IMG/VR virus record: IMGVR_UViG_3300013307_000671
Span: 70,909 to 134,908 of that record
Source: a virus
Lineage: Duplodnaviria > Caudoviricetes
DNA length: 64,000 bases
Direction: 5' to 3' (one strand)
The notes beneath the pieces are model-generated. The model was given only the letters and a program-made list of their open reading frames with translations, was not told where the DNA came from and searched no databases. Positions 1 through 64,000 of this stretch are shown one piece after another. Made by a program: the position numbers and the translations under genes. Within the stretch, counting starts at the first letter, position 1, and each line of letters starts with the position of its first letter.

Positions 1-425
1 TACAGGGCTGAAGGGTTCGTTGCAACCACTTTATCGCCTGTATTGAGTATAATACTATCCACTACACTCAGTAGATCCATAGCTGATACGGAATATACAG
101 TAATATAGTTAGGCGTTTTATTATCCACCAGGCTAAAATCAGTCTCGGTGATTTCACCATGATAGGTGTCCAGCTTATTTACCAGACCTACTACTTTTGG
201 ATTTTCATCATCGATTGTCTCTGCCAGCACAATAAACTCATGATCCATCAGAGCAAACTTTTTGCTACCGAGTCCTGCCAGAATGCTTTCTACCGTCTGC
301 TCGTTCAATGGCGTAATCAGCATTTTAGCACGACGCGTCTCAGTGAAGAAAACCGGAGTCGCTTCCTGCAGGTTTACTTTTTTGGCACGCGCTGATTTAA
401 TTGTCTCAGTTTTCATGATAGGCAT
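1..425 (-). CDS. hypothetical protein (~141 aa, runs to window edge)
   Basis: Manually translated open frame MPIMKTETIKSARAKK... open to position 1; absent from ORF track. Confidence 0.7.
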   Translation of the reverse strand, partial: MPIMKTETIKSARAKKVNLQEATPVFFTETRRAKMLITPLNEQTVESILAGLGSKKFALMDHEFIVLAETIDDENPKVVGLVNKLDTYHGEITETDFSLVDNKTPNYITVYSVSAMDLLSVVDSIILNTGDKVVATNPSAL

Positions 426-437
426 CTTATTAAAAAA

Positions 438-620
438 TTATAATAAAGTAAGAATAGTGTCGGAAAAGCCGTCAGGCAGCTCAATATCTAACTCAGAGCC
501 TTGGCTTGAGAACTCAGGATCATCCCACTCATGAGCATAAACAAGACAGTCAGCACGATCAGGATGTGCTTCCAGATAGGCATTCATGCGCTCAACGGCT
601 TCTCTTAACGTTAATGACAT
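438..620 (-). CDS. small acidic hypothetical protein
   Basis: ORF with RBS GAGGA and upstream promoter. Confidence 0.75.
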   Translation of the reverse strand: MSLTLREAVERMNAYLEAHPDRADCLVYAHEWDDPEFSSQGSELDIELPDGFSDTILTLL

Positions 621-649
621 TGGCTTTTCCTCATATTTTCAATAAAGAG

Positions 650-678
650 AGTATACATTATTGTCATATTAAAGACAA
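650..678 (-). promoter_or_regulatory. sigma70 promoter with two opposed operator-like motifs (TTGTC-N8-GACAA)
   Basis: TTGTCT-17bp-TATACT on minus strand; TTGTCATATTAAAGACAA at 661-678. Confidence 0.7.
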
Positions 679-688
679 CAATTTCCTT

Positions 689-1216
689 TTAAAACCAGCA
701 AAAAATACAAGAAAGCTCTTTGTGAAATCGTTTTACGGAGGCTGCCATGTTATTCCTTTTTGCCAATACATGATAAAAATATTTAGCTCGCATCTCGCAT
801 TGATTAATAGTGTTTTTCTCAAAGTAATCTGGAATAGAAGCTTCATCATCGAAACGCCATACATCCACCGCAACAAACTCTTCTAACCCCTTACGCTTTT
901 CCTCCCAATGATAGAAAACACCATCATCCGCAATATATTTTACCAGTCTGACCTTACCAAGATTAAGCAACACTTCCATGCTTATATCTCGAATGTCCGT
1001 TGCTGTTAGGCATTTTTTAATGTAATCTTCTGCCCAACTCTTATGATGAAAATTCATTTTTACATCAACAAGCTCAAGAGTATCATCCAGGCTTTTTGTG
1101 AACTCATAACGCGTTCTCTTTATCGCCTTCCAGCGTTTAAACAAAGAGCCTGTCATATATTCAATATGATAACCATCATTATTTTTTGCTACGCGAAGCT
1201 GATTGAATAATGCCAT
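689..1216 (-). CDS. hypothetical protein, paralogue of 1300-1785
   Basis: Shared L.N.LR...GY.I.Y...FKRWK and DDGVFYH.EEK motifs. Confidence 0.8.
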   Translation of the reverse strand: MALFNQLRVAKNNDGYHIEYMTGSLFKRWKAIKRTRYEFTKSLDDTLELVDVKMNFHHKSWAEDYIKKCLTATDIRDISMEVLLNLGKVRLVKYIADDGVFYHWEEKRKGLEEFVAVDVWRFDDEASIPDYFEKNTINQCEMRAKYFYHVLAKRNNMAASVKRFHKELSCIFCWF

Positions 1217-1299
1217 AATATTCGCCTCTATTATTTTGTGCGCTATAATATCAAAATATGGTTAAATATACAACGAAAAAGAGGCCGGAGCCTCTTTAT

Positions 1300-1785
1300 T
1301 TAACATGGCATACTTTCATGGACTGAAGCACGTTGGGCTTCGTATCTCAAAATCATTCTAATGTATACTTCAGCCTTATTTAACACTTTATCTCGGATAT
1401 CTACACATTCATTCTCTTCATGAGTCAGACGCCATGCCTCAGCCGTCAACCACTTCTCACAAAAAGATGTCTCTTTTTCTTCAACATGATAAAACACGCC
1501 ATCATTCGTAGTGTATCTGACGAGGCGAATGTTTTGGCGAGACTGTAAGACCTGAACGGATACGCTTTGCAGATCCATCATAGTAACACGCGTTCTTACG
1601 TATTCCTCCGCATCTTCTTGTGTATCAAGAATGACTCGCAGAGGCAACACATCAAACCCATAAATACACGGATCGCCGTATTGATTCTTACTCAGCGTCT
1701 TCCAGCGTTTAAACCATCCACCAAAATACTGTATTTTATAGCCATGCTTACATTCTCTTGCGCGAAGTTCATTATATAATGGCAT
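1300..1785 (-). CDS. hypothetical protein, paralogue of 689-1216
   Basis: ORF, RBS AAGGTG, paralogy. Confidence 0.8.
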   Translation of the reverse strand: MPLYNELRARECKHGYKIQYFGGWFKRWKTLSKNQYGDPCIYGFDVLPLRVILDTQEDAEEYVRTRVTMMDLQSVSVQVLQSRQNIRLVRYTTNDGVFYHVEEKETSFCEKWLTAEAWRLTHEENECVDIRDKVLNKAEVYIRMILRYEAQRASVHESMPC

Positions 1786-1824
1786 GTTTTCACCTTAAAG
1801 AGGCCTCCCAAAAGAGGCTATTGA

Positions 1825-2190
1825 TTAGACGTTTTCCAGATACACCAAGCGGTCTTCTTTCGGCGTTTCAAGCACAGGAATAACCGTCAGAATCTCAGTA
1901 AGACGTTCCGCATGTTCTTTAAAGAAACGCATCTTACCATTAGGATAACGCAGGACATCTTTACCTTCAATTTGAAAAGCAACAACACTGTCATCCGCAT
2001 AAAAAAACGAAACACAGATACTCACTGAATGCCTGATAGCGTCTGTCTCAAAACCATGCTTCAGTAAGCTATAAAATACGGGCGCATAATCTTTCCCCAC
2101 CAGAAAATATTTCTGGCTAGGCTTAAGCTTAGCCATCTCACGCAAAAACTCAGCTAACACGCCCTGATTCGTATACTCAATCATAATCAT
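1825..2190 (-). CDS. hypothetical protein
   Basis: ORF with RBS GAGGA and own promoter. Confidence 0.75.
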   Translation of the reverse strand: MIMIEYTNQGVLAEFLREMAKLKPSQKYFLVGKDYAPVFYSLLKHGFETDAIRHSVSICVSFFYADDSVVAFQIEGKDVLRYPNGKMRFFKEHAERLTEILTVIPVLETPKEDRLVYLENV

Positions 2191-2211
2191 TCCTCTCTAC
2201 AAGATAAAAAG

Positions 2212-2240
2212 AGTATAGCATTTCTCCATATTAATGACAA
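2212..2240 (-). promoter_or_regulatory. sigma70 promoter in which the motif TTGTCA is the -35 box
   Basis: TTGTCA-TTAATATGGAGAAATGC(17)-TATACT. Confidence 0.8.
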
Positions 2241-2277
2241 CAAAAAAGAGGCGCTAGCCTCTTTTTCTCCAGTCAGG

Positions 2278-2760
2278 TTAATCTACTTTGCGGATTGGAA
2301 TCGCCGGTTTGGGCATTATGAAATCTTCCAAGACCTCATACAATTCGACTTCTTCAACAACACGGCAGAACTCGCCTTCATATTCTACGGGATAATGTAG
2401 AATATTTTCGGTGAGCCAGTCATAAAAATCACCTCCATCCATATCTTCCCATACATCCTGGATATAACCGCTTAGAGCAACCTTCTGATCTTCATCAGTA
2501 ATCTTCTCTTCCAAAGCCTCAATAATCAACTCTTTTAACTCTTCTGAATCCTCATACTCTTTGTTCCCAAAGCCAGGATTAGGTCGGTCGTTTTTTGATC
2601 GGAACATTTTACCAATAGTCATCAACACCAACGCTTCAGCTTTGGTCTTAACATTCGTCTGAACACTACGATAGTTGTCCGCATCATTCTCCCAAGACGT
2701 GAACACAACCAGATAACCTTTATCAAGCTTTTCCCCTGGATTTAACTTTACATCGTTCAT
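2278..2760 (-). CDS. acidic hypothetical protein (SWENDADNY motif, phage-type)
   Basis: ORF, RBS AAGGA. Confidence 0.8.
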   Translation of the reverse strand: MNDVKLNPGEKLDKGYLVVFTSWENDADNYRSVQTNVKTKAEALVLMTIGKMFRSKNDRPNPGFGNKEYEDSEELKELIIEALEEKITDEDQKVALSGYIQDVWEDMDGGDFYDWLTENILHYPVEYEGEFCRVVEEVELYEVLEDFIMPKPAIPIRKVD

Positions 2761-2780
2761 TTTATTTCCTTTATTGTTTG

Positions 2781-3470
2781 TTAAAAAATATCGTCTTTAT
2801 TCCAACCCAGCAATGCTGCCAGAAATGACCGTGTTTTTTCGGAGTATTTCTGATCGCTATTATCACCATGAATGATGTAATACACTTTGCGGGCAATCAC
2901 CACATAAACAAACAGGAACGGCACGAACCACAGACGGTTGAAACGCTGCAGCTTGCTGGCATCGTCTGCCTGATTATTACTTTTTACGATGTAATACTTC
3001 GCATAGCGATCATCGTATTCATTTGGGAACAGAAAATCGTATAAATCATACAGCGTCTTAACGTTGTTCTCGCTCAGAACAAACAAGAACTCTTCACGGC
3101 TAAGAGTTTTCTGCCAACCACCTTTGTAGCCACTCGCCTTAGCCACAAACTCTTCACCGATAAGACGTGCCACCCACTGACCTGCAGGCGTTCTTTCATC
3201 AAAGCCCGTATATCCCGTCATCACATAACGCACGGGCGCAATGAAAATCCAGAAGACTAACGTGAACCAGATGCGATTAAGACGTTGTTGAAGCGTTGTA
3301 GGGGCATTGCCACGAGTTTTATCTACAATGTTATATGAACTACTGATTTTATCATCACCGTCATACAAGGCGTTTACAGCATCATCCAGCGTTTCTGCTT
3401 TTTCCTTTTTCAAAAGCGCATCCAAACCATAACGAGACAGCTCATGTTGCCATTTTTGAACAAAAAACAT
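2781..3470 (-). CDS. membrane protein with internal tandem duplication
   Basis: Two repeats of WQ..LSR...TL.D....L / QR.NR.WF plus a hydrophobic helix. Confidence 0.8.
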   Translation of the reverse strand: MFFVQKWQHELSRYGLDALLKKEKAETLDDAVNALYDGDDKISSSYNIVDKTRGNAPTTLQQRLNRIWFTLVFWIFIAPVRYVMTGYTGFDERTPAGQWVARLIGEEFVAKASGYKGGWQKTLSREEFLFVLSENNVKTLYDLYDFLFPNEYDDRYAKYYIVKSNNQADDASKLQRFNRLWFVPFLFVYVVIARKVYYIIHGDNSDQKYSEKTRSFLAALLGWNKDDIF

Positions 3471-3528
3471 AACGATTTCCTCTCAGGATTAAAGCGTTAT
3501 TTTACCATAATGTCTTAATGCAAACAAC

Positions 3529-3552
3529 AAAAAACCGCCCGAAGGCGGCTTT
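3529..3552 (-). terminator. intrinsic terminator, cUUCGg loop
   Basis: AAGCCGCC-TTCG-GGCGGTTTTTT. Confidence 0.85.
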
Positions 3553-3553
3553 A

Positions 3554-4180
3554 TTATTTGTGAAGTTTAACTTGATCGGTGATGCCTTTCACCGCCTCAG
3601 CAAAGGCAAGCATCCACTGAATATCATGGTTTTCCTGCTTACCTACGATGAATGTCCATTTGCCTTCAAACAACTCCGCAGTGTAGACAGCCTTATTGTT
3701 GATGTAGGCTTTAAACACCTTTTTCATTGCCCCGCCGTAAGCCGATTCCATATAATCATTCAGCTTAACAACATACTCAGGCATCTTCGCTTTTTCATCT
3801 TGCTCGTGTTTTGCTTTTTTATCGCTTGCCAACGCATAGGCTTCAACCATTGCCCGGACGTAAGCCTTTGCTTTACCAATATTAGTTGGAAGCGCAGAAG
3901 ACGATCCTACCATCCATAAATCCAGCATCATCGGATTGAACATGAACTTAATCACTTCATATCCATCTACCAGACCCACAACACCCGATAACACTTCTTT
4001 TACCTCAACAACACCATCAACATCGCCTTCTAAAGGATGCAAAGCCTTCGCAAACTCCGCAATGTGCGCACCTGCTTTGTTGAAGTCAGAAGATAATAAC
4101 GTTGAGCTACCGACAATATGCCCGCCCATCAGATCAGAAATAGTGATGACATTCAGATTTTGCTCAGCGACGTTGTTCAT
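3554..4180 (-). CDS. hypothetical protein
   Basis: ORF; start moved to MNNVAEQ (RBS AGGT), as the upstream part overlaps the promoter. Confidence 0.75.
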   Translation of the reverse strand: MNNVAEQNLNVITISDLMGGHIVGSSTLLSSDFNKAGAHIAEFAKALHPLEGDVDGVVEVKEVLSGVVGLVDGYEVIKFMFNPMMLDLWMVGSSSALPTNIGKAKAYVRAMVEAYALASDKKAKHEQDEKAKMPEYVVKLNDYMESAYGGAMKKVFKAYINNKAVYTAELFEGKWTFIVGKQENHDIQWMLAFAEAVKGITDQVKLHK

Positions 4181-4278
4181 GTGTTTACCTATAGTGTGAA
4201 GTAACTGTTTTGTTTCGATAGAAAGATTATATGACAACATTAAGTGAACCGCAAGAGAAATCTTGCGGTTTTTATAGA

Positions 4279-4716
4279 TTAAGCGGAGATACTCAGAGAA
4301 GCCTTATGCTCTTTTTCCAGATCAAGCATTTCTTCGCATGGCGCATCACGCAAAGCCTCAGTCCAAATCTCAACAGTTTTCTTGAGATCCACATCCTGAT
4401 ATTTATACACGCCAACATCATCGATATCACACAGAAGGTTACCTTCAAAACTTGATGGTGAGAATGGCAGAGAATAAACCACGAAATCACCGTTTTTCAT
4501 AACCACCGTGCGCCCGTGAAAACCTTCGATTTCCGCTTTAACTGCAACGATTTCATGCAGCTTGTAGTAAGAAACAATCTCAAGAGCAATATCGATTGCC
4601 TCTTCCTTTTCAGCAAAAACACTTTCTTTATGCATGGCATAACCATTTTCGGTGCGACCATAACTTTCATCGCCAAAAGTGGCACCATCTTTATTAACTT
4701 CTACTGATGCAGACAT
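4279..4716 (-). CDS. acidic hypothetical protein
   Basis: ORF, RBS AGGAGA. Confidence 0.8.
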   Translation of the reverse strand: MSASVEVNKDGATFGDESYGRTENGYAMHKESVFAEKEEAIDIALEIVSYYKLHEIVAVKAEIEGFHGRTVVMKNGDFVVYSLPFSPSSFEGNLLCDIDDVGVYKYQDVDLKKTVEIWTEALRDAPCEEMLDLEKEHKASLSISA

Positions 4717-4750
4717 AAACTCTCCTGAATATGAAATGATTTGGCGCTAC

Positions 4751-5065
4751 TTACGCCACAATAGACCAGTCATTCAACTTCGTGATCTTCTGCAGAGCCG
4801 CTAAGACTTGCTTCGCATTTTTATCGCTGTAATCCGTGATCGCATCACGTAAAGCTGCCCTCAGTGCATCACCTTCACCCTGATAGCCTCTTTTCAGGCC
4901 TGCGTTAAACATGACATTGGATAAGCCCATGACAACGCCAAACTGATTTACCATAACAATACGACCATTCTCAAAGCAAGTCAGCGTATCAGTATTCCCC
5001 GAACTATCTTTACGCGCAAACTTCATTTTCTTTACAACTACTTTTTCAGTCGTCGCCATTTTCAT
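4751..5065 (-). CDS. hypothetical protein
   Basis: ORF, RBS GAGGA. Confidence 0.8.
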   Translation of the reverse strand: MKMATTEKVVVKKMKFARKDSSGNTDTLTCFENGRIVMVNQFGVVMGLSNVMFNAGLKRGYQGEGDALRAALRDAITDYSDKNAKQVLAALQKITKLNDWSIVA

Positions 5066-5130
5066 ATCCTCTCAGATTAATGACAATATGATATCACACG
5101 ACATTATGAAATAAAAGCATTATCTGCGCA

Positions 5131-5637
5131 TTACTTCATTAAATCATAGATATTTTTAAGCTCGTCCGGCTTAACACCTTTTCTTCCTCGTGGATTCCAG
5201 TTTACGTCATACTGGTTATCCACGCCGCTGTTTACCTGAATACCTATGAAATCAAACTGAGACAGATCTTTAGCTTTCAAATACACTGCTAAATCTGGCA
5301 CATGATTAACATAGCCATCAATAAAACCGCTCATATCCGCATCCCATGCTTCAAGGTCAGCAACAAAAGAAGGCAGCATTTCTACCGGGATGACCGTATA
5401 GTCATATGTGGCTAACAACACTGTTTTGTGATGATGTGGCAGTCTGCTATCCTTATACAGAGGCCAAAGCTTATCGTAATCGCTATCTTCAGGCATACGC
5501 TCAAAATAGTCCAGACCAAGATATTGCTTGAAATAAGCCGCCCATACCATCAGGCTTAAACCACGACCATTTTTAAAACTGGTTAACCACTGCGTTTTTT
5601 GACCCTCTTTGATGCCATAAATAACCGATTCACTCAT
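5131..5637 (-). CDS. hypothetical protein
   Basis: ORF, RBS AAGGGG. Confidence 0.8.
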   Translation of the reverse strand: MSESVIYGIKEGQKTQWLTSFKNGRGLSLMVWAAYFKQYLGLDYFERMPEDSDYDKLWPLYKDSRLPHHHKTVLLATYDYTVIPVEMLPSFVADLEAWDADMSGFIDGYVNHVPDLAVYLKAKDLSQFDFIGIQVNSGVDNQYDVNWNPRGRKGVKPDELKNIYDLMK

Positions 5638-5704
5638 AAAAACCCCTTAAAATGATAATCTTCTCCAAAAGAAAAAGAGAGCCTAAGCCCTCTCTTTTAT
5701 TCTA

Positions 5705-6079
5705 TCATGCAGCTTTCGTAGAAACAAATGGACTGCTGTGATCACCAAAGCTTAAGCGCGTATAGTAGGAAGGGACACTGCCATAATCACCATCTTCAGC
5801 GATAATATGATTTTTACTATCCAGTGCATCCAGAATAGCTTCAATGGCCTGACCCACTTCAACATTAACAAAGTCCTTAGCGCGTGAGAAAGTGTTCACA
5901 TCAACATGAGGACGCTGAGTTTCTGGCTTAACATCCGTCAGCTCAATCGGCGCAGACTTGATCATCACGCGAAGCGTCGAATAGTTGTAAACTTTAAAAG
6001 ATGCTTTCCAGCCTTTCGGTAAAACAGCCTTAACACGTTTTACCAGCTCTGCTTTCAGTTCTTTGCTTACGTAGCCCAT
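5705..6079 (-). CDS. conserved phage/plasmid protein (LPD29-like), paralogue of 62364-62774
   Basis: M(G/A)Y.SKE.KA..V..VKAVLPK.WKASF shared with paralogue. Confidence 0.75.
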   Translation of the reverse strand: MGYVSKELKAELVKRVKAVLPKGWKASFKVYNYSTLRVMIKSAPIELTDVKPETQRPHVDVNTFSRAKDFVNVEVGQAIEAILDALDSKNHIIAEDGDYGSVPSYYTRLSFGDHSSPFVSTKAA

Positions 6080-6111
6080 TTTGACAATCCCATTCTCGTT
6101 TCGATAAAAAC

Positions 6112-6140
6112 AGTATAGGCTTTAATGACAACAACGTCAA
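6112..6140 (-). promoter_or_regulatory. sigma70 promoter with motif inside the spacer
   Basis: TTGACG-TTG-TTGTCA-TTAAAGCC-TATACT, then TTTTATCGAAACG. Confidence 0.85.
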
Positions 6141-6160
6141 TCTTTTTTTACCGCGATATG

Positions 6161-6183
6161 AAAAAACCGCCCGGAGGCGGCTT
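6161..6183 (-). terminator. intrinsic terminator, cUCCGg loop
   Basis: AAGCCGCC-TCCG-GGCGGTTTTTT. Confidence 0.85.
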
Positions 6184-6189
6184 GTTAGT

Positions 6190-6684
6190 TTAGGGCATCT
6201 TTACTTCGTCATCTTTGACTTTCTCAACTGTTTTCCCGTCCGGCTTCACTTCTATCACACGTTCTGAGGGAAACTTGAATGAAGCGTATCGGAGCAGCCA
6301 TAAAGAACCACATAATACCAGAATGCCTACGCAGTAAAACACAATAACTCTGAAATCTTCGCCATGATCGGTAATCAGGCCAATCAGATGACGCGTCATA
6401 GCCGTTATAGCAATGTAAATGATAAAACGGATAGGTAGATGGTTTGTCTTGAAGTAAACACCTACCATTGCGCCTAACTCAAGATAAATGAACAGCGTTA
6501 GCACGTTTTCAATGCCCGGCTTGCCCATATCCAAAACATGACACAACTCAATGATAGACGCCCAAATAACGACACCACCAATCATGAACAAGCCGAGATA
6601 ATGGAATGTTCCGATCAGCGCATTTCCAGAAAAGTCTACCCACTCCTTAATCTGACTACCCTTAGCCTTCAAGTTTTCCATCAT
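6190..6684 (-). CDS. psiE: phosphate-starvation-inducible PsiE-family membrane protein
   Basis: 4 TM helices; LFIYLELGAMVGVYFKTNHLPIRFIIYIAITAMTR matches the PsiE signature. Confidence 0.8.
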   Translation of the reverse strand: MMENLKAKGSQIKEWVDFSGNALIGTFHYLGLFMIGGVVIWASIIELCHVLDMGKPGIENVLTLFIYLELGAMVGVYFKTNHLPIRFIIYIAITAMTRHLIGLITDHGEDFRVIVFYCVGILVLCGSLWLLRYASFKFPSERVIEVKPDGKTVEKVKDDEVKMP

Positions 6685-6720
6685 TACACCTCTTAAATCA
6701 ATAGTATGCTGTCATTATAG

Positions 6721-6736
6721 TGTGATTTGTATCACA
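6721..6736. promoter_or_regulatory. CRP (cAMP-CRP) binding site in the psiE promoter spacer
   Basis: Perfect TGTGA-N6-TCACA between TTGCTT and TATAAT of the minus-strand promoter. Confidence 0.7.
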
Positions 6737-6796
6737 AAAGCAATAGGACGTTTCGTAAAGATTTAAAAAGAAAAACCGCCCGGAGGCGGCTTAATG

Positions 6797-7378
6797 TTAT
6801 GGCGTGATCTTACCTATACAAACAGCTCCAGTGTTTTCCAGGCTTTTCAAATCATCCACAGAGAAGAGGTCATCTTTAAGCTTATACTTACTGCCTTCAT
6901 TAATCTCTACATACCAAATCTGTCTTTTCTCCAGATTAGAGACGTTATCAATATCAAGGATGTAGCCGAACACACCGTTTCCTAAAACAATAACCTGATC
7001 GCATTTAAACTCATTGCTATTTGCCGTGAACTTTTCAGCATCTAATGCTGAGAAGGTAACGCCTTCATCTTTCACCATAAAAGAAAAATCTTTTTGGCAT
7101 TCAAGCATACGGCTAACATCAATATCTTTATCAGACATACGCTTACCAGAGACACCATACACTTTCTCCAGATCGCCTGCGCCTTTTACCACGAAAACGC
7201 CCACTTCGGCATCAGATTGCAGCAAACCGCTTTTCCAGTCAGCATAACACGTCAGTTCTCGCATATCTTTTTCAGCTTCTGTCGCATTGGCATTGTAAAG
7301 ACGCACAGCCTCAACTGATTCAAGCATCCACTCGCCATTCAGATTAACCATGACCATTGCAAAAGGTTTAATATTCAT
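6797..7378 (-). CDS. hypothetical protein
   Basis: 193-aa ORF between promoter and terminator. Confidence 0.75.
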   Translation of the reverse strand: MNIKPFAMVMVNLNGEWMLESVEAVRLYNANATEAEKDMRELTCYADWKSGLLQSDAEVGVFVVKGAGDLEKVYGVSGKRMSDKDIDVSRMLECQKDFSFMVKDEGVTFSALDAEKFTANSNEFKCDQVIVLGNGVFGYILDIDNVSNLEKRQIWYVEINEGSKYKLKDDLFSVDDLKSLENTGAVCIGKITP

Positions 7379-7465
7379 TTCATTTTCTCATTAAGTAATG
7401 CATGTTGACATTATACCTGCATCTTTTATCTTGTGCAACAAAAAACCGCCCGGAGGCGGCTTCTT

Positions 7466-7699
7466 TTAACGCTTAAACAAATCTTTCAGGGCTGGCATAA
7501 TGTAAGGATGCACAATAAAATGGCAAATAGCTGCAACAATAATCGTGGTAATAGCCGCACCGAAAAATGCACTTACAACGCCATCATGTCCGACATTATC
7601 AAGGAAATTCCAGCCAAAAATAACACCATTGATGACAAGATTTGCGCCTTTACTTTCTTCCTTCACAAACTCACGCAATTTTTCTTTAGCTTCACTCAT
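7466..7699 (-). CDS. small 2-TM membrane protein
   Basis: RBS GGAGA; weakly similar to the next two ORFs. Confidence 0.75.
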   Translation of the reverse strand: MSEAKEKLREFVKEESKGANLVINGVIFGWNFLDNVGHDGVVSAFFGAAITTIIVAAICHFIVHPYIMPALKDLFKR

Positions 7700-7813
7700 C
7701 TAACTCTCTCCTGTATTTTTTACGATTATCTTTGATTGCCATACTAAAAGCAACAAAATTTTCAATGATTTACTTTTCTGAACAAAGACTTTTTTTGAAG
7801 GCTGTTTTTATCT

Positions 7814-8005
7814 TTACCGCTGAAACACGCGCAGACGAGGAATAACAAAGAACGTCATTACAACCATCACGAAAGCCACAACAGCCGATGACTGAGCAAA
7901 AGCTTCAGCAAAGCCCGCGTTTTTATACGCTATAAGGAATGATGTGATAAAACTCAGAATATAACCTACTATCATGATCGGATTAAAACCTTCTTTACAG
8001 TTCAT
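7814..8005 (-). CDS. small 2-TM membrane protein
   Basis: RBS GAGG/AGGA; own promoter with motif. Confidence 0.75.
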   Translation of the reverse strand: MNCKEGFNPIMIVGYILSFITSFLIAYKNAGFAEAFAQSSAVVAFVMVVMTFFVIPRLRVFQR

Positions 8006-8068
8006 ATTCCTGCCTCTCTTTCAATACAAACATTATCACCTATAATGACAATAAAAAGCAACTGCTTT

Positions 8069-8278
8069 CTACTCTTTTTTAGGATTAACCTTATCCAAAA
8101 GATAGCTTCCAGTCATAATGAAAAGCGTCATTACAAACGAGATAGCAAACGATGTTAGCATAGGTAGTTTACCCAGCAGTGCCGCCGTGATAAACATCAT
8201 CACAAAACAAAACAGATTCCAGCGGAAGTTTACACCTTTTAACTCGCTTTCACAGATCTTAATCAGCATTGCTTTCAT
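8069..8278 (-). CDS. small 2-TM membrane protein
   Basis: Hydrophobic ORF with own promoter. Confidence 0.7.
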   Translation of the reverse strand: MKAMLIKICESELKGVNFRWNLFCFVMMFITAALLGKLPMLTSFAISFVMTLFIMTGSYLLDKVNPKKE

Positions 8279-8366
8279 ATCGAAACTTCCCGTATCGTTG
8301 ATTTAATGACAATATATCAGTTGTTAGCGTTCTATGCAAGGTTTTTTACTTCCGGGACGGACGACC

Positions 8367-8537
8367 TTATTGATTTCTCAGCGAAGTCATCATCATTTCT
8401 AAAATCTCAACTGCAGAATAACCTGGCTGCCCCATGCTTTTCTTGAAATCGCCCATCTCACGCAAAAAACTTCGGGAAGTGCCGTGCATGAACTTCTTAT
8501 CCAGACCTTTCATCAAACAACATTTTCTGATAACCAT
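8367..8537 (-). CDS. 56-aa hypothetical protein
   Basis: Manual translation MVIRKCCLMKGLDKKF...; starts just after the upstream gene stop. Confidence 0.5.
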   Translation of the reverse strand: MVIRKCCLMKGLDKKFMHGTSRSFLREMGDFKKSMGQPGYSAVEILEMMMTSLRNQ

Positions 8538-8538
8538 T

Positions 8539-9027
8539 TTAATCTCTCAGATCAACCGTAATGCCTTCAAACTCAAAATCATGGCTACACGCTGACACCT
8601 GCGCATTGATCGTCTGATTCCCACCCGCAGACAGCCATCCTGTCATGTTAATACAATCGCGTGAATCTTCAGACTTCACCATATCCATAAAATGCTGCGC
8701 CTTGTAATTGATACGGTCTTCATCACCTCCGTATTTATCTTCCATATTAATGCCCATGCTTTCTACACCACGAACCAAAGCCTCATGATAGCTTTCGCCA
8801 TTTTGAATAGCCACAGAAATACTGTAAGTTCCAAGCAGTGGCTTAACATTCGCTATCGCAAAGTCATCATCGGTATCAACCTCAATAAATAGCACCTCTT
8901 TATTATTCGAAGCATCATATTCCGCTTTTTTCTTCTCCAGCGCATCGAGAAATAAAGAAGCATTGCCTTTCAGCTTAGCACCTTTCAATGATGAAATAAT
9001 ATCTTTGATTTTTACCACTTTATTCAT
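8539..9027 (-). CDS. hypothetical protein, family A (5 paralogues)
   Basis: ISSLKG..L.G.A..F.D.L N-terminus and VDL(R) C-terminus shared with 10407, 18400, 61107, 61678. Confidence 0.8.
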   Translation of the reverse strand: MNKVVKIKDIISSLKGAKLKGNASLFLDALEKKKAEYDASNNKEVLFIEVDTDDDFAIANVKPLLGTYSISVAIQNGESYHEALVRGVESMGINMEDKYGGDEDRINYKAQHFMDMVKSEDSRDCINMTGWLSAGGNQTINAQVSACSHDFEFEGITVDLRD

Positions 9028-9042
9028 TTTCTTTCCTTTTAG

Positions 9043-9762
9043 TTAAAGATAAACCATTTTTTTTGTTACTACATCGAAATGCAGGAGCGTCAACTCACTT
9101 TTACTTCCGTAAGTATCAATATAATACCGATTCTGGAAACGTAGCGGCTCAGGAAGCGTTGTATGACCATGAATCAGATAATCTACACCAGATACACTAG
9201 GAAGCTCATCCGCGTCCTCTACAAGCACTCTGCGAATCACAGTCCGGTCCCACATAAGATTAGCCCGGTAGCCTTTATTTCGCTTAGCCTTCCTGATAAT
9301 CTTATGCCATTGCTGAGGCTTATCATTATCAAATGGCACACCACCATGAATCACACCAAAGCTCACTCCTGCCTGTTCAACTTCTAAAAGCAACGAGAAA
9401 TGACTCAGGAGCAGTTTTTTATATTTCTTAAGGTTAGACTCGCCTAACTGCTTAACGGTCGCCTCAGAGCCATTGCGAGCGTCATTAAACCATTTCTCAG
9501 GCTTAGTGTCATGCTCAAGCAGAAAGTTATCATGATTGCCTATTACACCATAACAGTTCGGCGTTTCCATGAAGAAGTTTATCACCTCCGCAATCTTCGG
9601 ACCACGATCAACCAGATCACCTTCAGAAATAAGATAATCCCGACCAAACTGAAAGCCGACTTCTTTCAACTTTCGAAGTAGTTCATGATATTGCCCATGA
9701 ATATCACCGACAAAAAATAAACGGCTATCTGTGGGGATGGCTACTTTTTTATATATTTTCAT
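9043..9762 (-). CDS. metallophosphoesterase, Ser/Thr protein phosphatase (PphA/lambda NinI-like)
   Basis: GDIHG, GDLVDRG, GNHD, HGG, HGHT, IDT motifs. Confidence 0.9.
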   Translation of the reverse strand: MKIYKKVAIPTDSRLFFVGDIHGQYHELLRKLKEVGFQFGRDYLISEGDLVDRGPKIAEVINFFMETPNCYGVIGNHDNFLLEHDTKPEKWFNDARNGSEATVKQLGESNLKKYKKLLLSHFSLLLEVEQAGVSFGVIHGGVPFDNDKPQQWHKIIRKAKRNKGYRANLMWDRTVIRRVLVEDADELPSVSGVDYLIHGHTTLPEPLRFQNRYYIDTYGSKSELTLLHFDVVTKKMVYL

Positions 9763-10397
9763 TTGACTTCCTTATATGACCACTCGCTCACTTTTGATGG
9801 GAAAATACAATACAGTGGCAAACTCAGCGCATTGATATTATCATTATACGCCCAATAGATTCCGTCTACATCAGTATGGCGCTTTATCAGCTCAATAAAG
9901 GCATACTCTTCACCACTTAACCGGACATTTTCCTCAGAAATACCTAAAGCCTCACAAAGCTCAGGCGTTCCAACATAGCAAAACTCATCCTTAATCTGAT
10001 CTTCGCTTTCGCACTCGTTCAGCGCCTCAGCATAGCCAGAGAATGTCATGAAACATAACTCTTCAGTTTCAGCATCCTCAAACTCAACACGATAGATCAG
10101 TTCTTTTTTCAGTAAACCTTCATCTACAGCAAGCTCTAAAAGCTTGAAGCGTGTCTCTGCATAACGCTCTGATTTCATTAAAGGTAAAATACTAATGAAC
10201 TCGCTCTTCTCTTTAGAAAAAGAAAACAGCTTATCAGACGGTTTCAAGTTAAGTAGTTTTGCCCATTTCTCAGGACAAACTGAAAGAGACAGGTTATTGC
10301 CCTCATAAGAGCTTGTTTTCTTGCTAACATTTTCACTGTTCATCGTTCCCCAATGAAACAAAGAAGCAGCAGAAACTTTCGGGAAATAACCTATCAT
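9759..10397 (-). CDS. hypothetical protein (H.G...SYEG..LSLS.CP..W motif)
   Basis: ORF overlapping phosphatase start (ATGA), RBS GAGGT. Confidence 0.8.
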   Translation of the reverse strand: MIGYFPKVSAASLFHWGTMNSENVSKKTSSYEGNNLSLSVCPEKWAKLLNLKPSDKLFSFSKEKSEFISILPLMKSERYAETRFKLLELAVDEGLLKKELIYRVEFEDAETEELCFMTFSGYAEALNECESEDQIKDEFCYVGTPELCEALGISEENVRLSGEEYAFIELIKRHTDVDGIYWAYNDNINALSLPLYCIFPSKVSEWSYKEVK

Positions 10398-10406
10398 GAT
10401 GACCTC

Positions 10407-10868
10407 TTAGCGTGTCAGATCGATTTTGATTAATGTTGCGGTAGGCGTATTAACTTTACTGATAAAGATATCCATCTCTCCAGTAAAAATTTGATCCTCA
10501 CCTAACGCCTCAATAGCAGAGTTAAGCCCTTTATAGCTTTCAATCTCAGCTATAACGCCTTTAACAGCGCTTTCCTCATTAGATGTAAACGGGATAGTTT
10601 TCAGATGGCGAAGAACTGTATCAAAATAGGTCTCCCCTTCCAGCATTTCAACCTCTTCCTTGCTGAAATATTTATCACGCTCAATCAGCACAACAGCGCA
10701 CTCACTGATCTCAATATCAATCATCAGGCGAGGACGCATCTCCAACTGAGCACGACGACCTTCACTGTCTTTAACAAGCTTATCAAAGAATGCTTTTGCT
10801 TCTCCGGTAAGATTATGACCTTTCAGAGATTCAATCAGATTGCTGGCACTAAACGTTTTTTCGCACAT
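10407..10868 (-). CDS. hypothetical protein, family A
   Basis: LIESLKGHNLTGEAKAFFDKL...IDLTR. Confidence 0.8.
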   Translation of the reverse strand: MCEKTFSASNLIESLKGHNLTGEAKAFFDKLVKDSEGRRAQLEMRPRLMIDIEISECAVVLIERDKYFSKEEVEMLEGETYFDTVLRHLKTIPFTSNEESAVKGVIAEIESYKGLNSAIEALGEDQIFTGEMDIFISKVNTPTATLIKIDLTR

Positions 10869-10999
10869 AAAGAGTTTTCCTTTTAAGTAAGTGATTCATT
10901 ATAGCAGAAAGGCATCATTAATGACAATAATTATCTTCATTAAAACAAAAAAGCCACCCTGCTGGATGGCCTTTTAATTCTTATTTATAATCCTGAGTA

Positions 11000-11674
11000 T
11001 TAATATCCTACGATATCGCGAACCTCAGCATGGAAGCTATTAGCTAAATCATACTGTGAAACTTTCACTTTTTTGCCAATGAAGTTTTTCGTGGTGTTAG
11101 GCACTGCTGCTACAACCTCAGCATACAGATCATCAGCAGAGCACTCTGTCAAGCCAGTAAAATTACTCCAGTTAGTTCCCTGAACTACACCACCAACAAA
11201 ACCTTTTTCAGCAAACAGCGTATTTACTGCTTTCACTTGATCTTCTGACAACTTACCGGTTTTCACTCGAACGTTCAACAACACCTGATTACCAACCAGC
11301 TCAGCAATCTCCGCATCACGCTCTAGCTTGATTTCAGCCACAGCACGACCACGAACAGTCAGCGCATCACCATTAACTGATTTAATGCGATCTTCATCAG
11401 CTTTCAGTTTCGCAAGGAATGATTCGATATTTTTCATGTCTGTCTGATAATCAGAATGGATTAAACCTTTGTTGTTTTTTTCAACAATATCTTCCAGTGC
11501 ATCAATCATGCTGACCGAGCAACCACAATAATCCTCATCAATCACATCCAGATCGAGATTTCGAGGCTCTTGAGTCTCACAATCCAGTTCAGCAACACGA
11601 GCGCGAATAGCAAGCTCAGCTTTAGCTAAAATAGAAATAATTTCAGAACGCAGAGCAGTATAAGACTTGGACAT
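11000..11674 (-). CDS. hypothetical protein, paralogue of 15962-16627
   Basis: Shared NLD, S..D.L and K.GKL..Q......A..GF motifs. Confidence 0.8.
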   Translation of the reverse strand: MSKSYTALRSEIISILAKAELAIRARVAELDCETQEPRNLDLDVIDEDYCGCSVSMIDALEDIVEKNNKGLIHSDYQTDMKNIESFLAKLKADEDRIKSVNGDALTVRGRAVAEIKLERDAEIAELVGNQVLLNVRVKTGKLSEDQVKAVNTLFAEKGFVGGVVQGTNWSNFTGLTECSADDLYAEVVAAVPNTTKNFIGKKVKVSQYDLANSFHAEVRDIVGY

Positions 11675-11817
11675 GTTTTTTACCTTTTAGAGATAGTGTT
11701 GAGAAACATCGTTTCAATAAGAAGCATCTTACCTAATGTTGACATTAAACGCAAGCTTTTTTCTTCATTACTGATAAACATGCTTAAAAAAAGCCGCCTC
11801 CCAGGACGGCTTTATCT

Positions 11818-12027
11818 TTAGGCTTTAACCTGTTCCGATTTGACCAACCATTCGCAAATCGTATAGTAGCCCGAAACTTCCTGACCTGATGGCGTGGTTA
11901 GTTTCATTTGACCTACCAGCTCAGGATCAACCTTGTCACAAAGGTAATCCAGCGCATCGTTAGCACTGCCCAAAATCTCTTCAATCTCACCATCGTCAAC
12001 CGTTACAATGCTCAACTTAAAGCCCAT
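11818..12027 (-). CDS. small acidic hypothetical protein
   Basis: RBS GAGGAG, own promoter and terminator. Confidence 0.8.
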   Translation of the reverse strand: MGFKLSIVTVDDGEIEEILGSANDALDYLCDKVDPELVGQMKLTTPSGQEVSGYYTICEWLVKSEQVKA

Positions 12028-12134
12028 TTTGATCTCCTCTTTTTAAGATAATCATGTCGTTTCAATAAAGTAAGTATAGCAAAAACCTTGATCATGCACA
12101 AGTTTTCGATTACTTTTTTTAAATAGGAGCGCAC

Positions 12135-12310
12135 ATGAACTGGAAACAAATCAAAGAACAACAACTTAGCATAACACTCCCACTTTATGATATTGAATGG
12201 TTAAAAAATATTTAAAAGACAATGATATAGACCAAGATGAATATGAAATTGAAACCCGTTAAACCATTGCTGATTATGAAGGTGGAATAATATTCTGCTA
12301 TCCATTTTAA
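12135..12310 (+). pseudogene. probable small pseudogene (frameshift in A-run plus internal stop)
   Basis: RBS AGGAG, MNWKQIKEQQ...WLK then shifted frame KYLKDNDIDQDEYEIETR*TIADYEGG. Confidence 0.4.
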
Positions 12311-12370
12311 ATAATTCTTTATTTTAAAAGGCTCCTTTGATATAATAATATCACTAAAACGGGAGGCTCT

Positions 12371-12730
12371 ATGGATATTCAATCTTTTTTAGACAAAGCA
12401 AATACAACTTTCGACCCTTTTATTTTTGAATCCGGCCAATGTCATACTTTTGCCTTAGCTTTTAAAAAGCGTTTTGGCGGACAACTTTTTGCCCTTATGC
12501 GTCGAGATGCTGAAGACGGCCTCGAATGGTATTCTCATATGATTGTTTTCTTGGATAATGAATGCTTCGATATTCATGGCAAAGATGCCGATGAGTTATG
12601 GTGTGAGAACTTTCCTGAAGATGATGAGTTTGATGATATCCTTATCGAAGAAGATGGCCTTGATGATTTTCTTGCAAATTTCGAGTGCTCTATTAATAAA
12701 AACATTTTAGAACAACTTTTAAACCTTTAA
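12371..12730 (+). CDS. acidic protein with putative Cys-His-Asp (papain/transglutaminase-like) triad
   Basis: GQCHTFALA, SHMIV, FDIHG; RBS GGAGG; TATAAT upstream. Confidence 0.7.
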   Translation: MDIQSFLDKANTTFDPFIFESGQCHTFALAFKKRFGGQLFALMRRDAEDGLEWYSHMIVFLDNECFDIHGKDADELWCENFPEDDEFDDILIEEDGLDDFLANFECSINKNILEQLLNL

Positions 12731-12762
12731 TAAAAAAGCCTCTCTTGAGGCTTTTTTATTGC

Positions 12763-13230
12763 TTAACGCATTCTTGGGCGACTAGCCGAAACCTGCTCAG
12801 CATTGTCCAAATCCATTAGCTTACTGAAATATTCTACCATATTTTTATTTTTGAAATCAGGATGCTGAGAAATATAGTTAAACGCATTCAGTAATATTGA
12901 AAACTCAACAAAATTCTTTGATTCTGAACGCACAATACCTTCCGAGCGATAAGCGCCATAGAAACCAGCAAGCGGATCATGCACGGCTTTGGCTCGGCTT
13001 ACCACAACCGTAGCATCTTTCTCAGTTTTACCTTTATAGTTAACAGAGATCGCAAGACTATCACGACTACCATCCTGCAGGTTCAGGATAAGCACGTAAT
13101 CATCTTTCTCGCTTTTGTTCTCATGACGAGCCGCTGAGGTATTGAACTCCTTGAACTTGAACAACGGATTATGCTTTAACACGCGCAGCTTACCGTTGAG
13201 CTTTTTCATCACATCTGACTTTTGTTCCAT
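12763..13230 (-). CDS. hypothetical protein with basic C-terminal tail
   Basis: ORF, RBS AAGGA, ends SRPRMR. Confidence 0.8.
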   Translation of the reverse strand: MEQKSDVMKKLNGKLRVLKHNPLFKFKEFNTSAARHENKSEKDDYVLILNLQDGSRDSLAISVNYKGKTEKDATVVVSRAKAVHDPLAGFYGAYRSEGIVRSESKNFVEFSILLNAFNYISQHPDFKNKNMVEYFSKLMDLDNAEQVSASRPRMR

Positions 13231-13319
13231 TTTACTTTCCTTTTAGCAGTTAATAATCCATTATAACGCCAATAAATGGAATGCACAATCTTTTTATAAA
13301 AAAAAGGCCCTGAAAGGCC

Positions 13320-13760
13320 TTATCTGATTTTGATGAGTATATTCATATTCTCAAAATCCTGAGAATATGTCTTCTCTGGCACCATGACGAATCTCTGCAT
13401 GATATTACGCCTACTGATTTCAGGAACTTCAATAATATCATAACCACCTTTAAATGTCTGATACTTTATTTTTTCATATGACATTATGAGAGACATAAAT
13501 ACTTTATCAGGACTTTTAAAATCTTTTACACCTTGATAATCAAATGAAAACTCGCCTCCTTGCGAATCTGTTAATTCTATGACAAAGTGGTCTGAACATT
13601 TCTCAACACGTCTAACAACAACCTTTTTCCCATCTTTAATCAAAACATCTACAAAACAGCTTTTTGATTGCGCTTCTAACTTATCTCGTGTCTGGATTTC
13701 GGCTTTTTGAGCGCAGGCCGATAGAAAAAAGGCTATGCACAGTAATAATACTTTTTTCAC
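13320..13760 (-). CDS. putative lipoprotein
   Basis: Signal MKKVLLLCIAFFLSA|C with lipobox LSAC. Confidence 0.75.
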   Translation of the reverse strand: MKKVLLLCIAFFLSACAQKAEIQTRDKLEAQSKSCFVDVLIKDGKKVVVRRVEKCSDHFVIELTDSQGGEFSFDYQGVKDFKSPDKVFMSLIMSYEKIKYQTFKGGYDIIEVPEISRRNIMQRFVMVPEKTYSQDFENMNILIKIR

Positions 13761-13767
13761 AAATGCC

Positions 13768-14268
13768 TCATTTTGTTAAGTAGTTAACATCGATTTTTTC
13801 TGAACCGATAATTGATTTTACTTGCTCAAACATCGCCTTAGCCGGAGCCAAAATCTCAGAAGCCTCTTTTGAATCACTCCGCTCACCAAAGTTCACGCAT
13901 AAACGCAGATGAGAAAGAATCATGTATAACACTTCCGTCATCTGAGTGTCCGGCGTATTTCCAATATATTCAATGATCGCAGGATAGCCATCGATATTCC
14001 GCTCTTTGCTATCAGGCAAGCCATATTCGACCAATAACTCCTGAAGCTCAAGACCATAAAAATAGCCCAACCCCATAGCATCAAAAACCATACTCATGGA
14101 GTTATCATTCATTGATTTAAAACTTTTCGCACTGCTAAGAAGAAGCATAGAAATATCCCGCTCAACTTTTGTGCCGCCCGCCAGTTTTTCAAGCCATGCT
14201 TTTTTTTCAATCAGCGCTGCCCTCTGAGCATCATTTAAAAAAGCAAGCCTTTCTTCTTTTGTATACAT
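13768..14268 (-). CDS. hypothetical protein
   Basis: ORF, RBS AAGGAG. Confidence 0.8.
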   Translation of the reverse strand: MYTKEERLAFLNDAQRAALIEKKAWLEKLAGGTKVERDISMLLLSSAKSFKSMNDNSMSMVFDAMGLGYFYGLELQELLVEYGLPDSKERNIDGYPAIIEYIGNTPDTQMTEVLYMILSHLRLCVNFGERSDSKEASEILAPAKAMFEQVKSIIGSEKIDVNYLTK

Positions 14269-14307
14269 TTACACTCCTTTAAATAGAAACAGCCACCTAC
14301 TGGTGGC

Positions 14308-14868
14308 TTATTGAGGTATAGCTGTCAAATGCGGATAAAACACTGTCAGCTTATTTCTCTCGAACTCACAAACATCATCCATGCTGAAATAGAGATCGTA
14401 AAACTCAACATGGATTTCTCCACGACGTGCATACTTTTCACACGCTTGCTTGAACTCTTCCTCAAATGTCTTTTGACTGTCAATCTCAACAGGGATAAAA
14501 CGGATATTAAAATCGTCCTCAGTATCCGGCAAATACTCCCGCTTTTCCATCATAAAGAGATTGCCACCGCGCTCACCAATCTTAATCGGCTCTACCGAAT
14601 CCAAATCAATAATGTCAGGCTCTTTGATTTTATAGTTAAACTGGCCCCAGCCTTGCTCTAAAACATCCTCAAGACGAACGCTAACACCACACACATCAAT
14701 GAAATCATTGCTCTCAATATCCTTACCTGTTGCCATGAAAGCATACAGCTTTTCATAAAGCTCAAGAATAAAGGTATCAGGATCTACAGCCAACAATACG
14801 ACATGCGGCGAGTAAAGCAGCATCTCACCTTCTAATCGATATTCCTGAACAAAATATGAACGCGACAT
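14308..14868 (-). CDS. acidic hypothetical protein
   Basis: ORF, RBS GAGGT. Confidence 0.8.
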   Translation of the reverse strand: MSRSYFVQEYRLEGEMLLYSPHVVLLAVDPDTFILELYEKLYAFMATGKDIESNDFIDVCGVSVRLEDVLEQGWGQFNYKIKEPDIIDLDSVEPIKIGERGGNLFMMEKREYLPDTEDDFNIRFIPVEIDSQKTFEEEFKQACEKYARRGEIHVEFYDLYFSMDDVCEFERNKLTVFYPHLTAIPQ

Positions 14869-14955
14869 TTTTAGACCTCATGGTTTATTTGTTGCCATTA
14901 TACAGAAACTCTTTATGATATACAATAAAAAGCCACCCGAAGGTGGCTTTCTGTA

Positions 14956-15840
14956 TTAATGAGCTTTTCGCCCCATCATTTTTAGCACCAGATCATGAAT
15001 CAACACAACTACAATACCCACTACCAAAGCCACTACCGCATTTCCGCCCATTGAGACCAAAGAACCCGCCCAGCCTGCCGGAGAAATATGCGTGATAAAC
15101 TCAGCAACCGGATGAAGGCCATGAACAATGATGCCACCACCCACCAAAAACATCGCCACCAGACCAATCAGCGACAGGGCTTTCATCAACCACGGCACCA
15201 CGTTAATAAAACCACGACCAACCAGCTTTGCCACCGCTGATTTTTTAGCATCCAGCCAGAAACCAATATCATCCAGTTTTACGATCAGAGCCACAATACC
15301 ATACACAAATACGGTAAAGCCTACGCCTAAAATACTCAGTGCGATGATCTTCTGCAGCAGCGGATAAGCGCTAATTGCACTTAAGGAAATCACAATAATC
15401 TCAGCCGAAAGAATAAAGTCAGTTCTGACCGCGCCTTTAATCTTTTTCTTCTCTTGCTTGAGCATCTCTTCTTTAGAAAGCTCCAGGTTTGCAAGATGTT
15501 GCTCCTGATGCGCCTGAACCTTTTCTTTATGGAAAAACTTCTCTTTGAGGTTTTCCACACCTTCAAAACATAAGAAGGCACCACCTACCATCAGCAGAGG
15601 GATCATTAACCACGGCGCAAATACGCTAATCAGCAGTGCAGCAGGCACCAGAATCAGCTTGTTAATCAGCGATCCCTTAAATACACCCCACACCACAGGA
15701 AGCTCACGATTGGGCTTGACGCCAGAGACCTGCTCAGCATTTAACGCAAGGTCATCACCTAACACACCGACCGTCTTACTCGCCGCCGTCTTAGTCATCG
15801 TCAGAATGTCATCCAGAACCATTAACAGTCCACCAACCAT
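14956..15840 (-). CDS. yedI: inner membrane protein YedI (DUF808 family)
   Basis: GVLGDDLALNAEQVSGV..NRELPVVWGV.KGSLINK, IKGAVRTDFILSAEI, AMFLVGGGIIVHG match enterobacterial YedI. Confidence 0.9.
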   Translation of the reverse strand: MVGGLLMVLDDILTMTKTAASKTVGVLGDDLALNAEQVSGVKPNRELPVVWGVFKGSLINKLILVPAALLISVFAPWLMIPLLMVGGAFLCFEGVENLKEKFFHKEKVQAHQEQHLANLELSKEEMLKQEKKKIKGAVRTDFILSAEIIVISLSAISAYPLLQKIIALSILGVGFTVFVYGIVALIVKLDDIGFWLDAKKSAVAKLVGRGFINVVPWLMKALSLIGLVAMFLVGGGIIVHGLHPVAEFITHISPAGWAGSLVSMGGNAVVALVVGIVVVLIHDLVLKMMGRKAH

Positions 15841-15961
15841 TTGCTTTTCCTCAGTTATTTAAGTCCAGTGATTATAGCGAAACTTAAACGAAAAGACAAC
15901 AAGATTTACGTTTCTACAAATAAAAAAGACCGCAGAGCGGTCTTTTCTTTATTAACGTGTT

Positions 15962-16627
15962 TTACAGGAAATAATGCTTCCCTTCGAGGAAAGTTTTCAC
16001 GCCCACGGTTGATGTGGAGATGTTAGAGATAAAATTGCGATCATCAGTAACCTTACCTTCCAGTTTACTGAACACCACATGAGACAAGCTCTTAAGACCA
16101 CGCTTATCATGCAGGCGACCCACAAAACGATAAAACTGACCTTCATGTGATTCCGTCATCGGGAAGCCTTCATCCGCCATCACTTTAAGCAGTTTCTTTT
16201 CCTGCTCTTTGTCCAGCTTGCCAACTTTGATAGCGACAATGCGCAGTTCGTTGAAATCAACCGCATCACCTAACTCTTTTGCAGTTTTCTGAGTCAGCTT
16301 GTCGATTTTCACGTTCAGATCTTTCAGTGCTTCGCGGCGGTCATCTTCACCTACACGAACACGCACTTCCAGCGAAGACAGAACTTTATCCAGCGACTCA
16401 AAATCCTGCTTCATTGAAACTGGCACCACGACGCGCTTACGCAATACATTCAGAATATCCAGCAAAGAAGTAGACTCACCTTCTTCCGCATCAGAATCAG
16501 TCATGTAAATATCCAGATTCTTAGCCAGCTTTTGATCCATTTCCTTATCAAGTGATTTTCTCATTTCGTTCACTTGTGAGTGATACTCAGAACGTTTTTC
16601 ACGCATAAAAGCCAGAAGTGATTGCAT
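15962..16627 (-). CDS. hypothetical protein, paralogue of 11000-11674
   Basis: ORF, RBS AAGGT, paralogy. Confidence 0.8.
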   Translation of the reverse strand: MQSLLAFMREKRSEYHSQVNEMRKSLDKEMDQKLAKNLDIYMTDSDAEEGESTSLLDILNVLRKRVVVPVSMKQDFESLDKVLSSLEVRVRVGEDDRREALKDLNVKIDKLTQKTAKELGDAVDFNELRIVAIKVGKLDKEQEKKLLKVMADEGFPMTESHEGQFYRFVGRLHDKRGLKSLSHVVFSKLEGKVTDDRNFISNISTSTVGVKTFLEGKHYFL

Positions 16628-16683
16628 TTTATTTTACCTTGTTTGTTAAATTGAAAGCATTATAGCAACAACGTATTTTCACA

Positions 16684-16989
16684 TCAAGCGATTTTATCGC
16701 CCCACTCGTTAAATGTTATCTCCATCTTACTCTCCCGGCTTATCTGAACACCTGAAAGATAATCACTTAAAGTTGAAAGCCCTTTGTCAAAAAGCTCCTG
16801 ACCGCTTAGTAAAACATGCGTCTTTTTCAGCTTTTTTTCACGACGATTAAGCTTAATAGACATCTTTTTGACCAGTTCTTTCTTTATGAGATCGTAGTGC
16901 TCATTTTGCGAGGAATCCAGAACCTGATAAAGCACATTTGCCCAACCACCACACTCTTGCTGCAGCAAAACACTAATGGACAGTTTCAT
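16684..16989 (-). CDS. hypothetical protein
   Basis: ORF, RBS GAGGT. Confidence 0.75.
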   Translation of the reverse strand: MKLSISVLLQQECGGWANVLYQVLDSSQNEHYDLIKKELVKKMSIKLNRREKKLKKTHVLLSGQELFDKGLSTLSDYLSGVQISRESKMEITFNEWGDKIA

Positions 16990-17103
16990 GATTCTACCTC
17001 TCTGATTTCGATACCTTCATTATACAAAATCAGGCTATCGCCACAAATAGGATTTATTTATATCTTATGCCGATTTATACATTAAAAAACCGCCCGGAGG
17101 CGG

Positions 17104-17391
17104 CTATTTCATTAATGTTTTAAGACTCTCAAACAGCGATTTTGCTTCCTTTTCATAATTAACTGAATCCGCAAGCAGCAGAGAGTTGGCGGTTTTACCT
17201 TTATATCCTAACTCTTTACGTAAAATATGCTCACTGATCCAATCAAGATGAATAGTGTCTTCATGACGCAACTTATCAAATCTTCCAAACCAAAACATCT
17301 TTACATTATAAGTAAAGCTTGCTTCTCCGCGAATAAGATTTTCACTGATATATTGCGCTACATTTGAAGGTAAATCATTTTTATTCAACAT
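17104..17391 (-). CDS. hypothetical protein
   Basis: Start at MLNKN with RBS GAGGA. Confidence 0.7.
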   Translation of the reverse strand: MLNKNDLPSNVAQYISENLIRGEASFTYNVKMFWFGRFDKLRHEDTIHLDWISEHILRKELGYKGKTANSLLLADSVNYEKEAKSLFESLKTLMK

Positions 17392-17444
17392 ATTTCCTCT
17401 CATTTATGCTTATGACCATTTAAAAGCTGCCTTTGGGCAGCTTC

Positions 17445-17777
17445 TTAGAGAAATACAAGGTGAGAGTTTGCCTGAATATTGAGGCATGACTCCCAATCAG
17501 CAATATTCCCACGGATACCCGCAGCAACCTTATTAACGCCAGCAGGCTTGAAGATATCACCATTTTCATCAATAAACATCACGATGGATTTATTCTCGTT
17601 AGTGCTATACCAGATCTTGAGATACTTCCGGCCCATCTCAATCTCATAGCGCTTGTTGAGCCACTTCTTGTACTCATCCAGACTCACACCATGCTTATCC
17701 GCCTGCTTCTGAAGGTAAGCATCCGTCTTTTGATTTAAAGACTCAACCATCTCTGACGCCATTTTTAAGATCTGCAT
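17445..17777 (-). CDS. conserved phage hypothetical (GRKY.KI...FID..GDI.KPA family)
   Basis: Motif typical of a widespread uncharacterised phage family. Confidence 0.75.
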   Translation of the reverse strand: MQILKMASEMVESLNQKTDAYLQKQADKHGVSLDEYKKWLNKRYEIEMGRKYLKIWYSTNENKSIVMFIDENGDIFKPAGVNKVAAGIRGNIADWESCLNIQANSHLVFL

Positions 17778-17848
17778 ATCCGTTCTCTTAGTGATTTATC
17801 TTGTGATATGAGCCTATTATATCTCAAGCCCACAATAAAGACAACAAT

Positions 17849-18019
17849 TTAAGGCAGGTAATAACCGTGTTCTTGCGAATAGTGTGCACCTAACGCTTTA
17901 GGAGATTCCCAAGGCAGTACGACATTTTGACCTGTTTCTGAGTTAACACCATGACTCACGATCTCCTCAACACGTCCGGTTTTCTCATTTTTTTCTTTAA
18001 CAACATACAGGAATATCAT
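17849..18019 (-). CDS. small hypothetical protein
   Basis: Start MIFLY with RBS GAGGT. Confidence 0.7.
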   Translation of the reverse strand: MIFLYVVKEKNEKTGRVEEIVSHGVNSETGQNVVLPWESPKALGAHYSQEHGYYLP

Positions 18020-18147
18020 AGCGACCTCAGTAGTTTTACAAGATAACGCATTATAACTGACAATAAAGTAATGTGCTATAAAAATATCCAAACTTTACAG
18101 AGCCTGAATCTGCATGATAGACTGACTTTAAGGCACAAGGAGAAACC

Positions 18148-18390
18148 ATGAACGCATCAGATAGCAAACAACTTAACATCGCTATAGACATCTTCAGGCG
18201 CGATCCTGAGAGGCTTAAAGACTTGTTTATGACCGGACGACTGAGATTATCCTCAGAGCCAATGTATGTGCTTTATCTTCACTATATAGCAAACATCAGC
18301 TTTAAAGATATTGCCTATGATGAGCGTGCTGATGAAATAATAAAGAACATTGCCAAACGGTTTTTAGCCATTAAAAAAGCCACTTTATAG
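18148..18390 (+). CDS. small protein resembling a degenerate sigma70 region-4 HTH
   Basis: RBS AGGAG; LSSEPMYVLYLHYIANISFKDIA; divergent orientation. Confidence 0.6.
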   Translation: MNASDSKQLNIAIDIFRRDPERLKDLFMTGRLRLSSEPMYVLYLHYIANISFKDIAYDERADEIIKNIAKRFLAIKKATL

Positions 18391-18399
18391 TGGCTTCCT

Positions 18400-18849
18400 T
18401 TATTTTAAAATTAATTTTACATTGAAGCTGTCAAGAGGAATATCTTCATTAACTGATAGCTCACCACCGGGCAAAGATACATATTTTTCCTTGCTCAGGC
18501 GTTCTTTAAAATTCTCGTCTGATTTAATATTCGCAATTAACTCATCCAAAGGATAATCATTTTTTAACACTGCCCGATCAATTCCTTCCAGATAACGCAA
18601 CACAGTATCAACTTTAGTCTCCCCATCAAAAATCTCAACAGTCGCCCCAAACATATTAAAGCCGGACTCTTTATGTTTATCAAAATCCCTGATATAGGAA
18701 TCAATCACAATATAGAGAGTGCGAGGCTGAGCTAAAGCATTCTGATAGACACTCTTTTTCTCAATCAGCTCAGCAAGCAAGTTCTCTGCTGATCCTGTTA
18801 TTTTTCCTGTTTTTAATGAGGAAATCAAATCATCAATATCATAACTCAT
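18400..18849 (-). CDS. hypothetical protein, family A
   Basis: LISSLKTGKITGSAENLL; GET..DTVLR shared with 10407. Confidence 0.8.
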   Translation of the reverse strand: MSYDIDDLISSLKTGKITGSAENLLAELIEKKSVYQNALAQPRTLYIVIDSYIRDFDKHKESGFNMFGATVEIFDGETKVDTVLRYLEGIDRAVLKNDYPLDELIANIKSDENFKERLSKEKYVSLPGGELSVNEDIPLDSFNVKLILK

Positions 18850-19052
18850 TTAGCACCTTCCTCTGTTTCTTTAGAGTAAGATTTCGCCTTGTATCGCTCT
18901 TTTCCTGTTCCATTACAGGAGCCACAGGCAGGCGACCCATTCGCATCATAACGACCGCTTCCCGCACAAGCACCACACTTACGCAGCTTATAACCATAAA
19001 CAAAGCGATGATATTCATCTGTACGACGTTGTTTGCGCTCATGGAAGTTCAT
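18846..19052 (-). CDS. small DnaJ-type zinc-finger protein
   Basis: CGACAGSG...CGSCNGTG (two CxxCxGxG). Confidence 0.75.
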   Translation of the reverse strand: MNFHERKQRRTDEYHRFVYGYKLRKCGACAGSGRYDANGSPACGSCNGTGKERYKAKSYSKETEEGAK

Positions 19053-19060
19053 AGCAGCCC

Positions 19061-19264
19061 TTAAATGATAAACTTAACAAACTCAGGCTTTTTCTCATTG
19101 GCTTCAAAAACTTCCGCCGAGTATTCCTGAATGGTCTTACGCGCATCTTTCACGCAGTTTTTACCTGTAGCCTTGTGCTCATTCTCAGAACGACCGCAAT
19201 GCTTACACTTATAGCCAACAAAGTAGCCGCGACCTTCAACCTTCTCATACATCTTATATGTCAT
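19061..19264 (-). CDS. small Cys/His protein
   Basis: CKHC..H...C; RBS AAGGA. Confidence 0.7.
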   Translation of the reverse strand: MTYKMYEKVEGRGYFVGYKCKHCGRSENEHKATGKNCVKDARKTIQEYSAEVFEANEKKPEFVKFII

Positions 19265-19362
19265 TTTGATTTATCCTTTGTAAGCAGTGAATCTATTATA
19301 TGACAACAATACCTCGCACGCAACAAAAAAGCCACCCGAAGGCAGCTTTTTATTGTTTTCTG

Positions 19363-19515
19363 TTATGTGCCGCTTATGTCGTAATACTCGGTTCGACCAT
19401 CAAAAAAACCTTTATCGTATTCTTCCTGATCAAAGGCATTATCAAACATCTGCTTTTCTTTGAAGCTGAATCCATCGCGAAAGCCTTTATGCCAATGAGA
19501 TTCTTGCGTTTTCAT
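19363..19515 (-). CDS. 50-aa hypothetical protein
   Basis: Manual translation MKTQESHWHKGFRDG...YDKGFFDG; RBS GAGGA; terminator follows. Confidence 0.65.
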   Translation of the reverse strand: MKTQESHWHKGFRDGFSFKEKQMFDNAFDQEEYDKGFFDGRTEYYDISGT

Positions 19516-19567
19516 GCTTTTATCCTCTTACAGCCTGAGCGCGTATTAAAAAGTAATCTTGACGTTT

Positions 19568-19972
19568 TTAAATCAGTTCTTCTTCCAGTGCTGCCTTAAG
19601 AGGCACATCTTCATAATCGCGACCGCTTACCAGCCACTGCTCGCCATCCCATACATAAAGATACTCCTGCTCGTCAATGACTTCATCAGAAACACGCATC
19701 TTAATGCTTTCTTCATCCATCAGGCGATCACGCGCATAATATACACTGTAGCCCTTAACTGGAGTGTCAAAGCTATGATTGCTTCCCGGCGTATCACAGC
19801 TCTTATCGATATAAGACAGAGCACCACCAGAAACCAGCTTCTCAGCAAGCTCCTGTGAGTTGTAATGCTCCAAAAGCATCTTGCCGTTAGCACTCAAATA
19901 ACCGTTATTGTGGCAATACACCACATGATACTTATCACCTACTTTAACATTGATGTTTGAACGCGTTGCCAT
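19568..19972 (-). CDS. conserved phage hypothetical (M.TRS.I...YCH..GY family)
   Basis: MATRSNI, YCHNNGY, LLEHY, EYLYVW motifs. Confidence 0.8.
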   Translation of the reverse strand: MATRSNINVKVGDKYHVVYCHNNGYLSANGKMLLEHYNSQELAEKLVSGGALSYIDKSCDTPGSNHSFDTPVKGYSVYYARDRLMDEESIKMRVSDEVIDEQEYLYVWDGEQWLVSGRDYEDVPLKAALEEELI

Positions 19973-20034
19973 GATGCTTCCTCGTCAGAATGTAAAATGC
20001 ATGATAACAGATCTCGCTATCATGCACCAGATAA

Positions 20035-20361
20035 TTATAGCTTAGTTGCTAATGTATCATACTGGAGGTATTCACCCGGCAAAGCTGGACGATAACAGAC
20101 ATTCCCCCGCATTTTATATCCCTGAGTCACATTATTATCACAAACTTCCTGATTGGATTGCCGAGAATGCTCAGAATAGATCCAGGTTCCAACGTGAGTC
20201 AAAACAGTAATAAAAATTAGAAGAGCAATACTTAGACGAAAATCCTTCTTATTCTCACGAGCCTTTTTCGAAAAAGCACCCGTTAACAAGCCATAAAAAG
20301 AAAAAAGTGCGACATAAACAAGAAAGTAATACAGACTATGAAGAGTAAAAAGATTATACAT
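20035..20361 (-). CDS. 2-TM membrane protein
   Basis: Hydrophobic helices, RBS AAGGA. Confidence 0.75.
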   Translation of the reverse strand: MYNLFTLHSLYYFLVYVALFSFYGLLTGAFSKKARENKKDFRLSIALLIFITVLTHVGTWIYSEHSRQSNQEVCDNNVTQGYKMRGNVCYRPALPGEYLQYDTLATKL

Positions 20362-20381
20362 TTTTTATCCTTGATTAAGAG

Positions 20382-20711
20382 TTAAACGGCATCAATACAC
20401 TTGAAACGCTTGAAATAAGCAGAAAGTTCTTTGGCATAACGCTCAAGCTCTTCTTTGTCAGAAGAGAAAAACTGATAACCATGACTCTGAGTGCAATATC
20501 TGTTATCATTGACTACCGATGGATATTTCTTCTGCAGTTCAGCAATCTTGGCATCCATTTTGTCAGACACTTCCCAGCGACTATCCTTGTCATATTTACC
20601 GCGACCAAATAAAATTTCTTCCGAGAAGAAAAACTCAACACGCGCATAGTGCAGTGTCTCAAAATCCACCGAGCAACGCTCATTGCTTAAATCCTGACGT
20701 TCTTCAATCAT
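20382..20711 (-). CDS. hypothetical protein
   Basis: Start MIEERQ with RBS GAGGG. Confidence 0.75.
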   Translation of the reverse strand: MIEERQDLSNERCSVDFETLHYARVEFFFSEEILFGRGKYDKDSRWEVSDKMDAKIAELQKKYPSVVNDNRYCTQSHGYQFFSSDKEELERYAKELSAYFKRFKCIDAV

Positions 20712-20771
20712 CCGATACACCCTCATTAAGTGAAGCACTATTATAAATATTGTTGTCTTTAAGTGCAAGCA

Positions 20772-21737
20772 CTAAGCAGCTAAAGAAGCCCATTTTTCAT
20801 GAATAATCTCTTTGCCATAAAACACACATCCATAGCCATTTTCTTCAATGACTTCCAGCATGTGATCAATAGCTTTCTCTATATCTTCATTAAACTTTAT
20901 CCTAAGCAAACTAATGCCACGAGACTCACAATAACGGTTTTTTATCTCGTCGTTTCTCTTCTGACTCAGAAACCCTTCAGTTCCACCAAAAGCATCAACT
21001 TTAGTAAAATGCTGCTTACCATCAAACTCAATCAACAGGTTTAATGATTCAATATAGAAATCAAACTTGAGCCTAACGCCGTTTTTACTGCGACATCCAA
21101 TGAACTTCGCTTGCTCTTTAAACGATAAACCGTAGCCATTCAAAGCATTTGCTACAGCCGTTTCACCTTTCGAGGCGCGGCATTTAGGGCAACCATCACC
21201 ACAAAGATGATTTCCCGCCTTCTGAGAAAACTCTCCGTGAATACCACAGATAATCAATACTTTTTGGTGCGAAGATGTATACACAACTTTGCTGTAATCA
21301 TATTTACCATGATGCACATCTATCGCTTTTTCGATGAAGGCCTCTGCGTCAGATCTGATAGCATCATATTGACAAGCCCGGCAACCTTTTCCATTCAAAT
21401 GCTCTCCGGCACGCTGCTCAAAATCCCCATGTTTCTCACATGTGATTGTAACCTTCTTTTTATTATTCACGTAAACTACTTTTTCATAAGAATAACGTGA
21501 ACCATGAACAGCAATAGCTCTACTCACGAAATCTGATTCTACTCTTTTCTCTCTCGAACATGCATAGCAAGACCTGCCTGCTAAATGCTCGTTAGCACGC
21601 TGCTCAAACAAGCCATGCTTTTCACACTTAATCTTAACTTTCGTGCCGCTGTTTACATAAACAGTCTCTTCATAGCCATACAGGTCGCCATGAATGGCAA
21701 CCGCTCGCCTAATAAATTTTTCTGTTTTCTCACACAT
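20772..21737 (-). CDS. putative homing endonuclease: 3 Zn-binding repeats plus PD-(D/E)xK (DUF559/Vsr-like) nuclease
   Basis: 3x HG..Y.Y..V.Y...KV.I.C..HG.F.Q....HL.G..C..C; SKGE, FDFY, IEFDGKQH, D..KN..C...LLRI. Confidence 0.8.
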   Translation of the reverse strand: MCEKTEKFIRRAVAIHGDLYGYEETVYVNSGTKVKIKCEKHGLFEQRANEHLAGRSCYACSREKRVESDFVSRAIAVHGSRYSYEKVVYVNNKKKVTITCEKHGDFEQRAGEHLNGKGCRACQYDAIRSDAEAFIEKAIDVHHGKYDYSKVVYTSSHQKVLIICGIHGEFSQKAGNHLCGDGCPKCRASKGETAVANALNGYGLSFKEQAKFIGCRSKNGVRLKFDFYIESLNLLIEFDGKQHFTKVDAFGGTEGFLSQKRNDEIKNRYCESRGISLLRIKFNEDIEKAIDHMLEVIEENGYGCVFYGKEIIHEKWASLAA

Positions 21738-21875
21738 AAGCCACCAAAGCCACCTCATTTTAACTTCCTTCATTATAGCAATATAATATTGTCTTTTCAA
21801 GCTTTATTTGCCGACCTTGTTGATTTATTGCCCAAAAAAGATATAACTTAGCTATTAAACTTCAAGGAGAATACT

Positions 21876-22427
21876 ATGAACTTACTTATCTGGTTTTTGA
21901 TCATCATGGCAGTTGTCGCTGTCTTTTATTTTATCTCTGTTTACCGCACTAAAAATCTAATCAAGCAAGGGATTGTCATCAGTAAAGAATATCTTGCCAG
22001 TGTCCGCAACGATTCCTCTACGCTTGCTCCTGAAGATATAGTTGCCTATGAGATGTCTGTTATTGGTGAGCGCATCGCCGAACTTAGAACCAGCAATATT
22101 GTTGCCAAATCTTTAGCAATCACCCACGACATTCCTAACAATAAAATCAAGCCTATCCATAATCAACGCATTATCGATACAACTCAGGCGCTTGCTTACA
22201 ATATCTATCTTGAGAATGTGCTTAATGAACGCCCGGAAGCTGCTACGATTAATGATATCAACACCCTTTCTGTTAAAGATGTGCTGATGTTTGAGTTCGA
22301 AGAATACGGCGAACAGATCACAGAATGCACCAAGATTATTGAGCGAAGCAAAAAAAGAGAACTCGATAGTTATGAGCAGGAAGTTATGGATATGATTAAT
22401 ACGGAAAGAAATAGAATATTCCCTTAA
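21876..22427 (+). CDS. membrane-anchored hypothetical protein
   Basis: N-terminal TM, RBS AAGGAG. Confidence 0.8.
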   Translation: MNLLIWFLIIMAVVAVFYFISVYRTKNLIKQGIVISKEYLASVRNDSSTLAPEDIVAYEMSVIGERIAELRTSNIVAKSLAITHDIPNNKIKPIHNQRIIDTTQALAYNIYLENVLNERPEAATINDINTLSVKDVLMFEFEEYGEQITECTKIIERSKKRELDSYEQEVMDMINTERNRIFP

Positions 22428-22516
22428 TCATATTCACTTATATTGTTTGATAAAAAACATCTGGTATAATAAAAGCAAACGTATATTTATTTTTATCATT
22501 TTAAAAGGAATCAACT

Positions 22517-23227
22517 ATGGATATGGCAGCAGCTCGTAATAACCTTTCCGAACTTCTTACGGATAACACATTTAAAGATAAGTTATTTAACACTCTTGAT
22601 AAACTTCATACCAGCGCAACTCTTGCTGATTATGGCTATGAAGCAAGTAAAAATAAAGCAACAAATGAAGGCATTAAAAGCTTCTTTAAAAAAGCAGGCG
22701 GCTTTCTTGCTGGCACAGGCTTTACTGTAGGCGCTGCTGTTGTTGCCCAAGCAACCATTGCTACTGCCTTAGCCGTTACCGCCGCACCCGCTTTACTTGC
22801 CACAGGCGCTGTAGTAGGTGGAGCCTTAGCTATAGGGGCTGCGGTATCATTTAAAAATAGTATTCCTCTTTCCCCAAATGCCGCAAGAGAACTTGCTAAA
22901 AATGGCGCAGCGTTTTCAAAAGAAGAATCCGAACGCGCTAAAACCGTTTTCAGTCAGCTTAATGAAATGACCCTTGACATGCTTAAAGCTAAAGACAGCA
23001 ACTCGCCTGATTATGGTGCTAAGTTTGTTGCTGTATTAACAAAAATAAAATCAGTTGAAATGGCATCTGAGCACATTGAAGCAGCTAACAAACGCAGTAT
23101 TAATCAAATCAGAGAAGGTGGAACAAGCTTTAAAGACAGACTTCTTCACTTTAAAGATAAACTCACACACAGAGAGCCGGATATTTCTGTAGAAAATAAA
23201 AATAACAATGGATTTAAATTTAAATAA
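22517..23227 (+). CDS. protein with Gly/Ala-rich hydrophobic hairpin (possible membrane-active toxin/effector)
   Basis: AGGFLAGTGFTVGAAVVAQ...GAVVGGALAIGAAV; RBS AAGGA; TATAAT promoter; ends NNNGFKFK. Confidence 0.75.
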   Translation: MDMAAARNNLSELLTDNTFKDKLFNTLDKLHTSATLADYGYEASKNKATNEGIKSFFKKAGGFLAGTGFTVGAAVVAQATIATALAVTAAPALLATGAVVGGALAIGAAVSFKNSIPLSPNAARELAKNGAAFSKEESERAKTVFSQLNEMTLDMLKAKDSNSPDYGAKFVAVLTKIKSVEMASEHIEAANKRSINQIREGGTSFKDRLLHFKDKLTHREPDISVENKNNNGFKFK

Positions 23228-23244
23228 TATAATAAAGGCATAAT

Positions 23245-23517
23245 ATGAAAAATAATACTTATCTCATCTGTAATAATAACGAGTTTAACCATATTTTAAT
23301 ACCTAATATGCTTTTACTGGTGAATGATATCAATCAAAGCCAAATAAATAATGTGGTTTTTGATAAAGCTTCTAAGCGTATTAATATTGAAGGCTTCTAT
23401 ATTGATATTGAAGATGAACATGTAGATATCGTTGAGGAATGCGTCAGACTAGAAAATATCACGCTATCTGTTATGTCTAACGATGGCAATATTTTAGCAA
23501 TGTATCAGATTCATTAA
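23245..23517 (+). CDS. small AT-rich hypothetical protein, co-transcribed with 22517-23227
   Basis: 17 nt downstream, RBS AAGG, bidirectional terminator follows. Confidence 0.7.
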   Translation: MKNNTYLICNNNEFNHILIPNMLLLVNDINQSQINNVVFDKASKRINIEGFYIDIEDEHVDIVEECVRLENITLSVMSNDGNILAMYQIH

Positions 23518-23556
23518 AACTTAAGCATTAAAAAAGCAGCCTCGGCTGCTTTTTAT

Positions 23557-23745
23557 TTATTCTTCGATTGGCTTCCACTTCAAAATAACATCGTTATCTG
23601 AAAAAGGCCGACACCCACCAAACCAATGACCACGCTTAAATAAACGCACGGCCTCCAGCTCGCGATCACCGCGCTCAATCAAACACTGATACTTGCCATC
23701 CTCTTCAGGAAGACGCTCACTTACAATAATCCAATCCTGACTCAT
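23557..23745 (-). CDS. DUF551-like phage protein
   Basis: WIIVSERLPE...V..W.P. Confidence 0.75.
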   Translation of the reverse strand: MSQDWIIVSERLPEEDGKYQCLIERGDRELEAVRLFKRGHWFGGCRPFSDNDVILKWKPIEE

Positions 23746-23954
23746 TTGGACTCACCTGTCATCAGAACACCATAGTCGGCATTTAGCCCTGACTCGCCCA
23801 TCAAGGCTATTTCGCGCTTCCAGTAAGCCACAATGGTGCGAGAATCTAACTGATTAATGTGAGGCACTACATTCGCCAGAGCTTCTGTATTTAAACTCTG
23901 ATACCAGCGCATTGCCTGACCTATTTCTGACTCAACTTTGATTTCCGCTTCCAT
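23742..23954 (-). CDS. hypothetical protein
   Basis: RBS GAGGT. Confidence 0.75.
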   Translation of the reverse strand: MEAEIKVESEIGQAMRWYQSLNTEALANVVPHINQLDSRTIVAYWKREIALMGESGLNADYGVLMTGESK

Positions 23955-24042
23955 TATGTCTACCTCATTTGTTTATTCGTGCTCATTATAACCAACAAAT
24001 GACAATGAAGCAACAAAAAAGCCGCCCGAAGGCAGCTTCTTT

Positions 24043-24396
24043 TTATTTGATAACTTTGAGCGATCCGGCACTGTAGTTGAACAGAATGCTGCCTTGTGCC
24101 ATATAATAGAACATCTTCGCAATTTGATAATCCTGACCATCAGGCAGAGTCGCAACCTGTTTCTGACGCTTATCCATTTCTTCTTTGGCATCTTTCTTTA
24201 AAGACAGACCATACAGTGGCGTTCCATCACAATCACGCCCATGATGAACAACAAAAAGACGCAGACCTGTATCATCATCATTTTCATCACCCAAAATCTC
24301 TACCAGTGAACCGAGTGGAATGGTATGGCTCTGTTCCATTTTGTTTTGCTTCACAGTTTTACCATTTGACTCAACAATATCGGATACATTGATCAT
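24043..24396 (-). CDS. conserved phage hypothetical (H.IP.G.LVE...RDCDGTPLY)
   Basis: Motif and RBS GAGG. Confidence 0.8.
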   Translation of the reverse strand: MINVSDIVESNGKTVKQNKMEQSHTIPLGSLVEILGDENDDDTGLRLFVVHHGRDCDGTPLYGLSLKKDAKEEMDKRQKQVATLPDGQDYQIAKMFYYMAQGSILFNYSAGSLKVIK

Positions 24397-24442
24397 TTCT
24401 AAAGCCTCTTATTTGAAAGGAGTTTCTGGTTAAAACACATGT

Positions 24443-24670
24443 TCAGCGATTATGATTAGCAATCAGCACCTGATCCATTGTTTCCAGATTCGTGTAAAGC
24501 ACGTCTTTATTCGCCTTAACATCTTTCATCAGGCAAATATGACTTTCGTCTTCATAGGGTTTGCAACGCTGAAGCAATACGTTTAAAGAAGATTCTTCAC
24601 CTTTAAACACTTTCTGCTCTACCGGATTGCCATTGCTCAGCACATATAACAACGCAATTTCAATAATCAT
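24443..24670 (-). CDS. hypothetical protein
   Basis: Start MIIEI with RBS GAGG. Confidence 0.65.
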   Translation of the reverse strand: MIIEIALLYVLSNGNPVEQKVFKGEESSLNVLLQRCKPYEDESHICLMKDVKANKDVLYTNLETMDQVLIANHNR

Positions 24671-24761
24671 ACTTGCTTGCCTCAACGCCCTATCAGGAAT
24701 GACTCATTATAACTTTATTCCTCATTAAAGACAACAAAAAACCACCCGAAGGTGGCCTTTT

Positions 24762-24977
24762 TTAGCTATTAAAGTATTTACGCTCTTCGCCCAGCACCTC
24801 AGCCAGAATACCGCGATATGCTTTATCTTCTGTCTGGAAAGGATTTGGCAACCAGCCACCATCGACATAGGCAACAAAGTAGTTCGGCCCCTCTTTGACC
24901 ACCTCAAACTCATCCGCAAGTTCGATAACCTTATCCATCACTTCGTTTTCATCTAAGTCAGCAAACAGAGTCGTCAT
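24762..24977 (-). CDS. small acidic protein, paralogue of 29714-29938
   Basis: LF.DL...EV..K...A.R.ILAEV.G. Confidence 0.8.
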   Translation of the reverse strand: MTTLFADLDENEVMDKVIELADEFEVVKEGPNYFVAYVDGGWLPNPFQTEDKAYRGILAEVLGEERKYFNS

Positions 24978-25072
24978 TTTCTTCACCTTAGTTCGTTTCA
25001 ATAAAGCTATTATAAAGACAACACATATCCAAATCAAGCTTTATCTTAAAAAAAGAGGCCGGAGCCTCGTTT

Positions 25073-25663
25073 TTATTGATATAGTTCCCTGAGTGTTCTT
25101 AAGGTATCTTTTAACCAACTATCTGGCAAACGCTTGTAGATGTAAACCATGCCTATTTCTGCGCTATCTTTTCCAAAATCAGAAAGATTCTCGCCCTCAA
25201 ATACCCACGGTTTTCTATCCTTTTTAATGGCACCTGATCCGGTTAGTGGAACAAATTCATAGCCTTTTTCTCTTTTCTCAACAATATAAACGAATTCTTG
25301 ATGGTCTTCATAATCACCGCCATACTGGAAGGAAAAAATCGTCCCTACGCTCACCTTTTCCCATTTTTCATAAGAAAGATTGTAGTATCCTACATAGGGG
25401 TTCATTTTAGCATTGCTTGCCATGCTCTGCCTGAAATCGTTAATATAGGGACGCTCTTCAGGAATAAACTTGTATTCACCTGGTAAAAGACGCATTCTTT
25501 CACTCAGCTCTATAGGCCCATAGCTTTCATCAAAGCCATACACCATTGGCACTAAACCAACATGAGCACTATCTTTAAAGCCCAGCAGCGCATCAGACAA
25601 TGCGAATACTCTCACGTTATCAAAAAGCTCACTTCTGATTTCATCAATATTTTTCACGCTCAC
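25073..25663 (-). CDS. hypothetical protein
   Basis: 196-aa ORF, GTG start. Confidence 0.75.
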   Translation of the reverse strand: MSVKNIDEIRSELFDNVRVFALSDALLGFKDSAHVGLVPMVYGFDESYGPIELSERMRLLPGEYKFIPEERPYINDFRQSMASNAKMNPYVGYYNLSYEKWEKVSVGTIFSFQYGGDYEDHQEFVYIVEKREKGYEFVPLTGSGAIKKDRKPWVFEGENLSDFGKDSAEIGMVYIYKRLPDSWLKDTLRTLRELYQ

Positions 25664-25740
25664 CTCGCCGCCAATTCAAACAAAAAAGACCAACTCTCGT
25701 CAGTCTTTACCGTTATTCTATTATAGCTTAGGTCTTATTT

Positions 25741-26085
25741 TTATTCAACCTTTTTCATCTCATCTTCTTCGACATTACTCTTGCGAAGAGAGGCCAAAAC
25801 CTGCTGCGCTTCTGCGATTTCTTCATGAGAATACGGTGTATCTTTGGCGATAACCTCAATCCAATGCTCGAAACTCAACTCTTTCAGGCGAACAGATTTG
25901 GCAACAATCTCTCTCAGATGGGCAATCTCATCTTCAGAAATATCCATTACCAGATCATAACTGACATGGTTGACACTTTCCACCACAAAAGGGCGATCCT
26001 CACCACGCAGGAGCACCTTCTCGCCTACTGAAAACTTTTTAGCCTGAGCGTTGAATGCGCCTGCCAACTGGTCACGAAGACTCAT
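25741..26085 (-). CDS. hypothetical protein
   Basis: Start MSLRDQ, RBS GAGGTG. Confidence 0.75.
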   Translation of the reverse strand: MSLRDQLAGAFNAQAKKFSVGEKVLLRGEDRPFVVESVNHVSYDLVMDISEDEIAHLREIVAKSVRLKELSFEHWIEVIAKDTPYSHEEIAEAQQVLASLRKSNVEEDEMKKVE

Positions 26086-26101
26086 AGACACCTCTTATGA
26101 A

Positions 26102-26356
26102 TTAATTATTTTTTGCCTTTCCAGCATCAACAACAGCCGAAAAAAGCGCTTTGATGTTTTCTTTGACATACAAAAACTTATGCGCCTGATAGGAGTGCTT
26201 TGCATATCGATGAAAACGAATGTCAAAAAACGCCTGAACATCCATACCTGTTTTCAGATATGGCACCACTAATCGACATAATGCAATATTCTCTGTCGGG
26301 CCTTCAATCTTTTCCTGAATGTCCAGACCTTTCAGCAAGCTTTCGTAAGACGCCAT
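26102..26356 (-). CDS. hypothetical protein
   Basis: Start MASYES, RBS GAGGAG. Confidence 0.75.
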   Translation of the reverse strand: MASYESLLKGLDIQEKIEGPTENIALCRLVVPYLKTGMDVQAFFDIRFHRYAKHSYQAHKFLYVKENIKALFSAVVDAGKAKNN

Positions 26357-26457
26357 GTTATCCACTCCTCAGATTTAATAAGGAGATTATAAAGACAACA
26401 TTTTTTCAAGTCAAGCTTTTTCAAAACAATGAAAAGCCACCCGAAGGTGGCTTTAGT

Positions 26458-27018
26458 TTAGGCTGCTGGCTTCTCAAAGGAGCGCATATAATTACCAAAA
26501 CTCTCAAAAATATAGTATTGCTCACTCAAATAGTCCCACAGGTTCGTCTCAGCATATCCAGCATGTCTATTTTTCAGATCAACACCACTCTGTATAGCAA
26601 TTTCCTTAGCCGTCTCAATAAGCTTACCAACCGCCTCTTCGCTTGATTTGCTGTTTTCAATCAGATAGGTTTCACCGCCCCAGCCATCGTTTTCAATGAC
26701 TCCAACTTTCTTTCCATCTACAAAAAGATTAGCCGACATCGAATAACCATCATGAGAATCAACACGCGTAATGCCTTTTACTTGAATATTACCAAAGGCT
26801 TTTTCACAATGAGACACTTCGGTAATCGTGCTTTTTGCAAAACCATCGGTATCAAAGTTGCCTTCAAGCCCAATGAAAATGCCTTGTTCATTACGCGTCA
26901 TGATAACCTGACTTTTTCCGCCTTTTTCTACCAGAAAAACCTGCCCTTTATTAAAATGGGCATCACCTACTTTGAATGCTTTATTAGCAACCAGCACGTC
27001 ATTTTTCTTAATAGCCAT
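26458..27018 (-). CDS. hypothetical protein (DGKK...NDG.GG motif, phage-type)
   Basis: ORF, RBS AGGTGG. Confidence 0.8.
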   Translation of the reverse strand: MAIKKNDVLVANKAFKVGDAHFNKGQVFLVEKGGKSQVIMTRNEQGIFIGLEGNFDTDGFAKSTITEVSHCEKAFGNIQVKGITRVDSHDGYSMSANLFVDGKKVGVIENDGWGGETYLIENSKSSEEAVGKLIETAKEIAIQSGVDLKNRHAGYAETNLWDYLSEQYYIFESFGNYMRSFEKPAA

Positions 27019-27060
27019 TTGATCCACCTGTCTTGTTATCTAAAAATCGATTATTACTGA

Positions 27061-27822
27061 TTAATCAGCAATAACCTCGCTAATTTCAATCCCACGGCCT
27101 AAACGACGAAGCCAGCGCCCCATTTGCTCAATCGTCTTACCTTTGTCGTCATGCGCGTCAGTTTCAATGGTCATAAACGCCCGATATTTACCACGCTCTT
27201 TGCGCACAGTCATCTCATTGTAAACGTTTGTACCTTTTTCATTATGACGCACCTGATATAAATGCTCCTCAGATTTGGCACCTGACTTCTCCAAATAACC
27301 ATTGCCTTCCTTATCAAAGATACGCTCAAACTTGATAAGCAGTAGCTCACCGTAATCTTCTGTTTTTTCTGCTTTGACTTCTTCAAGCAAACCATTATCA
27401 AAATCCTGAAACAGATCCACTTCAGGACAGAAATAAAAAGAAGGTAGCAGTGATTTATCTTCCTTCGGCATCGCAACAAGATACGTCAAACGCACAATAA
27501 TGGGATAATGAAGTTCACTATATTCAGGAAAAACATCTTCTGGCAGACCGTAGAAAAACTCACGCCTCTCAATCTTACCCTTGCTCACCTCTTCATAATT
27601 AACTTTAAATCCCGCAAGAAATGACTTCTCTTGATTGAAAACTGAAATAGCTTTCTGAATATCCTCCTCAGAAATTTCCTTTGTATTTAACCATTCTTTT
27701 TCCGGCTGGATTTCTAATGCTTTCGGGATCTCAAGAAAACCATCATTTCCTTTAGAACGAGAGCAACGCCCGATAAAATCACGCTTTAGCTTATCCAGAT
27801 TTTGTTGATTTAAAATGCTCAT
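27061..27822 (-). CDS. hypothetical protein
   Basis: Start MSILNQ, RBS GAGGG. Confidence 0.8.
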   Translation of the reverse strand: MSILNQQNLDKLKRDFIGRCSRSKGNDGFLEIPKALEIQPEKEWLNTKEISEEDIQKAISVFNQEKSFLAGFKVNYEEVSKGKIERREFFYGLPEDVFPEYSELHYPIIVRLTYLVAMPKEDKSLLPSFYFCPEVDLFQDFDNGLLEEVKAEKTEDYGELLLIKFERIFDKEGNGYLEKSGAKSEEHLYQVRHNEKGTNVYNEMTVRKERGKYRAFMTIETDAHDDKGKTIEQMGRWLRRLGRGIEISEVIAD

Positions 27823-27899
27823 TTGCGGCCCTCTATAAAGTAATATAGGCAATATATTAACATATATCGCCTATAGAGTTCTACTTTTTTGTCTTTTTA

Positions 27900-28646
27900 T
27901 TACGCAGCCTTTAATGCCTTCATCATTACTGCCTGCGCCTTCTTGCGCACCACATCTTCATCAAGTCCAATGTTAAACGCTTTCAGCTTAGCAATCACAT
28001 CAACCTGCTTCAGCTTGTTTACAACGTTATTAATGCCATTCACACCTGCATTGTAAACATCATCATAAGAAACATACAGAATGTTCTTACACGCCGCCTG
28101 ACCGTCTTTTAGCTTGAACTTCTGAACGCGATTTCCTGCGTCTGAAATATTCAGATCGGCAATGCTCGCATTACTACCAAGCCCCGTGATTTCTTCTGCG
28201 ATATTCAGACGAATAGCTGTCTCAATCGCATCATCTACAGGATTGCCTTTAGAGTGGAACAGATAAGTATTCAGAGAAGAAATACTGATATACTTCATGA
28301 TAAGTTGCTTCTCTTTCCAGCCCAACTGAAGCTCGATATTTTTCGTTGCAGACGTGAACTTAACCACATCCAGAAACTTCAGCTCAGCACCTGCTAACGC
28401 AGCAAACAGGTCATCAGGCACTACATTCTGACCATTCACAACAGGAATAACCTGATTGATATTAACCTTAGAACCTGCCATGAACTTAGCCAACGTCCGA
28501 CCCGCTAATACGTTTTTAACCAGCACATCATCCTGCTTAGCAGACATGACAGCATTCAGATCATCATAATCAAAAGCCTTATAGTCGCTTTTCACCATCA
28601 GAACAATCGCACTAAAGAAGTTAGAGACCAGAAGCTTAGTGTTCAT
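27900..28646 (-). CDS. hypothetical protein
   Basis: 248-aa ORF, RBS GAGGG, motif-bearing promoter. Confidence 0.8.
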   Translation of the reverse strand: MNTKLLVSNFFSAIVLMVKSDYKAFDYDDLNAVMSAKQDDVLVKNVLAGRTLAKFMAGSKVNINQVIPVVNGQNVVPDDLFAALAGAELKFLDVVKFTSATKNIELQLGWKEKQLIMKYISISSLNTYLFHSKGNPVDDAIETAIRLNIAEEITGLGSNASIADLNISDAGNRVQKFKLKDGQAACKNILYVSYDDVYNAGVNGINNVVNKLKQVDVIAKLKAFNIGLDEDVVRKKAQAVMMKALKAA

Positions 28647-28766
28647 ATACCGCCCTCATTAAAGTCAGGATTTCGTTTCAATGAGGATAGTTTATCAGAT
28701 TATGACAACATAGACAAGCGTTATTTTTATATAGGACCACCTTAAACGCATTATTCTCTTTTGAGA

Positions 28767-29234
28767 TTATTTAAGTGATCTTAAAACCGGAAGCTCCGGC
28801 AAAAAGTCAGAATCATGATTCACGCCAGACATTATTTTATCAGACTGCCAATCATCTTGTTTGCCCACTGTCATATGAAGCCTGTAATAGGGATTTAAGC
28901 CCATTTCCTGACGCATTGCTACTATGTCGTCAGAATAGACATTAAGCGACCAGAAGCTCCAATGACGCTCAATAAAGCCATATTGAATTTCAAGCTCCTG
29001 ACCTTCATACTTCATCCATGTTTTATGGCTACTATCAGCCTCCTCCGGCTTAACGATAGTCACATGCGTTCCGAACATTGGCGTATGCAATCTAACTCCA
29101 TATTGTCTCATGATATGCCATTGGTAATAACTCGCCAGATCAGCGCTTTCTACATCCAGCACGACAATATCCGTCTTGGATTTTATTCCTTTCCTTAAAG
29201 GACTGTAAGCCACAATGCCTTTTATCTTATACAT
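28767..29234 (-). CDS. 2H phosphoesterase family protein
   Basis: Two HxT motifs: THVTIV and LHMTVG, about 60 aa apart. Confidence 0.7.
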   Translation of the reverse strand: MYKIKGIVAYSPLRKGIKSKTDIVVLDVESADLASYYQWHIMRQYGVRLHTPMFGTHVTIVKPEEADSSHKTWMKYEGQELEIQYGFIERHWSFWSLNVYSDDIVAMRQEMGLNPYYRLHMTVGKQDDWQSDKIMSGVNHDSDFLPELPVLRSLK

Positions 29235-29282
29235 TTGCGCCTCTTAAAAAGAAAAGCCACCCGAAGGCGGCTATCGATGCTT

Positions 29283-29684
29283 TTATTCTTCGTCTTGGAT
29301 GACAACCATTTCATTCCATAACGCATCGCTGAAATGGTATTCAACACACTCCTTCGAATCAACATCATATAAAGTAATTGAGTGTGCAAACTCATCAAAA
29401 ACGCCCACGCCACTGAGAAAGGACTCCCCACTTAAATACACTTCTACATTCCCAGCTTTAAAGGCATAATGATCACCAAATGATTTCTTGATAGAAAGAT
29501 ACATATATTTGGCGCAAACTTTTAAGCCCTTAGCGTAAAATCGATCATTAAGCTGATGCGCATATGCAACACCAGAATCCAACCTTAAATCTTCGACATT
29601 TTCAAAATAACGCCCGACTGATTTTCCTCCTGAAAGAAAACCTAAAAAAACAGGATGGTTGTTAATATTCTCTTTATTAATCAT
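29283..29684 (-). CDS. hypothetical protein
   Basis: RBS GAGGA. Confidence 0.75.
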   Translation of the reverse strand: MINKENINNHPVFLGFLSGGKSVGRYFENVEDLRLDSGVAYAHQLNDRFYAKGLKVCAKYMYLSIKKSFGDHYAFKAGNVEVYLSGESFLSGVGVFDEFAHSITLYDVDSKECVEYHFSDALWNEMVVIQDEE

Positions 29685-29713
29685 CAGTATTTCCTCTTAT
29701 TAAAAATAAAACG

Positions 29714-29938
29714 TTATTCCACATCTTCATAAAAATGCTGGCGTCCCACCACTTCAGCCAGAATCTCCCGATGAGCATTTTCTTCTGAGGTGAAACTATA
29801 AAATAGAGATTTACAGTTGATATAGCCCTTAAAAAAGCCCGGCATCTCATCGTCTTCTTCTACATAAAAATCAATCTGACGCTCGCGCAGCTTTTCCAGC
29901 ACTTCCCAATCACTTAAGTCTACAAATAGCGAAAACAT
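29714..29938 (-). CDS. small acidic protein, paralogue of 24762-24977
   Basis: RBS GAGGA, paralogy. Confidence 0.8.
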   Translation of the reverse strand: MFSLFVDLSDWEVLEKLRERQIDFYVEEDDEMPGFFKGYINCKSLFYSFTSEENAHREILAEVVGRQHFYEDVE

Positions 29939-30024
29939 AATTTATCCTCTCTATATAATGACAATATAATATCACGTAGTCTTATTCAATACAACAAAAA
30001 ACCACCCGAAGGTGGCTCTTTATT

Positions 30025-30444
30025 TTATACAGCAGGCTTTGCTTTGCCTTTATCGTAAGTGAACGCATCGTAAAGCGTTCCAATACCTACTGTAAGCAGT
30101 GCCAGACACATCCACGACCAGTCAAGCCGCGAGTTAACTGTGATCGCCAGCACTATATAGGCCACAGCAATGGTGAATACCTGCTGACGGGACAGCTTAT
30201 CTGAATAGTCGTGACATTCAGCAGAGATCTCAAAAGTTTGACCTTTAATGTCTTTCTTTTTCTTGAAAACCTCTCCTCGTGATTTCCTCACGCAATTTAC
30301 CAAACGTTCAGCCAGCATCAGCCACATAAACACATGCAGGCATGACTGGATAAACTCGACCTTGAAAAAGATACCGTTTAAACACAGGAGCATCGCCGCA
30401 AAAAACAGCAGCATATCAGAACTAATCGAAATATTCAGTTTCAT
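30025..30444 (-). CDS. 4-TM membrane protein
   Basis: Hydrophobic helices, RBS GAGG. Confidence 0.75.
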   Translation of the reverse strand: MKLNISISSDMLLFFAAMLLCLNGIFFKVEFIQSCLHVFMWLMLAERLVNCVRKSRGEVFKKKKDIKGQTFEISAECHDYSDKLSRQQVFTIAVAYIVLAITVNSRLDWSWMCLALLTVGIGTLYDAFTYDKGKAKPAV

Positions 30445-30516
30445 TAAAACCTCTTTTTTGATAACAACTCTCTTTAAAAGAACCTCGTATTATCTTGAGA
30501 TTCCGCCTTGTATTTA

Positions 30517-30969
30517 TCAGCCCAACTTTAAGCCTGTTTCTAACTCAATATCATCATCTACCGGATAATCTTCTTCACAATAAGCTCCAATCATTTCTAT
30601 TTGCTCCTGAATATCTCTCCGGTTAGACCAAAGTGACTCAGGAGGGATAACATCAAGCACTGCCTGAATGTAGCCATCAAGACGACGAACGCACTTGCGC
30701 TCCAGAACTTTAGACCAGTTGCCTTCTTCATCATAGGCATCAATATTTGAACAAAGATAATCTAAGTTAGGTAGCACTTTCGCTCTGCTGGTTAAATGGA
30801 AAGCAAGGATTCTTCTTACATACTCATCATTGCCTGAGATACCTACAGGTTTTTCAGTATAAATAAACCCTTCCTCATCCAAAATACGAGACAGAACTTC
30901 CTTCACTTCATCAGAGAAAAGTGATGTGTCGATTTTGATTTTTTCAGGAACATTAAGAAATTTTGTCAT
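30517..30969 (-). CDS. hypothetical protein
   Basis: Start MTKFL, RBS GAGGT. Confidence 0.75.
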   Translation of the reverse strand: MTKFLNVPEKIKIDTSLFSDEVKEVLSRILDEEGFIYTEKPVGISGNDEYVRRILAFHLTSRAKVLPNLDYLCSNIDAYDEEGNWSKVLERKCVRRLDGYIQAVLDVIPPESLWSNRRDIQEQIEMIGAYCEEDYPVDDDIELETGLKLG

Positions 30970-31035
30970 GCTCAATACCTCATTCAAGACAGATACTCAT
31001 TATACCTTTAGGCCAACTTGAGCACAAACTATAAA

Positions 31036-31455
31036 TCAATAAAAACCAAAATCGTAAGCGACCAGCTCGCCTTTTTTGGTATATCCGAACTGACCACAGT
31101 CAACAAAATCAGTCCATTCTGGCGTATCTTCTCTTAAGCCTTCATAATGCTCAACATATTCCATCACAGCACAGTATAAGCCATCAATTACAACCATACG
31201 CGCTTTAGCAACCGGATGACCGAAATCCTGCTTGCTTGACTCTACGCAGTTATCATCTTCACCGTTTTCACTCAACGGCACTTTAATAACGTAGTTGCCA
31301 CTTTTCAACTTAAACGTCATACGGCAACGACCAGAGCCAATCATCTCATATTTACCTATCATTTTTTGAATCAAAGCATCAGCAACAGCATTCTTTTCAG
31401 CTTCCGCAAAACCGCCTTCGAACATGTTTTCAACGCCTTTAAACTCAAAAGTCAT
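31036..31455 (-). CDS. minimal protein-kinase-like protein
   Basis: IGSGRCR Gly-loop, VIKVP Lys, helix-C Glu, MEYV hinge, YDFG. Confidence 0.65.
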   Translation of the reverse strand: MTFEFKGVENMFEGGFAEAEKNAVADALIQKMIGKYEMIGSGRCRMTFKLKSGNYVIKVPLSENGEDDNCVESSKQDFGHPVAKARMVVIDGLYCAVMEYVEHYEGLREDTPEWTDFVDCGQFGYTKKGELVAYDFGFY

Positions 31456-31612
31456 GATATTTTCCTTTCGTTTCAATACCTCTATTATATGACAACACGA
31501 AAAAAGTTACAAGCCTTTAATGAAAAAAGTTAAGCTCTTTCAATATGTATTTGATTATGATGGCAACGTATGTTATAAGGTTATTAGGCAAATTAAAGGA
31601 GAGGGAGAGAAT

Positions 31613-31654
31613 ATGAAATATACATTTAATGAAGAAGACCTTGGCCTAGACTAA
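31613..31654 (+). CDS. 13-aa peptide MKYTFNEEDLGLD or truncated gene remnant
   Basis: TTGATT-17-TATAAG promoter, strong RBS AAGGAGAGGGAG. Confidence 0.35.
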   Translation: MKYTFNEEDLGLD

Positions 31655-31695
31655 AGCCTTTTGTTTAAATAAAAAACCGCCCGGAGGCGGCTTTT

Positions 31696-31902
31696 TTAAT
31701 CCGGGTATTTCTTGTCGAAATCATCATCACTCAACGCGAACTGATCAATGTCAAACTCTGACACGCCCACGCTTAGCGCCTCAATCACAAAGTTAGTCCA
31801 GTCCTTAACCAGTGAGCGATCAATGAAGTTATTGCCAGTCATTTTCTCACGAATCGCGTGAATCTCATCAACACTCAGAACTTTCTTTTCAAGCTTATCC
31901 AC
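31696..31902 (-). CDS. small acidic hypothetical protein
   Basis: GTG start, RBS AGGGGA. Confidence 0.7.
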   Translation of the reverse strand: MDKLEKKVLSVDEIHAIREKMTGNNFIDRSLVKDWTNFVIEALSVGVSEFDIDQFALSDDDFDKKYPD

Positions 31903-31956
31903 GTTAAAATCCCCTATTCGTCTTTGTTGTCATAATATCAGGAAGCCTGATGCTCG

Positions 31957-32235
31957 TCAAACGATTTCTCCATAAACTTTCACGAATTGCCCACAGCTCT
32001 CGCATTCATATTCATGCATAAAACGACCATTCTCGGTCCAGTTATTCGCACTACACAGGCAGGCAAGCACACGCACTTTTCCTGGAGACACCTCGGCCTC
32101 ACCGAAATCAGATACTTCTGGTTGTTGGTCAAATACATAGGCATTCATTTTGATAAAGCGCGGACGCTCGATGCGATCTGAATGCTTACCGCAGGCAACC
32201 GCCAGATATTTGAAATACATTTCAGCCGTTTTCAT
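31957..32235 (-). CDS. Zn-ribbon protein, tandem paralogue of 32235-32495
   Basis: C.C..NNWT.NGRF..EYEC.SCGQFV. Confidence 0.8.
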   Translation of the reverse strand: MKTAEMYFKYLAVACGKHSDRIERPRFIKMNAYVFDQQPEVSDFGEAEVSPGKVRVLACLCSANNWTENGRFMHEYECESCGQFVKVYGEIV

Positions 32236-32495
32236 CAGGATTGCTTCTCGTATGCCTCAACGAACTGCCCACAGCTACCGCACTCATATTCATTGATGAA
32301 GCGTCCGTTATCCGTCCAGTTATTACAACCGCACTTGCATTTCAAAATACGGATTTTTCCTTCAGGTATCTCTCTTACGCCAAAATCTGTAATGGTTGAC
32401 TCACCTTCAAAGCTGTAGCCTGAAAGCTTCATAGTGCAATCTGTCCCACCATAGGATACATATTTTAAATATACTTCACGATTTCTGTTATCCAT
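32235..32495 (-). CDS. Zn-ribbon protein, tandem paralogue
   Basis: CKCGCNNWTDNGRFINEYECGSCGQFV. Confidence 0.8.
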   Translation of the reverse strand: MDNRNREVYLKYVSYGGTDCTMKLSGYSFEGESTITDFGVREIPEGKIRILKCKCGCNNWTDNGRFINEYECGSCGQFVEAYEKQS

Positions 32496-32542
32496 GCCTC
32501 ACCTATATGAAAGAGGGCCACTTGCGCAGCCCTTTCTATTTG

Positions 32543-32773
32543 TTAATCTTCAAATTTCCAAACAATCCCGGCAGCATCCAGCCTTTGCGCTAACGTCTTC
32601 TCGTCAATCCAATACATCATTTGACCATCAGAGCCGATCACTCGACCCACATTAACACCGCGTGGCAGCTTCAGCACTTTCTTTTGAATACTATCATCTT
32701 CGTTTACAGAAGAGGGAATCTTAGATCCTGAAGCATAAACATCAACTCCACCACCACAAACCATTCGAGTCAT
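32543..32773 (-). CDS. hypothetical protein
   Basis: ORF, RBS AAGG. Confidence 0.7.
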   Translation of the reverse strand: MTRMVCGGGVDVYASGSKIPSSVNEDDSIQKKVLKLPRGVNVGRVIGSDGQMMYWIDEKTLAQRLDAAGIVWKFED

Positions 32774-32787
32774 AATAGCGCCTTTAT

Positions 32788-33045
32788 TTAAACAATCAGT
32801 GAGCCGATAACAGCAATATCGTCAGACAGCTTCACAACACGGAAACCATCATCAAGCAGATCAATACAGCGAACCTTTTCGCCTGCTACCTCTTCCACTA
32901 CCAGATAGTCGTCGCCTACGCAGATAACCGAACGCGGACCAATGTCGTTTTTGTCAAAAGAAATCTCACCCGGCTCAAAGCTCAGTTCCTGCTCTGCCAG
33001 TGAAGCCTGCTTCTCAACAAAAATCTCTTTGTTCATCATAGTCAT
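32788..33045 (-). CDS. small acidic SH3-like hypothetical protein
   Basis: ORF, RBS GAGGA. Confidence 0.75.
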   Translation of the reverse strand: MTMMNKEIFVEKQASLAEQELSFEPGEISFDKNDIGPRSVICVGDDYLVVEEVAGEKVRCIDLLDDGFRVVKLSDDIAVIGSLIV

Positions 33046-33135
33046 ATCCTCTTAACTGTTCTATAAACGGGAAAGCCCCGCGACTCATCAACGGGGCTAT
33101 TATAGCAAAATAATGCTGTTAAGCACAACCACTTT

Positions 33136-33540
33136 TTACACGGCTTTGTGTTCTCTGCAGAACGCTTCCGTTTCACTCAAATCGCACAGAAACTGCATTT
33201 CTGGCGCTTTAATTTCAAGAGAACCAATATCAAGAGATGACGCAGTCACTCTACTTTCGTTCTTTAATACAATCTCTAAGCCAATAGCATTCGAGCTATC
33301 CGTTTCTGCAGGATCATCATATTTGATATATTGAGTATATTGCCCAAGCAGCTCAATAATCTCAGACTGTTCTATCTTTTCTCTTTTTTGGGATAGCACA
33401 TCACTTCTGTCAGTCAACAACAAATCATCAGAGCCTGCACTTTTGCTGAAGGCGTATAAACGTAATCCTCTGATATTGCCTTTATTGGCTTCCATGTACT
33501 CTACTACATCTTTAAACGCATCTTGGGGACTTTTAAACAT
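33136..33540 (-). CDS. hypothetical protein (last gene of a 4-gene operon)
   Basis: Coupled to upstream ORF. Confidence 0.75.
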   Translation of the reverse strand: MFKSPQDAFKDVVEYMEANKGNIRGLRLYAFSKSAGSDDLLLTDRSDVLSQKREKIEQSEIIELLGQYTQYIKYDDPAETDSSNAIGLEIVLKNESRVTASSLDIGSLEIKAPEMQFLCDLSETEAFCREHKAV

Positions 33541-33541
33541 A

Positions 33542-34045
33542 TTATGCCTTATCTTTGTTATTGTTTGATTTGATTACTTCCATCATGTCTTCAATCTGGT
33601 CAAAATCAAAAGTTAGAATGAAACCATAACCATTTTGCAATATATCTTCTTCCTCATCTTCCTCTGTATCGAAATCTTCGCCTTCCATCATTTTAATACC
33701 GAAACTAAACTTATATTTGGGAACATCTTTGTATTCAGTATCTGTGTCAATCACCTCTGTGAAATGCGTCAGATATTGTGCCAGCAAAGTCTTAAACACG
33801 TCGCCATCAATGAAATCACATGCTTTACCATCTGCGCCCTCATTGCAGAAAAGCTCGGTTTCATCAATAATATCAATCGCGGCCTCATCATAAGGACACT
33901 CCATACGCCCAGCAAAACGAATGCCTACTTTCTGATAAGGCTCTCCTTTTACAGCAAGAGCCGCATTGCGATCCAAAGTCTCAATAAGCAGTTTTAGCTT
34001 CTCTTTATCCTTAAGCCTTGATTGTTCCTCATCTTCAGTCATCAC
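33542..34045 (-). CDS. highly acidic hypothetical protein
   Basis: RBS GGAGTAGG; weak similarity to 34083-34634. Confidence 0.8.
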   Translation of the reverse strand: MMTEDEEQSRLKDKEKLKLLIETLDRNAALAVKGEPYQKVGIRFAGRMECPYDEAAIDIIDETELFCNEGADGKACDFIDGDVFKTLLAQYLTHFTEVIDTDTEYKDVPKYKFSFGIKMMEGEDFDTEEDEEEDILQNGYGFILTFDFDQIEDMMEVIKSNNNKDKA

Positions 34046-34082
34046 CTACTCCTTTTTTATTGTTTTTATTCAGCCTAGCGCT

Positions 34083-34634
34083 TTATACTTCTACGCTTTC
34101 TGCTACTTTTAAGTCTACCATAACGCCCGTCAGTTTATCAAAAGTGTCTTTAAACAACTCAAATGATGATGCATACGCATTAACGGTTTCTTTAATAAAA
34201 AATCGCTTCAGGAAGCTCCCTTGAATATCCTTATCATAAAAAGAAATAGTCAGCCGCAAGTAATCAGGATTCAAATGGTTATATTTTCCGGGGTTTTCAC
34301 TATCTCCCATCATCTCTTCATGATACTGATAGAATAAATCCGTAAACATCTTACTATTCAAACAAGGCACACCTTGCGCATCAAGAAAATAATACGTTTG
34401 CGCCTCATCAAGCACAATCTCACCTTGCTCAATGCCATGTTCATTTACCAGCACTTTAGACGTTTCAAAACTTATACCAAAGTCAGCAACCTGTTCACCT
34501 TCAGCGTGTTGCTTTAACCTTTCGTCAATCTTAACCATAAAAGACGCCAGTCGCGCCTCAAATGAGGTTTCGCCAGAAACATTTTTTACGTCTTTTTCTA
34601 TCTGAATAGCGTTCTCTTTAAAACCTATCTTCAT
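34083..34634 (-). CDS. hypothetical protein
   Basis: RBS GGAGA. Confidence 0.8.
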   Translation of the reverse strand: MKIGFKENAIQIEKDVKNVSGETSFEARLASFMVKIDERLKQHAEGEQVADFGISFETSKVLVNEHGIEQGEIVLDEAQTYYFLDAQGVPCLNSKMFTDLFYQYHEEMMGDSENPGKYNHLNPDYLRLTISFYDKDIQGSFLKRFFIKETVNAYASSFELFKDTFDKLTGVMVDLKVAESVEV

Positions 34635-34644
34635 AAACTCTCCA

Positions 34645-35163
34645 TTATGCTGATTTCAATACAGGCTCAACCTGCGTCTTAAATACGATTTCAAAGCGAG
34701 AACTCAAGCCATTATGATAACTCACTTCCTTAAAGCTCTCCACAAAGGGACTCTTTGACAGAAACCACTTTACACGACGAGCAATGGCTACCGCAGGGAA
34801 ATAACGCGGCTTTCCATCAGTGCGACGGCTGTATGTCTCAATACCGCTAACAAAAATCTCGTGCTTAACACGATCATAATGAATAGAAGTAGACTCACGA
34901 ATATTTTTTGAGAAATGCTCACCAAAATCTACACGCGATTTCTTAGCCTCCTCAGCATGACGCATAATGTCAAAGAAAAAGAACTTCATCAGAATGAAGT
35001 CATTCCCCAACGCTTCCGGCAGGCAATGACGCGCATTATCATCAAACCAACACGAATACAGATGGTTCTTCTCCGCTAAATCATAAAACCAACGACGACG
35101 ACCCGCCGCATTCACCTGATCAACACCACTTTCGCGCACCGCACCTAACATGAAATAGTTCAT
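34645..35163 (-). CDS. hypothetical protein
   Basis: RBS AAGGGA. Confidence 0.75.
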   Translation of the reverse strand: MNYFMLGAVRESGVDQVNAAGRRRWFYDLAEKNHLYSCWFDDNARHCLPEALGNDFILMKFFFFDIMRHAEEAKKSRVDFGEHFSKNIRESTSIHYDRVKHEIFVSGIETYSRRTDGKPRYFPAVAIARRVKWFLSKSPFVESFKEVSYHNGLSSRFEIVFKTQVEPVLKSA

Positions 35164-35240
35164 CTTTTCCCTTAATCTTTTTTGAAGAATCTCTCAAACG
35201 ACAAAGGCCACAGTTAAGTGGCCCAGTTTTTCATTGATAA

Positions 35241-35510
35241 TCAGTTTTCGTCAAAATACGCAATCAGACGTTCCTGAAGATTAGTGATAACCACATCCGA
35301 TTCAGAGGCATCATCAGGATAAACAATATCGTTATGCCCTTCACCATCCAAACGCTCAGCCAGTGTCGCATCTTCCATCAGAAAGGCCTCAACGTCCGGC
35401 ACACGATCAGTGAAGTTTACAACCTCATAAGCAACATCAATCACGTCTTCACCTGCTTCAACCTTAACAATGGCTTCATTCAGTAAACGCTCAAACAGTG
35501 GCTTAGTCAT
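35241..35510 (-). CDS. highly acidic small protein (possible DNA mimic), paralogue of 56046-56291
   Basis: ~23 D/E vs ~6 K/R in 89 aa; MED.TL and D....N.Q..L...F shared with paralogue. Confidence 0.8.
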   Translation of the reverse strand: MTKPLFERLLNEAIVKVEAGEDVIDVAYEVVNFTDRVPDVEAFLMEDATLAERLDGEGHNDIVYPDDASESDVVITNLQERLIAYFDEN

Positions 35511-35636
35511 CTTTATTTCCTCTCGTTTTCAATAAAGCTATTTTATGACAACAGAAAAAGAAAAGCAAACACTTTTTACTGAGATTTCCTCCAAAACAAA
35601 AAAGAGGCCGAAGCCTCCTTTTTTCATTCGCCTTCC

Positions 35637-35777
35637 TTACGCCGCTTTAGGCAGTGGCTGATTCTTACCGCCATTCACCATGCGACCTTCAACCTGTGAG
35701 CGAATCGCCGCAGTGTTGTAAATCAGGCCATTAAGAAAGTCCTGAGCTTTGTTAGTGTTTACAGTAGTATTTGACAT
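35637..35777 (-). CDS. 46-aa hypothetical protein
   Basis: Start MSNTTV, RBS GAGGT, own promoter and terminator. Confidence 0.7.
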   Translation of the reverse strand: MSNTTVNTNKAQDFLNGLIYNTAAIRSQVEGRMVNGGKNQPLPKAA

Positions 35778-35912
35778 GTTAACCTCGGCAAGTGTGAGTT
35801 GGTTTTTACTGCTCTGCTTCAATGAATACAGTATACAACTAAGACTTATCCGAGAAAGCGACCTCTGTCACAGTTTTAAATACAAAATAAATATTATAAA
35901 TCAATAACTTAT

Positions 35913-36101
35913 TTAGACAACCCAAATAATCATAACAATATCATCTTTGCCATAAATATGCACTATTGATACAACCTTGTAAAGATTTTCATCACCTTCA
36001 CACTGAACACATTCATTAATGCGCGGCGCAATAAATGTCGCATTAACGTTTATTTCTTTTAGCTTTTCACCATTAGATAAATTTTTAATTTCTACTTTCA
36101 T
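35913..36101 (-). CDS. small AT-rich hypothetical protein
   Basis: RBS AAGGTG. Confidence 0.65.
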   Translation of the reverse strand: MKVEIKNLSNGEKLKEINVNATFIAPRINECVQCEGDENLYKVVSIVHIYGKDDIVMIIWVV

Positions 36102-36153
36102 ACATCACCTTATTCTTATTGAAAATAAAAGATCCACCCGCAGGCGGCCCCTA

Positions 36154-36579
36154 TTATTTAGCCAGCAGCGCCCGAACGCTTTCCAGCAAGGCTTTCTCCG
36201 ACTCTGTTTTGCCTTCAAAGGTTGTGGCTACCTGCTCCAGCACTTTCAACATTTCCGGCACTTTATGCGCGTTTTCGCTGATTACCGCCGCCGTAGTCTT
36301 GCGCACGCTCTCTTCTTTCAGATACACTAGATACTCAGGTGAGCCGATGACAGGAATAGCCGCCCATTTATCAGACACTTTTTCAAAAAGCACGTCATTA
36401 AACCAATAATCATCTTCCTGATTACCTTCACGATCCATGCCATTTTCATCATAGCCATATGAATCATAGCCCTCCTTGTCAGCCATACCAAGACTTTTTT
36501 CATCAAGGTAATCCTCAAACCATTTCTGGTTTTTCTTATATGACTTACTTACCGTAGGTGAATATTTGCCTTGAGCCAT
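36154..36579 (-). CDS. hypothetical protein with GYD/YD repeats
   Basis: EGYDSYGYDENGMDREG; RBS AAGGAG. Confidence 0.8.
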   Translation of the reverse strand: MAQGKYSPTVSKSYKKNQKWFEDYLDEKSLGMADKEGYDSYGYDENGMDREGNQEDDYWFNDVLFEKVSDKWAAIPVIGSPEYLVYLKEESVRKTTAAVISENAHKVPEMLKVLEQVATTFEGKTESEKALLESVRALLAK

Positions 36580-36621
36580 AGTGAACTCCTTAGTTATTTC
36601 GCATCACGTAAAGCAATGCAG

Positions 36622-37143
36622 TTAAATGTTATAAGCCTTACTGTCTTCAAAAAAGGTTGTCTTTTCCAGTGCTTTCAGCACTTCCTCAGCTTTAGGCTGG
36701 TAAGGAGCCAGCACCGCTAACTCCTCAATATCTTCCGTGCTTAACTGATAGCTCTTAATCAGCATTGCCGTTCTCTCACAACCATCCATCTTTAAATACG
36801 CCCTCAGACGTTGCTTAGAGAAAGCCACATACTGACTTAGCACACAGTTATCTTTGTCTTTGTGGAAGTTATCCGTCCGGTTTGAATAGTATAACTTCAT
36901 CACAGGCACTATCTTTTTGCTATTCAACATCTCGATAATCTCAAAACGATGAATAATCGCTATCTCTATCGCGTTCTCATAGTTATTAATACCAATAACA
37001 GGCTTCCCAACAAAAACACGATTGTTAAAAGCCAGTTCATCATAGAGACGCTTCTCATCTTTAGCCGCCTGATTTTGCTCAAGCAATACCGGAATCTCTG
37101 ATTCGTGAACAAATCCAAACTTTCTCAGTATTTTGCTAAACAT
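36622..37143 (-). CDS. hypothetical protein
   Basis: Start MFSKIL, RBS GGGGA. Confidence 0.75.
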   Translation of the reverse strand: MFSKILRKFGFVHESEIPVLLEQNQAAKDEKRLYDELAFNNRVFVGKPVIGINNYENAIEIAIIHRFEIIEMLNSKKIVPVMKLYYSNRTDNFHKDKDNCVLSQYVAFSKQRLRAYLKMDGCERTAMLIKSYQLSTEDIEELAVLAPYQPKAEEVLKALEKTTFFEDSKAYNI

Positions 37144-37251
37144 GATGATCCCCAATAACATTAAGACAATCAGTATAACGCTTAAGGACAATACATAGCA
37201 ACACTTATTTTCTTCGCCCAATAAAAAACCGCCCGAAGGCGGCTCTCTTCA

Positions 37252-37998
37252 TTAATAAATCTTATCCTGGCTCAGGAACTCAGGAGCGTTATCCCAGGTG
37301 ATTTTATCTTCGGGATAACGCTTATTTCCAAAACAAACCTCTGTTAAAGAGCCATCTTCTGATTCAATCTTACAACTGTAAGACAACTCACAGCCTGAAG
37401 CATAGTATGGCCTTACAGAGACTTCTTTAACCACGCCTACACCTGCGCCCTTCTTGGTCTCAAAACTTACAGACTCGCCTACTTTTGGCACCAGCAATGC
37501 TTTACGCTGCTCAAATACATCTTCAGTTAGGCTAAGATCTACAAACTCAATCTTATCATTCTTCTGAGAAAGCATAACAGTATCTGCCAGCTTTTTCGCA
37601 TCACCTTTTCCATGAGGAGCCACTACAAAAGTTTTACCGCTATTGCTCTCCTTGATGACATAAACCTCAATAAAGCCTCGCTCGTCTCTTTTAACATCAA
37701 TGACTTTTCCAAGACCATAAACGATATGATCATCGTCCAGAGTGGTAAACGTTGCCATATCGCCTTTATTAATCTTATAAGGATTTTTAACATCTTCATT
37801 GAAAGCATCAAAACATTGCGGCATTTCATCAATATCTTCGTCAATCAGCAAAGAGAAAAACTCAAATGGAGAAAGCTGAACCAGCTCACAGCTTAACTCT
37901 TTGGCTGAAAAGCTGTCTTTTTCAACCAACAGCTTACCGTCAAAATAGATAGCTTCTTTGTTGTTGGCTGCTACGTAAATAACACTGTTTAACGTCAT
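37252..37998 (-). CDS. hypothetical protein with two SH3-like segments
   Basis: Start MTLNSV, RBS AAGGA. Confidence 0.75.
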   Translation of the reverse strand: MTLNSVIYVAANNKEAIYFDGKLLVEKDSFSAKELSCELVQLSPFEFFSLLIDEDIDEMPQCFDAFNEDVKNPYKINKGDMATFTTLDDDHIVYGLGKVIDVKRDERGFIEVYVIKESNSGKTFVVAPHGKGDAKKLADTVMLSQKNDKIEFVDLSLTEDVFEQRKALLVPKVGESVSFETKKGAGVGVVKEVSVRPYYASGCELSYSCKIESEDGSLTEVCFGNKRYPEDKITWDNAPEFLSQDKIY

Positions 37999-38125
37999 AA
38001 TGAAGTTTCCTTTTAGATTTTTATTATTATAGTAGCTTAGCCTATAACCTTCAATCAAAATCTTAAACACATTTTTATGAAACGCTTCTCTTAACAAACA
38101 AAAACCACCCGAAGGTGGCTTAATA

Positions 38126-38389
38126 TTATCGAAACAACTCCTTAACATTCCAACGAAGATTAAGAAAGAAACATCTTACTGCCAACTTTTTTGAACGAAG
38201 GCGATATCTTCGTATATCTTTATTCATATGGATATATTCATCCAGGACAGATATCACATACAACACGACAAGAAACACAAGCAGCATAGCGATTGCAAAA
38301 ATAATGAATCCAATAATACCACCAAAGCTGCCAAAGGCCTCAAGTAAAAACAAAGTAAAGTTTTTACACATAACACCAACTGTTTCCAT
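38126..38389 (-). CDS. small membrane protein, tandem paralogue of 38525-38752
   Basis: GG..GF..F..A.L...D.Y. Confidence 0.75.
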   Translation of the reverse strand: METVGVMCKNFTLFLLEAFGSFGGIIGFIIFAIAMLLVFLVVLYVISVLDEYIHMNKDIRRYRLRSKKLAVRCFFLNLRWNVKELFR

Positions 38390-38404
38390 TTTTAACTCCT
38401 CAGT

Positions 38405-38900
38405 ATTTCGCTTCGATAAAGACAGTATATGACTTAATGACAACACATGCAGGCTTTTTAATGCTATTTTACTGGAATGCCTCTCTTAAAAGGAAAAACC
38501 GCCCGGAGGCGGCTGCTTTGCTTGTTAGCCAAGGTTCAATACTTTTCTTTTCATGCCCAACTTTTTACGCATGTAAGGTTTGAACTTATGACCGTGAATA
38601 TACATATATTTATCCGCTTTCTCTGCTGCGAAAAACACACAGCCTAAAAACCCCAGCAATGCAACACCAAACATAGTGAAACCTAAAAATCCGCCAAGAT
38701 TAGTGAACAGGAAGTTCAGTGCTGCAGCAAATATTTCGAATAAAGTAGTCATTTTACTTTCCTTTTACAGAGAGAGAAGAGTCTCTCGTTTCGATAAAAA
38801 CAGTATACGATATAATGACAACAAATGCAAGCTTTTTCAAATGCTATTTTACTGAAATGCCTCTCTTAAAAAGAAAAAAACCGCCCGCAGGCGGCTTTCA
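38405..38900. repeat. two ~110-bp near-identical intergenic modules (38405-38515, 38785-38900)
   Basis: Start motif, promoter, AATGCTATTTTACTG.AATGCCTCTCTTAAAA and terminator conserved. Confidence 0.85.
38525..38752 (-). CDS. small membrane protein, tandem paralogue
   Basis: RBS AAGGA, paralogy. Confidence 0.75.
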   Translation of the reverse strand: MTTLFEIFAAALNFLFTNLGGFLGFTMFGVALLGFLGCVFFAAEKADKYMYIHGHKFKPYMRKKLGMKRKVLNLG

Positions 38901-38903
38901 GTT

Positions 38904-39761
38904 TTAGGCTGCTTTAGCAACTTCTTTATCAGCGATTGGCGCATCACCTTTGCTAAAGAGCAGGAAGGTTTTCACATTGGTGAAGGCTTCTGTGGAGATT
39001 GCCAGCACTTTTTCAATGCCATCCAGTTTCGCCTTATACAGACCATCTTTCAGATCCGCAATGTTTTCAGCTACAGCAAAAGAACGAGTCGTATATTTAT
39101 ATTTTTCTTTGTTTTTGCTGACACTGTAAACCTTTACGTCTACCGCGTTTTTATCAGAACGTGAAGAGGCTTCCAGATGGATAAAGTCCGCTTCGAGTGC
39201 CGCATTCAGCTTAGCAGCATGAGCTGCGCTTGAACGGTAATCGGCATCAACTTTTACGGTTACGCTATCTTTATCCGATTCTTTAACATCAACTTCCGCA
39301 ACAAATGTTGCTTTACGGTTTTCACGCTCAAACAGCGCAATTTCATCACGGTGCTGAATCACGATAACCTTACCATTCAGCACATACATTTTCGCTTTCT
39401 TGCTCTCTACCGCTTCATCCTTGAAGTAGTAATCCGGTTCCAGCTCAACATCATCTGAATACTCACCGCTATGACGCACGATGCTACGAATAGCAGCCTT
39501 TTCCACAATGTAAATAGACACATTGTGCTTTTTCTTACCGCTCACCAGAGAGAAAACGTCGGCGTTTTTGCGCTGCTTTTCCGCCAGAATAGCCAGCGCC
39601 TCTTCTTTAGTCAGACCTGTTTCTTTCTCAAAACCAGGCTTGCTTACGTCAGCAGAGGTGCCGTTCGACAGAAAAGAACGCATAGCCCAAACAACTTTAG
39701 ACTCTACGCCTGTCTTAACCAGAGCAGTTTTAGGTTTACGGTTTCCGTTAGTATTCAGCAT
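38904..39761 (-). CDS. basic hypothetical protein
   Basis: 285-aa ORF in a complete module. Confidence 0.8.
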   Translation of the reverse strand: MLNTNGNRKPKTALVKTGVESKVVWAMRSFLSNGTSADVSKPGFEKETGLTKEEALAILAEKQRKNADVFSLVSGKKKHNVSIYIVEKAAIRSIVRHSGEYSDDVELEPDYYFKDEAVESKKAKMYVLNGKVIVIQHRDEIALFERENRKATFVAEVDVKESDKDSVTVKVDADYRSSAAHAAKLNAALEADFIHLEASSRSDKNAVDVKVYSVSKNKEKYKYTTRSFAVAENIADLKDGLYKAKLDGIEKVLAISTEAFTNVKTFLLFSKGDAPIADKEVAKAA

Positions 39762-39900
39762 TTTCTTTTCTCTCTAAAGTGAGTTAACAATCAGTTTCGT
39801 TTCGATAAAAGAAGTATACGCATTAATGACAACAATCGCAAGCACTTTTTTCATTTTTTATCAGAAAATAAAAAACCACTCGAAGGCGGCTATCCGGTAT

Positions 39901-40113
39901 TTAACCAGGCATGATTACATGCTCAATATCTTTGTAGCTGAAATGATATTTACCTTTTCCATCAGGTGAATCATCAAGTAAGCCACAAAATGTCGTTTCA
40001 TCTACGTGACTGACGAATTCAACCTCAAGACATTCTCCCAGATATAAGAGTATCCCTGCGTTTTCTGGTAAGCCCCGATAATCTTGGATTTTTTCTGTCA
40101 GCTTCTGTGTCAT
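39901..40113 (-). CDS. small hypothetical protein, paralogue of 40861-41076
   Basis: LPE..G.LL.....EVEFVSH.DE..F.G..YHF.Y.DI.HV. Confidence 0.8.
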   Translation of the reverse strand: MTQKLTEKIQDYRGLPENAGILLYLGECLEVEFVSHVDETTFCGLLDDSPDGKGKYHFSYKDIEHVIMPG

Positions 40114-40168
40114 ATATACCTCTATAAAGATAAAGAAAACGGGGCCACTTTACGGCAGCCTATTCGCA

Positions 40169-40309
40169 TTATGCGTATTCAACTTCTTCACGACGACCGC
40201 GAACGGTCTTATTGTGCTTTTTGTTATCACGCTTTCCAGAAAGCTGCTCACGTCCTGCTTTTTTAGACTTACCGAACTTCTCAACGTGGTTAGCAGAAGA
40301 GTTATGCAT
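40169..40309 (-). CDS. 46-aa basic peptide, copy 1 (T7 gp1.1-like)
   Basis: MHNSSANHVEKFGKSKKAGREQLSGKRDNKKHNKTVRGRREEVEYA; RBS AAGGT; missed by ORF track. Confidence 0.8.
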   Translation of the reverse strand: MHNSSANHVEKFGKSKKAGREQLSGKRDNKKHNKTVRGRREEVEYA

Positions 40310-40367
40310 TTTTATTACCTTTTAAGTTTACAGTTTGTATTTAGGCTTCTCGCCTCTCAATGAATAT

Positions 40368-40396
40368 AGTATATGACAACAAAAAGTTTTGCACAA
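40368..40396 (-). promoter_or_regulatory. sigma70 promoter with motif abutting -10
   Basis: TTGTGC-AAAACTTTTTG-TTGTCA-TATACT. Confidence 0.8.
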
Positions 40397-40423
40397 GTAT
40401 TATTTTCATTTTTCAGAAAATAA

Positions 40424-40741
40424 TTACCGTTTCGGCTTTTTAACTCTGACAGGCGGATTCAAATAGTCCAATACCTGAGCCGCCATTCCATGCTGACCAA
40501 TCTCTTTTAAATGCTCAGCGTAGCGGCTCACGCCCTCTTTTCGCACGTCTTCAAGCAACCTATCAGTCTCAGGCGTCAACGTAGCCAGCTCTTCCTGAGC
40601 GCTCTCAACGCTATCCGTGAATATCTCACCATGTTGGTTAAAAGCAGCCTCATCCACAGCCTTCGCCCAGCCCAATACTGACTGCTTCAGCAATGCATTT
40701 TCTACTAGCAACTTCTGTATCGCCTGCTCATGCTCAGTCAT
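40424..40741 (-). CDS. lambdoid Eae/Ea22-like hypothetical protein
   Basis: ENALLK...TPETDRLLEDVRKEGV resembles the TPATDAFLAEVRAQGV motif. Confidence 0.7.
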   Translation of the reverse strand: MTEHEQAIQKLLVENALLKQSVLGWAKAVDEAAFNQHGEIFTDSVESAQEELATLTPETDRLLEDVRKEGVSRYAEHLKEIGQHGMAAQVLDYLNPPVRVKKPKR

Positions 40742-40860
40742 GACACACCTCATCTCGTTTAATCAGATCATTATATGACAACAATAAAAGCAACACAAGA
40801 CAAATTTAAAATGATAAGCCTCTCTTAAAAGAAAACCGCCCGAAGGCGGCTATCTGGTAT

Positions 40861-41076
40861 TTAACCATACACCATTACATGGTCAATATCTTCGTATTTG
40901 AAATGATACTCATGATTATCATAGCGAGAATCCTCCTTCACACCAGAGAATCGCGCTTCATCAAAATGGCTTACAAACTCCACTTCACGACCATCAATCA
41001 TTTTCAGCAATGTGCCAGTGCGCTCCGGCAGATGCTGATATTCTTTAAACTTTTGCTGCGCCAGCGTCTGTGTCAT
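40861..41076 (-). CDS. small hypothetical protein, paralogue of 39901-40113
   Basis: Start MTQTL, RBS GAGGT. Confidence 0.8.
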   Translation of the reverse strand: MTQTLAQQKFKEYQHLPERTGTLLKMIDGREVEFVSHFDEARFSGVKEDSRYDNHEYHFKYEDIDHVMVYG

Positions 41077-41126
41077 ATTAACCTCTGTCAAAGAAAACAA
41101 GGCCACCTCACGGCAGCCTATTCGCA

Positions 41127-41267
41127 TTATGCGTATTCAACTTCTTCACGACGACCGCGAACGGTCTTATTGTGCTTCTTGTTATCACGCTTTCCAGAAA
41201 GCTGCTCACGGCCTGCTTTCTTAGATTTACCAAACTTCTCAACGTGATTCGCAGATGAACTATGCAT
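41127..41267 (-). CDS. 46-aa basic peptide, copy 2
   Basis: 45/46 identical to copy 1; other changes synonymous. Confidence 0.8.
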   Translation of the reverse strand: MHSSSANHVEKFGKSKKAGREQLSGKRDNKKHNKTVRGRREEVEYA

Positions 41268-41415
41268 TTTATTACCTTTAGATTTTCAGTTTATATTCAG
41301 GCTTCTCGCCTCTCAATGAATACAGTATATGACAACACTAAGTCTTGCACAAGTATTATTTTCATTTTTTACAAACTTATTTAAAACAAAGCTGCCTGGA
41401 GGCAGCTTATCTTTC

Positions 41416-42126
41416 TTAACCATCATACTTCCAACCGCGATCAACTACGATTTCCGATTCTTTACCGCTTGACTTAAACATACCATCAAAAAGTTTTGCC
41501 AGCTCAGATGAGCTATTAAAACTCGGCAAATCCATACCATGACAGCCCGGATGGAAATCATGTGAGTTTCCTTCCATTATCTCCACGCCATTAACCTCGA
41601 CACGTTCCATATCACAAGACCTGTCAATACTTATCTTGATGGTGTTATGTTCCAGTGTTATAATGTCTCGCTTATCAAGATAACACTCTACATCAAACTC
41701 ATCATCGCTAAGTAAAAAATCTTCATCTTCACCAAAAACTACTTTTCCGCCCATATCCTTTACTGCAGCGATCAGAAGCTCAATAAACTCATCTGCGCTA
41801 TTGGCTTTCGTTTTCGCATAGTAATACCGTTTTTTCTCATGCTCTGAGCGCTCCTTCATGTATTCTTCCATATAAGCATCTTCATATTCATGCTTCTCAT
41901 GATACATGAGCGCACTATAGGAGTCGATCAGCAAATCTTCTTCGTTATGTTCAAAATCATAAGGATTGCCCTCAAAAAGAAAGCTCTCATTGAAAAGAAT
42001 AAAAATCCTTGAGCTTACCGGATTGATAACCTTCCTGAGCGTGTTATCAGAACCAATCATCTTCGCCCCAATACGTTCAAGCTAACGCTTTGCGTTAGCT
42101 ACATTATTCGCGTTTTCGTTTGCCAT
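41416..42126 (-). pseudogene. acidic hypothetical protein with in-frame TAG at codon 15 (or restart at 42060)
   Basis: RBS GGAGAG-ATG at 42126 gives MANENANNVANAKR*LERIGAKMIGSD... Confidence 0.55.
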
Positions 42127-42244
42127 ATGACTCTCCAGTTAAAACACTATTATAACATCTCGCCTTATGCCAAACAATAAAAAGCCGCCCGGAGGCGGCT
42201 TCTTAATCAGCTTATCTTATATCCTTTATAAATGCCTTTAGCGT

Positions 42245-42631
42245 TTACAATTTCCAGAAGCGAATCTTGTAAGCCATCATCATCAGCGCATAAATCCACA
42301 AGATCGCAGCGCAAGCTGACGCGTTAAACCAGTATTTTGACATCAAGCCTTGAATCAACAGAAGCAACGGCAACTTAAGCATACCAAGAAAAATCTCTGA
42401 TGTGCTGAAAGAAAATGTCCGTGGAACTGAAAACGCTTTGTTCATAAAAATCGCATAACAAACAATACCACATATTGCCAGGAAAGCATTTAACGATGAG
42501 AGGATTACCATGAAAGGAAAAAAAACATCAACGTAATGAGCCAGAACACTAACGACTATAGTCGCTAATAAAACAAATTCGCTGTTAATCCCGAAAGATA
42601 AACGTTTAACGCTATTATTAATCGTTGTCAT
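42245..42631 (-). CDS. 4-TM membrane protein, tandem paralogue of 42809-43192
   Basis: TFSFSTSE..LG..KLPLLL.IQG.MSK.WF...MAYKIR.WK. Confidence 0.8.
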   Translation of the reverse strand: MTTINNSVKRLSFGINSEFVLLATIVVSVLAHYVDVFFPFMVILSSLNAFLAICGIVCYAIFMNKAFSVPRTFSFSTSEIFLGMLKLPLLLLIQGLMSKYWFNASACAAILWIYALMMMAYKIRFWKL

Positions 42632-42808
42632 TTTATGCCTCATTGTGGATAGATTGGACGCTCGATTTCGATAAATACAGTATATGACAACATTCGAGCA
42701 TGCACAAGCTTTATTTCCTCTAAAATAAACCTTAATGAAAGGCCTCTCTTAAAAAGAAAAACCGCCCGAAGGCGGTCTATAAATTCTTACTTATCAGCAA
42801 TTCTAGGT

Positions 42809-43192
42809 TTATGCTTTCCAGAGACGAATCTTATACGCCATAATCATAGCCGCATAAACCCACAACATCTCAGCGTGAAGCGGTATATCAAACCAGAATT
42901 TTGACATCATACCCTGAATAACCAGAAGCAGTGGCAGCTTAAATAAGCCAAGTAAAACCTCTGACGTGCTGAAAGAAAATGTCTTTGCCGCAGAAAAACT
43001 TTCCTTAAGGAAAATCGTATAGCAAAAAATACCCCATAATGTTACCGCAGTGCTATATGCTACAGCCAGACATAGGGCAAGATAAAGCGAGTCATTGAAA
43101 TGCGCCGCAACACTACATGCTATAGACACTAATAAAATCGATATGCTATTAATAAAAAAAGATACGGCTTTATTACTCTTAACATTTGTCAT
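42809..43192 (-). CDS. 4-TM membrane protein, tandem paralogue
   Basis: RBS GAGG, paralogy. Confidence 0.8.
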   Translation of the reverse strand: MTNVKSNKAVSFFINSISILLVSIACSVAAHFNDSLYLALCLAVAYSTAVTLWGIFCYTIFLKESFSAAKTFSFSTSEVLLGLFKLPLLLVIQGMMSKFWFDIPLHAEMLWVYAAMIMAYKIRLWKA

Positions 43193-43338
43193 TGTGATGC
43201 CTCATTTCAGATTGATTACTTACTCGTTTTCAATAAATACAGTATACGACAACAATCAATTATGCACAAGCATTATTTCCTCTAAAATAAACCTTAATAA
43301 AGGCCTCTCTTAAAAAGAAAAACCGCCCGGAGGCGGTC

Positions 43339-43632
43339 TTAGAAGTAATACTTACGGGTTTTCTGTCGTCCGTTAGGATAGTATGTTGTTTGAACCAAAG
43401 GGCGACCAAAGTGACGGACCAGTTTGCTGATTTCAACACGGTCCTTAACAGCACATATCATCGATTTTTTCATTTCATAAAGAAAATCCACACACTTCAG
43501 AGATGCAATGATAAGCTTCCACACGACCAAACCGAATACAATCGAGAGAACTGCAGATAGCACTACAACAGGAATATAAACAGTTAAAATATACTCACCA
43601 AAAAACATCAGGAAATCAATGAATTTTTGCAT
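43339..43632 (-). CDS. small membrane protein
   Basis: Start MQKFI, RBS GAGG. Confidence 0.75.
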   Translation of the reverse strand: MQKFIDFLMFFGEYILTVYIPVVVLSAVLSIVFGLVVWKLIIASLKCVDFLYEMKKSMICAVKDRVEISKLVRHFGRPLVQTTYYPNGRQKTRKYYF

Positions 43633-43769
43633 TTTTAGAGCCTCTTTCGTTTCGATGAATACATTATATGACAACAATAAATCATGCGCAAGCATTATTC
43701 TCCTAAAAGAAACTTTAATGAAAAGCCTCTCTTAAAAAGAAAAAACCGCCCGGAGGCGGTCTATTTCAC

Positions 43770-44405
43770 TCAGTCTTCATCACACTCATCATCTTCACGA
43801 TAACCATAATGTGATTCCAGATAGTCTTTCGCCTTGATCATCACCTCAGCGATATCTTCCGACCAGTCAACAATCACTTTGTTATGACGGCGCTCGATGG
43901 TGGTTGCCTGATACAGATCGCCTTCTTTGACCAGATAAACGTTATCACTGAACTTCTCATACTCTACAACCGACGAGATATTCAGTTCAACCTTAACGTA
44001 TTCAGTCCCTTTACCAGCCCAGCCATCACACTTAACAGGCTTGATTACCCGGAATAAATCCTTTAACGCCTCAGCCGCTATGCGCAGATCTGCTTCATCA
44101 TCATACAGATTTACACCAACGCCATACTGACGAGAGGATGTGTTATAACCCGCTTCCTTAAGCTTCTTTTCTGCCAGAAACTTAGAGCGAAACGCATACA
44201 TCTCATCGCTTGAGTTATCTAAATCAAGCATAAACAAAATCTCTTCATCGCTACCCGTGAAGCCCTCAGCAAATGCCTTCGCAATCTTCGTCTGAATGCC
44301 AGAGCGAACCCTATACGCAGAATCAAGAACTTTACGCGCATCTTCACATTTTACATCAGCTTCTTCACGCGATTTCAGCAGACCAGCGATTTTTTCATTC
44401 AGCAT
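43770..44405 (-). CDS. hypothetical protein
   Basis: Start MLNEK downstream of promoter. Confidence 0.8.
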   Translation of the reverse strand: MLNEKIAGLLKSREEADVKCEDARKVLDSAYRVRSGIQTKIAKAFAEGFTGSDEEILFMLDLDNSSDEMYAFRSKFLAEKKLKEAGYNTSSRQYGVGVNLYDDEADLRIAAEALKDLFRVIKPVKCDGWAGKGTEYVKVELNISSVVEYEKFSDNVYLVKEGDLYQATTIERRHNKVIVDWSEDIAEVMIKAKDYLESHYGYREDDECDED

Positions 44406-44530
44406 TTTAGTTTCTCTTTCAGGTTTAACTGCCCGTTTCAATAAAAACAGTATAGGCTTTAATGACAACAATAGCAAGCTTTTTATCACATTAAACAAAA
44501 AAACCGCCCGGAGGCGGCTTTTATCTCTTA

Positions 44531-44818
44531 TCAAACAAGCTCATTCAGGCTCTCGATGATTCGGTATTTCTGAGCAAAGCTTCGAGTCGTCAGACTAAGC
44601 GCCGTTCTGTGCCAAATCACTTCTGACATTACGCCTTCTTTTTCAGCAAAGGTGCGCAGCTCCAGAAAACCATCTTCACTGATATAGCCTGCGCAAAGCG
44701 ATTTATAATTCTCTCCCTGAAAATAAAACTCTTTCAGGTCTTTGGTTTTCTTGTTTACATTGAACTTTTCAATCAGCTCACTCAAAGTTAGCTCATATTT
44801 TACAGGCGTTTTATTCAT
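44531..44818 (-). CDS. hypothetical protein
   Basis: RBS GAGGA. Confidence 0.75.
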   Translation of the reverse strand: MNKTPVKYELTLSELIEKFNVNKKTKDLKEFYFQGENYKSLCAGYISEDGFLELRTFAEKEGVMSEVIWHRTALSLTTRSFAQKYRIIESLNELV

Positions 44819-44850
44819 GATGTTCTTCCTCTGATTGCTTAGATGTTTTA

Positions 44851-45123
44851 TTAAATTTCAAAAGCGTCTGGATAAGTGCGTTCAAGAACAGTTTCACATA
44901 AAGAAAAATCTACATACTTTTCTTTGAGGAAAAGTTTTGCTTCTTCTACACTTTTGAAAGTATATGACACATAACAACTTTCATCACTACGCGGATCACC
45001 AGAAAAATATTTACACACTTTCCAAAAACTAAAAAGTCCAAGAAAAACTTTCTTTTCTTCTACAACGTAATACTGCTTATTAAAGCTTTCATCTGTAACA
45101 TGCAGAATTCTGAATTCTTTCAT
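44851..45123 (-). CDS. hypothetical protein (Y.VE...FLG...W family, cf. 56352, 58191)
   Basis: Shared motif and F....EA...L. Confidence 0.75.
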   Translation of the reverse strand: MKEFRILHVTDESFNKQYYVVEEKKVFLGLFSFWKVCKYFSGDPRSDESCYVSYTFKSVEEAKLFLKEKYVDFSLCETVLERTYPDAFEI

Positions 45124-45302
45124 TTTTTACGTCTCTTTAAAGTTTAATCACCCGTTTCAATAAAAACAGTATAGGTTTTAATGACAACAATAGCAAGCTT
45201 TTTCTTACCACATTAAACAAAAAAGAGGCCTGAGCCTCTTTCTTTTTTTTCTTACTAGATTACAACAGTTTATTAAAACAAAAACCGCCCGGAGGCGGCT
45301 TA

Positions 45303-45881
45303 TTATTCAGCTTCTTTTGAGAAAAACTCTTCTAATGAAAACACTTTTCCTAAAGCATTAAAAGGCTTCAACTTAGGCTCATCCCCCGAATGAAACTCAT
45401 ATCCAACTATCTCATCCACTTTAAAATACGCCCCCAGCATTGAATAAAAAGGAATTTCCCTATCTGAGCTTAATAACTCATAAGCTTTCTGCAGCTCAGC
45501 CTCAACTGCAGCTTTGCTCTCGCCCCACACTATTCTATAACCAGGCGGTAAATAAGAACGTTGCGTTCCTATAGAAGCCTCTACCACGAAGCACTCCAAA
45601 TCATCTTTCGACACCAACTCAACTAATATTGGCTTATAGCATGACCACAAATCATTAAATTTGTCGTAAAAGAAAAAATTCTTCTCAGGAAATTCCTGAC
45701 CCTCAAAAACAAACTCAGAACAATCATGTTGATTTTTATTAAGTTTATCAACATAATCGTCCATCGCGTAAAATAAACGTTTCTTGAAATCTTCTACATC
45801 TTTAACAGCAAAAAGAAGATCACAGGCAGAAAAATCATGTTGAAATGAATTGCAACCTGATGGTGATAGCAAATAATGCAT
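45303..45881 (-). CDS. hypothetical protein
   Basis: Start MHYLL, RBS GAGGT. Confidence 0.75.
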   Translation of the reverse strand: MHYLLSPSGCNSFQHDFSACDLLFAVKDVEDFKKRLFYAMDDYVDKLNKNQHDCSEFVFEGQEFPEKNFFFYDKFNDLWSCYKPILVELVSKDDLECFVVEASIGTQRSYLPPGYRIVWGESKAAVEAELQKAYELLSSDREIPFYSMLGAYFKVDEIVGYEFHSGDEPKLKPFNALGKVFSLEEFFSKEAE

Positions 45882-45954
45882 AACTGATACCTCATTAATA
45901 TAAGTTTTTTTATTATAGTTTTTTTCAGCATGCAGTACAATATTCTTCAACAAT

Positions 45955-45977
45955 AAAAAACCGCCCGTAGGCGGCTT
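45955..45977 (-). terminator. intrinsic terminator, cUACGg loop
   Basis: AAGCCGCC-TACG-GGCGGTTTTTT. Confidence 0.8.
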
Positions 45978-45984
45978 CTTTTTA

Positions 45985-46428
45985 TTAATCTCGTTCACTA
46001 TATGCGTAATCAAGCTGCCCAGCCAACTCTTCCGGCTCCCAAGCAACATGGTCGCCCTGGTCTTCGATAATCCCTTCTGGATCAACAAAACTCACCGATT
46101 TATAACCGGGGAATCCCGCATCAACCACATCCTCAAAGCGGATTTCCATACGGCCTGACTCAGCCAAATATGTGCTTGTCTGACCTTCTTTGTCAACGTT
46201 ATGAATCACTCCGTTATCATCAACAAAGACATACTTGCCTTTAAGATGGTCAGCAATACTCTCCATCGCTGCAGCTACTGATCCAAACACCGGATAAACG
46301 CCTGAATCAATCTCAATATTTTCTTCCGACACCTTCACTTTCTCAGAAGATAAAGTGATCGTATCGCTATCAGCAAAATAAGTGTGAATCTGCGTATTTT
46401 CCAGCACAAAAAATAAAGGACTCATCAT
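45985..46428 (-). CDS. acidic hypothetical protein
   Basis: RBS GAGGA. Confidence 0.8.
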   Translation of the reverse strand: MMSPLFFVLENTQIHTYFADSDTITLSSEKVKVSEENIEIDSGVYPVFGSVAAAMESIADHLKGKYVFVDDNGVIHNVDKEGQTSTYLAESGRMEIRFEDVVDAGFPGYKSVSFVDPEGIIEDQGDHVAWEPEELAGQLDYAYSERD

Positions 46429-46561
46429 AGCCACTTCCTCAGCAATCTCAGTTTCAATACAGATAGTATAGATTTTTATGACAACAAAAGCAAGCTTTTT
46501 AAAAGCGACTTAAATGAAAAAGCTCTCCTTTAAAATACAAAGCGAGAGCCTTTCTATAATC

Positions 46562-46915
46562 TTATTCGCAGTCCTGCAAAATGGTTAAATGCTCTTCAAG
46601 ACTTCCTTGAATATCTATCTTAAATAACTCCCCTTCAATCTCCGCAAAGATATAAGGCGCACTATGCCTGCTGCTATAATAAATACCATATCCTTTGAAA
46701 ACCAATGTGCTATATGCGTAAACTTCCAGATACTGAAGATCTTCTTTATTTAATGGCTTACGATCTTTTTTTATGAAGGAAATATTATGACGGCAGCTAA
46801 TCTCACCTTTATCACCGACTTTTATATTCCAGCTATTGATAACATCAATGTTATCATGCGAAATCTCTTTTAACATCACACCATTACTTGCGAAGATCAT
46901 AACTTTGTTTTTCAT
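46562..46915 (-). CDS. hypothetical protein
   Basis: RBS AAGGA. Confidence 0.75.
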   Translation of the reverse strand: MKNKVMIFASNGVMLKEISHDNIDVINSWNIKVGDKGEISCRHNISFIKKDRKPLNKEDLQYLEVYAYSTLVFKGYGIYYSSRHSAPYIFAEIEGELFKIDIQGSLEEHLTILQDCE

Positions 46916-46964
46916 TTTTAATCCTTAAGTTAGCTGCCCATAGCATAGAGCATCAGATGTTTAG

Positions 46965-47318
46965 TTAAAAAAATTCGTTTTCAGCTCTGATTTCAAGCTC
47001 TTTGAAATAACCTGTCCGGTCAAGCTTCTGATAAGCCTCTGAGCCATACGCCGGATCAATCTCGTTCCAGTGTGCCAGATTCAACGCACCACCGTTATCC
47101 AGATGCGCCGTTATCTTATCAATACGCTTTTTCTGAATATCTGAAATCTCTTCCAGGCTCATCATTACCGTTGTTAAATCCGAATCGTTCAGAGCAAAAC
47201 GACGACCTTCAACATCCTCAGCAACAACAATAACTGATGTTTCTACCACTTTACCACCATCTTCGTTAAAACCATTCTCAAAGAGGTAATCCATAGTGAA
47301 AATATCAAGCTCTTTCAT
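46965..47318 (-). CDS. acidic hypothetical protein (W....PAYGS.AY motif)
   Basis: RBS AGGAG. Confidence 0.8.
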   Translation of the reverse strand: MKELDIFTMDYLFENGFNEDGGKVVETSVIVVAEDVEGRRFALNDSDLTTVMMSLEEISDIQKKRIDKITAHLDNGGALNLAHWNEIDPAYGSEAYQKLDRTGYFKELEIRAENEFF

Positions 47319-47411
47319 CGCGATCTCCTGCTTTCAATACCATTGATTATAGCAGAACGCCTTTATTGTCACAACCTTTATATGAAAAAACCGCCCGAAG
47401 GCGGCTTGTTT

Positions 47412-47960
47412 TTAAGCTTCGTCGTTAAGCTCTAACCAGCTATGATAATGTTTATCATAGCTTTCAATCTCATAACCTTCAAAGCCCTTCTTACGCGCAT
47501 TTTTCATGCCCGCTTTTGTCGCATTGAGCTTATGCCCCAGCGGTGTTCCAACAAAATAGGTTTCAAAACGCAACATCTTGGCACCCAAACCATCAGCCAG
47601 TTCGAGAACCGCTCCAACGTTATCAAACGTTTTTACTACCTCAGACTTTAATAATACCTCAACACGAATAATCTCAAAGGAGTCCTTTTTGAAAGGGCCT
47701 GGCTTCTCTTCAAGACGACTCAACAAATCATAAATAGCCTTTTCAGCCTCTTTTACTGAGACGAAACGTAAAACTTCATACTCATTTTCATAATCATTAA
47801 TAGCTTGAACCACCAGATCCCAAAAACCTTTCTCACGAAGATAAGCATCAGAAAAATCATGACCGTAATGCTCTACATCCTTTAAAAATAACTCAGGACG
47901 ATTTTTAAGACGCACCACAAAAAACTCTTTATTACCACTCATTTTAATCGCTTTAGCCAT
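47412..47960 (-). CDS. hypothetical protein
   Basis: RBS GGAG. Confidence 0.8.
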   Translation of the reverse strand: MAKAIKMSGNKEFFVVRLKNRPELFLKDVEHYGHDFSDAYLREKGFWDLVVQAINDYENEYEVLRFVSVKEAEKAIYDLLSRLEEKPGPFKKDSFEIIRVEVLLKSEVVKTFDNVGAVLELADGLGAKMLRFETYFVGTPLGHKLNATKAGMKNARKKGFEGYEIESYDKHYHSWLELNDEA

Positions 47961-48088
47961 TTTTACTACTCCAGTAAGATATTAGTAGAATGCCTTAACT
48001 CAATGAAACCACTATACACACTTATGACAACACATTCAAGCTTTTTCTTAAGCCAAACAAAAACCGCCAGTAGGCGGTTCTGTCTGCT

Positions 48089-48937
48089 TTATTTCTTTGA
48101 GATCCTGCCTCTCTTAAAATCAAGTGTCAGCCCTTCTCCTCGATAATCCTGAAATGTTTTACCATCACTCCTGTTAATCAACAGCAGTGGAATCTGCATA
48201 TAACTCTCTTTCGACTTATGAAAAATATCATGATGCGCCAGCAGAGATGTCATCGAAGCATAACCTACCACCGCACCCACCTTCTCAAACAGTGAAAAGT
48301 ATTTTATCAGGCTCTCACGGTCTTCCAGATCCATAAATAAAATATCTGTGTCCCTCAAACTCGCACGGTCCTCTAAAGTCTTTACCTTCCCCGTTAGACG
48401 TCCAAATGTCTGGTTTTCCTTAAAAAGCCTGATATCCCCAATCTGATAGCCAAACGCCTTTATCTCAGAAATCAATAATGCCGTCTTTTCCTCGTTCGAT
48501 TCATCCGGGTTAATCAATATGTCCAGCTTCTCAACATCCTCAGCCAAGCCTTCGCTGATAATCTGCTCCATCAAATTTTTAGGGAAACTCACCCTTCCAT
48601 CTTCCAGATAATGATAGCCAAACTCTTCATGATTTTTCTGATAAGCCTTCCTTAAACGCTCACTCTCCAGCTTTCTCACATTTTCCGGCTCAGCCAGCCT
48701 ATCCCTTACTTTAGCTAAAACCTTCTTGTATTCCACATCTTCTTGCTCAAGAATGTCTATTCCACCTTCAACATCAATAAGTGCAGCATCACCATTTAAC
48801 ACCCGACCTACCTGATACTCATTAATACCCACAAGACACTCCGATAAAGTCTTTTCAGCTTCATCGAAATATCCCTGCAGCATTTTATCACGCACCATGT
48901 TCTGAATCGGATTTGCTCTGGTTTGAAAGTGGCTCAT
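48089..48937 (-). CDS. hypothetical protein
   Basis: 282-aa ORF, RBS AAGGA. Confidence 0.8.
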   Translation of the reverse strand: MSHFQTRANPIQNMVRDKMLQGYFDEAEKTLSECLVGINEYQVGRVLNGDAALIDVEGGIDILEQEDVEYKKVLAKVRDRLAEPENVRKLESERLRKAYQKNHEEFGYHYLEDGRVSFPKNLMEQIISEGLAEDVEKLDILINPDESNEEKTALLISEIKAFGYQIGDIRLFKENQTFGRLTGKVKTLEDRASLRDTDILFMDLEDRESLIKYFSLFEKVGAVVGYASMTSLLAHHDIFHKSKESYMQIPLLLINRSDGKTFQDYRGEGLTLDFKRGRISKK

Positions 48938-49036
48938 CTTTTATCCTTATTATTGTTAATACCTCATTATATCACGCTTATGACAACCATATCAAACCTT
49001 TTGGACATATAAAAAAACCGCCCGGAGGCGGCTCTT

Positions 49037-49633
49037 TTAAAGACCTTTCTGTGTCATTCCCACTGGAACAAAATCTACAGGCAAAGCATATTTTTCCGAC
49101 CAGCCCAACGCATTAATCAGATCAGCTATCTCTTCCTTCACTGTCGAGGCAAAGTTATTCTGAATAAAGTTATCAAATGCTTTCTTATGAGGATAGTTCA
49201 TGAACTGAACAGGCATCACAGCTACCGTCTCACTCATAAAATGCTCAGCATCTGCAGCACCCTTCACAGCCTCAACCATACGCTCTGGAGAAACCTCTAC
49301 CGTCATTAAATGCGTTACCCGGCTCTTAGTCTGGTGAGAAGACACCAACCGCGCAGCAGCAATTTCAGCCTCACTTAATGTCAGGCCAATCTCTTCCCGA
49401 CATTCACGGCTTACCGCTTCTTTCAGTGTCTCACCCGACTCAACTTCGCCACCTACAAAACCCTTCACGCCGTCCCAACGCTGCAGCATCAGCACCAATG
49501 GCACCACCGTTTCCCGCGCCTCAGCAGAAAGACCTTCATAATCCTTCCACACCTTACTCTCTGACACCAAAGCCACAAACACCGCTTGCGCCATATTTTC
49601 AGGATTGCTTCCCAACGCGATTGGCTTAATCAT
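49037..49633 (-). CDS. Nudix hydrolase, NUDT16/X29-like
   Basis: Nudix box GGEVESGETLKEAVSRECREEIG preceded by LM.QRWDG..GF; SSH..RV.H and F..N.F motifs as in NUDT16. Confidence 0.85.
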   Translation of the reverse strand: MIKPIALGSNPENMAQAVFVALVSESKVWKDYEGLSAEARETVVPLVLMLQRWDGVKGFVGGEVESGETLKEAVSRECREEIGLTLSEAEIAAARLVSSHQTKSRVTHLMTVEVSPERMVEAVKGAADAEHFMSETVAVMPVQFMNYPHKKAFDNFIQNNFASTVKEEIADLINALGWSEKYALPVDFVPVGMTQKGL

Positions 49634-49736
49634 GAAATACTCCAAATAGGTTAGTCTTTTATCCAGCTATACTTTCATAACATCAGATCAGTATAGCTGC
49701 TAATGACAATACTCGCCAGTCTCTTCTTTCAATCTT

Positions 49737-49931
49737 TTAAAATATATCTTCGTTAGTATCCCACCATGATCCACTACTGCGCCCATAATCCGAACGGCTT
49801 TTTTCCTGGACTTCTTTCACTTTTCTCTGATAATCAGCGTCCTTATTAAACCCACCACGATTGGCCTTTCCTACATCTGCCCATCCATCATGACTCACGC
49901 CATTACGGTCTTTTTTGGATGTCATATACAT
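49737..49931 (-). CDS. small hydrophilic protein
   Basis: RBS GAGGT, motif-bearing promoter. Confidence 0.7.
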   Translation of the reverse strand: MYMTSKKDRNGVSHDGWADVGKANRGGFNKDADYQRKVKEVQEKSRSDYGRSSGSWWDTNEDIF

Positions 49932-50082
49932 TATACTTACCTCTCTATCAAGAAATGGTTTAATCTTATTTTTTCCTACTCAATGAAAAAAGTATACCTT
50001 CAACCAATCTTAATGACAACTCATTTTTGCCTTTTATTATTAACTCGATAAAACAAAAAAGCAGCCCGAAGGCCGCTTTTCT

Positions 50083-50685
50083 TTACTTCTTCTCTTTAAG
50101 CTCAGCCAGACGCTTCTTATACGCCGCCTTTACCTCATCCCAATCAGGCTTATCACTCACCACAGATCGTGGCTCAAAATCAGGATACGCCGCCTTACTT
50201 TCAGCTTGACGCTCTTTCATCACACCTTCCAGATAAGCGAAATCTTGCTGCATCATCTCAAAGGCGTTCGCTTCCAGCACAAAACCATAGGGAGCCAGCA
50301 GCTCTAACAACTCAGGATTGTTCTTCTGAGCCTTAACCACTTTTGCGTATTCCTTCAACGCATAGTCCAGCGCAGCATACAGCTTAGCCAGATACACATA
50401 ACCTACATCGTTGCGCACGATCACATACGCACAGCCGAAATCTTTTAATACACCCATCAGGGCAGATTTCACATTATGCAGATTATCCATATCCTTCGCC
50501 ATCGCATTCAGACGCTTAGTGAACTTCTGCGTCACCTTCTTCTTCTCAATGTCGTTCTCACCCACCGACACAAACTCACTCTCAAATACCGCCTGAGAAT
50601 GCAGCATAAAACGCTCATGACCTACCAGCGCCGCCGCCAACGACAGAACCGCTACCTTCGATGAATCTACAGAAACTTTTGACAT
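50083..50685 (-). CDS. hypothetical protein
   Basis: Start MSKVSV downstream of promoter. Confidence 0.8.
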   Translation of the reverse strand: MSKVSVDSSKVAVLSLAAALVGHERFMLHSQAVFESEFVSVGENDIEKKKVTQKFTKRLNAMAKDMDNLHNVKSALMGVLKDFGCAYVIVRNDVGYVYLAKLYAALDYALKEYAKVVKAQKNNPELLELLAPYGFVLEANAFEMMQQDFAYLEGVMKERQAESKAAYPDFEPRSVVSDKPDWDEVKAAYKKRLAELKEKK

Positions 50686-50879
50686 TGTTTTTTCTCTTTT
50701 AGTTAAATCATAGCCCGCACAGCAAGCTCTCAGTAAAAACGAGTATATCAACAATACGACAACACATCAAGATAAATCTTTAATGACCAGACTCTCTTGA
50801 AAAACTTTTACATCCCTCTTTATTTTTCAACCGATCCATTTCTTAACAAAAAAGCCGCCCGGAGGCAGCTCTTTTAATC

Positions 50880-51107
50880 TTATACTTCTACATATTGTTC
50901 AAATAAATTGCGGTAAACAAGCTTAATATTCCCGCTCTTGTCTTTCAAAATAGCATGACCTTTCTCATCAAATCCTTCAAATGTTACGTTTGAATAAAAA
51001 GCATAACGAACGACCTGACCTACTTTTAATTCAATTTCTTCAGTCTTCGAATTTTTGCTTTTCTTATTACGCACGTTTATTTTAAAAGTCTGAGCTGCAG
51101 TAGTCAT
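50880..51107 (-). CDS. small SH3-like hypothetical protein
   Basis: RBS GAGGTG. Confidence 0.75.
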   Translation of the reverse strand: MTTAAQTFKINVRNKKSKNSKTEEIELKVGQVVRYAFYSNVTFEGFDEKGHAILKDKSGNIKLVYRNLFEQYVEV

Positions 51108-51124
51108 GTTTTCACCTCATCAGT

Positions 51125-51164
51125 TTAATGACAATATTATACCCATTACCATTTCTTAATACAA
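51125..51164 (-). promoter_or_regulatory. sigma70 promoter with motif downstream of -10
   Basis: TTGTAT-17-TATAAT-A-TTGTCATTAA. Confidence 0.8.
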
Positions 51165-51206
51165 GCATTATAAAATATTAAACCACCCGAAGGTGGTTCT
51201 TTTATA

Positions 51207-51413
51207 TTAATGGTATTCTACTTCGCTTACTTTTTCAAAACCCGCCTGAGCAATCGCTTCTTCCATCTGATCAACCGTAACGTTAATCAGTTTCACCCAC
51301 ATATAACCTTCAGCACAATGAATATTCACCGCAAAACCAAGACGAGTCGCACAACGGATATCCTGACCTTCAGGTTTCTTTACCAGGCAACGCAGAACTT
51401 GAGCTTCTTTCAT
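51207..51413 (-). CDS. small hypothetical protein
   Basis: Complete module. Confidence 0.75.
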   Translation of the reverse strand: MKEAQVLRCLVKKPEGQDIRCATRLGFAVNIHCAEGYMWVKLINVTVDQMEEAIAQAGFEKVSEVEYH

Positions 51414-51535
51414 TTTTTAATCTCTCTTTTGTTTCGATAAAAAGAGTATACGCCTATCACGGATTAATGACAACAATTATTTTACTAAATCGATTTCTCA
51501 TTCATAAAAAAACCGCCCGGAGGCGGCTTTTTTAT

Positions 51536-52069
51536 TTATTCCTCACGAATCGCATAAGGATCATCGTTATCCTCTAGCTCATCTTCGTCTTCCTCATCCC
51601 AACGGTCATCATCCCAGCTATCATCATCTTCTTCTTCCTGATCAGACCCATCAGTAACAATGGTCAGATGACCGAATGTAAACGTGCCATCTTCATCACG
51701 GTCAACGCGGAAGTCTTCAGGGAAGAGAATCACCTTCGCATGACCATCAGCATCAAGCTTCTTAGCCTGAGCAATCAAATCCGCCGACAGCAGTTGAACT
51801 ACGCCAAGAATACCCGCATCTACACTGTATTTGTTGCCAATATTATCAGAATACTGACCATCACCATGCGCCGTGTTCGCGTAAAACGCAGAAAATACTT
51901 TACGACGACCCGCCTTGATATCTACAGCTTTACCATCATTATCAAAACCTAACACCAGATCATCATAAACCTTATCGGTTTTGTCCGTCAGTAAATAGCA
52001 CAGATCTCCGACATAATACGTGCCAGCAGGCATCAACGCAGTTTTACGAGCAGTAATCGATACAGTCAT
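51536..52069 (-). CDS. hypothetical protein, family B (PAG.YYVGDLCY...TA.GDG...VDAG..G), acidic tail
   Basis: Three paralogues: 51536, 52176, 56731. Confidence 0.85.
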   Translation of the reverse strand: MTVSITARKTALMPAGTYYVGDLCYLLTDKTDKVYDDLVLGFDNDGKAVDIKAGRRKVFSAFYANTAHGDGQYSDNIGNKYSVDAGILGVVQLLSADLIAQAKKLDADGHAKVILFPEDFRVDRDEDGTFTFGHLTIVTDGSDQEEEDDDSWDDDRWDEEDEDELEDNDDPYAIREE

Positions 52070-52175
52070 TGTCTTCTCCAGTTAAAATAGTCAACACGCC
52101 TATCTCTCAATAGCAATACTATAGCACAACTCTTTATAAAATGACAACAAAAAGGGCTTTTCAGCCCTTTTCTTT

Positions 52176-52595
52176 TTATTCAAAATCCGTGTTAATCCGA
52201 ATATGACCAAACTCAAACACGCCATTACTCGCGTCAACCTCAAATGGTTGAGGAAAATCAATCACCTTACCATTTTTACGCTTATCCAGCGTCTGCGCTT
52301 TTTTCAACAGGCTCTCAGAGGTCAATTGAACCACACCAATCAAACCCGCATCAACACCATACTGATTTTTAAAGTTATCACGGTAAATACCATCACCATA
52401 AGCCGTATGATTGTAAAATGCTAAAAATGGCAGGCGGCGAGGCGCTGTAATCTCAACAACAGCTTCTTCTTTTCCACTGTCGCACACATACTGCTCGTAA
52501 ATCCGATCAGGCAGCAAATAACACAGATCGCCTACATAATACTTACCCGCAGGCAAAACATTACTATCTTGCTCAACCACAGAAATGTTTTTCAT
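52176..52595 (-). CDS. hypothetical protein, family B
   Basis: PAGKYYVGDLCYLL, TAYGDG, VDAGLIG. Confidence 0.85.
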   Translation of the reverse strand: MKNISVVEQDSNVLPAGKYYVGDLCYLLPDRIYEQYVCDSGKEEAVVEITAPRRLPFLAFYNHTAYGDGIYRDNFKNQYGVDAGLIGVVQLTSESLLKKAQTLDKRKNGKVIDFPQPFEVDASNGVFEFGHIRINTDFE

Positions 52596-52673
52596 CGTCT
52601 CTCCCGTCAAAGTGCAGTAGTTTTTATGACTCAATAAACACACTATATCATAACACTTTATTAAATGACAACA

Positions 52674-52919
52674 CTATTTGCTTTTTATTTGCTCTTGCTC
52701 AAGCTTCTCAAAGAATGCATCCATCTGATACATCAGCGTCTCTCCATTGTCTCCATCACCGCCCGTGCGCCAGTCAAAGACGCGCCCATAATCCTCCCTG
52801 TCATGAGCCTTCAGAAACGTCATCAACCGTTCCGACATCGGATGATGAGGCAATCCCTCTCCCCACCGATCCTTATCCGTCAACCCCAACGCTTTCGCCT
52901 TATCGTAATCCTCAGACAC
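52674..52919 (-). CDS. hypothetical protein (W..GGDGDNGE.L.Y..D motif)
   Basis: GTG start, RBS AAGGTG. Confidence 0.75.
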   Translation of the reverse strand: MSEDYDKAKALGLTDKDRWGEGLPHHPMSERLMTFLKAHDREDYGRVFDWRTGGDGDNGETLMYQMDAFFEKLEQEQIKSK

Positions 52920-52927
52920 AGCACACC

Positions 52928-53155
52928 TTACTGATTGTCGTGCAAATACGTAAAGCCGTAGCCCGGCAGATCATCAACTTTCACCGTGCCGTCTTCAACC
53001 AAACTTACCAGACAAGACCACTGCTCTTCCGGCTCATCTTCAGAATCCAGTGAGTTTTTAAAATCATGACGAAAAGACCACATCTGCTCCGCCAGGTCAT
53101 CACCAGAAAGCTTGCGCAACTCTTCCAGACTCATCACTTTTTTCTCAGCAGCCAT
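52928..53155 (-). CDS. small acidic hypothetical protein
   Basis: RBS GAGGG. Confidence 0.75.
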   Translation of the reverse strand: MAAEKKVMSLEELRKLSGDDLAEQMWSFRHDFKNSLDSEDEPEEQWSCLVSLVEDGTVKVDDLPGYGFTYLHDNQ

Positions 53156-53309
53156 TTTCATACCCTCTCGTTTTAAGAATACCATTATAGCAATAATCTA
53201 TATACTTCTCAATCAAAATATGTCCGGTTTTCTATATTTAAAATCAATTAAATCAATCACTTATTATTTATTTTAAACGTAAAAAAGACCTCCTAAGAGG
53301 CCCTTTTAT

Positions 53310-53777
53310 TTACTCTGGTTTTTCCACTTCTACTTCTACCGTTTTCACGGCCTTCACCTTTGGGGTAGTGCATAAATGATAAATAGCATATCCATTTAAT
53401 ACCACGCTCAGCCACAGCAAATAAACCGCCAGGAAGCCCGGATAATACAACACCCCAAACAATCCCAATATTGCTGAGATACGGTTCAACCACGCCCACA
53501 CCACACTTATCTTATGCGGCATCAGCAAGCCCACAAACTTCACGTCGTCAGGCTTAAATCGAGCATACATATCCCTGTATTCTTCCGTCTCGTAGTAAGC
53601 CTTACAGCGCTTCTGACGACGGCCCAACTCAAATGCAAGGAGCGTGGTGATCACACCCAATACACAGTAATCACGATAATAAACCACTACATCATGGTAA
53701 TATGCACTCAACAAACCTAAAACCAGCGCCACTCCACAAAAAATCAGCGAACTTCTCCAGAACGTTTTATCTTTCAT
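53310..53777 (-). CDS. 4-TM membrane protein
   Basis: RBS AAGGAG. Confidence 0.8.
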   Translation of the reverse strand: MKDKTFWRSSLIFCGVALVLGLLSAYYHDVVVYYRDYCVLGVITTLLAFELGRRQKRCKAYYETEEYRDMYARFKPDDVKFVGLLMPHKISVVWAWLNRISAILGLFGVLYYPGFLAVYLLWLSVVLNGYAIYHLCTTPKVKAVKTVEVEVEKPE

Positions 53778-53853
53778 TATCTTCTCCTTTATATTTGTAT
53801 TTTCTCAGCATAACAGAATAACACAAAAATAACAGGCATCACCATTATTCTTT

Positions 53854-54246
53854 TTATTTCAGATTAATTACATGATGATACGCCGCTACACAGTCTACCT
53901 TAGCAAAGCCCAATCCGCTCGGCCTCTGAGGTGAAACATCTACTAAACGCTGCAGCACCGCTTTATACAGATTCGCTTCATCCCCAATAGAGAAATACTC
54001 AGGGCCATGCGGCTTATAAACCTTCTCACCATCATACTCTCCCTGATCCTCATAATATTCCAACTTATACAGCTCAAGCTCAGGGTAAATCTCCGAATGA
54101 TTAACCGTTCGACTCACCGATAAATATTCGCCAAGTCCTGCCGGAATCATTACGCGGATTTCACCCGGCTCACTAAAATACTTCTGCACCCTCATGCACA
54201 AATCTGCAGTGAAGCCTTCTTCCAATACAAATGTCTGCTCATTCAT
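53854..54246 (-). CDS. hypothetical protein
   Basis: RBS GAGG. Confidence 0.75.
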   Translation of the reverse strand: MNEQTFVLEEGFTADLCMRVQKYFSEPGEIRVMIPAGLGEYLSVSRTVNHSEIYPELELYKLEYYEDQGEYDGEKVYKPHGPEYFSIGDEANLYKAVLQRLVDVSPQRPSGLGFAKVDCVAAYHHVINLK

Positions 54247-54275
54247 CTTAAAAACCTCTTTTGAAAAGCTCTCTC

Positions 54276-54431
54276 TTAAAAAACATCAATATCATGATAG
54301 CGGCTCTTTTTAACCTTTAACTCAGATCTTACTTCTATCTGATATTTAATCTCTATTGCAACGTTAATAATCACATATCCGATAAGTAAACCAAATATGC
54401 AAAACATCACAGTATTCTCAGCACTACTCAT
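54276..54431 (-). CDS. 51-aa single-TM protein
   Basis: Manual translation MSSAENTVMFCIFGLLIGY...; RBS GGAGGA. Confidence 0.7.
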   Translation of the reverse strand: MSSAENTVMFCIFGLLIGYVIINVAIEIKYQIEVRSELKVKKSRYHDIDVF

Positions 54432-54475
54432 AAATCCTCCAAGAAAAAGGCCACCCGCAGGCGGCCTCTTTTTTA

Positions 54476-54658
54476 TTAAGCTAACGAATGCTCCTCAAAA
54501 ATCCTGTTATCGACTCGCTCAACCTCGCCAGACAAAAACAACGCCTTAGCATACGCATAAGCCTCATTGTAGCTCTGCTTTACCGTCTTCTCAGCGCCAA
54601 CAGCAACCTGATAAACATGCCCGTCTGACGTGTAATCAATAACCGCAATCTTAGACAT
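54476..54658 (-). CDS. small hypothetical protein
   Basis: Start MSKIA, RBS GAGGT. Confidence 0.75.
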   Translation of the reverse strand: MSKIAVIDYTSDGHVYQVAVGAEKTVKQSYNEAYAYAKALFLSGEVERVDNRIFEEHSLA

Positions 54659-54787
54659 AATCTCTACCTCATTCGTTTCAGTCAAAATATTATATGACAA
54701 TAACTTGTCCAAGCCAAGCTGTTTCTTCCAATAAAAAAGCCACCCGGAGGCAGCTTCTCTTTAACAGGCTATATAATCATTCAATGA

Positions 54788-54982
54788 TTAAGAAAACGTC
54801 TTTGTGATGTATGCAGCTAGCGCCAACGCTTCTTCTTTAGAGAGCGTAAAGCTCGTGTAATCAGTGCCAAAACCTTCCTCAGTATAACCACTCTGCTCAA
54901 GATTAAACTCAACCGTCCGCTTCTCAGCATCCACCGATGCCTCTACCAACGTTTTTTCGTCTTTCTTTACGATCATAGTCAT
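54788..54982 (-). CDS. small hypothetical protein
   Basis: RBS GAGGG. Confidence 0.75.
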   Translation of the reverse strand: MTMIVKKDEKTLVEASVDAEKRTVEFNLEQSGYTEEGFGTDYTSFTLSKEEALALAAYITKTFS

Positions 54983-55098
54983 CGCTAAACCCTCTTCTCT
55001 TTGATAATGCCATTATATGACAACAATAAAATACAAGCAAGACATTTTAATAAACTCTTCCCATAAAAAAGCCCCCGTCAGGAGGCTCTTTTCAAATC

Positions 55099-55413
55099 TT
55101 ATTCTTCATCTTCCTCGTCAACCGGAATGCTAACAGGCAACGCATACAGCACAACGTCATCTTCATCCTGACGCTCACCATAGAAACACGTCGATCCGCT
55201 ATTGTGAACCTCATGGCTCACCGCACGCTCAGTCGCATATCCCGCAGGAGTCGCCATCAGCAGCGCAAGCGCAAGCTTAGCATTTACCAGATCCAAACGG
55301 CCTTCTGGTGTGATAACTCCAGCGCTTTCATCCAGAGCCAATGCAACAATTACCTGAGTGCAACGCTCAATCTGCGCTACTTTCTGTTCCGGCGTTAATA
55401 CAATCTTACTCAT
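55099..55413 (-). CDS. lambdoid Eaa/Ead-like hypothetical protein
   Basis: KLALALL.A.P.GY...LYA.P pattern. Confidence 0.65.
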   Translation of the reverse strand: MSKIVLTPEQKVAQIERCTQVIVALALDESAGVITPEGRLDLVNAKLALALLMATPAGYATERAVSHEVHNSGSTCFYGERQDEDDVVLYALPVSIPVDEEDEE

Positions 55414-55474
55414 CTGAATAATCCTCTCTTTAAAGTCAACAAAGTATAGCCCAGCGCCTTATCAACATCAAGCT

Positions 55475-55792
55475 CTATCGCAATACCATCTCACTTTCCA
55501 TATGGACCAGGATTTTCTCAGCCTGCTCAACCAAGCCCGGATTCAACACCTTCAGCACATCATAAACCTTCTGATCTGCCTTTATCGCCTCAACTAACGC
55601 ATACATCTCCGGCGCAATCACCATAACCTTAGCGTTAGCCTCAAACTCTTTACGTTGCCGCTCGCTGGTGGTATCTTCCATTTCAACCAGAATCTGAGCA
55701 AAAGCTCCATGATCATCACTCGACAAGCTGATATGCCCATCTAACCAGCCTTCGTCCAAATACCACTGCCCTTTTGTGCCTGTAAAGCTCAT
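55475..55792 (-). CDS. phage hypothetical (T.G.W...ANA.L...APE family), cf. 62899
   Basis: TKGQW...EANAKVMVIAPEM. Confidence 0.75.
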   Translation of the reverse strand: MSFTGTKGQWYLDEGWLDGHISLSSDDHGAFAQILVEMEDTTSERQRKEFEANAKVMVIAPEMYALVEAIKADQKVYDVLKVLNPGLVEQAEKILVHMESEMVLR

Positions 55793-55843
55793 TTCTATAT
55801 CCTCAGCAATAATGTGTTTCTATGCCACTATTTTATAATAGCA

Positions 55844-55853
55844 TTGTCATTAA
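55844..55853 (+). promoter_or_regulatory. operator-like motif in inverted orientation within a promoter spacer
   Basis: TTGTCATTAA on + strand inside a minus-strand TTGCTT...TAAAAT promoter. Confidence 0.7.
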
Positions 55854-55894
55854 AAGCAAACAATAAAAAAGCTACCCACAGGTAGCTTCTCTTT

Positions 55895-56032
55895 TTACTG
55901 ATTGTCATACGCCTCAGACAGATCATCTCCGTCTACATTGTATTTCAATACCGCCTTTGTGTGTGCATCAGGATACTCATATCCCTCACGTATCAACGCA
56001 TTTAAATAAACCAACGCTTTATCTATTTGCAT
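55895..56032 (-). CDS. 45-aa hypothetical protein
   Basis: Manual translation MQIDKALVYLNALIREGYEYPDAH...; RBS GAGGTGAG. Confidence 0.7.
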   Translation of the reverse strand: MQIDKALVYLNALIREGYEYPDAHTKAVLKYNVDGDDLSEAYDNQ

Positions 56033-56045
56033 ATCTCACCTCAGC

Positions 56046-56291
56046 TTAGAAACAATCGTAAAGTTTGTTCTGAACGTTCACCAGAGCAATATCAATATTC
56101 GTCATACCTTCCTCATAACGAATCTTACCATTCTTCTCTTTCTTTACATACAACGTAGGATCTTCCATCGCACACAAATGTGCCATGTTGTTGTATTTGT
56201 TAACATGACGGTTAATCGCACTCCAGATGCCAGCACCTTTCTCAATCTCGCGCTTAACGTTGTCTTTCAGAATAGTAAAGTTGCCGCTCAT
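56046..56291 (-). CDS. hypothetical protein, paralogue of 35241-35510
   Basis: RBS GAGGA, shared motifs. Confidence 0.75.
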   Translation of the reverse strand: MSGNFTILKDNVKREIEKGAGIWSAINRHVNKYNNMAHLCAMEDPTLYVKKEKNGKIRYEEGMTNIDIALVNVQNKLYDCF

Positions 56292-56351
56292 GTCCGCTTC
56301 CTCATCAGGTTTTCAAATATTATATGACAACATTAAACGCAGCGCAAGCTT

Positions 56352-56600
56352 TTAATAGCACTCACCAGAAGGATAGTTACTTTCAACTTTTAGCTTGAGC
56401 AACTCTCCTTTAGGGAAACGACCTTTAAGATAAGCAACCGCCTCTTTATACGTCCTAAAACCTAAGTCTTTTGCCAATGAATGCTGACCCGATAAAAGTT
56501 CATAACCTTCACGATACCAGAACAATCCCAGCACCTTATGCTCCACCAAATAAGAAATGCCTTCGCTGCTAGACATCTGCACTACTCGCATCTTTTTCAT
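56352..56600 (-). CDS. hypothetical protein (Y.VE...LGLFW family)
   Basis: RBS GGAG. Confidence 0.75.
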   Translation of the reverse strand: MKKMRVVQMSSSEGISYLVEHKVLGLFWYREGYELLSGQHSLAKDLGFRTYKEAVAYLKGRFPKGELLKLKVESNYPSGECY

Positions 56601-56730
56601 CTCAGACTCCGCCTCTATCGCAATACCTATATTATATGACAATACCAAGTGTTTCTCCACGCTTTTCTTAAAATAAAAAAGCCACCCGCAGGTAGCTCTT
56701 AATCTATTCCATTATAATAACCAACAGTGA

Positions 56731-57228
56731 TTATCTTGTGTTTATCTCAATATCACCAAAGTTAAACACACCGCGTTTCGATGACACCTCAAACGCCTCA
56801 ACAAAATCAATCACCTGACCACTACCTCTCGCCTCCACTGCTCTGGCGCTGGCCTCTAAATCACTATCCGTCAACTCCACTATGCCAATCAATCCAGCAT
56901 CTACAGAATAAGAACGCCCTTGATTATCACTAAATCCACCATCACCATGCGCCGTCATACCAAAATACGCTAAGAAAGAAATATCCTCACATTCAACGAA
57001 ACGCTTCTTCCTGCGATAATCCGTCCCGCAAATATAACCACAAACATAATGGAAATAAATACTTTTCAATACTCCGTAGTTCTCACCTTTATCCAGCAAA
57101 TAACATAAATCACCTACATAATAACGCCCAGCAGGAAATAGCTTATTCGCAGCTTTGATCGACACCGACTTATATTTATCGCTATCGTCAGTTAACTCTA
57201 TCTCTTCCCAATCGTCATATTGACTCAT
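56731..57228 (-). CDS. hypothetical protein, family B
   Basis: PAGRYYVGDLCYLL, TAHGDG, VDAGLIG. Confidence 0.85.
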   Translation of the reverse strand: MSQYDDWEEIELTDDSDKYKSVSIKAANKLFPAGRYYVGDLCYLLDKGENYGVLKSIYFHYVCGYICGTDYRRKKRFVECEDISFLAYFGMTAHGDGGFSDNQGRSYSVDAGLIGIVELTDSDLEASARAVEARGSGQVIDFVEAFEVSSKRGVFNFGDIEINTR

Positions 57229-57252
57229 ACTTTATCCTCTTAGCTGTTAATA

Positions 57253-57963
57253 TTATTCGCCTTTAGCTTTCTTCTCAAAAAATGCCAGACGTTCTACCAT
57301 CTTCGCCTGATAACATGCCCTCGCCTCAGCTTCATCCAAAAACACCTCGTGATACATACAACCATCACTCAGCCCGCCATCATTATCCGTATTTAACTGC
57401 AGCTCCTCACGCTCTCCACCCACATCAAGACGAAACGCCCCGGTAAATCTCACTTTATTACCATTCACCAGACTATACTTGATATCAAAAATCTCTCCTG
57501 TATATAGCCCTTCCTCCAGTAAGTTCTTCTCCAGAACCACCAGATACACCTTATCGCCCACTTTCAGCTCAGGATATTCTATCTCATACGTCTTCTCTTT
57601 ATCCAAATAACTAACCGTACCACTCTCCACATGAGCAAGCTTCTTCCTCAGCCTGCGATCCGCTTCCTCTATCATGCCCTTAGCCACAACATAATCCTGC
57701 CTACGCGCTCCCCATGACAGCAAACGTAATATCACAGGCTTACTCTCATAAGCCGCAACCTCACGCTCCGCATTCTCAGTCTCTTCACGATAACGCTCCA
57801 GCGCCTTACCCCGAAAATCCTCAGCAGCCTCTTCCGCCGTCAAAAAAGCCTCATAAGGGAAATAACCCGTATGGTAATGCTCTTCTACCGCAAAACCCTT
57901 CAACGCATTAATCACAAACACCGTTCCAAACTTTTCTTTCATCTGATCATGTGTGTAAGTCAT
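57253..57963 (-). CDS. hypothetical protein
   Basis: 236-aa ORF, RBS GGGGGA. Confidence 0.8.
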   Translation of the reverse strand: MTYTHDQMKEKFGTVFVINALKGFAVEEHYHTGYFPYEAFLTAEEAAEDFRGKALERYREETENAEREVAAYESKPVILRLLSWGARRQDYVVAKGMIEEADRRLRKKLAHVESGTVSYLDKEKTYEIEYPELKVGDKVYLVVLEKNLLEEGLYTGEIFDIKYSLVNGNKVRFTGAFRLDVGGEREELQLNTDNDGGLSDGCMYHEVFLDEAEARACYQAKMVERLAFFEKKAKGE

Positions 57964-58190
57964 AACATTTCCCCTATTTTATCATTGCCACACTATAACA
58001 TAAAACCATATCAAAATCATCTATCTTTACATTACCTCAAAAACCTAAAATCCATTTCTTTGAAAAACTCTCTCTTAAAAGACAACCACATGCCCGTTTA
58101 TCCGCTGGTGGGCCTAATACCACACCTACTTTCCTATGCCCATAAAAAAAGCCACCCGAAGGTAGCTCTTTTATTCAATACAGCTTTACT

Positions 58191-58451
58191 TTACCACATA
58201 CAACTCACTTCTTCCTGCCCCATCTCTTCGAGAAGCGAATAGTGGGTATAGTTTTGCTCAATATGCCGCTCCGCTTCAGCATACGTATTGAAATCACGAT
58301 TGAACTCATAGGAGCAGTCAAGTTTTTTATCACGCTTCCACCACGAGATCACACCCAAGAAGACACGCTCAACCTCAACCTCATACGTCTTGCTTCCATC
58401 ATAAAAATGACGCTCAACAATACGCACGTTTACTGGCTTCTTCGTTTTCAT
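58191..58451 (-). CDS. hypothetical protein (Y.VE...FLG..SWW family)
   Basis: Complete module. Confidence 0.75.
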   Translation of the reverse strand: MKTKKPVNVRIVERHFYDGSKTYEVEVERVFLGVISWWKRDKKLDCSYEFNRDFNTYAEAERHIEQNYTHYSLLEEMGQEEVSCMW

Positions 58452-58593
58452 CAGATTTCTCTCTCGGTTGACTTCATTTCAATAAAATCAGTATAGCATT
58501 ATAATGACAATAATAAAAGCTTTTAACGGCGACTTAAATGAAAAGGCTCTCTCTTAAAAACAAAAGAGCCACCCGCAGGCAGCTCTTCCAATC

Positions 58594-58908
58594 TTACGCA
58601 GCTTTCGCTGCCTTTTTACGCATCAGACCTTTACAGAATCTCACGCCGTCAAATGTCATCGACACCATTGAGAAGCCAAACAGATCCAAGTTAATCTCAA
58701 TAATATTTTTCGCCTTTAGGTTCATCAGAACGGTATTCAGTTGGTTCGCCTTCAGAATCTTTTCATCAACCAGCACTTCTTTCGGAAAACTCACGTTGCT
58801 CATCTTCTGAGCAAAACCAAATACCGCCTTCAGAACAGTTGTCTCTAAAGCAGAAATGTTAGTAATCATGACTTTCTCTTCTTTCATTACTGAAGTCGCT
58901 GCGCTCAT
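58594..58908 (-). CDS. winged-helix (MarR-like) DNA-binding protein, paralogue of 59607-59882
   Basis: S.LE..VL helix, NQLNTVLMNLKAKNII, wing VSMTFDG. Confidence 0.65.
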   Translation of the reverse strand: MSAATSVMKEEKVMITNISALETTVLKAVFGFAQKMSNVSFPKEVLVDEKILKANQLNTVLMNLKAKNIIEINLDLFGFSMVSMTFDGVRFCKGLMRKKAAKAA

Positions 58909-59040
58909 GATGTTTTCCTTTAAAAGTGATTTAAGTTCGTTCTCTGTCTCAATGAAAACAGTATACCCCTATCATCACTTAATGACAACACTTATTTTCA
59001 GTTATCCATAAAAAAAGCCACCAGCAGGCGGCTTCTCTCT

Positions 59041-59445
59041 TTAGCCAATCGCTGGCATCTTCATAAAGTGAGTGGGATTGTACGTGAGCATATCACCATC
59101 AAACAAACAGTAAATCACATCACCGTTATCATCCAGCTCAAATGTTGCATTCTCAATAGAACCGTCCGCAAATTTAATCAGCACATCTTCCTGCAGCGGC
59201 GCATTCTTCATGTCTTCCGTAAGCTCAGTAAACTCACTGTCTGCCGGAATAGCCATATAACGCGTAGGCAATTCATTCAGGTTAAGCTTCGAGCCATCCG
59301 CAAAGCAGTAATCAAAAACACTGCCGTCCTCATTCAGAACAATGCGCGTCTTCGCCGCATGGAACGTGTTCGAACGCTTAAACTCAAAAAGAGCCAGAAC
59401 CAGTGAACCCGATACCAAAGATGAACCCGCGATTTGTTTAAACAT
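59041..59445 (-). CDS. phage hypothetical with DUF551-like repeats
   Basis: PTRYMAIP / PTHFMKMP. Confidence 0.75.
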   Translation of the reverse strand: MFKQIAGSSLVSGSLVLALFEFKRSNTFHAAKTRIVLNEDGSVFDYCFADGSKLNLNELPTRYMAIPADSEFTELTEDMKNAPLQEDVLIKFADGSIENATFELDDNGDVIYCLFDGDMLTYNPTHFMKMPAIG

Positions 59446-59606
59446 GTTAGCACCCGTTAGTTAATGAATGTCTCGCTTCAGTAAAATCATTATATGACAA
59501 CACAATATCGCTTTCAAGCTTTTTCTTCAAAAGAATAACTTCTAATGAGAAGCCTCTCTTAAAACAAAAAAGCCACCTCGCTGGTGGCCCTTCACACATT
59601 ATTATA

Positions 59607-59882
59607 TTACGCGGCTTTCTTCGCCTTCTTACGCATCAGACCTTCACAAAACTTAATGCCGTCAAATGTCATCGACACCATCGAAAAACCAAACAGATCA
59701 ACGTTCACCTGAATAATGTTCTTCGCCTTCAGATTCATCAGAACTGTATTCAGTTGGTTCTGCTTCAACACCTCACCACCCACCAACACCTCTTTCGGAA
59801 AGCTCACGTTCTTCTTCTTCTGAGCAAAACCAAATACCGCTTTTAGAACTGAAGTTTCTAAAGTAGAGATAGTTGTGATCAT
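59607..59882 (-). CDS. winged-helix DNA-binding protein, paralogue
   Basis: Highly similar to 58594-58908. Confidence 0.65.
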   Translation of the reverse strand: MITTISTLETSVLKAVFGFAQKKKNVSFPKEVLVGGEVLKQNQLNTVLMNLKAKNIIQVNVDLFGFSMVSMTFDGIKFCEGLMRKKAKKAA

Positions 59883-60005
59883 GACGCATTCCTTAAAAAG
59901 TGAGGGTGATTTCGTGCTCTGCTTCAATAAAAACAGTATAGCGAAACCTACGCTTAATGACAATACATATTTCGCCCTTTTCTCACTTTTTTAAACCTAC
60001 CTGAA

Positions 60006-60209
60006 TCAGCTAAGAAGCAAAATAGATTCCAACAGTCTCTTGTAGTCGAAAATCACACCTTCTGTTTTCAACAAGGTCGCCATATAACGCCGCTCCGATG
60101 CACTCACCTCCGGCACATGAACCTTCAGAAAATCAATAATCTCTGACTGCTTCACCGCCTCTTTCTTTACCGTGATCAAATTCCCACGCTTAATAATTTT
60201 TTCGTTCAT
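60006..60209 (-). CDS. small hypothetical protein
   Basis: Start MNEKI, RBS AAGGG. Confidence 0.65.
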   Translation of the reverse strand: MNEKIIKRGNLITVKKEAVKQSEIIDFLKVHVPEVSASERRYMATLLKTEGVIFDYKRLLESILLLS

Positions 60210-60289
60210 CTCTATTCGCCCTTTCCTAATCAGCCACAGATAAATAAAAAGAGCCATCCATCGAATAGCTCTCTCATCAACCTTAAACC

Positions 60290-60475
60290 TTAAACACTCG
60301 CCTCTTCTAACACTTCATACTCCACAGACCAAATACGCTTACACCAGCTCACATCCTCATAACGCTTACAAAAATCACTCCACATACGATGCGGCTCGCC
60401 GTTAAGCTCAGTCACTTCCGTAATCTCACCTACACGCACAAAAGAGGTATTCGATTTCGTAATCCGCACTTTCAT
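60290..60475 (-). CDS. small hypothetical protein
   Basis: Start MKVRI, RBS AGGTG. Confidence 0.75.
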   Translation of the reverse strand: MKVRITKSNTSFVRVGEITEVTELNGEPHRMWSDFCKRYEDVSWCKRIWSVEYEVLEEASV

Positions 60476-60547
60476 GTCTTCACCTTTCATTTCAATCAGG
60501 CATATCGCCCTTCAATGAAAACAGTATAATGATTAATGACAATACCG

Positions 60548-60862
60548 TCAAGCCGTTTCTTCGCGATTTTCCCAATCAGGCTCTAACTCAGCAACCAGAC
60601 CAAGAATGTCAAAGCCATACGGCGAACCCGCCATATCATGATCCCTCAGCGATTTGATAATGCTCTGAGAACGTGTCTTAACATTTACCTCAAAATCATT
60701 AAAGCGACACGTATACACTTCCCCATTACTACTCACCAACTTAAGCTCAGGATTCCACCGCGCCAATACACCAAGCTTCTCTTCCTCAATAATAAAGAAA
60801 CTGTTGTAAAAATGATTAGCTGCCGATTTATGCACTAACGATACCGCGATTTCATTTGACAT
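60548..60862 (-). CDS. hypothetical protein
   Basis: RBS AAGGT. Confidence 0.75.
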   Translation of the reverse strand: MSNEIAVSLVHKSAANHFYNSFFIIEEEKLGVLARWNPELKLVSSNGEVYTCRFNDFEVNVKTRSQSIIKSLRDHDMAGSPYGFDILGLVAELEPDWENREETA

Positions 60863-60893
60863 GTTTACCTTATCCTCTGTAGTTGCCTGACCT

Positions 60894-61103
60894 TTATTTT
60901 AATCGCTCAAATGCCTCTGTATATTCTTCCGGCAAAATCAACGACAATAACCTTAACGCCTCATAGTAATGCGCCGTCCCCCTGGCTGACTCCTCTAAGG
61001 CCATACCTAACACCTTAATCTGCAAACTGTGTGAACCCAACGATATCCCATCGTCTATCACACCCTCCAAATCTATCAATGCTTTCTGCTTTTTATTCAA
61101 CAT
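60894..61103 (-). CDS. small hypothetical protein
   Basis: Coupled to upstream ORF, RBS GAGGT. Confidence 0.7.
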   Translation of the reverse strand: MLNKKQKALIDLEGVIDDGISLGSHSLQIKVLGMALEESARGTAHYYEALRLLSLILPEEYTEAFERLK

Positions 61104-61106
61104 TCA

Positions 61107-61586
61107 TTACCTCGACAGATCTACAGTAAAACCATTCAACTCTATCTCGCCGTCCGGCATCTGCTCAGTCAATCCCACGGAATAATACCCATTATGCACA
61201 CTGAACACACCATTATTCTTTTTGTGCTCCTGCAGAATATTTTCAACATTACACTTTTTATGGAAATCTCTCACCAACCGATAAAAATCCACACCACTCA
61301 AAATCTCATTATGACGCTTCGATAAGCGAAACCCGGACAGTAAAGCTCCAATCTTCTCAGCTAACTCCTGCTCCGGCGCATCTTTACTCACCACAATATC
61401 CATAGTCATAGATGGCTGGTCATTCAGCAAAACAGCATAACCAAAAAATAAAAAAGAAAATCTTCTGAATAAACTCTCTTCGTCAAATCGCTTTTTACGC
61501 CCAATCAAATCATCAACGAATGGCTTCGCTGTCCCCTGAACATCACCAAAACTCTTCATTAAATCCGAATAGCTAATAACACTCAT
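61107..61586 (-). CDS. hypothetical protein, family A
   Basis: V.GTAK.F.D.....K.R.D...VDLSR. Confidence 0.8.
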   Translation of the reverse strand: MSVISYSDLMKSFGDVQGTAKPFVDDLIGRKKRFDEESLFRRFSFLFFGYAVLLNDQPSMTMDIVVSKDAPEQELAEKIGALLSGFRLSKRHNEILSGVDFYRLVRDFHKKCNVENILQEHKKNNGVFSVHNGYYSVGLTEQMPDGEIELNGFTVDLSR

Positions 61587-61677
61587 TATTTTTCTCCGCC
61601 CATTTTCCCCCATTCTATCATACTCCCTTTTCTCGTACAAATAAAAAAGCCACCCATAGGCAGCTTCTCGTTATTCC

Positions 61678-62241
61678 CTATTTGGATAAATCAATCTTAT
61701 GACCATCCACCTCTACAATACTCTTCGTCTTACCTTTACTGATCTCTACCCGGTAATAATCCGAACAGATACAGAAAACATCGCTTTTTCGCAATGCCTC
61801 TAAAATGTTATCAACAGTCAGCTTGGCCCGGATATCCTTCAGCGATTTATACACACCCGATACATCCTTGTTATAGTTATACACCTTTCTCGTCCTGAAA
61901 TAACTTACATACATCTTCAGGCCTTGCGCTAACTTCTTACTGTAATTTTCTTCACGACGATCTACACTGAAGCCATCATTTACATAAAGAATGCCCGCAG
62001 TTAATGCCAACGAACTGCTCCGATAACTCACCGCAAAATCATCCGTATTATCATAGCGATTTTTACACGCCACAACTTTATCCAAAAATGCCTTTGCCGT
62101 TCCGTGAACGTTAGACATCGCCATTATATCAGAAAAGTTCATCACACCTTCTTCTTTTGAAAAAGAAAAACCATTCATAATCGCCGCACTCGAACCGCTT
62201 CGACTCATACTCACCGTACCACTATTTGACATACTCAGCAT
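61678..62241 (-). CDS. hypothetical protein, family A, with Ser/Met-rich N-terminal extension
   Basis: RBS AGGAG at 62241 and a second RBS AAGGTG before MNFSD. Confidence 0.75.
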   Translation of the reverse strand: MLSMSNSGTVSMSRSGSSAAIMNGFSFSKEEGVMNFSDIMAMSNVHGTAKAFLDKVVACKNRYDNTDDFAVSYRSSSLALTAGILYVNDGFSVDRREENYSKKLAQGLKMYVSYFRTRKVYNYNKDVSGVYKSLKDIRAKLTVDNILEALRKSDVFCICSDYYRVEISKGKTKSIVEVDGHKIDLSK

Positions 62242-62363
62242 GTTTTTCTCCTATAGGAATATTATCCCACTTTGGATTACTTTTCGGGATTATTATCCCA
62301 TTATATTAAAACTCTTTATCCTGCACAACAAAAAAGCCACCCGGAGGCAGCTTCTTTATTCTC

Positions 62364-62774
62364 TTACGCTTTCACCGCATAAGGCCTTTTGTAATGTCCA
62401 AACTGCAGATCGACATAATGACCTACATCATGGTAATCCCTCATCAGATCACTGTTGTTGTAGTTGTCCAGATTCAACGCCGCAACAACCTTCTCCAGAA
62501 TCTCACGCGCGCCTTCATCCTTAATATCACGATCAAGACGACCCAAGTGATGCACCTCTACATGACCCAACACTCCATCAAAACGACGATAATCACCCTG
62601 AGCATCACACGCCTCTTTACCAAAAATCTGCTCCAGCGTTAACGGCGTGCTCTTGATCGTCATCACAATGCCCGAAGCATTCCGAATCGCAAAGCTCGCC
62701 TTCCAATCTTTCGGCAATACAGCCTTTACCGCCGCAACAATCTTCGCTTTATGCTCTTTGCTCAAGTAAGCCAT
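62364..62774 (-). CDS. LPD29-like conserved protein, paralogue of 5705-6079
   Basis: C-terminal NY.NSD.M.DY.DV..YV. Confidence 0.8.
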   Translation of the reverse strand: MAYLSKEHKAKIVAAVKAVLPKDWKASFAIRNASGIVMTIKSTPLTLEQIFGKEACDAQGDYRRFDGVLGHVEVHHLGRLDRDIKDEGAREILEKVVAALNLDNYNNSDLMRDYHDVGHYVDLQFGHYKRPYAVKA

Positions 62775-62898
62775 TTTCTTCTTCCCGCTCTCGTTTCGAT
62801 AAAAGAAGTATACGCCTTAATGACAATACGCGCAAGCACTTTTTTATCATAAACACAAAAAGCCACCCGGAGGCAGCTTCTTTTATCTTTGCTGGTGG

Positions 62899-63177
62899 TT
62901 AGCCCTTATTCAGCGCTTTACCAATCACACGTTTCGACCCAGTGATAGCTACACCATTAGGAACCTCGCCTTTCTCCGCACACTCCACAAAGTGCTGCAA
63001 CGCAGCCAGCAGCTCAGGAGCCGTTCCCGCAAGGATACCATTATGAATCGCTTCCTCATCACAGCTTCCCGCCGTGCTCAGGCTAAAACCACTTTTGCCT
63101 AATACGACATCTTTACCGTTAGCGCCAACCAGATCACCATTCACTTTCTTCCACGGACCCGCAGTAAACTTGCTCAT
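62899..63177 (-). CDS. phage hypothetical (FT.GPW...APELL.AL family)
   Basis: MSKFTAGPW...APELLAAL. Confidence 0.8.
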   Translation of the reverse strand: MSKFTAGPWKKVNGDLVGANGKDVVLGKSGFSLSTAGSCDEEAIHNGILAGTAPELLAALQHFVECAEKGEVPNGVAITGSKRVIGKALNKG

Positions 63178-63225
63178 CTTTTACCTCGTAAAAAATCTTA
63201 AATGAAATGGCTCTCTTTAAAAGAC

Positions 63226-63414
63226 TTAAATCTCTTCGCCGCTGTTAATAAAGTCTACGCTAACGCCACATTGCGCAAACGCTTCTTTCGCTCCGTGAGC
63301 ATAAGCTAAACTCTCTTCATACTCTCTCGATTGGAAAACCTCTTTATGCCCAATCTCTACATACCAGCAATCCTTACCACCATCAAAGCCAATCAGTATT
63401 GCGACTTCTTTCAT
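63226..63414 (-). CDS. small hypothetical protein
   Basis: RBS GAGGTG. Confidence 0.75.
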   Translation of the reverse strand: MKEVAILIGFDGGKDCWYVEIGHKEVFQSREYEESLAYAHGAKEAFAQCGVSVDFINSGEEI

Positions 63415-63463
63415 CTTACACCTCTGTCAATAAATAAAGGCCGCTAAGCAGCCCCCTGTTTTA

Positions 63464-63652
63464 TTAAATACGCTTATCGATTGTCATCCCAACCTTCAGC
63501 GCATCCAAATCTGACTTGTTTTTCTCAACGTGCATGAAATCCACGATGCAGTTGCGTAAGTCCGAACGACCCTTACCAACCATAACCCACGCTTTACCAC
63601 TGTAGTGAGGCTTGATTTCAGTAATCTCTTTAATCTCGATCCAATCGTTCAT
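63464..63652 (-). CDS. small hypothetical protein
   Basis: Start MNDWI, RBS AGGA. Confidence 0.7.
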   Translation of the reverse strand: MNDWIEIKEITEIKPHYSGKAWVMVGKGRSDLRNCIVDFMHVEKNKSDLDALKVGMTIDKRI

Positions 63653-63784
63653 CGCTCTATTTCCTATCACTGTTTCTTTTCGATAAAAGAAGTATACGCT
63701 TTAATGACAATACGTGCAAGCACTTTCTTTTTTATTTCAACATAAAAAAAGACTGGCTAAGCAGTCTTCTTTTATTTGCGATTA

Positions 63785-64000
63785 TTACATCAGCTCCAGC
63801 ACTTTAAACTTCACTTCTGTCATCACTTCCAGAATCGCCTGAGCATCGTCAAAGTCACCCACCAAGCTAATACTCTGAACGATTTCCCACGCCTTCGTGC
63901 GGTTCCGGTCGCTCGCACTAATGACAGCTTTACCATCAAGGTAGCCAATCACTTTATAACCTTCTTCGTTCTTATCAACGTCTAACTTAATCTCTCTCAT
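63785..64000 (-). CDS. small hypothetical protein (start at window edge)
   Basis: ORF followed by terminator. Confidence 0.7.
   Translation of the reverse strand: MREIKLDVDKNEEGYKVIGYLDGKAVISASDRNRTKAWEIVQSISLVGDFDDAQAILEVMTEVKFKVLELM

Follow-up and report, generated by a model that had tools for sequence, protein, structure and literature searches.

What kind of signal recurs at dozens of promoters of one element, yet takes a different place in one promoter than in the next? The window analyzed here, a 64-kb stretch of a 135-kb contig, contains 36 exact copies of TTGTCWTWA, against 4.16 expected from dinucleotide shuffles (sd 2.33, largest 12); none of 100 shuffles attains 36. Thirty-three copies lie on the minus strand, the coding strand that carries 228 of the 259 crude ORFs of the contig, and three on the plus strand. 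On this crude ORF map, intergenic DNA makes up 14.6% of the contig but holds 30 of the 36 copies; the other six fall inside over-long ORF starts. The conserved word is longer than this motif and corresponds to the 11-mer TGTTGTCATTA. Coding-strand TGTTGTC is intergenic in 46 of 50 cases in the contig and in 38 of 46 in a 341-kb relative (G001).

All 36 copies reside within the core of a sigma70-like promoter, as predicted with our own ad hoc sigma70 matrix, in line with the earlier claim that the motif is almost confined to promoters. The looser core TTGTC[AT] has 50 direct copies in 49 predicted promoters of the window, which bears out the earlier figure of about 50, and includes 31 of the 33 minus-strand TTGTCWTWA copies. 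The remaining two, also on the minus strand, adjoin weaker -10-like hexamers: 8043–8051 within a spacer, in a weaker promoter whose -10-like hexamer is GATAAT, and 8304–8312 just past such a hexamer. A motif promoter is found within 140 nt upstream of 44 of the 135 window ORFs, with the word ~25–110 nt from the start codon.

Relative to the -10, the word adopts five discrete registers, with offsets from the start of TTGTC to the start of the -10 of +23/24 (as the -35), +14/15 (spacer), +6/7 (abutting the -10), and -7 (just past it), and of -5 for the inverted form over the -10. The 50 direct copies are all on the minus strand and are given here with their -10 in brackets. Fourteen form the -35: 670–680, TGTTGTCTTTA (650–655); 2232–2242 (2212–2217); 15891–15901 (15871–15876); 17836–17846 (17816–17821); 24726–24736 (24706–24711); 50011–50021 (49991–49996); 51465–51475 (51445–51450); 58980–58990 (58960–58965); 59955–59965 (59935–59940); three with an 18-nt spacer, 10919–10929 (10898–10903), 52139–52149 (52118–52123), and 52663–52673 (52642–52647); a weaker copy at 35912–35922 (35893–35898); and a weak second copy at 28709–28719 in a promoter that also holds a spacer word. 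Fifteen occupy the spacer: 6123–6133 (6112–6117); 28700–28710 (28689–28694), the promoter with the second copy; 38435–38445 (38424–38429); 38813–38823 (38802–38807); 39824–39834 (39813–39818); 44460–44470 (44449–44454); 45179–45189 (45168–45173); 46476–46486 (46465–46470); 48022–48032 (48011–48016); 48978–48988 (48966–48971); 49701–49711 (49690–49695); 60534–60544 (60523–60528); 62818–62828 (62807–62812); 63702–63712 (63691–63696); and a weaker copy at 23997–24007 (23985–23990).

Seventeen copies abut the -10: 4229–4239 (4226–4231); 19298–19308 (19295–19300); 31487–31497 (31484–31489); 35543–35553 (35540–35545); 40371–40381 (40368–40373); 40773–40783 (40770–40775); 41327–41337 (41324–41329); 42682–42692 (42679–42684); 43666–43676 (43663–43668); 54692–54702 (54689–54694); 55015–55025 (55012–55017); 56322–56332 (56319–56324); 56634–56644 (56631–56636); 59492–59502 (59489–59494); two 1 nt ahead of it, 25013–25023 (25009–25014) and 26390–26400 (26386–26391); and 58502–58512, ahead of two overlapping -10 candidates (58498–58503 and 58490–58495). 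Four lie downstream of the -10, three of them just past it, at 5078–5088 (5088–5093), 29956–29966 (29966–29971), and 51126–51136 (51136–51141), and one at 37161–37171 (37172–37177). Inverted copies, on the plus strand, sit over the -10 of a minus-strand promoter (31927–31935; -10 at 31932–31937) or within spacers of minus-strand promoters, at 20753–20761 (20740–20745) and 55844–55852 (55835–55840). An inverted half-copy at 661–666 (plus strand) falls in the spacer of the promoter whose -35 is the word at 670–680, generating a TTGTC-N8-GACAA pair. The plus-strand copy at 21789–21797 is common to divergent promoters: it lies past the -10 of the one on the plus strand (21782–21787) and within the spacer of the one on the minus strand (-10 at 21772–21777).

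The examples offered by the first-pass annotation hold in every class: as -35 (2212–2240, 10900–10927, 51446–51473), 8 nt ahead of the -10 (6112, 39813, 44449, 62807), abutting it (40368, 19296, 42680), past it (51125, 8303, 5077), inverted (55844, 20754, 21789, 31926), and as a double site of one direct and one inverted copy (661–678). Its shifting registers are correct as to several placements and both orientations, but the word keeps to a few discrete offsets and does not float continuously. The 11-mer hardly varies among promoters of one register, unlike the spacer bases beside it. Few words lie within 45 bp of another, in whatever arrangement (one pair in the contig, three in the relative); two G001 promoters have one copy as the -35 and another past the -10.

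We propose that a single sequence-specific DNA-binding protein, itself a product of the element, probably uses TGTTGTCATTA as an asymmetric operator, the ~50 strong promoters of the window most likely sharing it as the putative landing site of one small repressor. The word is built into strong sigma70 promoter cores wherever its letters suit promoter letters. TTGTCA doubles as the -35 in the first register; the word takes up the half of the 17-nt spacer nearer the -35 in the second; its 3′ end runs into the -10 in the third (TTGTCA|TATAAT); it begins one base past the -10 in the fourth; and, when inverted, its TTA end is part of TATAAT. The registers are few and discrete because they depend on which letters of the word also suit a -35 or a -10. 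The direct-orientation bias (33 of 36) may likewise come from how the letters fit the hexamers, although a directional promoter element would bias the copies in the same way. A protein bound at any register would overlap the RNA polymerase footprint and block initiation, and could shut together the ~50 promoters of the window (69 across the contig; 85 in G001), jointly switching off the hundred or so small accessory genes downstream. On the sigma70 matrix, motif promoters equal or exceed plain ones (15.1 versus 14.5, and 14.9 versus 14.4), and this proximity to consensus argues against an activator site.

The relative is collinear with the contig at about 70% nucleotide identity (64–86%) and presents the word at the same offsets (+23/24, +14/15, +6/7, -7, and inverted -5). 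The two relatives that conserve the word have 40% and 31% GC. In 15 orthologous promoter pairs of the same register, identity is 135/165 in the word (82%), 81/85 in the -10, and 38/60 in the -35, versus 273/545 (50%) at positions outside word and hexamers. Register or orientation changed in 8 of the 28 orthologous pairs with the word on both sides, and the inverted word is kept in all three inverted-class pairs. The word is also regionally concentrated: G001 has 14 motif versus 113 plain promoters in its first 200 kb, and 71 versus 72 between 200 and 341 kb, a concentration in one arm that points to a regulon rather than a general promoter feature.

These comparisons bear on a reading that dispenses with a dedicated factor, in which the word is inherited sequence of a few promoter–terminator cassette families spread by duplication and homologous recombination and the registers mirror cassette ancestry, much like the PeSL cassettes known from T4-type phages. 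Promoters of the same register do share -35 context, a TATACT -10, and a downstream TTTATYGAAAC; terminator hairpins are enriched (47 versus 9.1 expected in 14 kb); and intergenic sequence, 22% of the stretch, takes 36 of the 48 breakpoints listed for related strains. Inside each family, however, the word is constant and the spacer bases beside it vary, and the excess of word identity over other non-hexamer positions (82% versus 50%) is seen in orthologous promoters. The word also recurs in five distinct promoter contexts, including inverted, and 8 of 28 orthologous pairs retain it while switching register. We consider cassette inheritance an unlikely source of the word and favor an operator, although much of the register pattern could descend from a small number of ancestral cassettes dispersed by recombination.

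The leading candidate for the protein that would read this operator is a 68-aa winged helix, predicted from an ORF on the minus strand at contig positions 59,536–59,739, ~11 kb left of the window. It exceeds the Pfam cut-offs for MarR_2 (31.0 bits; cut-off 27), TrmB (27.7; 25.6), and HTH_24 (25.2; 21.9) and is the sole MarR_2 match in six-frame searches of the contig and G001. The predicted structure, of modest confidence (pLDDT 68.7), consists of three consecutive helices and a beta wing, and its best fold matches are the MarR-family proteins PefR and MexR (TM ~0.6, E ~0.01). The family is tiny (1.84 billion representatives include 27 members at E ≤ 0.001), and the protein is 69% identical between contig and G001, exceeding 125 of 146 reciprocal-best pairs. 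An inverted word over the gene's own -10, kept in the contig, G001, and four metagenome relatives, would give negative autoregulation. This promoter is one of 5 inverted-class promoters in the contig (16–17 in the relative), so the presence of the word there is not special; about half of the promoters in that arm carry it. A single winged helix that reads TTGTC through the major groove and contacts the A/T tail with its wing would explain a lone asymmetric 11-mer. The Pfam scan of the 341-kb relative covered a minority of its small ORFs, and both records are probably fragments; the true regulator could also be encoded at another place or come from the host. A second small HTH protein of 81 aa has sub-threshold matches to HTH_28, KorA, and Mor.

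A factor of the opposite sign has somewhat poorer prospects than cassette inheritance. The word would then be a positive element, recognized by a sigma-like or sigma-appropriating factor that the element encodes, comparable to a T4 MotA box or late promoter, and would let the same intergenic regions be transcribed in a second mode at a later stage. Such a role suits the 33 of 36 copies co-oriented with genes, the ~25–110 nt between word and start codon, and a phage-like element with tRNA arrays and HNH endonucleases. It is at odds with a position that is not fixed relative to the sigma70 -10, with the inverted copies conserved in orthologues (3/3 inverted-class pairs), and with spacer and abutting classes that have no second hexamer at promoter distance. 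Our searches for HTH_3 and sigma region 4 returned a single weak sigma region 4 match, on the 68-aa protein itself, and none elsewhere.

It is very unlikely that the word is the site of a conserved host regulator, such as a single PhoB half-site, coupling expression to host physiology. TTGTCAT and the A/T tail after it look like a single half-site of the Pho box, for which CTGTCAT is given as the most conserved motif in E. coli (PMC4415409); a PsiE-family gene lies within the window, and the word persists across the GC difference between the relatives. However, the canonical 11-bp tandem, which the first-pass annotation had called mostly absent, occurs at chance level (4 versus 4.3 expected) and at none of the word promoters. 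Word pairs within 45 bp are scarce, the registers +23, +14, +6, and -7 include no fixed activator position, and these promoters already possess good -35 elements. Least probable of all is a DNA-level signal apart from transcription (a crossover site for a cassette-swapping recombinase, or a priming or nicking site), for although breakpoints between relatives cluster at promoter cassettes, some a few bases from the word (39834, 44449, 51464), neither record yielded an integrase or other tyrosine recombinase, the registers are fixed to the -10 and not to cassette borders, and assembly, too, tends to break contigs at repeats.

The operator reading of the first-pass annotation fits the sequence in its core-promoter placement, conserved word, and near-consensus promoters; the lifestyle and the timing of release that it attached are not established. 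The element is phage-like in its tRNA arrays and HNH endonucleases, and a PsiE-family gene is among those of the window. No recognizable integrase, ParB, or terminase gene was found in the contig or the 341-kb relative, nor a T4-type capsid gene, in a search whose positive control was also without a match. Near-identical DNA is present in runs labeled with single organisms, which hints at stable carriage. The RNA runs that were found consist of assembled contigs, in which no transcription starts are visible. A repressor for lytic early shut-off would fit equally well as silent carriage with temperate or plasmid release.

Comparison with known systems places the putative regulon among several precedents. 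Like the MarR family, the 68-aa candidate passes the Pfam MarR_2, MarR, and TrmB cut-offs; unlike the ~140-aa MarR proteins, it has no dimerization helices, and the word sites are lone and asymmetric where MarR sites are palindromic. The PhoB half-site is also read by a winged helix. As described for the Pho box (PMC4415409), that half-site shares with the word a core containing GTCA and, after it, an A/T tail, whereas here there is no tandem repeat and no fixed position, and the -35 elements are good. In the account of T4-type PeSL cassettes, a composite terminator and a strong early promoter flank small ORFs, and indel ends between relatives fall in the cassettes (PMC4122927). Small ORFs, enriched terminator hairpins, and breakpoints in intergenic promoter cassettes recur here; PeSL cassettes are described there as recombination substrates, while this element would have a movable operator word.

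Plasmid global regulons offer another parallel. IncP KorA/KorB is one of them. In another, IncN ArdK is reported to bind CUP elements and its own promoter (PMC6289460), and the candidate here would similarly be an element-encoded, autoregulated repressor of repeated conserved upstream sequences. The repeats of ArdK/CUP-type regulons front leading-region and establishment genes. IncN and IncP regulons have a handful of sites rather than dozens, and the conjugation and partition genes of such plasmids were not found here, ParB being among the searches. Likeness to KorA is limited to the sub-threshold match of the 81-aa ORF.

The C1 repressor of phage P1 is a 283-aa protein whose operators overlap promoters at varying positions and orientations. 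Twenty-two C1 operators with a 17-bp asymmetric consensus are described (PMC8546580). Both systems would have a single repressor whose asymmetric operator recurs at many places across a large genome. They differ in operator sequence and length (11 bp here versus 17 bp), in the far smaller 68-aa winged-helix candidate, and in the number of sites, which is three to four times greater here, with 69 and 85 motif promoters per record.

The 9-mer TTGTCWTWA occurs 36 times in the window, against 4.16 copies expected and a maximum of 12 in 100 shuffles, confirming enrichment over a shuffled background, the check set by the first-pass annotation. The coding strand carries 33 of the 36 copies, and a -10-like hexamer adjoins every copy when the words are printed with their flanks. 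The window forms the right end (64 kb) of one virus-classed contig of 134,908 bp, and across this whole contig 52 of 72 copies fall in intergenic DNA, which makes up 14.6% of the sequence by crude ORF calls; the proposed preference for intergenic over coding DNA therefore holds. The related heptamer TGTTGTC is the contig's top 7-mer for intergenic enrichment, with 46 of its 50 coding-strand copies between genes. Using an ad hoc sigma70 matrix with a score of 12 or more, we located 50 direct copies of the looser core TTGTC[AT] in called promoters of the window: 17 abutting the -10, 15 in the spacer, 14 as the -35 itself, and 4 just downstream of the -10. These include 31 of the 33 exact minus-strand 9-mers; the minus-strand 9-mers at 8043 and 8304 have weaker neighboring -10-like hexamers. 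The three plus-strand copies are inverted words in minus-strand promoters, two lying in spacers (20753 and 55844) and one over the -10 (31927). A promoter containing the word (hereafter, a motif promoter) lies within 140 nt upstream of 44 of the 135 window ORFs, with a plain promoter upstream of 25 and none upstream of 66, so the earlier estimate of about 50 motif-bearing promoters was right, as were all the coordinates named with it. A direct and an inverted word form a pair at 661–678. At 21772–21797, a single copy is common to two divergent promoters, being located just downstream of the plus-strand -10 and in the spacer of the minus-strand promoter.

The conserved unit, as seen in information-content lines, is the 11-mer TGTTGTCATTA. 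Distances between the first base of TTGTC[AT] and that of TATA[ACG]T in the contig put direct words at offsets +23/24 (14 + 6 copies), +14/15 (16 + 4), and +6/7 (14 + 3), with all remaining offsets from -60 to +60 below 3 counts. Inverted cores concentrate at offset -5 in the form TATAATGACAA, and a reversed-word control yields a single trivial peak, due to TATACTGTT. The shifting registers described in the first-pass annotation are thus real in that the word takes several positions and both orientations, but the motif-to--10 distances are discrete, with no free floating. Copies placed elsewhere than at the -35 are accompanied by a normal -35 (cTTG..) at the correct distance. The registers are those where the word and a promoter element can share letters. 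Specifically, as a -35, TTGTCA would replace TTGACA; in the abutting register, TTGTCA would continue into the TAT of the -10; and in the downstream register, the end of the -10 would provide the T and A preceding the word. Our reading of the inverted sequences is that the TTA end of the word would form part of TATAAT. Letter-sharing between operator and hexamers would offer a compact example of an operator spreading to many promoters while leaving their strength intact.

A scan of viral contigs with the class-A promoter pattern found one record, G001, a 341,648-bp relative with 30.6% G+C, whose 189–340 kb region is collinear with the window's contig at 64–86% nucleotide identity in patches. 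G001 contains 104 copies of the 9-mer versus 46 of the reversed control, with offsets at -7 (12 copies), +6/7 (8 + 4), +14/15 (16 + 4), and +23/24 (6 + 3), and inverted words at -5 (17). The contig and G001 share 146 reciprocal-best protein pairs with a median identity of 53%. The word is present in both promoters of 28 pairs, with the register kept in 19, partly kept in 1, and register or orientation changed in 8; in another 13 + 8 orthologous pairs only one of the two promoters has the word, and 21 pairs have plain promoters in both genomes. In 15 same-register pairs, 135 of 165 positions are identical in the word, 81 of 85 in the -10, 38 of 60 in the -35, and 273 of 545 elsewhere. Since the word is more conserved than the other non-hexamer promoter bases, it is selected in its own right, at promoter positions not read by sigma70.

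The first 200 kb of G001 contains 14 motif versus 113 plain promoters, the last 141 kb 71 versus 72, and motif promoters in the contig account for 4 of 15 in its first 20 kb, a share that climbs to 14 of 19 in the last. This distribution indicates that the word marks a regulon, not all promoters, and a regulon marking one arm provides a clue, open to test, to the order in which genes are expressed or DNA enters. Motif promoters are not weak, the mean sigma70 score of motif versus plain promoters being 15.1 versus 14.5 in the contig and 14.9 versus 14.4 in G001. A further conserved block, TTTATYGAAAC, follows shortly on the -10, at about +1 to +12 (for example, window 6098–6108, 44435–44445, and 62793–62803). 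It is associated with motif promoters, occurring in 25 of 69 of these and 5 of 58 plain promoters, and may be a leader, a second protein site, or a conserved initial transcribed sequence. Another over-represented promoter word, CTTGTGCAT, occurs at the -35 (window, e.g., 40390–40398 and 42701–42709) and could mark a further operator or a family of promoters. In G001, 50 of the 60 copies of TTGTGCA lie between genes, as do 13 of 19 in the contig, and CTTGTGCAT in G001 is found mostly in plain promoters (39/185). Uneven depth across the two seed metatranscriptomes was not taken as a sign of expression, since a related strain is present in both and they may include DNA.

The best supported interpretation of the word is a repressor operator, which we favor with moderate confidence from the sequence evidence. 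A site limited to about -37 to +10, direct or inverted, at near-consensus promoters is operator-like, and the word behaves unlike a basal element or activator site. The repressor reasoning of the first-pass annotation survives in this operator-like placement and needs correction as to free floating. Paired copies are rare (one in the contig, three in G001), which suggests that the word is probably recognized by a monomer; in two G001 promoters, one copy coincides with the -35 and a second follows the -10. Tandem overlapping sigma70 promoters, in which TTGTCA would serve as the -35 of a second -10, do not explain the word, since in the spacer and abutting sequences inspected no second -10 was found at promoter distance, 16–18 nt 3' of the word, and by eye no A occupies the second position of such a -10. 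The literature searched held no description of this word or regulon, an absence not thereby proven.

The candidate for the protein reading this putative operator is a 68-aa winged helix encoded on the minus strand at contig positions 59,536–59,739, ~11 kb left of the window. A six-frame HMM search revealed exactly one MarR_2 domain per record, in this same small ORF, while HTH_3 and sigma region 4 gave only weak hits, on one small ORF, in both records. The protein scores above the Pfam cut-offs of MarR_2 (31.0 bits versus 27) and MarR (26.0 versus 24.6), as well as those of TrmB and HTH_24. It is modeled as three helices and a beta wing (pLDDT 68.7), and a fold search with this model returned no match at E <= 0.001, the best being MarR-family proteins at about 0.01, a weak resemblance. 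Its 69% identity to the syntenic G001 orthologue exceeds that of 125 of the 146 pairs. An inverted word lies over the -10 of its own promoter, an arrangement shared by G001 and by four metagenome relatives belonging to two lineages; about half of the promoters in the motif-rich arm carry the word, so this is not special to the 68-aa gene. The family is very small: a word-indexed search gave 3 clusters, and 1.84 billion representatives yielded 27 proteins at E <= 0.001. The protein's language-model neighbors are small stand-alone winged helices, mostly viral. We regard the 68-aa protein as a circumstantial lead, whose role as the regulator binding the word is possible and, on balance, doubtful.

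An 81-aa ORF adjoining the SSB gene (contig 50,470–50,715, minus strand) has sub-threshold matches to HTH_28, KorA, and Mor, is 51% conserved in G001, and is without a promoter of its own. This ORF is a possible second regulator candidate.

At its boldest, the reading is that a minimal, probably monomeric 68-aa winged helix of a very narrow family acts as the master off-switch of one whole arm through roughly 70–100 core-promoter operators per genome in five letter-compatible registers, making this the largest single-operator regulon yet seen on a mobile element. We offer this combined proposal tentatively and consider it rather unlikely to hold in full. If one small protein does silence 50–100 strong promoters, it would be the key to how this very large element holds hundreds of accessory genes silent or turns them off on time. 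One protein and an 11-bp word would then provide an experimental handle to switch the arm and reveal the roles of its unknown genes, and a compact operator-repressor pair working at five sigma70 promoter positions would be a useful synthetic-biology part.

The contig is classed as a provirus in IMG/VR, with a CheckV completeness estimate of 64%, a G+C content of 38–42%, and a strongly negative plus-strand GC skew. By a crude greedy call, 85% of the contig is occupied by 259 ORFs, of which 228 lie on the minus strand. We scanned 257 of these with Pfam (113 + 95 + 49), running the winged-helix ORF separately, and almost none could be named. Three matches in the window are host-like accessory genes: a PsiE-family membrane protein (6190–6684), a DUF808 membrane protein (14956–15840), and a Nudt16-like NUDIX hydrolase (49037–49645). 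The remaining contig matches are two metallophosphoesterases, SSB, a SprT-like protein, MarC, an ankyrin protein, a lactonase, a 5'-nucleotidase, an RRXRR-HNH endonuclease, and a TnpB fragment. Accessory genes in G001 include a full-length MutS, an MCP-signal protein, an M49 peptidase, a TROVE/Ro-like protein, and a T4-type RNA ligase. The RRXRR-HNH endonuclease gene (contig 56,099–57,836; G001 15.5–17.2 kb and 88.3–90.0 kb) is ~81% identical in DNA between the two genomes, which otherwise share 65–75%, and its two G001 copies occupy sites non-syntenic with the contig, the pattern expected for a mobile homing-type gene. A pair of neighboring paralogous ORFs, 614 and 609 aa long (contig 40,472–44,242, minus strand), are 28% identical and have no Pfam match; the 614-aa ORF has 18 relatives in a large protein collection, two ~90% identical and the others 46–48%.

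The contig encodes eight tRNA genes, all left of the window and none within it (contig 1,512–3,173 and 33,366–33,442), and G001 encodes 34 (170–190 kb and 298.5–300 kb); Met(CAT)-Leu(TAA)-Arg(TCT) sets repeat in these arrays. Two G001 tRNAs would decode amber, their anticodon being CTA. ORF lengths give no sign of stop-codon recoding, which we rejected as the cause of the small ORFs: only TAA read-through lengthens them, by fusing neighbors. An Rfam scan of the window returned no match at gathering score.

No relative was found by megablast of a 20-kb part of the window to phage records, by tblastn of the 614-aa protein to phage and plasmid records, or in two scans of representative bacterial genomes; an alignment-based scan of viral contigs matched solely the known 341-kb record, and tblastn with a G001 protein gave only about 32% matches in assorted phages. 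Both records (135 kb and 341 kb) consist almost only of small, one-directional, individually promoted genes, and recognizable virion, replication, integration, or partition genes are absent among the scanned genes of both. Profile searches for Phage_integrase, ParB_N, and Terminase_6N matched neither record, and neither did Gp23, whose control matched nowhere. No virion or replication gene was detected by Pfam among 41 of the 46 G001 ORFs of at least 330 aa (the other five span locus borders), or by PHROGs among 79 ORFs of at least 215 aa in the first 200 kb of G001. The contig and G001 are probably both fragments. Identical or related proteins are found on contigs of 368,640, 470,741, 866,249, and 1,323,985 bp, so the full genome of the element may be very large. 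Near-identical DNA is present in single-organism-labeled runs and in plant, seed, soil, and groundwater metagenomes from 15 studies. The 22 runs listed consist of assembled contigs, and four of them, aligned to the sequence, gave no starts or ends of transcripts. The presence of such DNA in single-organism runs is compatible with stable carriage. A repressor closing an early, host-polymerase-dependent arm during lytic growth would fit the sequence as well as the temperate or plasmid lifestyle proposed in the first-pass annotation.

Among known systems, the P1 C1 regulon is closest in logic, followed by plasmid global repressors such as ArdK. P1 has 22 asymmetric 17-bp operators (PMC8546580). 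The word TGTTGTCATTA is likewise asymmetric, with no dyad symmetry, and occurs at many promoter-overlapping sites, in both orientations and five registers, in the contig as in G001. The general Pfam scan of 257 of the 259 contig ORFs named no C1-family protein. ArdK is an autoregulated plasmid global repressor with CUP repeats (PMC6289460), and the candidate 68-aa gene resembles it in carrying the word in its own promoter.

The candidate's winged helix-turn-helix, above the curated Pfam cut-off, also resembles the MarR family. MarR proteins are dimers of about 140–150 aa with N- and C-terminal dimerization helices, and their operators are palindromic or pseudo-palindromic. In contrast, the candidate has 68 aa and is modeled with only three helices and a wing, without dimerization helices, and the word sites are lone and asymmetric.

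The intergenic organization resembles the PeSL cassettes of T4-type phages, which place a terminator hairpin and a strong promoter between small ORFs and contain the ends of strain differences (PMC4122927). Composite terminators and promoters likewise separate small ORFs here. Terminator-like hairpins number 47 versus 9.1 expected in 14 kb (window 38000–52000), a hairpin family, GCCGCC-TCCG-GGCGGC with a T-run, ends nearly every gene, and its T-run often continues into the next -35. Of the 69 motif promoters, 34 have a T-run located at the -35 or overlapping it. Joints and loose ends between related strains are intergenic in 36 of 48 listed cases, versus 22% of the DNA, although these are contigs and repeats also break assemblies; this suggests gene swapping by recombination at intergenic cassettes. 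As for a T4-type host element, the Gp23 and Terminase_6N profiles matched nothing in the two records, which may be fragments, and the Gp23 control was equally silent.

Two activator systems fit less well. T4 MotA-box middle promoters have the box at a fixed distance from the -10, where it replaces the -35. The word instead occupies several registers, with a good -35 in the spacer, abutting, and downstream classes; MotA_activ gave no match, and its control matched nowhere. A Pho box consists of two direct half-sites 11 bp apart, at a fixed position replacing the -35. The first-pass annotation had weighed PhoB and judged the canonical 11-bp tandem mostly absent, and our counts agree, with 4 tandem matches (at most one mismatch) versus 4.3 expected and none at motif promoters, and with registers at +23, +14, +6, -7, and inverted rather than one fixed position. 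The putative repressor operator is set apart from all these systems by the number of its sites, its letter-sharing registers, the minimal candidate protein, and the giant, uncharacterized element that hosts it.

Follow-up and report, generated by a model that had tools for sequence, protein, structure and literature searches.

Human NUDT16 and Xenopus X29 (PDB codes 2XSQ, 5W6X, 3COU, 1U20) are among the closest known counterparts of the protein reported here. Members of the NUDT16/X29 family form homodimers in which loops complete the active-site mouth, and TIRR (NUDT16L1, syndesmos), which has the same fold and belongs to the same family, is a non-catalytic binding protein. NUDT16 is reported to hydrolyse ADP-ribose (ADPR) and protein-bound ADPR (PMC6459841), to remove NAD, FAD and dpCoA caps (PMC7337524) and to take ADP-ribose off RNA ends (PMC6582358).

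Among phages, the Sir2-linked Nudix proteins of the RaK2/GAP32/BF/Asteriusvirus group, some of which are fused to cREC, constitute PHROG 9999 and correspond to 'configuration 1' of Iyer et al. 2022 (PMC9503650), where a sirtuin-centred neighbourhood of Sir2, 2H, Nudix, cREC and PIN/PhoH is described. A second set comprises the proteins named 'NudE' in Aeromonas T4-like phages (Aeh1p351, PX29, phiAS5), which match PF22327 (E 1.5e-14), stand alone and are encoded in an early-gene region. Their name is misleading, since T4 NudE.1 itself lies outside the NUDT16 family and matches only the generic model PF00293, not PF22327. T4 NudE.1 is nevertheless phage-borne and acts on adenine dinucleotides and NAD-RNA, which makes it a functional analogue for a role in NAD/ADPR metabolism. 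The papers found contain no assay of any prokaryotic or phage NUDT16-family member.

The gene described here lies in a window of 64,000 nucleotides, the whole stretch of DNA that was analysed, and is defined by the following two features.

49037..49633, minus strand: coding sequence of a NUDT16-family Nudix hydrolase, 198 aa (ORF, PF22327, PHROG 9999 and AlphaFold2 model)
49640..49643, minus strand: Shine-Dalgarno-like GGAG with a 6-nt spacer to the ATG at 49633 (read directly from the sequence)

The open reading frame can begin at a TTG (49037-49645, 202-aa form) or at an ATG (49037-49633, 198 aa). The ATG is favoured because more of the homologues found have 198 aa than any other length, and this length together with the GGAG six nucleotides upstream shows the coordinates of the preliminary description to be exact.

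The gene is confirmed to encode a NUDT16/X29-family Nudix hydrolase that is neither MutT/RppH-like nor T4 NudE.1-like. In a Pfam scan the sole domain of the 198-aa protein is Nudt16-like (PF22327, E 1.4e-18, 67.8 bits where 27 are required, spanning residues 50-175 in the numbering of the 202-aa form), the generic Nudix model PF00293 scoring lower with 41 bits. PHROG 9999 is matched with E 2.6e-23. Searches of the PDB with phmmer retrieve human NUDT16 (E 4e-8 to 2e-7, query residues 50-184) and X29 (E 1.3e-6), and a profile of the clade to which the protein belongs finds X29 with E 4.9e-13 and NUDT16 with E 1.8e-11. The likeness to NUDT16 that had been noticed outside the Nudix box is therefore real and far above chance. 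Of the motifs on which that observation was based, LM..R.DG..GF.GG.V, RE.REE.G and GA..A.....E are present in the HMMER alignment to NUDT16, as is SSH...RV.H with a small indel; F..N.F followed by E is present with a spacing one residue wider than given before. The motif ALGS (residues 6-9) is not reached by the sequence alignments obtained, all of which begin further towards the C-terminus; the structural alignment to the NUDT16 family by VIA-align, which takes in residues 1-188, includes this stretch. None of the NCBIfam equivalog cut-offs (MutT, RppH, NudC, NudE, NudF, NudI, NudG) is reached: the best score is 29.2 bits where 156 are needed, and all matches fall within residues ~47-151 around the Nudix box. 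The protein thus does not group with ordinary MutT/RppH enzymes. PADLOC-DB yields no full-length match, only PDC-S07 (E 1.9e-7) over residues 58-113, that is, the Nudix box. A T4 NudE.1-type assignment was ruled out, as BLASTP gives E 0.14 and no homology beyond the Nudix box.

The AlphaFold2 model of the protein has a pLDDT of 92.8. Foldseek places NUDT16, X29 and TIRR structures on all of ranks 1-37 (E 2.5e-12 to 2.2e-10, TM 0.66-0.81), the next family following at 2.9e-8. Superposition by VIA-align on 22 NUDT16-family entries gives Z-scores of 18.2-20.0 and rmsd values of 2.2-3.0 Å for 156-180 residues, with Z ~20 for NUDT16/X29, compared to Z 15.0 for the best Nudix protein outside the family. 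The protein is accordingly predicted to adopt the NUDT16-type fold over model residues 1-188, consisting of the Nudix core, an N-terminal extension and a C-terminal base-binding helix.

The Nudix box is complete and reads G62-x5-E68-x7-R76-E77-C78-x-E80-E81-x-G83-L84 in 198-aa numbering (consensus GX5EX7REUXEEXGU). Residue equivalences were taken from the HMMER alignment to NUDT16, for which residue roles are those given in PMC4485890 and PMC6459841. The phosphate clamp Arg50/Asp52 of NUDT16 corresponds to Arg52/Asp54, and the metal ligands Glu76, Glu79/Glu80 and Glu136, the last being the third metal-ligand Glu, correspond to Glu77, Glu80/Glu81 and Glu135. The G-F-x-G-G base loop is likewise shared, with Gly56-Phe57-Pro58 replaced by Gly58-Phe59-Val60. 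Overall identity to NUDT16/X29 is only 20-24%, and further differences are found in the base pocket (Ser166 to Thr164, Gln170 to Glu168) and at the active-site mouth (Phe61 to Glu63). The position of the stacking residue His24 of NUDT16 lies outside all sequence alignments; Phe19, nearly universal in the family, is a candidate counterpart. Among 174 aligned family members, Glu80 and Glu81 are present in all, Glu77 in 173, and Arg52 and Glu135 in 172 each, while Phe19 is found in 163 and Glu168 in 143 (Gln in 20). Seventeen homologues share 46-95% identity with the protein and 44 invariant columns. The enzyme is apparently active.

The preliminary description had called the protein eukaryote-type, which is overstated. 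In a search of 1.84 billion representative proteins from public genomes and metagenomes the clade profile collects 869 clusters (E<=1e-3), relatives of the gene occur in 79 phage records, PHROG 9999 is matched, and PF22327 scores above its cut-off in one of 14 control prokaryote genomes. Large phages and bacteria are already widely known to encode members of the NUDT16 family, and the present gene is a new one among them, residing in a prokaryotic phage-related element without the snoRNA or m7G-cap biology of NUDT16/X29. A scan of GTDB species genomes for relatives of the gene returned one distant locus only, and megablast with two portions of the window, 20 kb and 12 kb long, gave no match in the phage and plasmid collections.

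In a tree built without eukaryotic NUDT16 sequences, the protein falls into a stand-alone clade of 27 rows (support 96). The Sir2-linked phage proteins form a different clade (support 98), separated from it by a deep split with weak support (79), so that any transfer of context between the two is indirect. The Sir2-linked proteins share the Pfam family, the catalytic residues and the accessory-gene setting with the protein described here, but are about 27-31% identical to it. The Aeromonas 'NudE' proteins, which belong to another clade, share 33-34% identity with it along about two thirds of its length. Within the own clade Arg52, Asp54 and Glu135 are invariant, G-F-[V/I/P]-G-G is kept in 27 of 28 members and position 168 carries a carboxylate or amide in all 28; in the Sir2-linked clade the Phe of the G-F-P motif is lost in six of seven members. 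Some relatives carry additional domains. In one (P0079) a Ham1/ITPase domain (PF01725, E 4.5e-33; NCBIfam XTP/dITP diphosphatase, E 7.9e-33) is fused to the Nudt16-like domain; in the tree this protein is placed in the half that also contains the own clade, and it scores 106.6 bits with the clade profile, compared to 50-65 bits for the Sir2-linked phage proteins. Another (P0154) is a fusion with an HD_4/SpoT-like domain.

The genomic surroundings of relatives are rich in enzymes of NAD metabolism. In all five RaK2-like jumbo phages examined (A4, BF, CBB, RaK2, fHe-Yen9-04), Sir2 is encoded directly ahead of the relative's gene, and in four of the five the Sir2 block also contains NMNAT and Nampt, none being seen in the A4 stretch. 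The block further holds PhoH, with PIN noted for CBB, and in BF an Acb1-like 2H enzyme; the relative of the BF type is fused to cREC. On a Vibrio megaplasmid the relative's gene adjoins a NADAR gene, and in Aeromonas phage Aeh1 it is located in the early region next to rIIB and ndd.

The cassette reported here is different. It sits inside an array of small genes that runs in one direction for 135 kb, an IMG/VR record labelled provirus and 64% complete according to CheckV, in which no capsid, terminase or sheath family was found; the designation as a bacterial mobile element thus holds roughly, the label of the record agreeing with it, and virion genes were not found there. No match to SIR2 (PF02146) or SIR2_2 (PF13289) occurs in this partly complete record or in a related 342-kb element; Sir2 is not adjacent to the gene, nor is PhoH or PIN, and cREC is neither fused nor adjacent, the neighbours having no Pfam family. 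The flanking genes at 47412-47960, 48089-48937, 49737-49931 and 50083-50754 match nothing in Pfam, PHROG, PADLOC or NCBIfam, 12 neighbouring ORFs gave no match to PADLOC models, and a protein atlas returned sub-0.9 matches only, without families, for two flanking genes. The conserved 182-aa downstream neighbour, folded together with three homologues, reached a pLDDT of 49, too poor for a structure search, and the downstream 176/177-aa genes of 50%-identical relatives (L038, L039) show no detectable homology to it. A copy with 73% identity is present on a metagenome contig of 98 kb (L036), and for the neighbours of this copy only a weak ankyrin match in the PDB was obtained. Other genes of the element have homologues in RaK2/GAP32/BF/Asteriusvirus jumbo phages with up to 61% identity.

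On the analogy of NUDT16, the enzyme most likely cleaves purine NDP-X compounds for the element. In the proposed mechanism the host polymerase would transcribe the gene from its own promoter-to-terminator cassette, one part of a very large array in which the small accessory genes of a phage-related element all point the same way. The N-terminal strand, the G-F-x-G-G loop and the C-terminal helix would together make up the pocket for the purine nucleotide, its diphosphate being clamped by Arg52 and Asp54, and Mg2+ bound to Glu77, Glu80/81 and Glu135 would activate a water molecule for cleavage of NDP-X to NMP and phospho-X. Acting on behalf of the element, the enzyme would in this way remove free ADPR-type molecules, signal molecules included, as well as NAD-type RNA caps. 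That its job is the removal of ADP-ribose- and NAD-derived nucleotides in the host cell is the reading we prefer, tentatively and with somewhat less than even confidence, and we infer both the substrate class and the role in host conflict. In its favour are the reported NUDT16 activities and the Sir2/NMNAT/Nampt/NADAR context of relatives. The destruction of ADPR-type signals and NAD-RNA decapping, both suggested in the preliminary description, are plausible. Against the preferred reading stand the own clade, which is without NAD/ADPR context, the lack of a Sir2 match in the two records, of which the own one is 64% complete, and neighbours without a recognisable family. Furthermore, the own clade keeps the G-F-x-G-G loop, which is tied to 6-oxopurine preference in PMC4485890, the Ham1/ITPase fusion points to inosine nucleotides, and the residue at NUDT16 position 170 is Glu here, not Gln.

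The loop and the fusion would suit an inosine/xanthosine nucleotide diphosphatase hydrolysing (d)IDP, (d)ITP, XDP or GDP, which could serve either to clean up the nucleotide pool or to blunt adenine-deaminating defences (the Kongming dITP signal; the ITP floods of RADAR and Cad1). Such an enzyme would resemble NUDT16 on its best small substrates, and the motif retained in 27 of 28 clade members, the carboxylate or amide at position 168 and the place of the ITPase fusion in the same tree half all agree with it. It remains a doubtful alternative, though one to be taken seriously: Ham1 was found in only one of the 22 longer family members scanned among the best 150 matches listed, the deep branches of the tree are weak (79), the pocket residues do not differ from those of the Sir2-linked clade, where the gene context indicates adenine compounds, and deaminase-related context is absent around the gene. 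The inosine-nucleotide route is not among the roles inferred in the preliminary description and is backed by the Ham1/ITPase fusion in a relative. Kongming signalling is reported to proceed from dIDP to dITP, and the sole phage counter-measure described in that preprint, T5 Dmp, acts by removal of dAMP and leaves dITP undegraded (10.1101/2024.12.20.629578); Cad1 and RADAR are reported to raise ITP (PMC11645235). A counter-defence eraser that, by (d)IDP/(d)ITP hydrolysis, would cut the Kongming dITP signal and relieve the RADAR/Cad1 ITP flood is rather improbable.

An unlikely explanation, too, is a housekeeping or other small-molecule Nudix enzyme without a dedicated conflict role, engaged in clean-up of dinucleotides and cofactors or in turnover of (p)ppGpp-type alarmones. 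NUDT16 itself is promiscuous, T4 NudE.1 is described as broad (NAD, NAD-RNA, FAD, ADPR, Ap3A) with its loss only delaying lysis (bioRxiv 10.1101/2024.04.04.588121), and the HD_4/SpoT-like fusion could be read in this direction; the 44 columns invariant among 17 homologues of 46-95% identity, the duplication of the gene in the 342-kb element, the location of relatives in blocks rich in NAD/ADPR and counter-defence enzymes and the lack of homology to T4 NudE.1 outside the Nudix box speak against it. The main idea of the preliminary description, reversal of DarT/CmdT-type ADP-ribosylation of DNA, RNA or protein, is weak. NUDT16 does act on ADP-ribosylated proteins and on RNA/DNA ends (reported in PMC6459841 and PMC6582358), and a NADAR gene adjoins the Vibrio relative, but the pyrophosphate cut is reported to leave phosphoribose on the target (PMC6582358), so that a base modified by DarT or CmdT would stay modified, and no macrodomain, ARH or NADAR partner was found next to the gene. 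Full reversal by the enzyme is thus unlikely, and we give the idea as a whole very little credence. Least probable is a non-catalytic binder in the manner of TIRR: TIRR structures fit the model nearly as well as NUDT16 does (Z 18.2-19.2 vs 18.5-19.9), yet the protein keeps every catalytic residue. Its Nudix box is complete and none of the ligands for metal and phosphate is missing; in the family these positions are invariant or nearly so.

The NUDT16-family enzymes of large phages, megaplasmids and bacteria form a sizeable, wholly uncharacterised group, whose members are frequently linked with NAD/ADP-ribose enzymes; one relative is fused to an ITPase. Both classes of compound are currencies of bacterial immunity, namely Thoeris signals and NAD depletion on the one hand and Kongming dITP and RADAR/Cad1 ITP on the other. 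If the enzyme degraded an immune signal, it would represent a new class of counter-defence enzyme; otherwise it would be an ordinary accessory Nudix protein. In the case of an inosine eraser, no enzyme known before it would degrade an immune signal that is a base-modified nucleotide, and the IDP-ase activity of animal NUDT16 might reflect an old function of the family in nucleotide conflict.

Three further features belong to the putative cassette from which the gene would be expressed in the mechanism preferred above.

49011..49034, minus strand: intrinsic-terminator-like hairpin GAGCCGCC-TCCG-GGCGG followed by T7, starting 2 nt past the stop codon (read from the sequence)
49737..49931, minus strand: 64-aa ORF directly upstream of the Nudix gene (ORF list)
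49991..50019, minus strand: sigma-70-type promoter-like site TTGTCA-17-TATACT (10/12; consensus scan)

The hairpin matches a recurrent hairpin pattern (49015-49031, minus strand). Between the 64-aa ORF and the Nudix gene, within 49634-49736, no minus-strand promoter-like site or terminator was found; the two are probably co-transcribed, and the site at 49991..50019 is a candidate start of their transcript. In a metagenome locus (L034) a 98% identical 64-aa ORF precedes the Nudix gene, whereas in G001 the homologue of this ORF is located elsewhere, and the linkage is therefore not conserved. Reads of one isolate run (X2) match only 25-37-nt terminator hairpins of a 5-kb stretch. Parts of the ORF are overlapped by contigs, 85-98% alike, that come from two studies with three RNA libraries in all, and these give a weak hint at its expression, DNA carry-over being possible. 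The encoded 198-aa protein is small and soluble-looking.

The Nudix gene may be read from either of two start codons:

49037-49645, minus strand, Nudix open reading frame starting at TTG
49037-49633, minus strand, the same frame starting at ATG

As read from the sequence, GGAG stands ahead of the ATG at a spacing of 6 nt, and 198 aa is the commonest length among the homologues (14 of 25). For these reasons the 198-aa form was adopted, which coincides exactly with the coordinates of the preliminary description. The protein matches the Pfam family PF22327 'Nudt16-like' with an E-value of 1.4e-18 (67.8 bits, cut-off 27), PHROG 9999 'nudix hydrolase' with 2.6e-23 and the generic Nudix model PF00293 with 2.4e-10. 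Its best sequence matches in the PDB are to human NUDT16 (E 4e-8 to 2e-7, query residues 50-184), followed by weaker ones to X29 (1.3e-6) and TIRR (1.6e-5), while the match to MutT-type Nudix proteins is limited to the Nudix box (1e-4 or weaker). A profile of the clade gives stronger PDB matches than the single sequence, namely 4.9e-13 for X29 and 1.8e-11 for NUDT16. By the PF22327 match and the alignment to NUDT16 over residues 50-184, the kinship with NUDT16/X29 claimed from the sequence indeed extends beyond the Nudix box. Five of the six motifs listed in its support are visible in the PDB sequence alignment; the sixth, ALGS, is situated too far towards the N-terminus to be reached by any of the sequence alignments.

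An AlphaFold2 model calculated from an alignment of 18 sequences (the window protein and 17 homologues) has a mean pLDDT of 92.8. In a Foldseek comparison with the PDB, ranks 1-37 are all occupied by NUDT16, X29 or TIRR chains (E 2.5e-12 to 2.2e-10, TM 0.66-0.81), the next family being CoA pyrophosphatase with 2.9e-8. VIA-align superimposes the model on 22 NUDT16-family entries with Z-scores of 18.2-20.0 and rmsd values of 2.2-3.0 Å over 156-180 residues, the match spanning model residues 1-188; outside this family, the highest Z-score of a Nudix protein is 15.0.

Among the NCBIfam equivalogs, which include MutT, RppH, NudC, NudE, NudF, NudI and others, the best score is 29.2 bits against a cut-off of 156. 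Since none comes near its cut-off, an ordinary MutT/RppH identity, the alternative named beforehand as refuting the assignment, is excluded. T4 NudE.1 was likewise rejected as a relative: it matches the generic Nudix model only, and BLASTP against the window protein gives an E-value of 0.14. The homologues called 'NudE' in Aeromonas phages are members of PF22327 (Aeh1: 1.5e-14), and 'NudE' is therefore merely a name in their case. The sole PADLOC match, to the candidate PDC-S07, is confined to the Nudix box.

The Nudix box is complete (G62-x5-E68-x7-R76-E77-C-x-E80-E81-x-G83-L84), and further residues of NUDT16 were transferred via the PDB sequence alignment.

Counterparts of NUDT16 residues in the window protein; roles as given in the available passages of PMC4485890 and PMC6459841
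Arg50: R52, phosphate clamp
Asp52: D54, phosphate clamp
Gly56-Phe57-Pro58: G58-F59-V60, base-contacting loop
Phe61: E63, mouth of the active site
Glu76: E77, metal ligand in the Nudix box
Glu79/80: E80/81, metal ligands in the Nudix box
Glu136: E135, third metal ligand
Ile164: A162, base pocket
Ser166: T164, base pocket
Gln170: E168, base pocket

Conservation was assessed in a family set of 182 sequences, comprising the window protein, seven phage or plasmid proteins and the matches listed from the homologue and clade-profile searches; 174 were aligned, eight with a match below 130 profile positions being left out. E80 and E81 are found in all 174, E77 in 173, and R52 and E135 in 172 each. With the box complete and the ligands conserved in this manner, the enzyme looks catalytically competent, unlike TIRR, which is a non-catalytic binding protein. 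At position 168, 143 of the aligned sequences have Glu and 20 have Gln. Phe19, kept in 163, is at a guess the counterpart of the stacking His24 of NUDT16.

A FastTree phylogeny of the 174 domains places the window protein in a 27-row clade (support 96), whose 26 other rows are, with one exception, homologues used in or found with the 18-sequence alignment. The NUDT16-like proteins of five RaK2-like jumbo phages form, together with one further matched sequence, a clade of their own (support 98) across a weak deep split (79). Each of them is encoded directly behind a Sir2 gene in the five phages examined (Asteriusvirus A4, Eneladusvirus BF, the Eneladusvirus fHe-Yen9-04, Mimasvirus CBB and Alcyoneusvirus RaK2), and in A4 and RaK2 the Sir2 stop and Nudix start overlap. 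The block reads NMNAT, Nampt, Sir2, Nudix, small membrane protein and PhoH in BF, CBB, RaK2 and fHe-Yen9-04, with a PIN domain noted for CBB; Sir2, Nudix and PhoH are the only block genes seen in the A4 stretch. A 148-aa gene annotated 'RNA ligase' precedes Sir2 in BF, CBB and fHe-Yen9-04; that of Serratia phage BF (gp110, L009:4396-4842) is an Acb1-type 2H enzyme, matching the anti-CBASS Acb1 family PF23474 (E 3.6e-15). The BF Nudix protein is moreover fused to a cREC domain (PF20274, 9.6e-25). According to the passages available from Iyer et al. 2022 (PMC9503650), this sirtuin-2H-Nudix-cREC-PIN neighbourhood has already been described, with NAD-dependent repair of RNA ends or processing of ADPr>P as its proposed role.

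Elsewhere, a Vibrio vulnificus megaplasmid carries the relative in convergent orientation to a NADAR gene, and that of Aeromonas phage Aeh1 lies among the early genes rIIB, ndd and asiA. Twenty-two longer family members among the matches listed were scanned for fusions and all retain PF22327; 19 lack a second family, and one each carries an N-terminal Ham1/ITPase domain (P0079, 4.5e-33), an HD_4/SpoT-like domain (P0154) or ankyrin repeats (P0029). The Ham1 fusion mirrors the mammalian pairing of ITPA and NUDT16. It lies on the window protein's side of the deep split and scores 106.6 bits with the clade profile, compared with 101.8 bits for the Vibrio protein and 50-65 bits for the Sir2-linked proteins. 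The Phe of the G-F-P loop is kept in 28 of 28 members of the window protein's clade and replaced in six of seven of the Sir2-linked one. Given the separate clade, the low profile scores and the loss of this Phe, the jumbo-phage context can be transferred to the window protein only with caution.

By analogy with NUDT16, it is safe to infer that the enzyme would act on a purine NDP-X compound, splitting its diphosphate in a Mg2+-dependent manner. The available passages on NUDT16 name as substrates (d)IDP/ITP (PMC4485890), ADPR and ADP-ribosylated proteins (PMC6459841), NAD, FAD and dpCoA RNA caps (PMC7337524) and ADP-ribosylated RNA ends (PMC6582358). Because an NAD/ADPR gene context recurs across the family, molecules of the ADPR/NAD type including NAD caps are ranked first as substrate, albeit tentatively. 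Hydrolysis of inosine nucleotides, ranked second, is possible but rather doubtful; it would fit the retained G-F-x-G-G loop, the Ham1 fusion in a relative, and the existence of deaminase-based defences (passages of 10.1101/2024.12.20.629578 and PMC11645235), the products of which are the best substrates of NUDT16-type enzymes.

A broad housekeeping or alarmone role agrees with the promiscuity of NUDT16 and T4 NudE.1 and with the HD_4 fusion, and is ranked third as unlikely. Reversal of DarT/CmdT-type ADP-ribosylation, raised in the preliminary description, comes last and is highly improbable, as the phosphoribose stays on the target after Nudix cleavage according to the part of PMC6582358 available. 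The interest of the gene is moderate and lies chiefly in the ease with which the substrate question can be tested.

The gene is not especially eukaryote-like, contrary to the label first given to it. The clade profile retrieves 869 clusters at E<=1e-3 and 349 at E<=1e-10 from 1.84 billion representative proteins of genomes and metagenomes, and by tblastn relatives occur in 79 phage records, every one below 60% identity (Escherichia 32, Aeromonas 13, Klebsiella 10, Salmonella 8, Erwinia 6, Yersinia 4, and Pectobacterium, Cronobacter and Serratia 2 each). Relatives are also present on four megaplasmids of Vibrio, each about 0.9 Mb in size, and PF22327 exceeds its cut-off in one of 14 control prokaryote genomes. 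Homologues 85-95% identical are present in several public assemblies, one being named 'NUDIX hydrolase [Serratia sp. Se-RSBMAAmG]'. Neither the NUDT16 family nor its occurrence in phages nor its Sir2-linked version is new, all three being already known or catalogued; in the search listings and passages covered, no paper characterising a prokaryotic or phage NUDT16-family enzyme was found. New here is a stand-alone member in an unusual element.

The gene is flanked by the following sites:

49034-49011, minus strand, GC-rich hairpin followed by T7, starting 2 nt past the Nudix stop codon
48995-48966, minus strand, near-consensus extended -10 promoter of the next gene
50019-49991, minus strand, promoter-like site ahead of the upstream 64-aa ORF

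On the minus strand between this ORF and the Nudix gene, neither a promoter-like nor a terminator-like site was detected. Within 46.5-51.5 kb, 13 terminator-like and 18 promoter-like sites were counted; shuffled sequence gave 3.2 +/- 1.8 and 11.1 +/- 3.1, respectively. The hairpin CC[GA]CC-YNNN-GG[CT]GG-TTT matches 50 times in the window versus 0.03 expected, corresponding to about 30 sites counted on both strands (for example 47388-47407, 48060-48081, 49011-49034, 50055-50082 and 51180-51199). From these recurrent hairpins and the sigma-70-like promoters between genes, the array appears to be a string of dozens of single promoter-gene-terminator units of host-polymerase type. In a related isolate run, matches within the 5-kb stretch were confined to the stereotyped terminator hairpins.

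A metagenome locus of 93% identity (L034) shows the same succession of 64-aa ORF, Nudix gene, 282-aa gene and 182-aa gene. In two loci of the type of G001, a related 341,648-bp IMG/VR record, the 282-aa gene is missing and the 182-aa homologue directly follows Nudix (L006 and L037, the latter with a 4 nt gap). The 50%-identical relatives L038 (1525-2723) and L039 (435-1564) have a conserved 176/177-aa gene behind Nudix, unrelated to the 182-aa neighbour, whose start overlaps the Nudix stop in L039. No function could be assigned to the conserved 64-aa, 282-aa, 182-aa and 176/177-aa neighbours.

The window is the final 64 kb of a 134,908-bp record labelled provirus in IMG/VR (CheckV completeness 64%), in which nearly all genes are small, on the minus strand and without family. 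Apart from several PHROGs of unknown function and HNH homing endonucleases, the following were recognised in the window:

28767-29234, 2H phosphoesterase-like protein (2H-SAK 26.3 bits, slightly below cut-off; PHROG 12204)
9043-9762, NinI-like Ser/Thr phosphatase
6190-6684, PsiE-family membrane protein
14956-15840, DUF808 membrane protein

For one accessory gene (19568-19972), GAP32, CBB, BF and jumbo phages related to them encode homologues of 54-61% identity. Collinearity exists between the 134,908-bp record and 190-341 kb of G001, likewise a 'provirus' record (GC 30.6%, 97% complete; 557 ORFs, 471 of them sharing one strand and none longer than 837 aa), with 158 of 249 ORFs matched at E<=1e-5. 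Gp23 major capsid, Terminase_6C and Phage_sheath_1 have no match in either record; the control phage BF gives 9.4e-75, 3.6e-4 and 2e-3, respectively. No virion proteins were found in G001 among 124 ORFs of at least 165 aa searched with Pfam, 46 of them also with PHROG; the only PHROG match of the 'tail' category (phrog_562) is given by the T4-type RNA ligase. Besides this ligase, G001 contains MutS, a Ro/TROVE-like protein, PcfJ, a DNA methylase, five PilS-type pilins and a shufflon-type PilV N-terminus.

Besides an orthologue of the window's Nudix gene, G001 encodes a second, divergent Nudt16-like protein (G001:C1:141745-142251, L017:1745-2251, minus strand, 168 aa, PF22327 E 1.4e-12). Outside the window, at G000:C1:3398-6398 of the 134,908-bp record, a stand-alone NadM-type NMN adenylyltransferase without the usual Nudix half adjoins a protein of 364 aa with a match to PDC-S08, a PADLOC candidate (E 3.9e-34), and a beta-propeller resembling 6-phosphogluconolactonase. 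Several window genes are paralogous: three of PHROG 20074 (unknown function) within 6 kb (51536-52069, 52176-52643, 56731-57228), and pairs of PHROG 10415 (5705-6079, 62364-62774) and PHROG 1273 (55475-55792, 62899-63177). HNH homing-type endonuclease genes are located at window 20772-21800 and at G000:C1:56144-57442. The latter (in G001 of the RRXRR + HNH type) shares 89% identity with a G001 copy that lies outside the collinear order, suggesting recent mobility.
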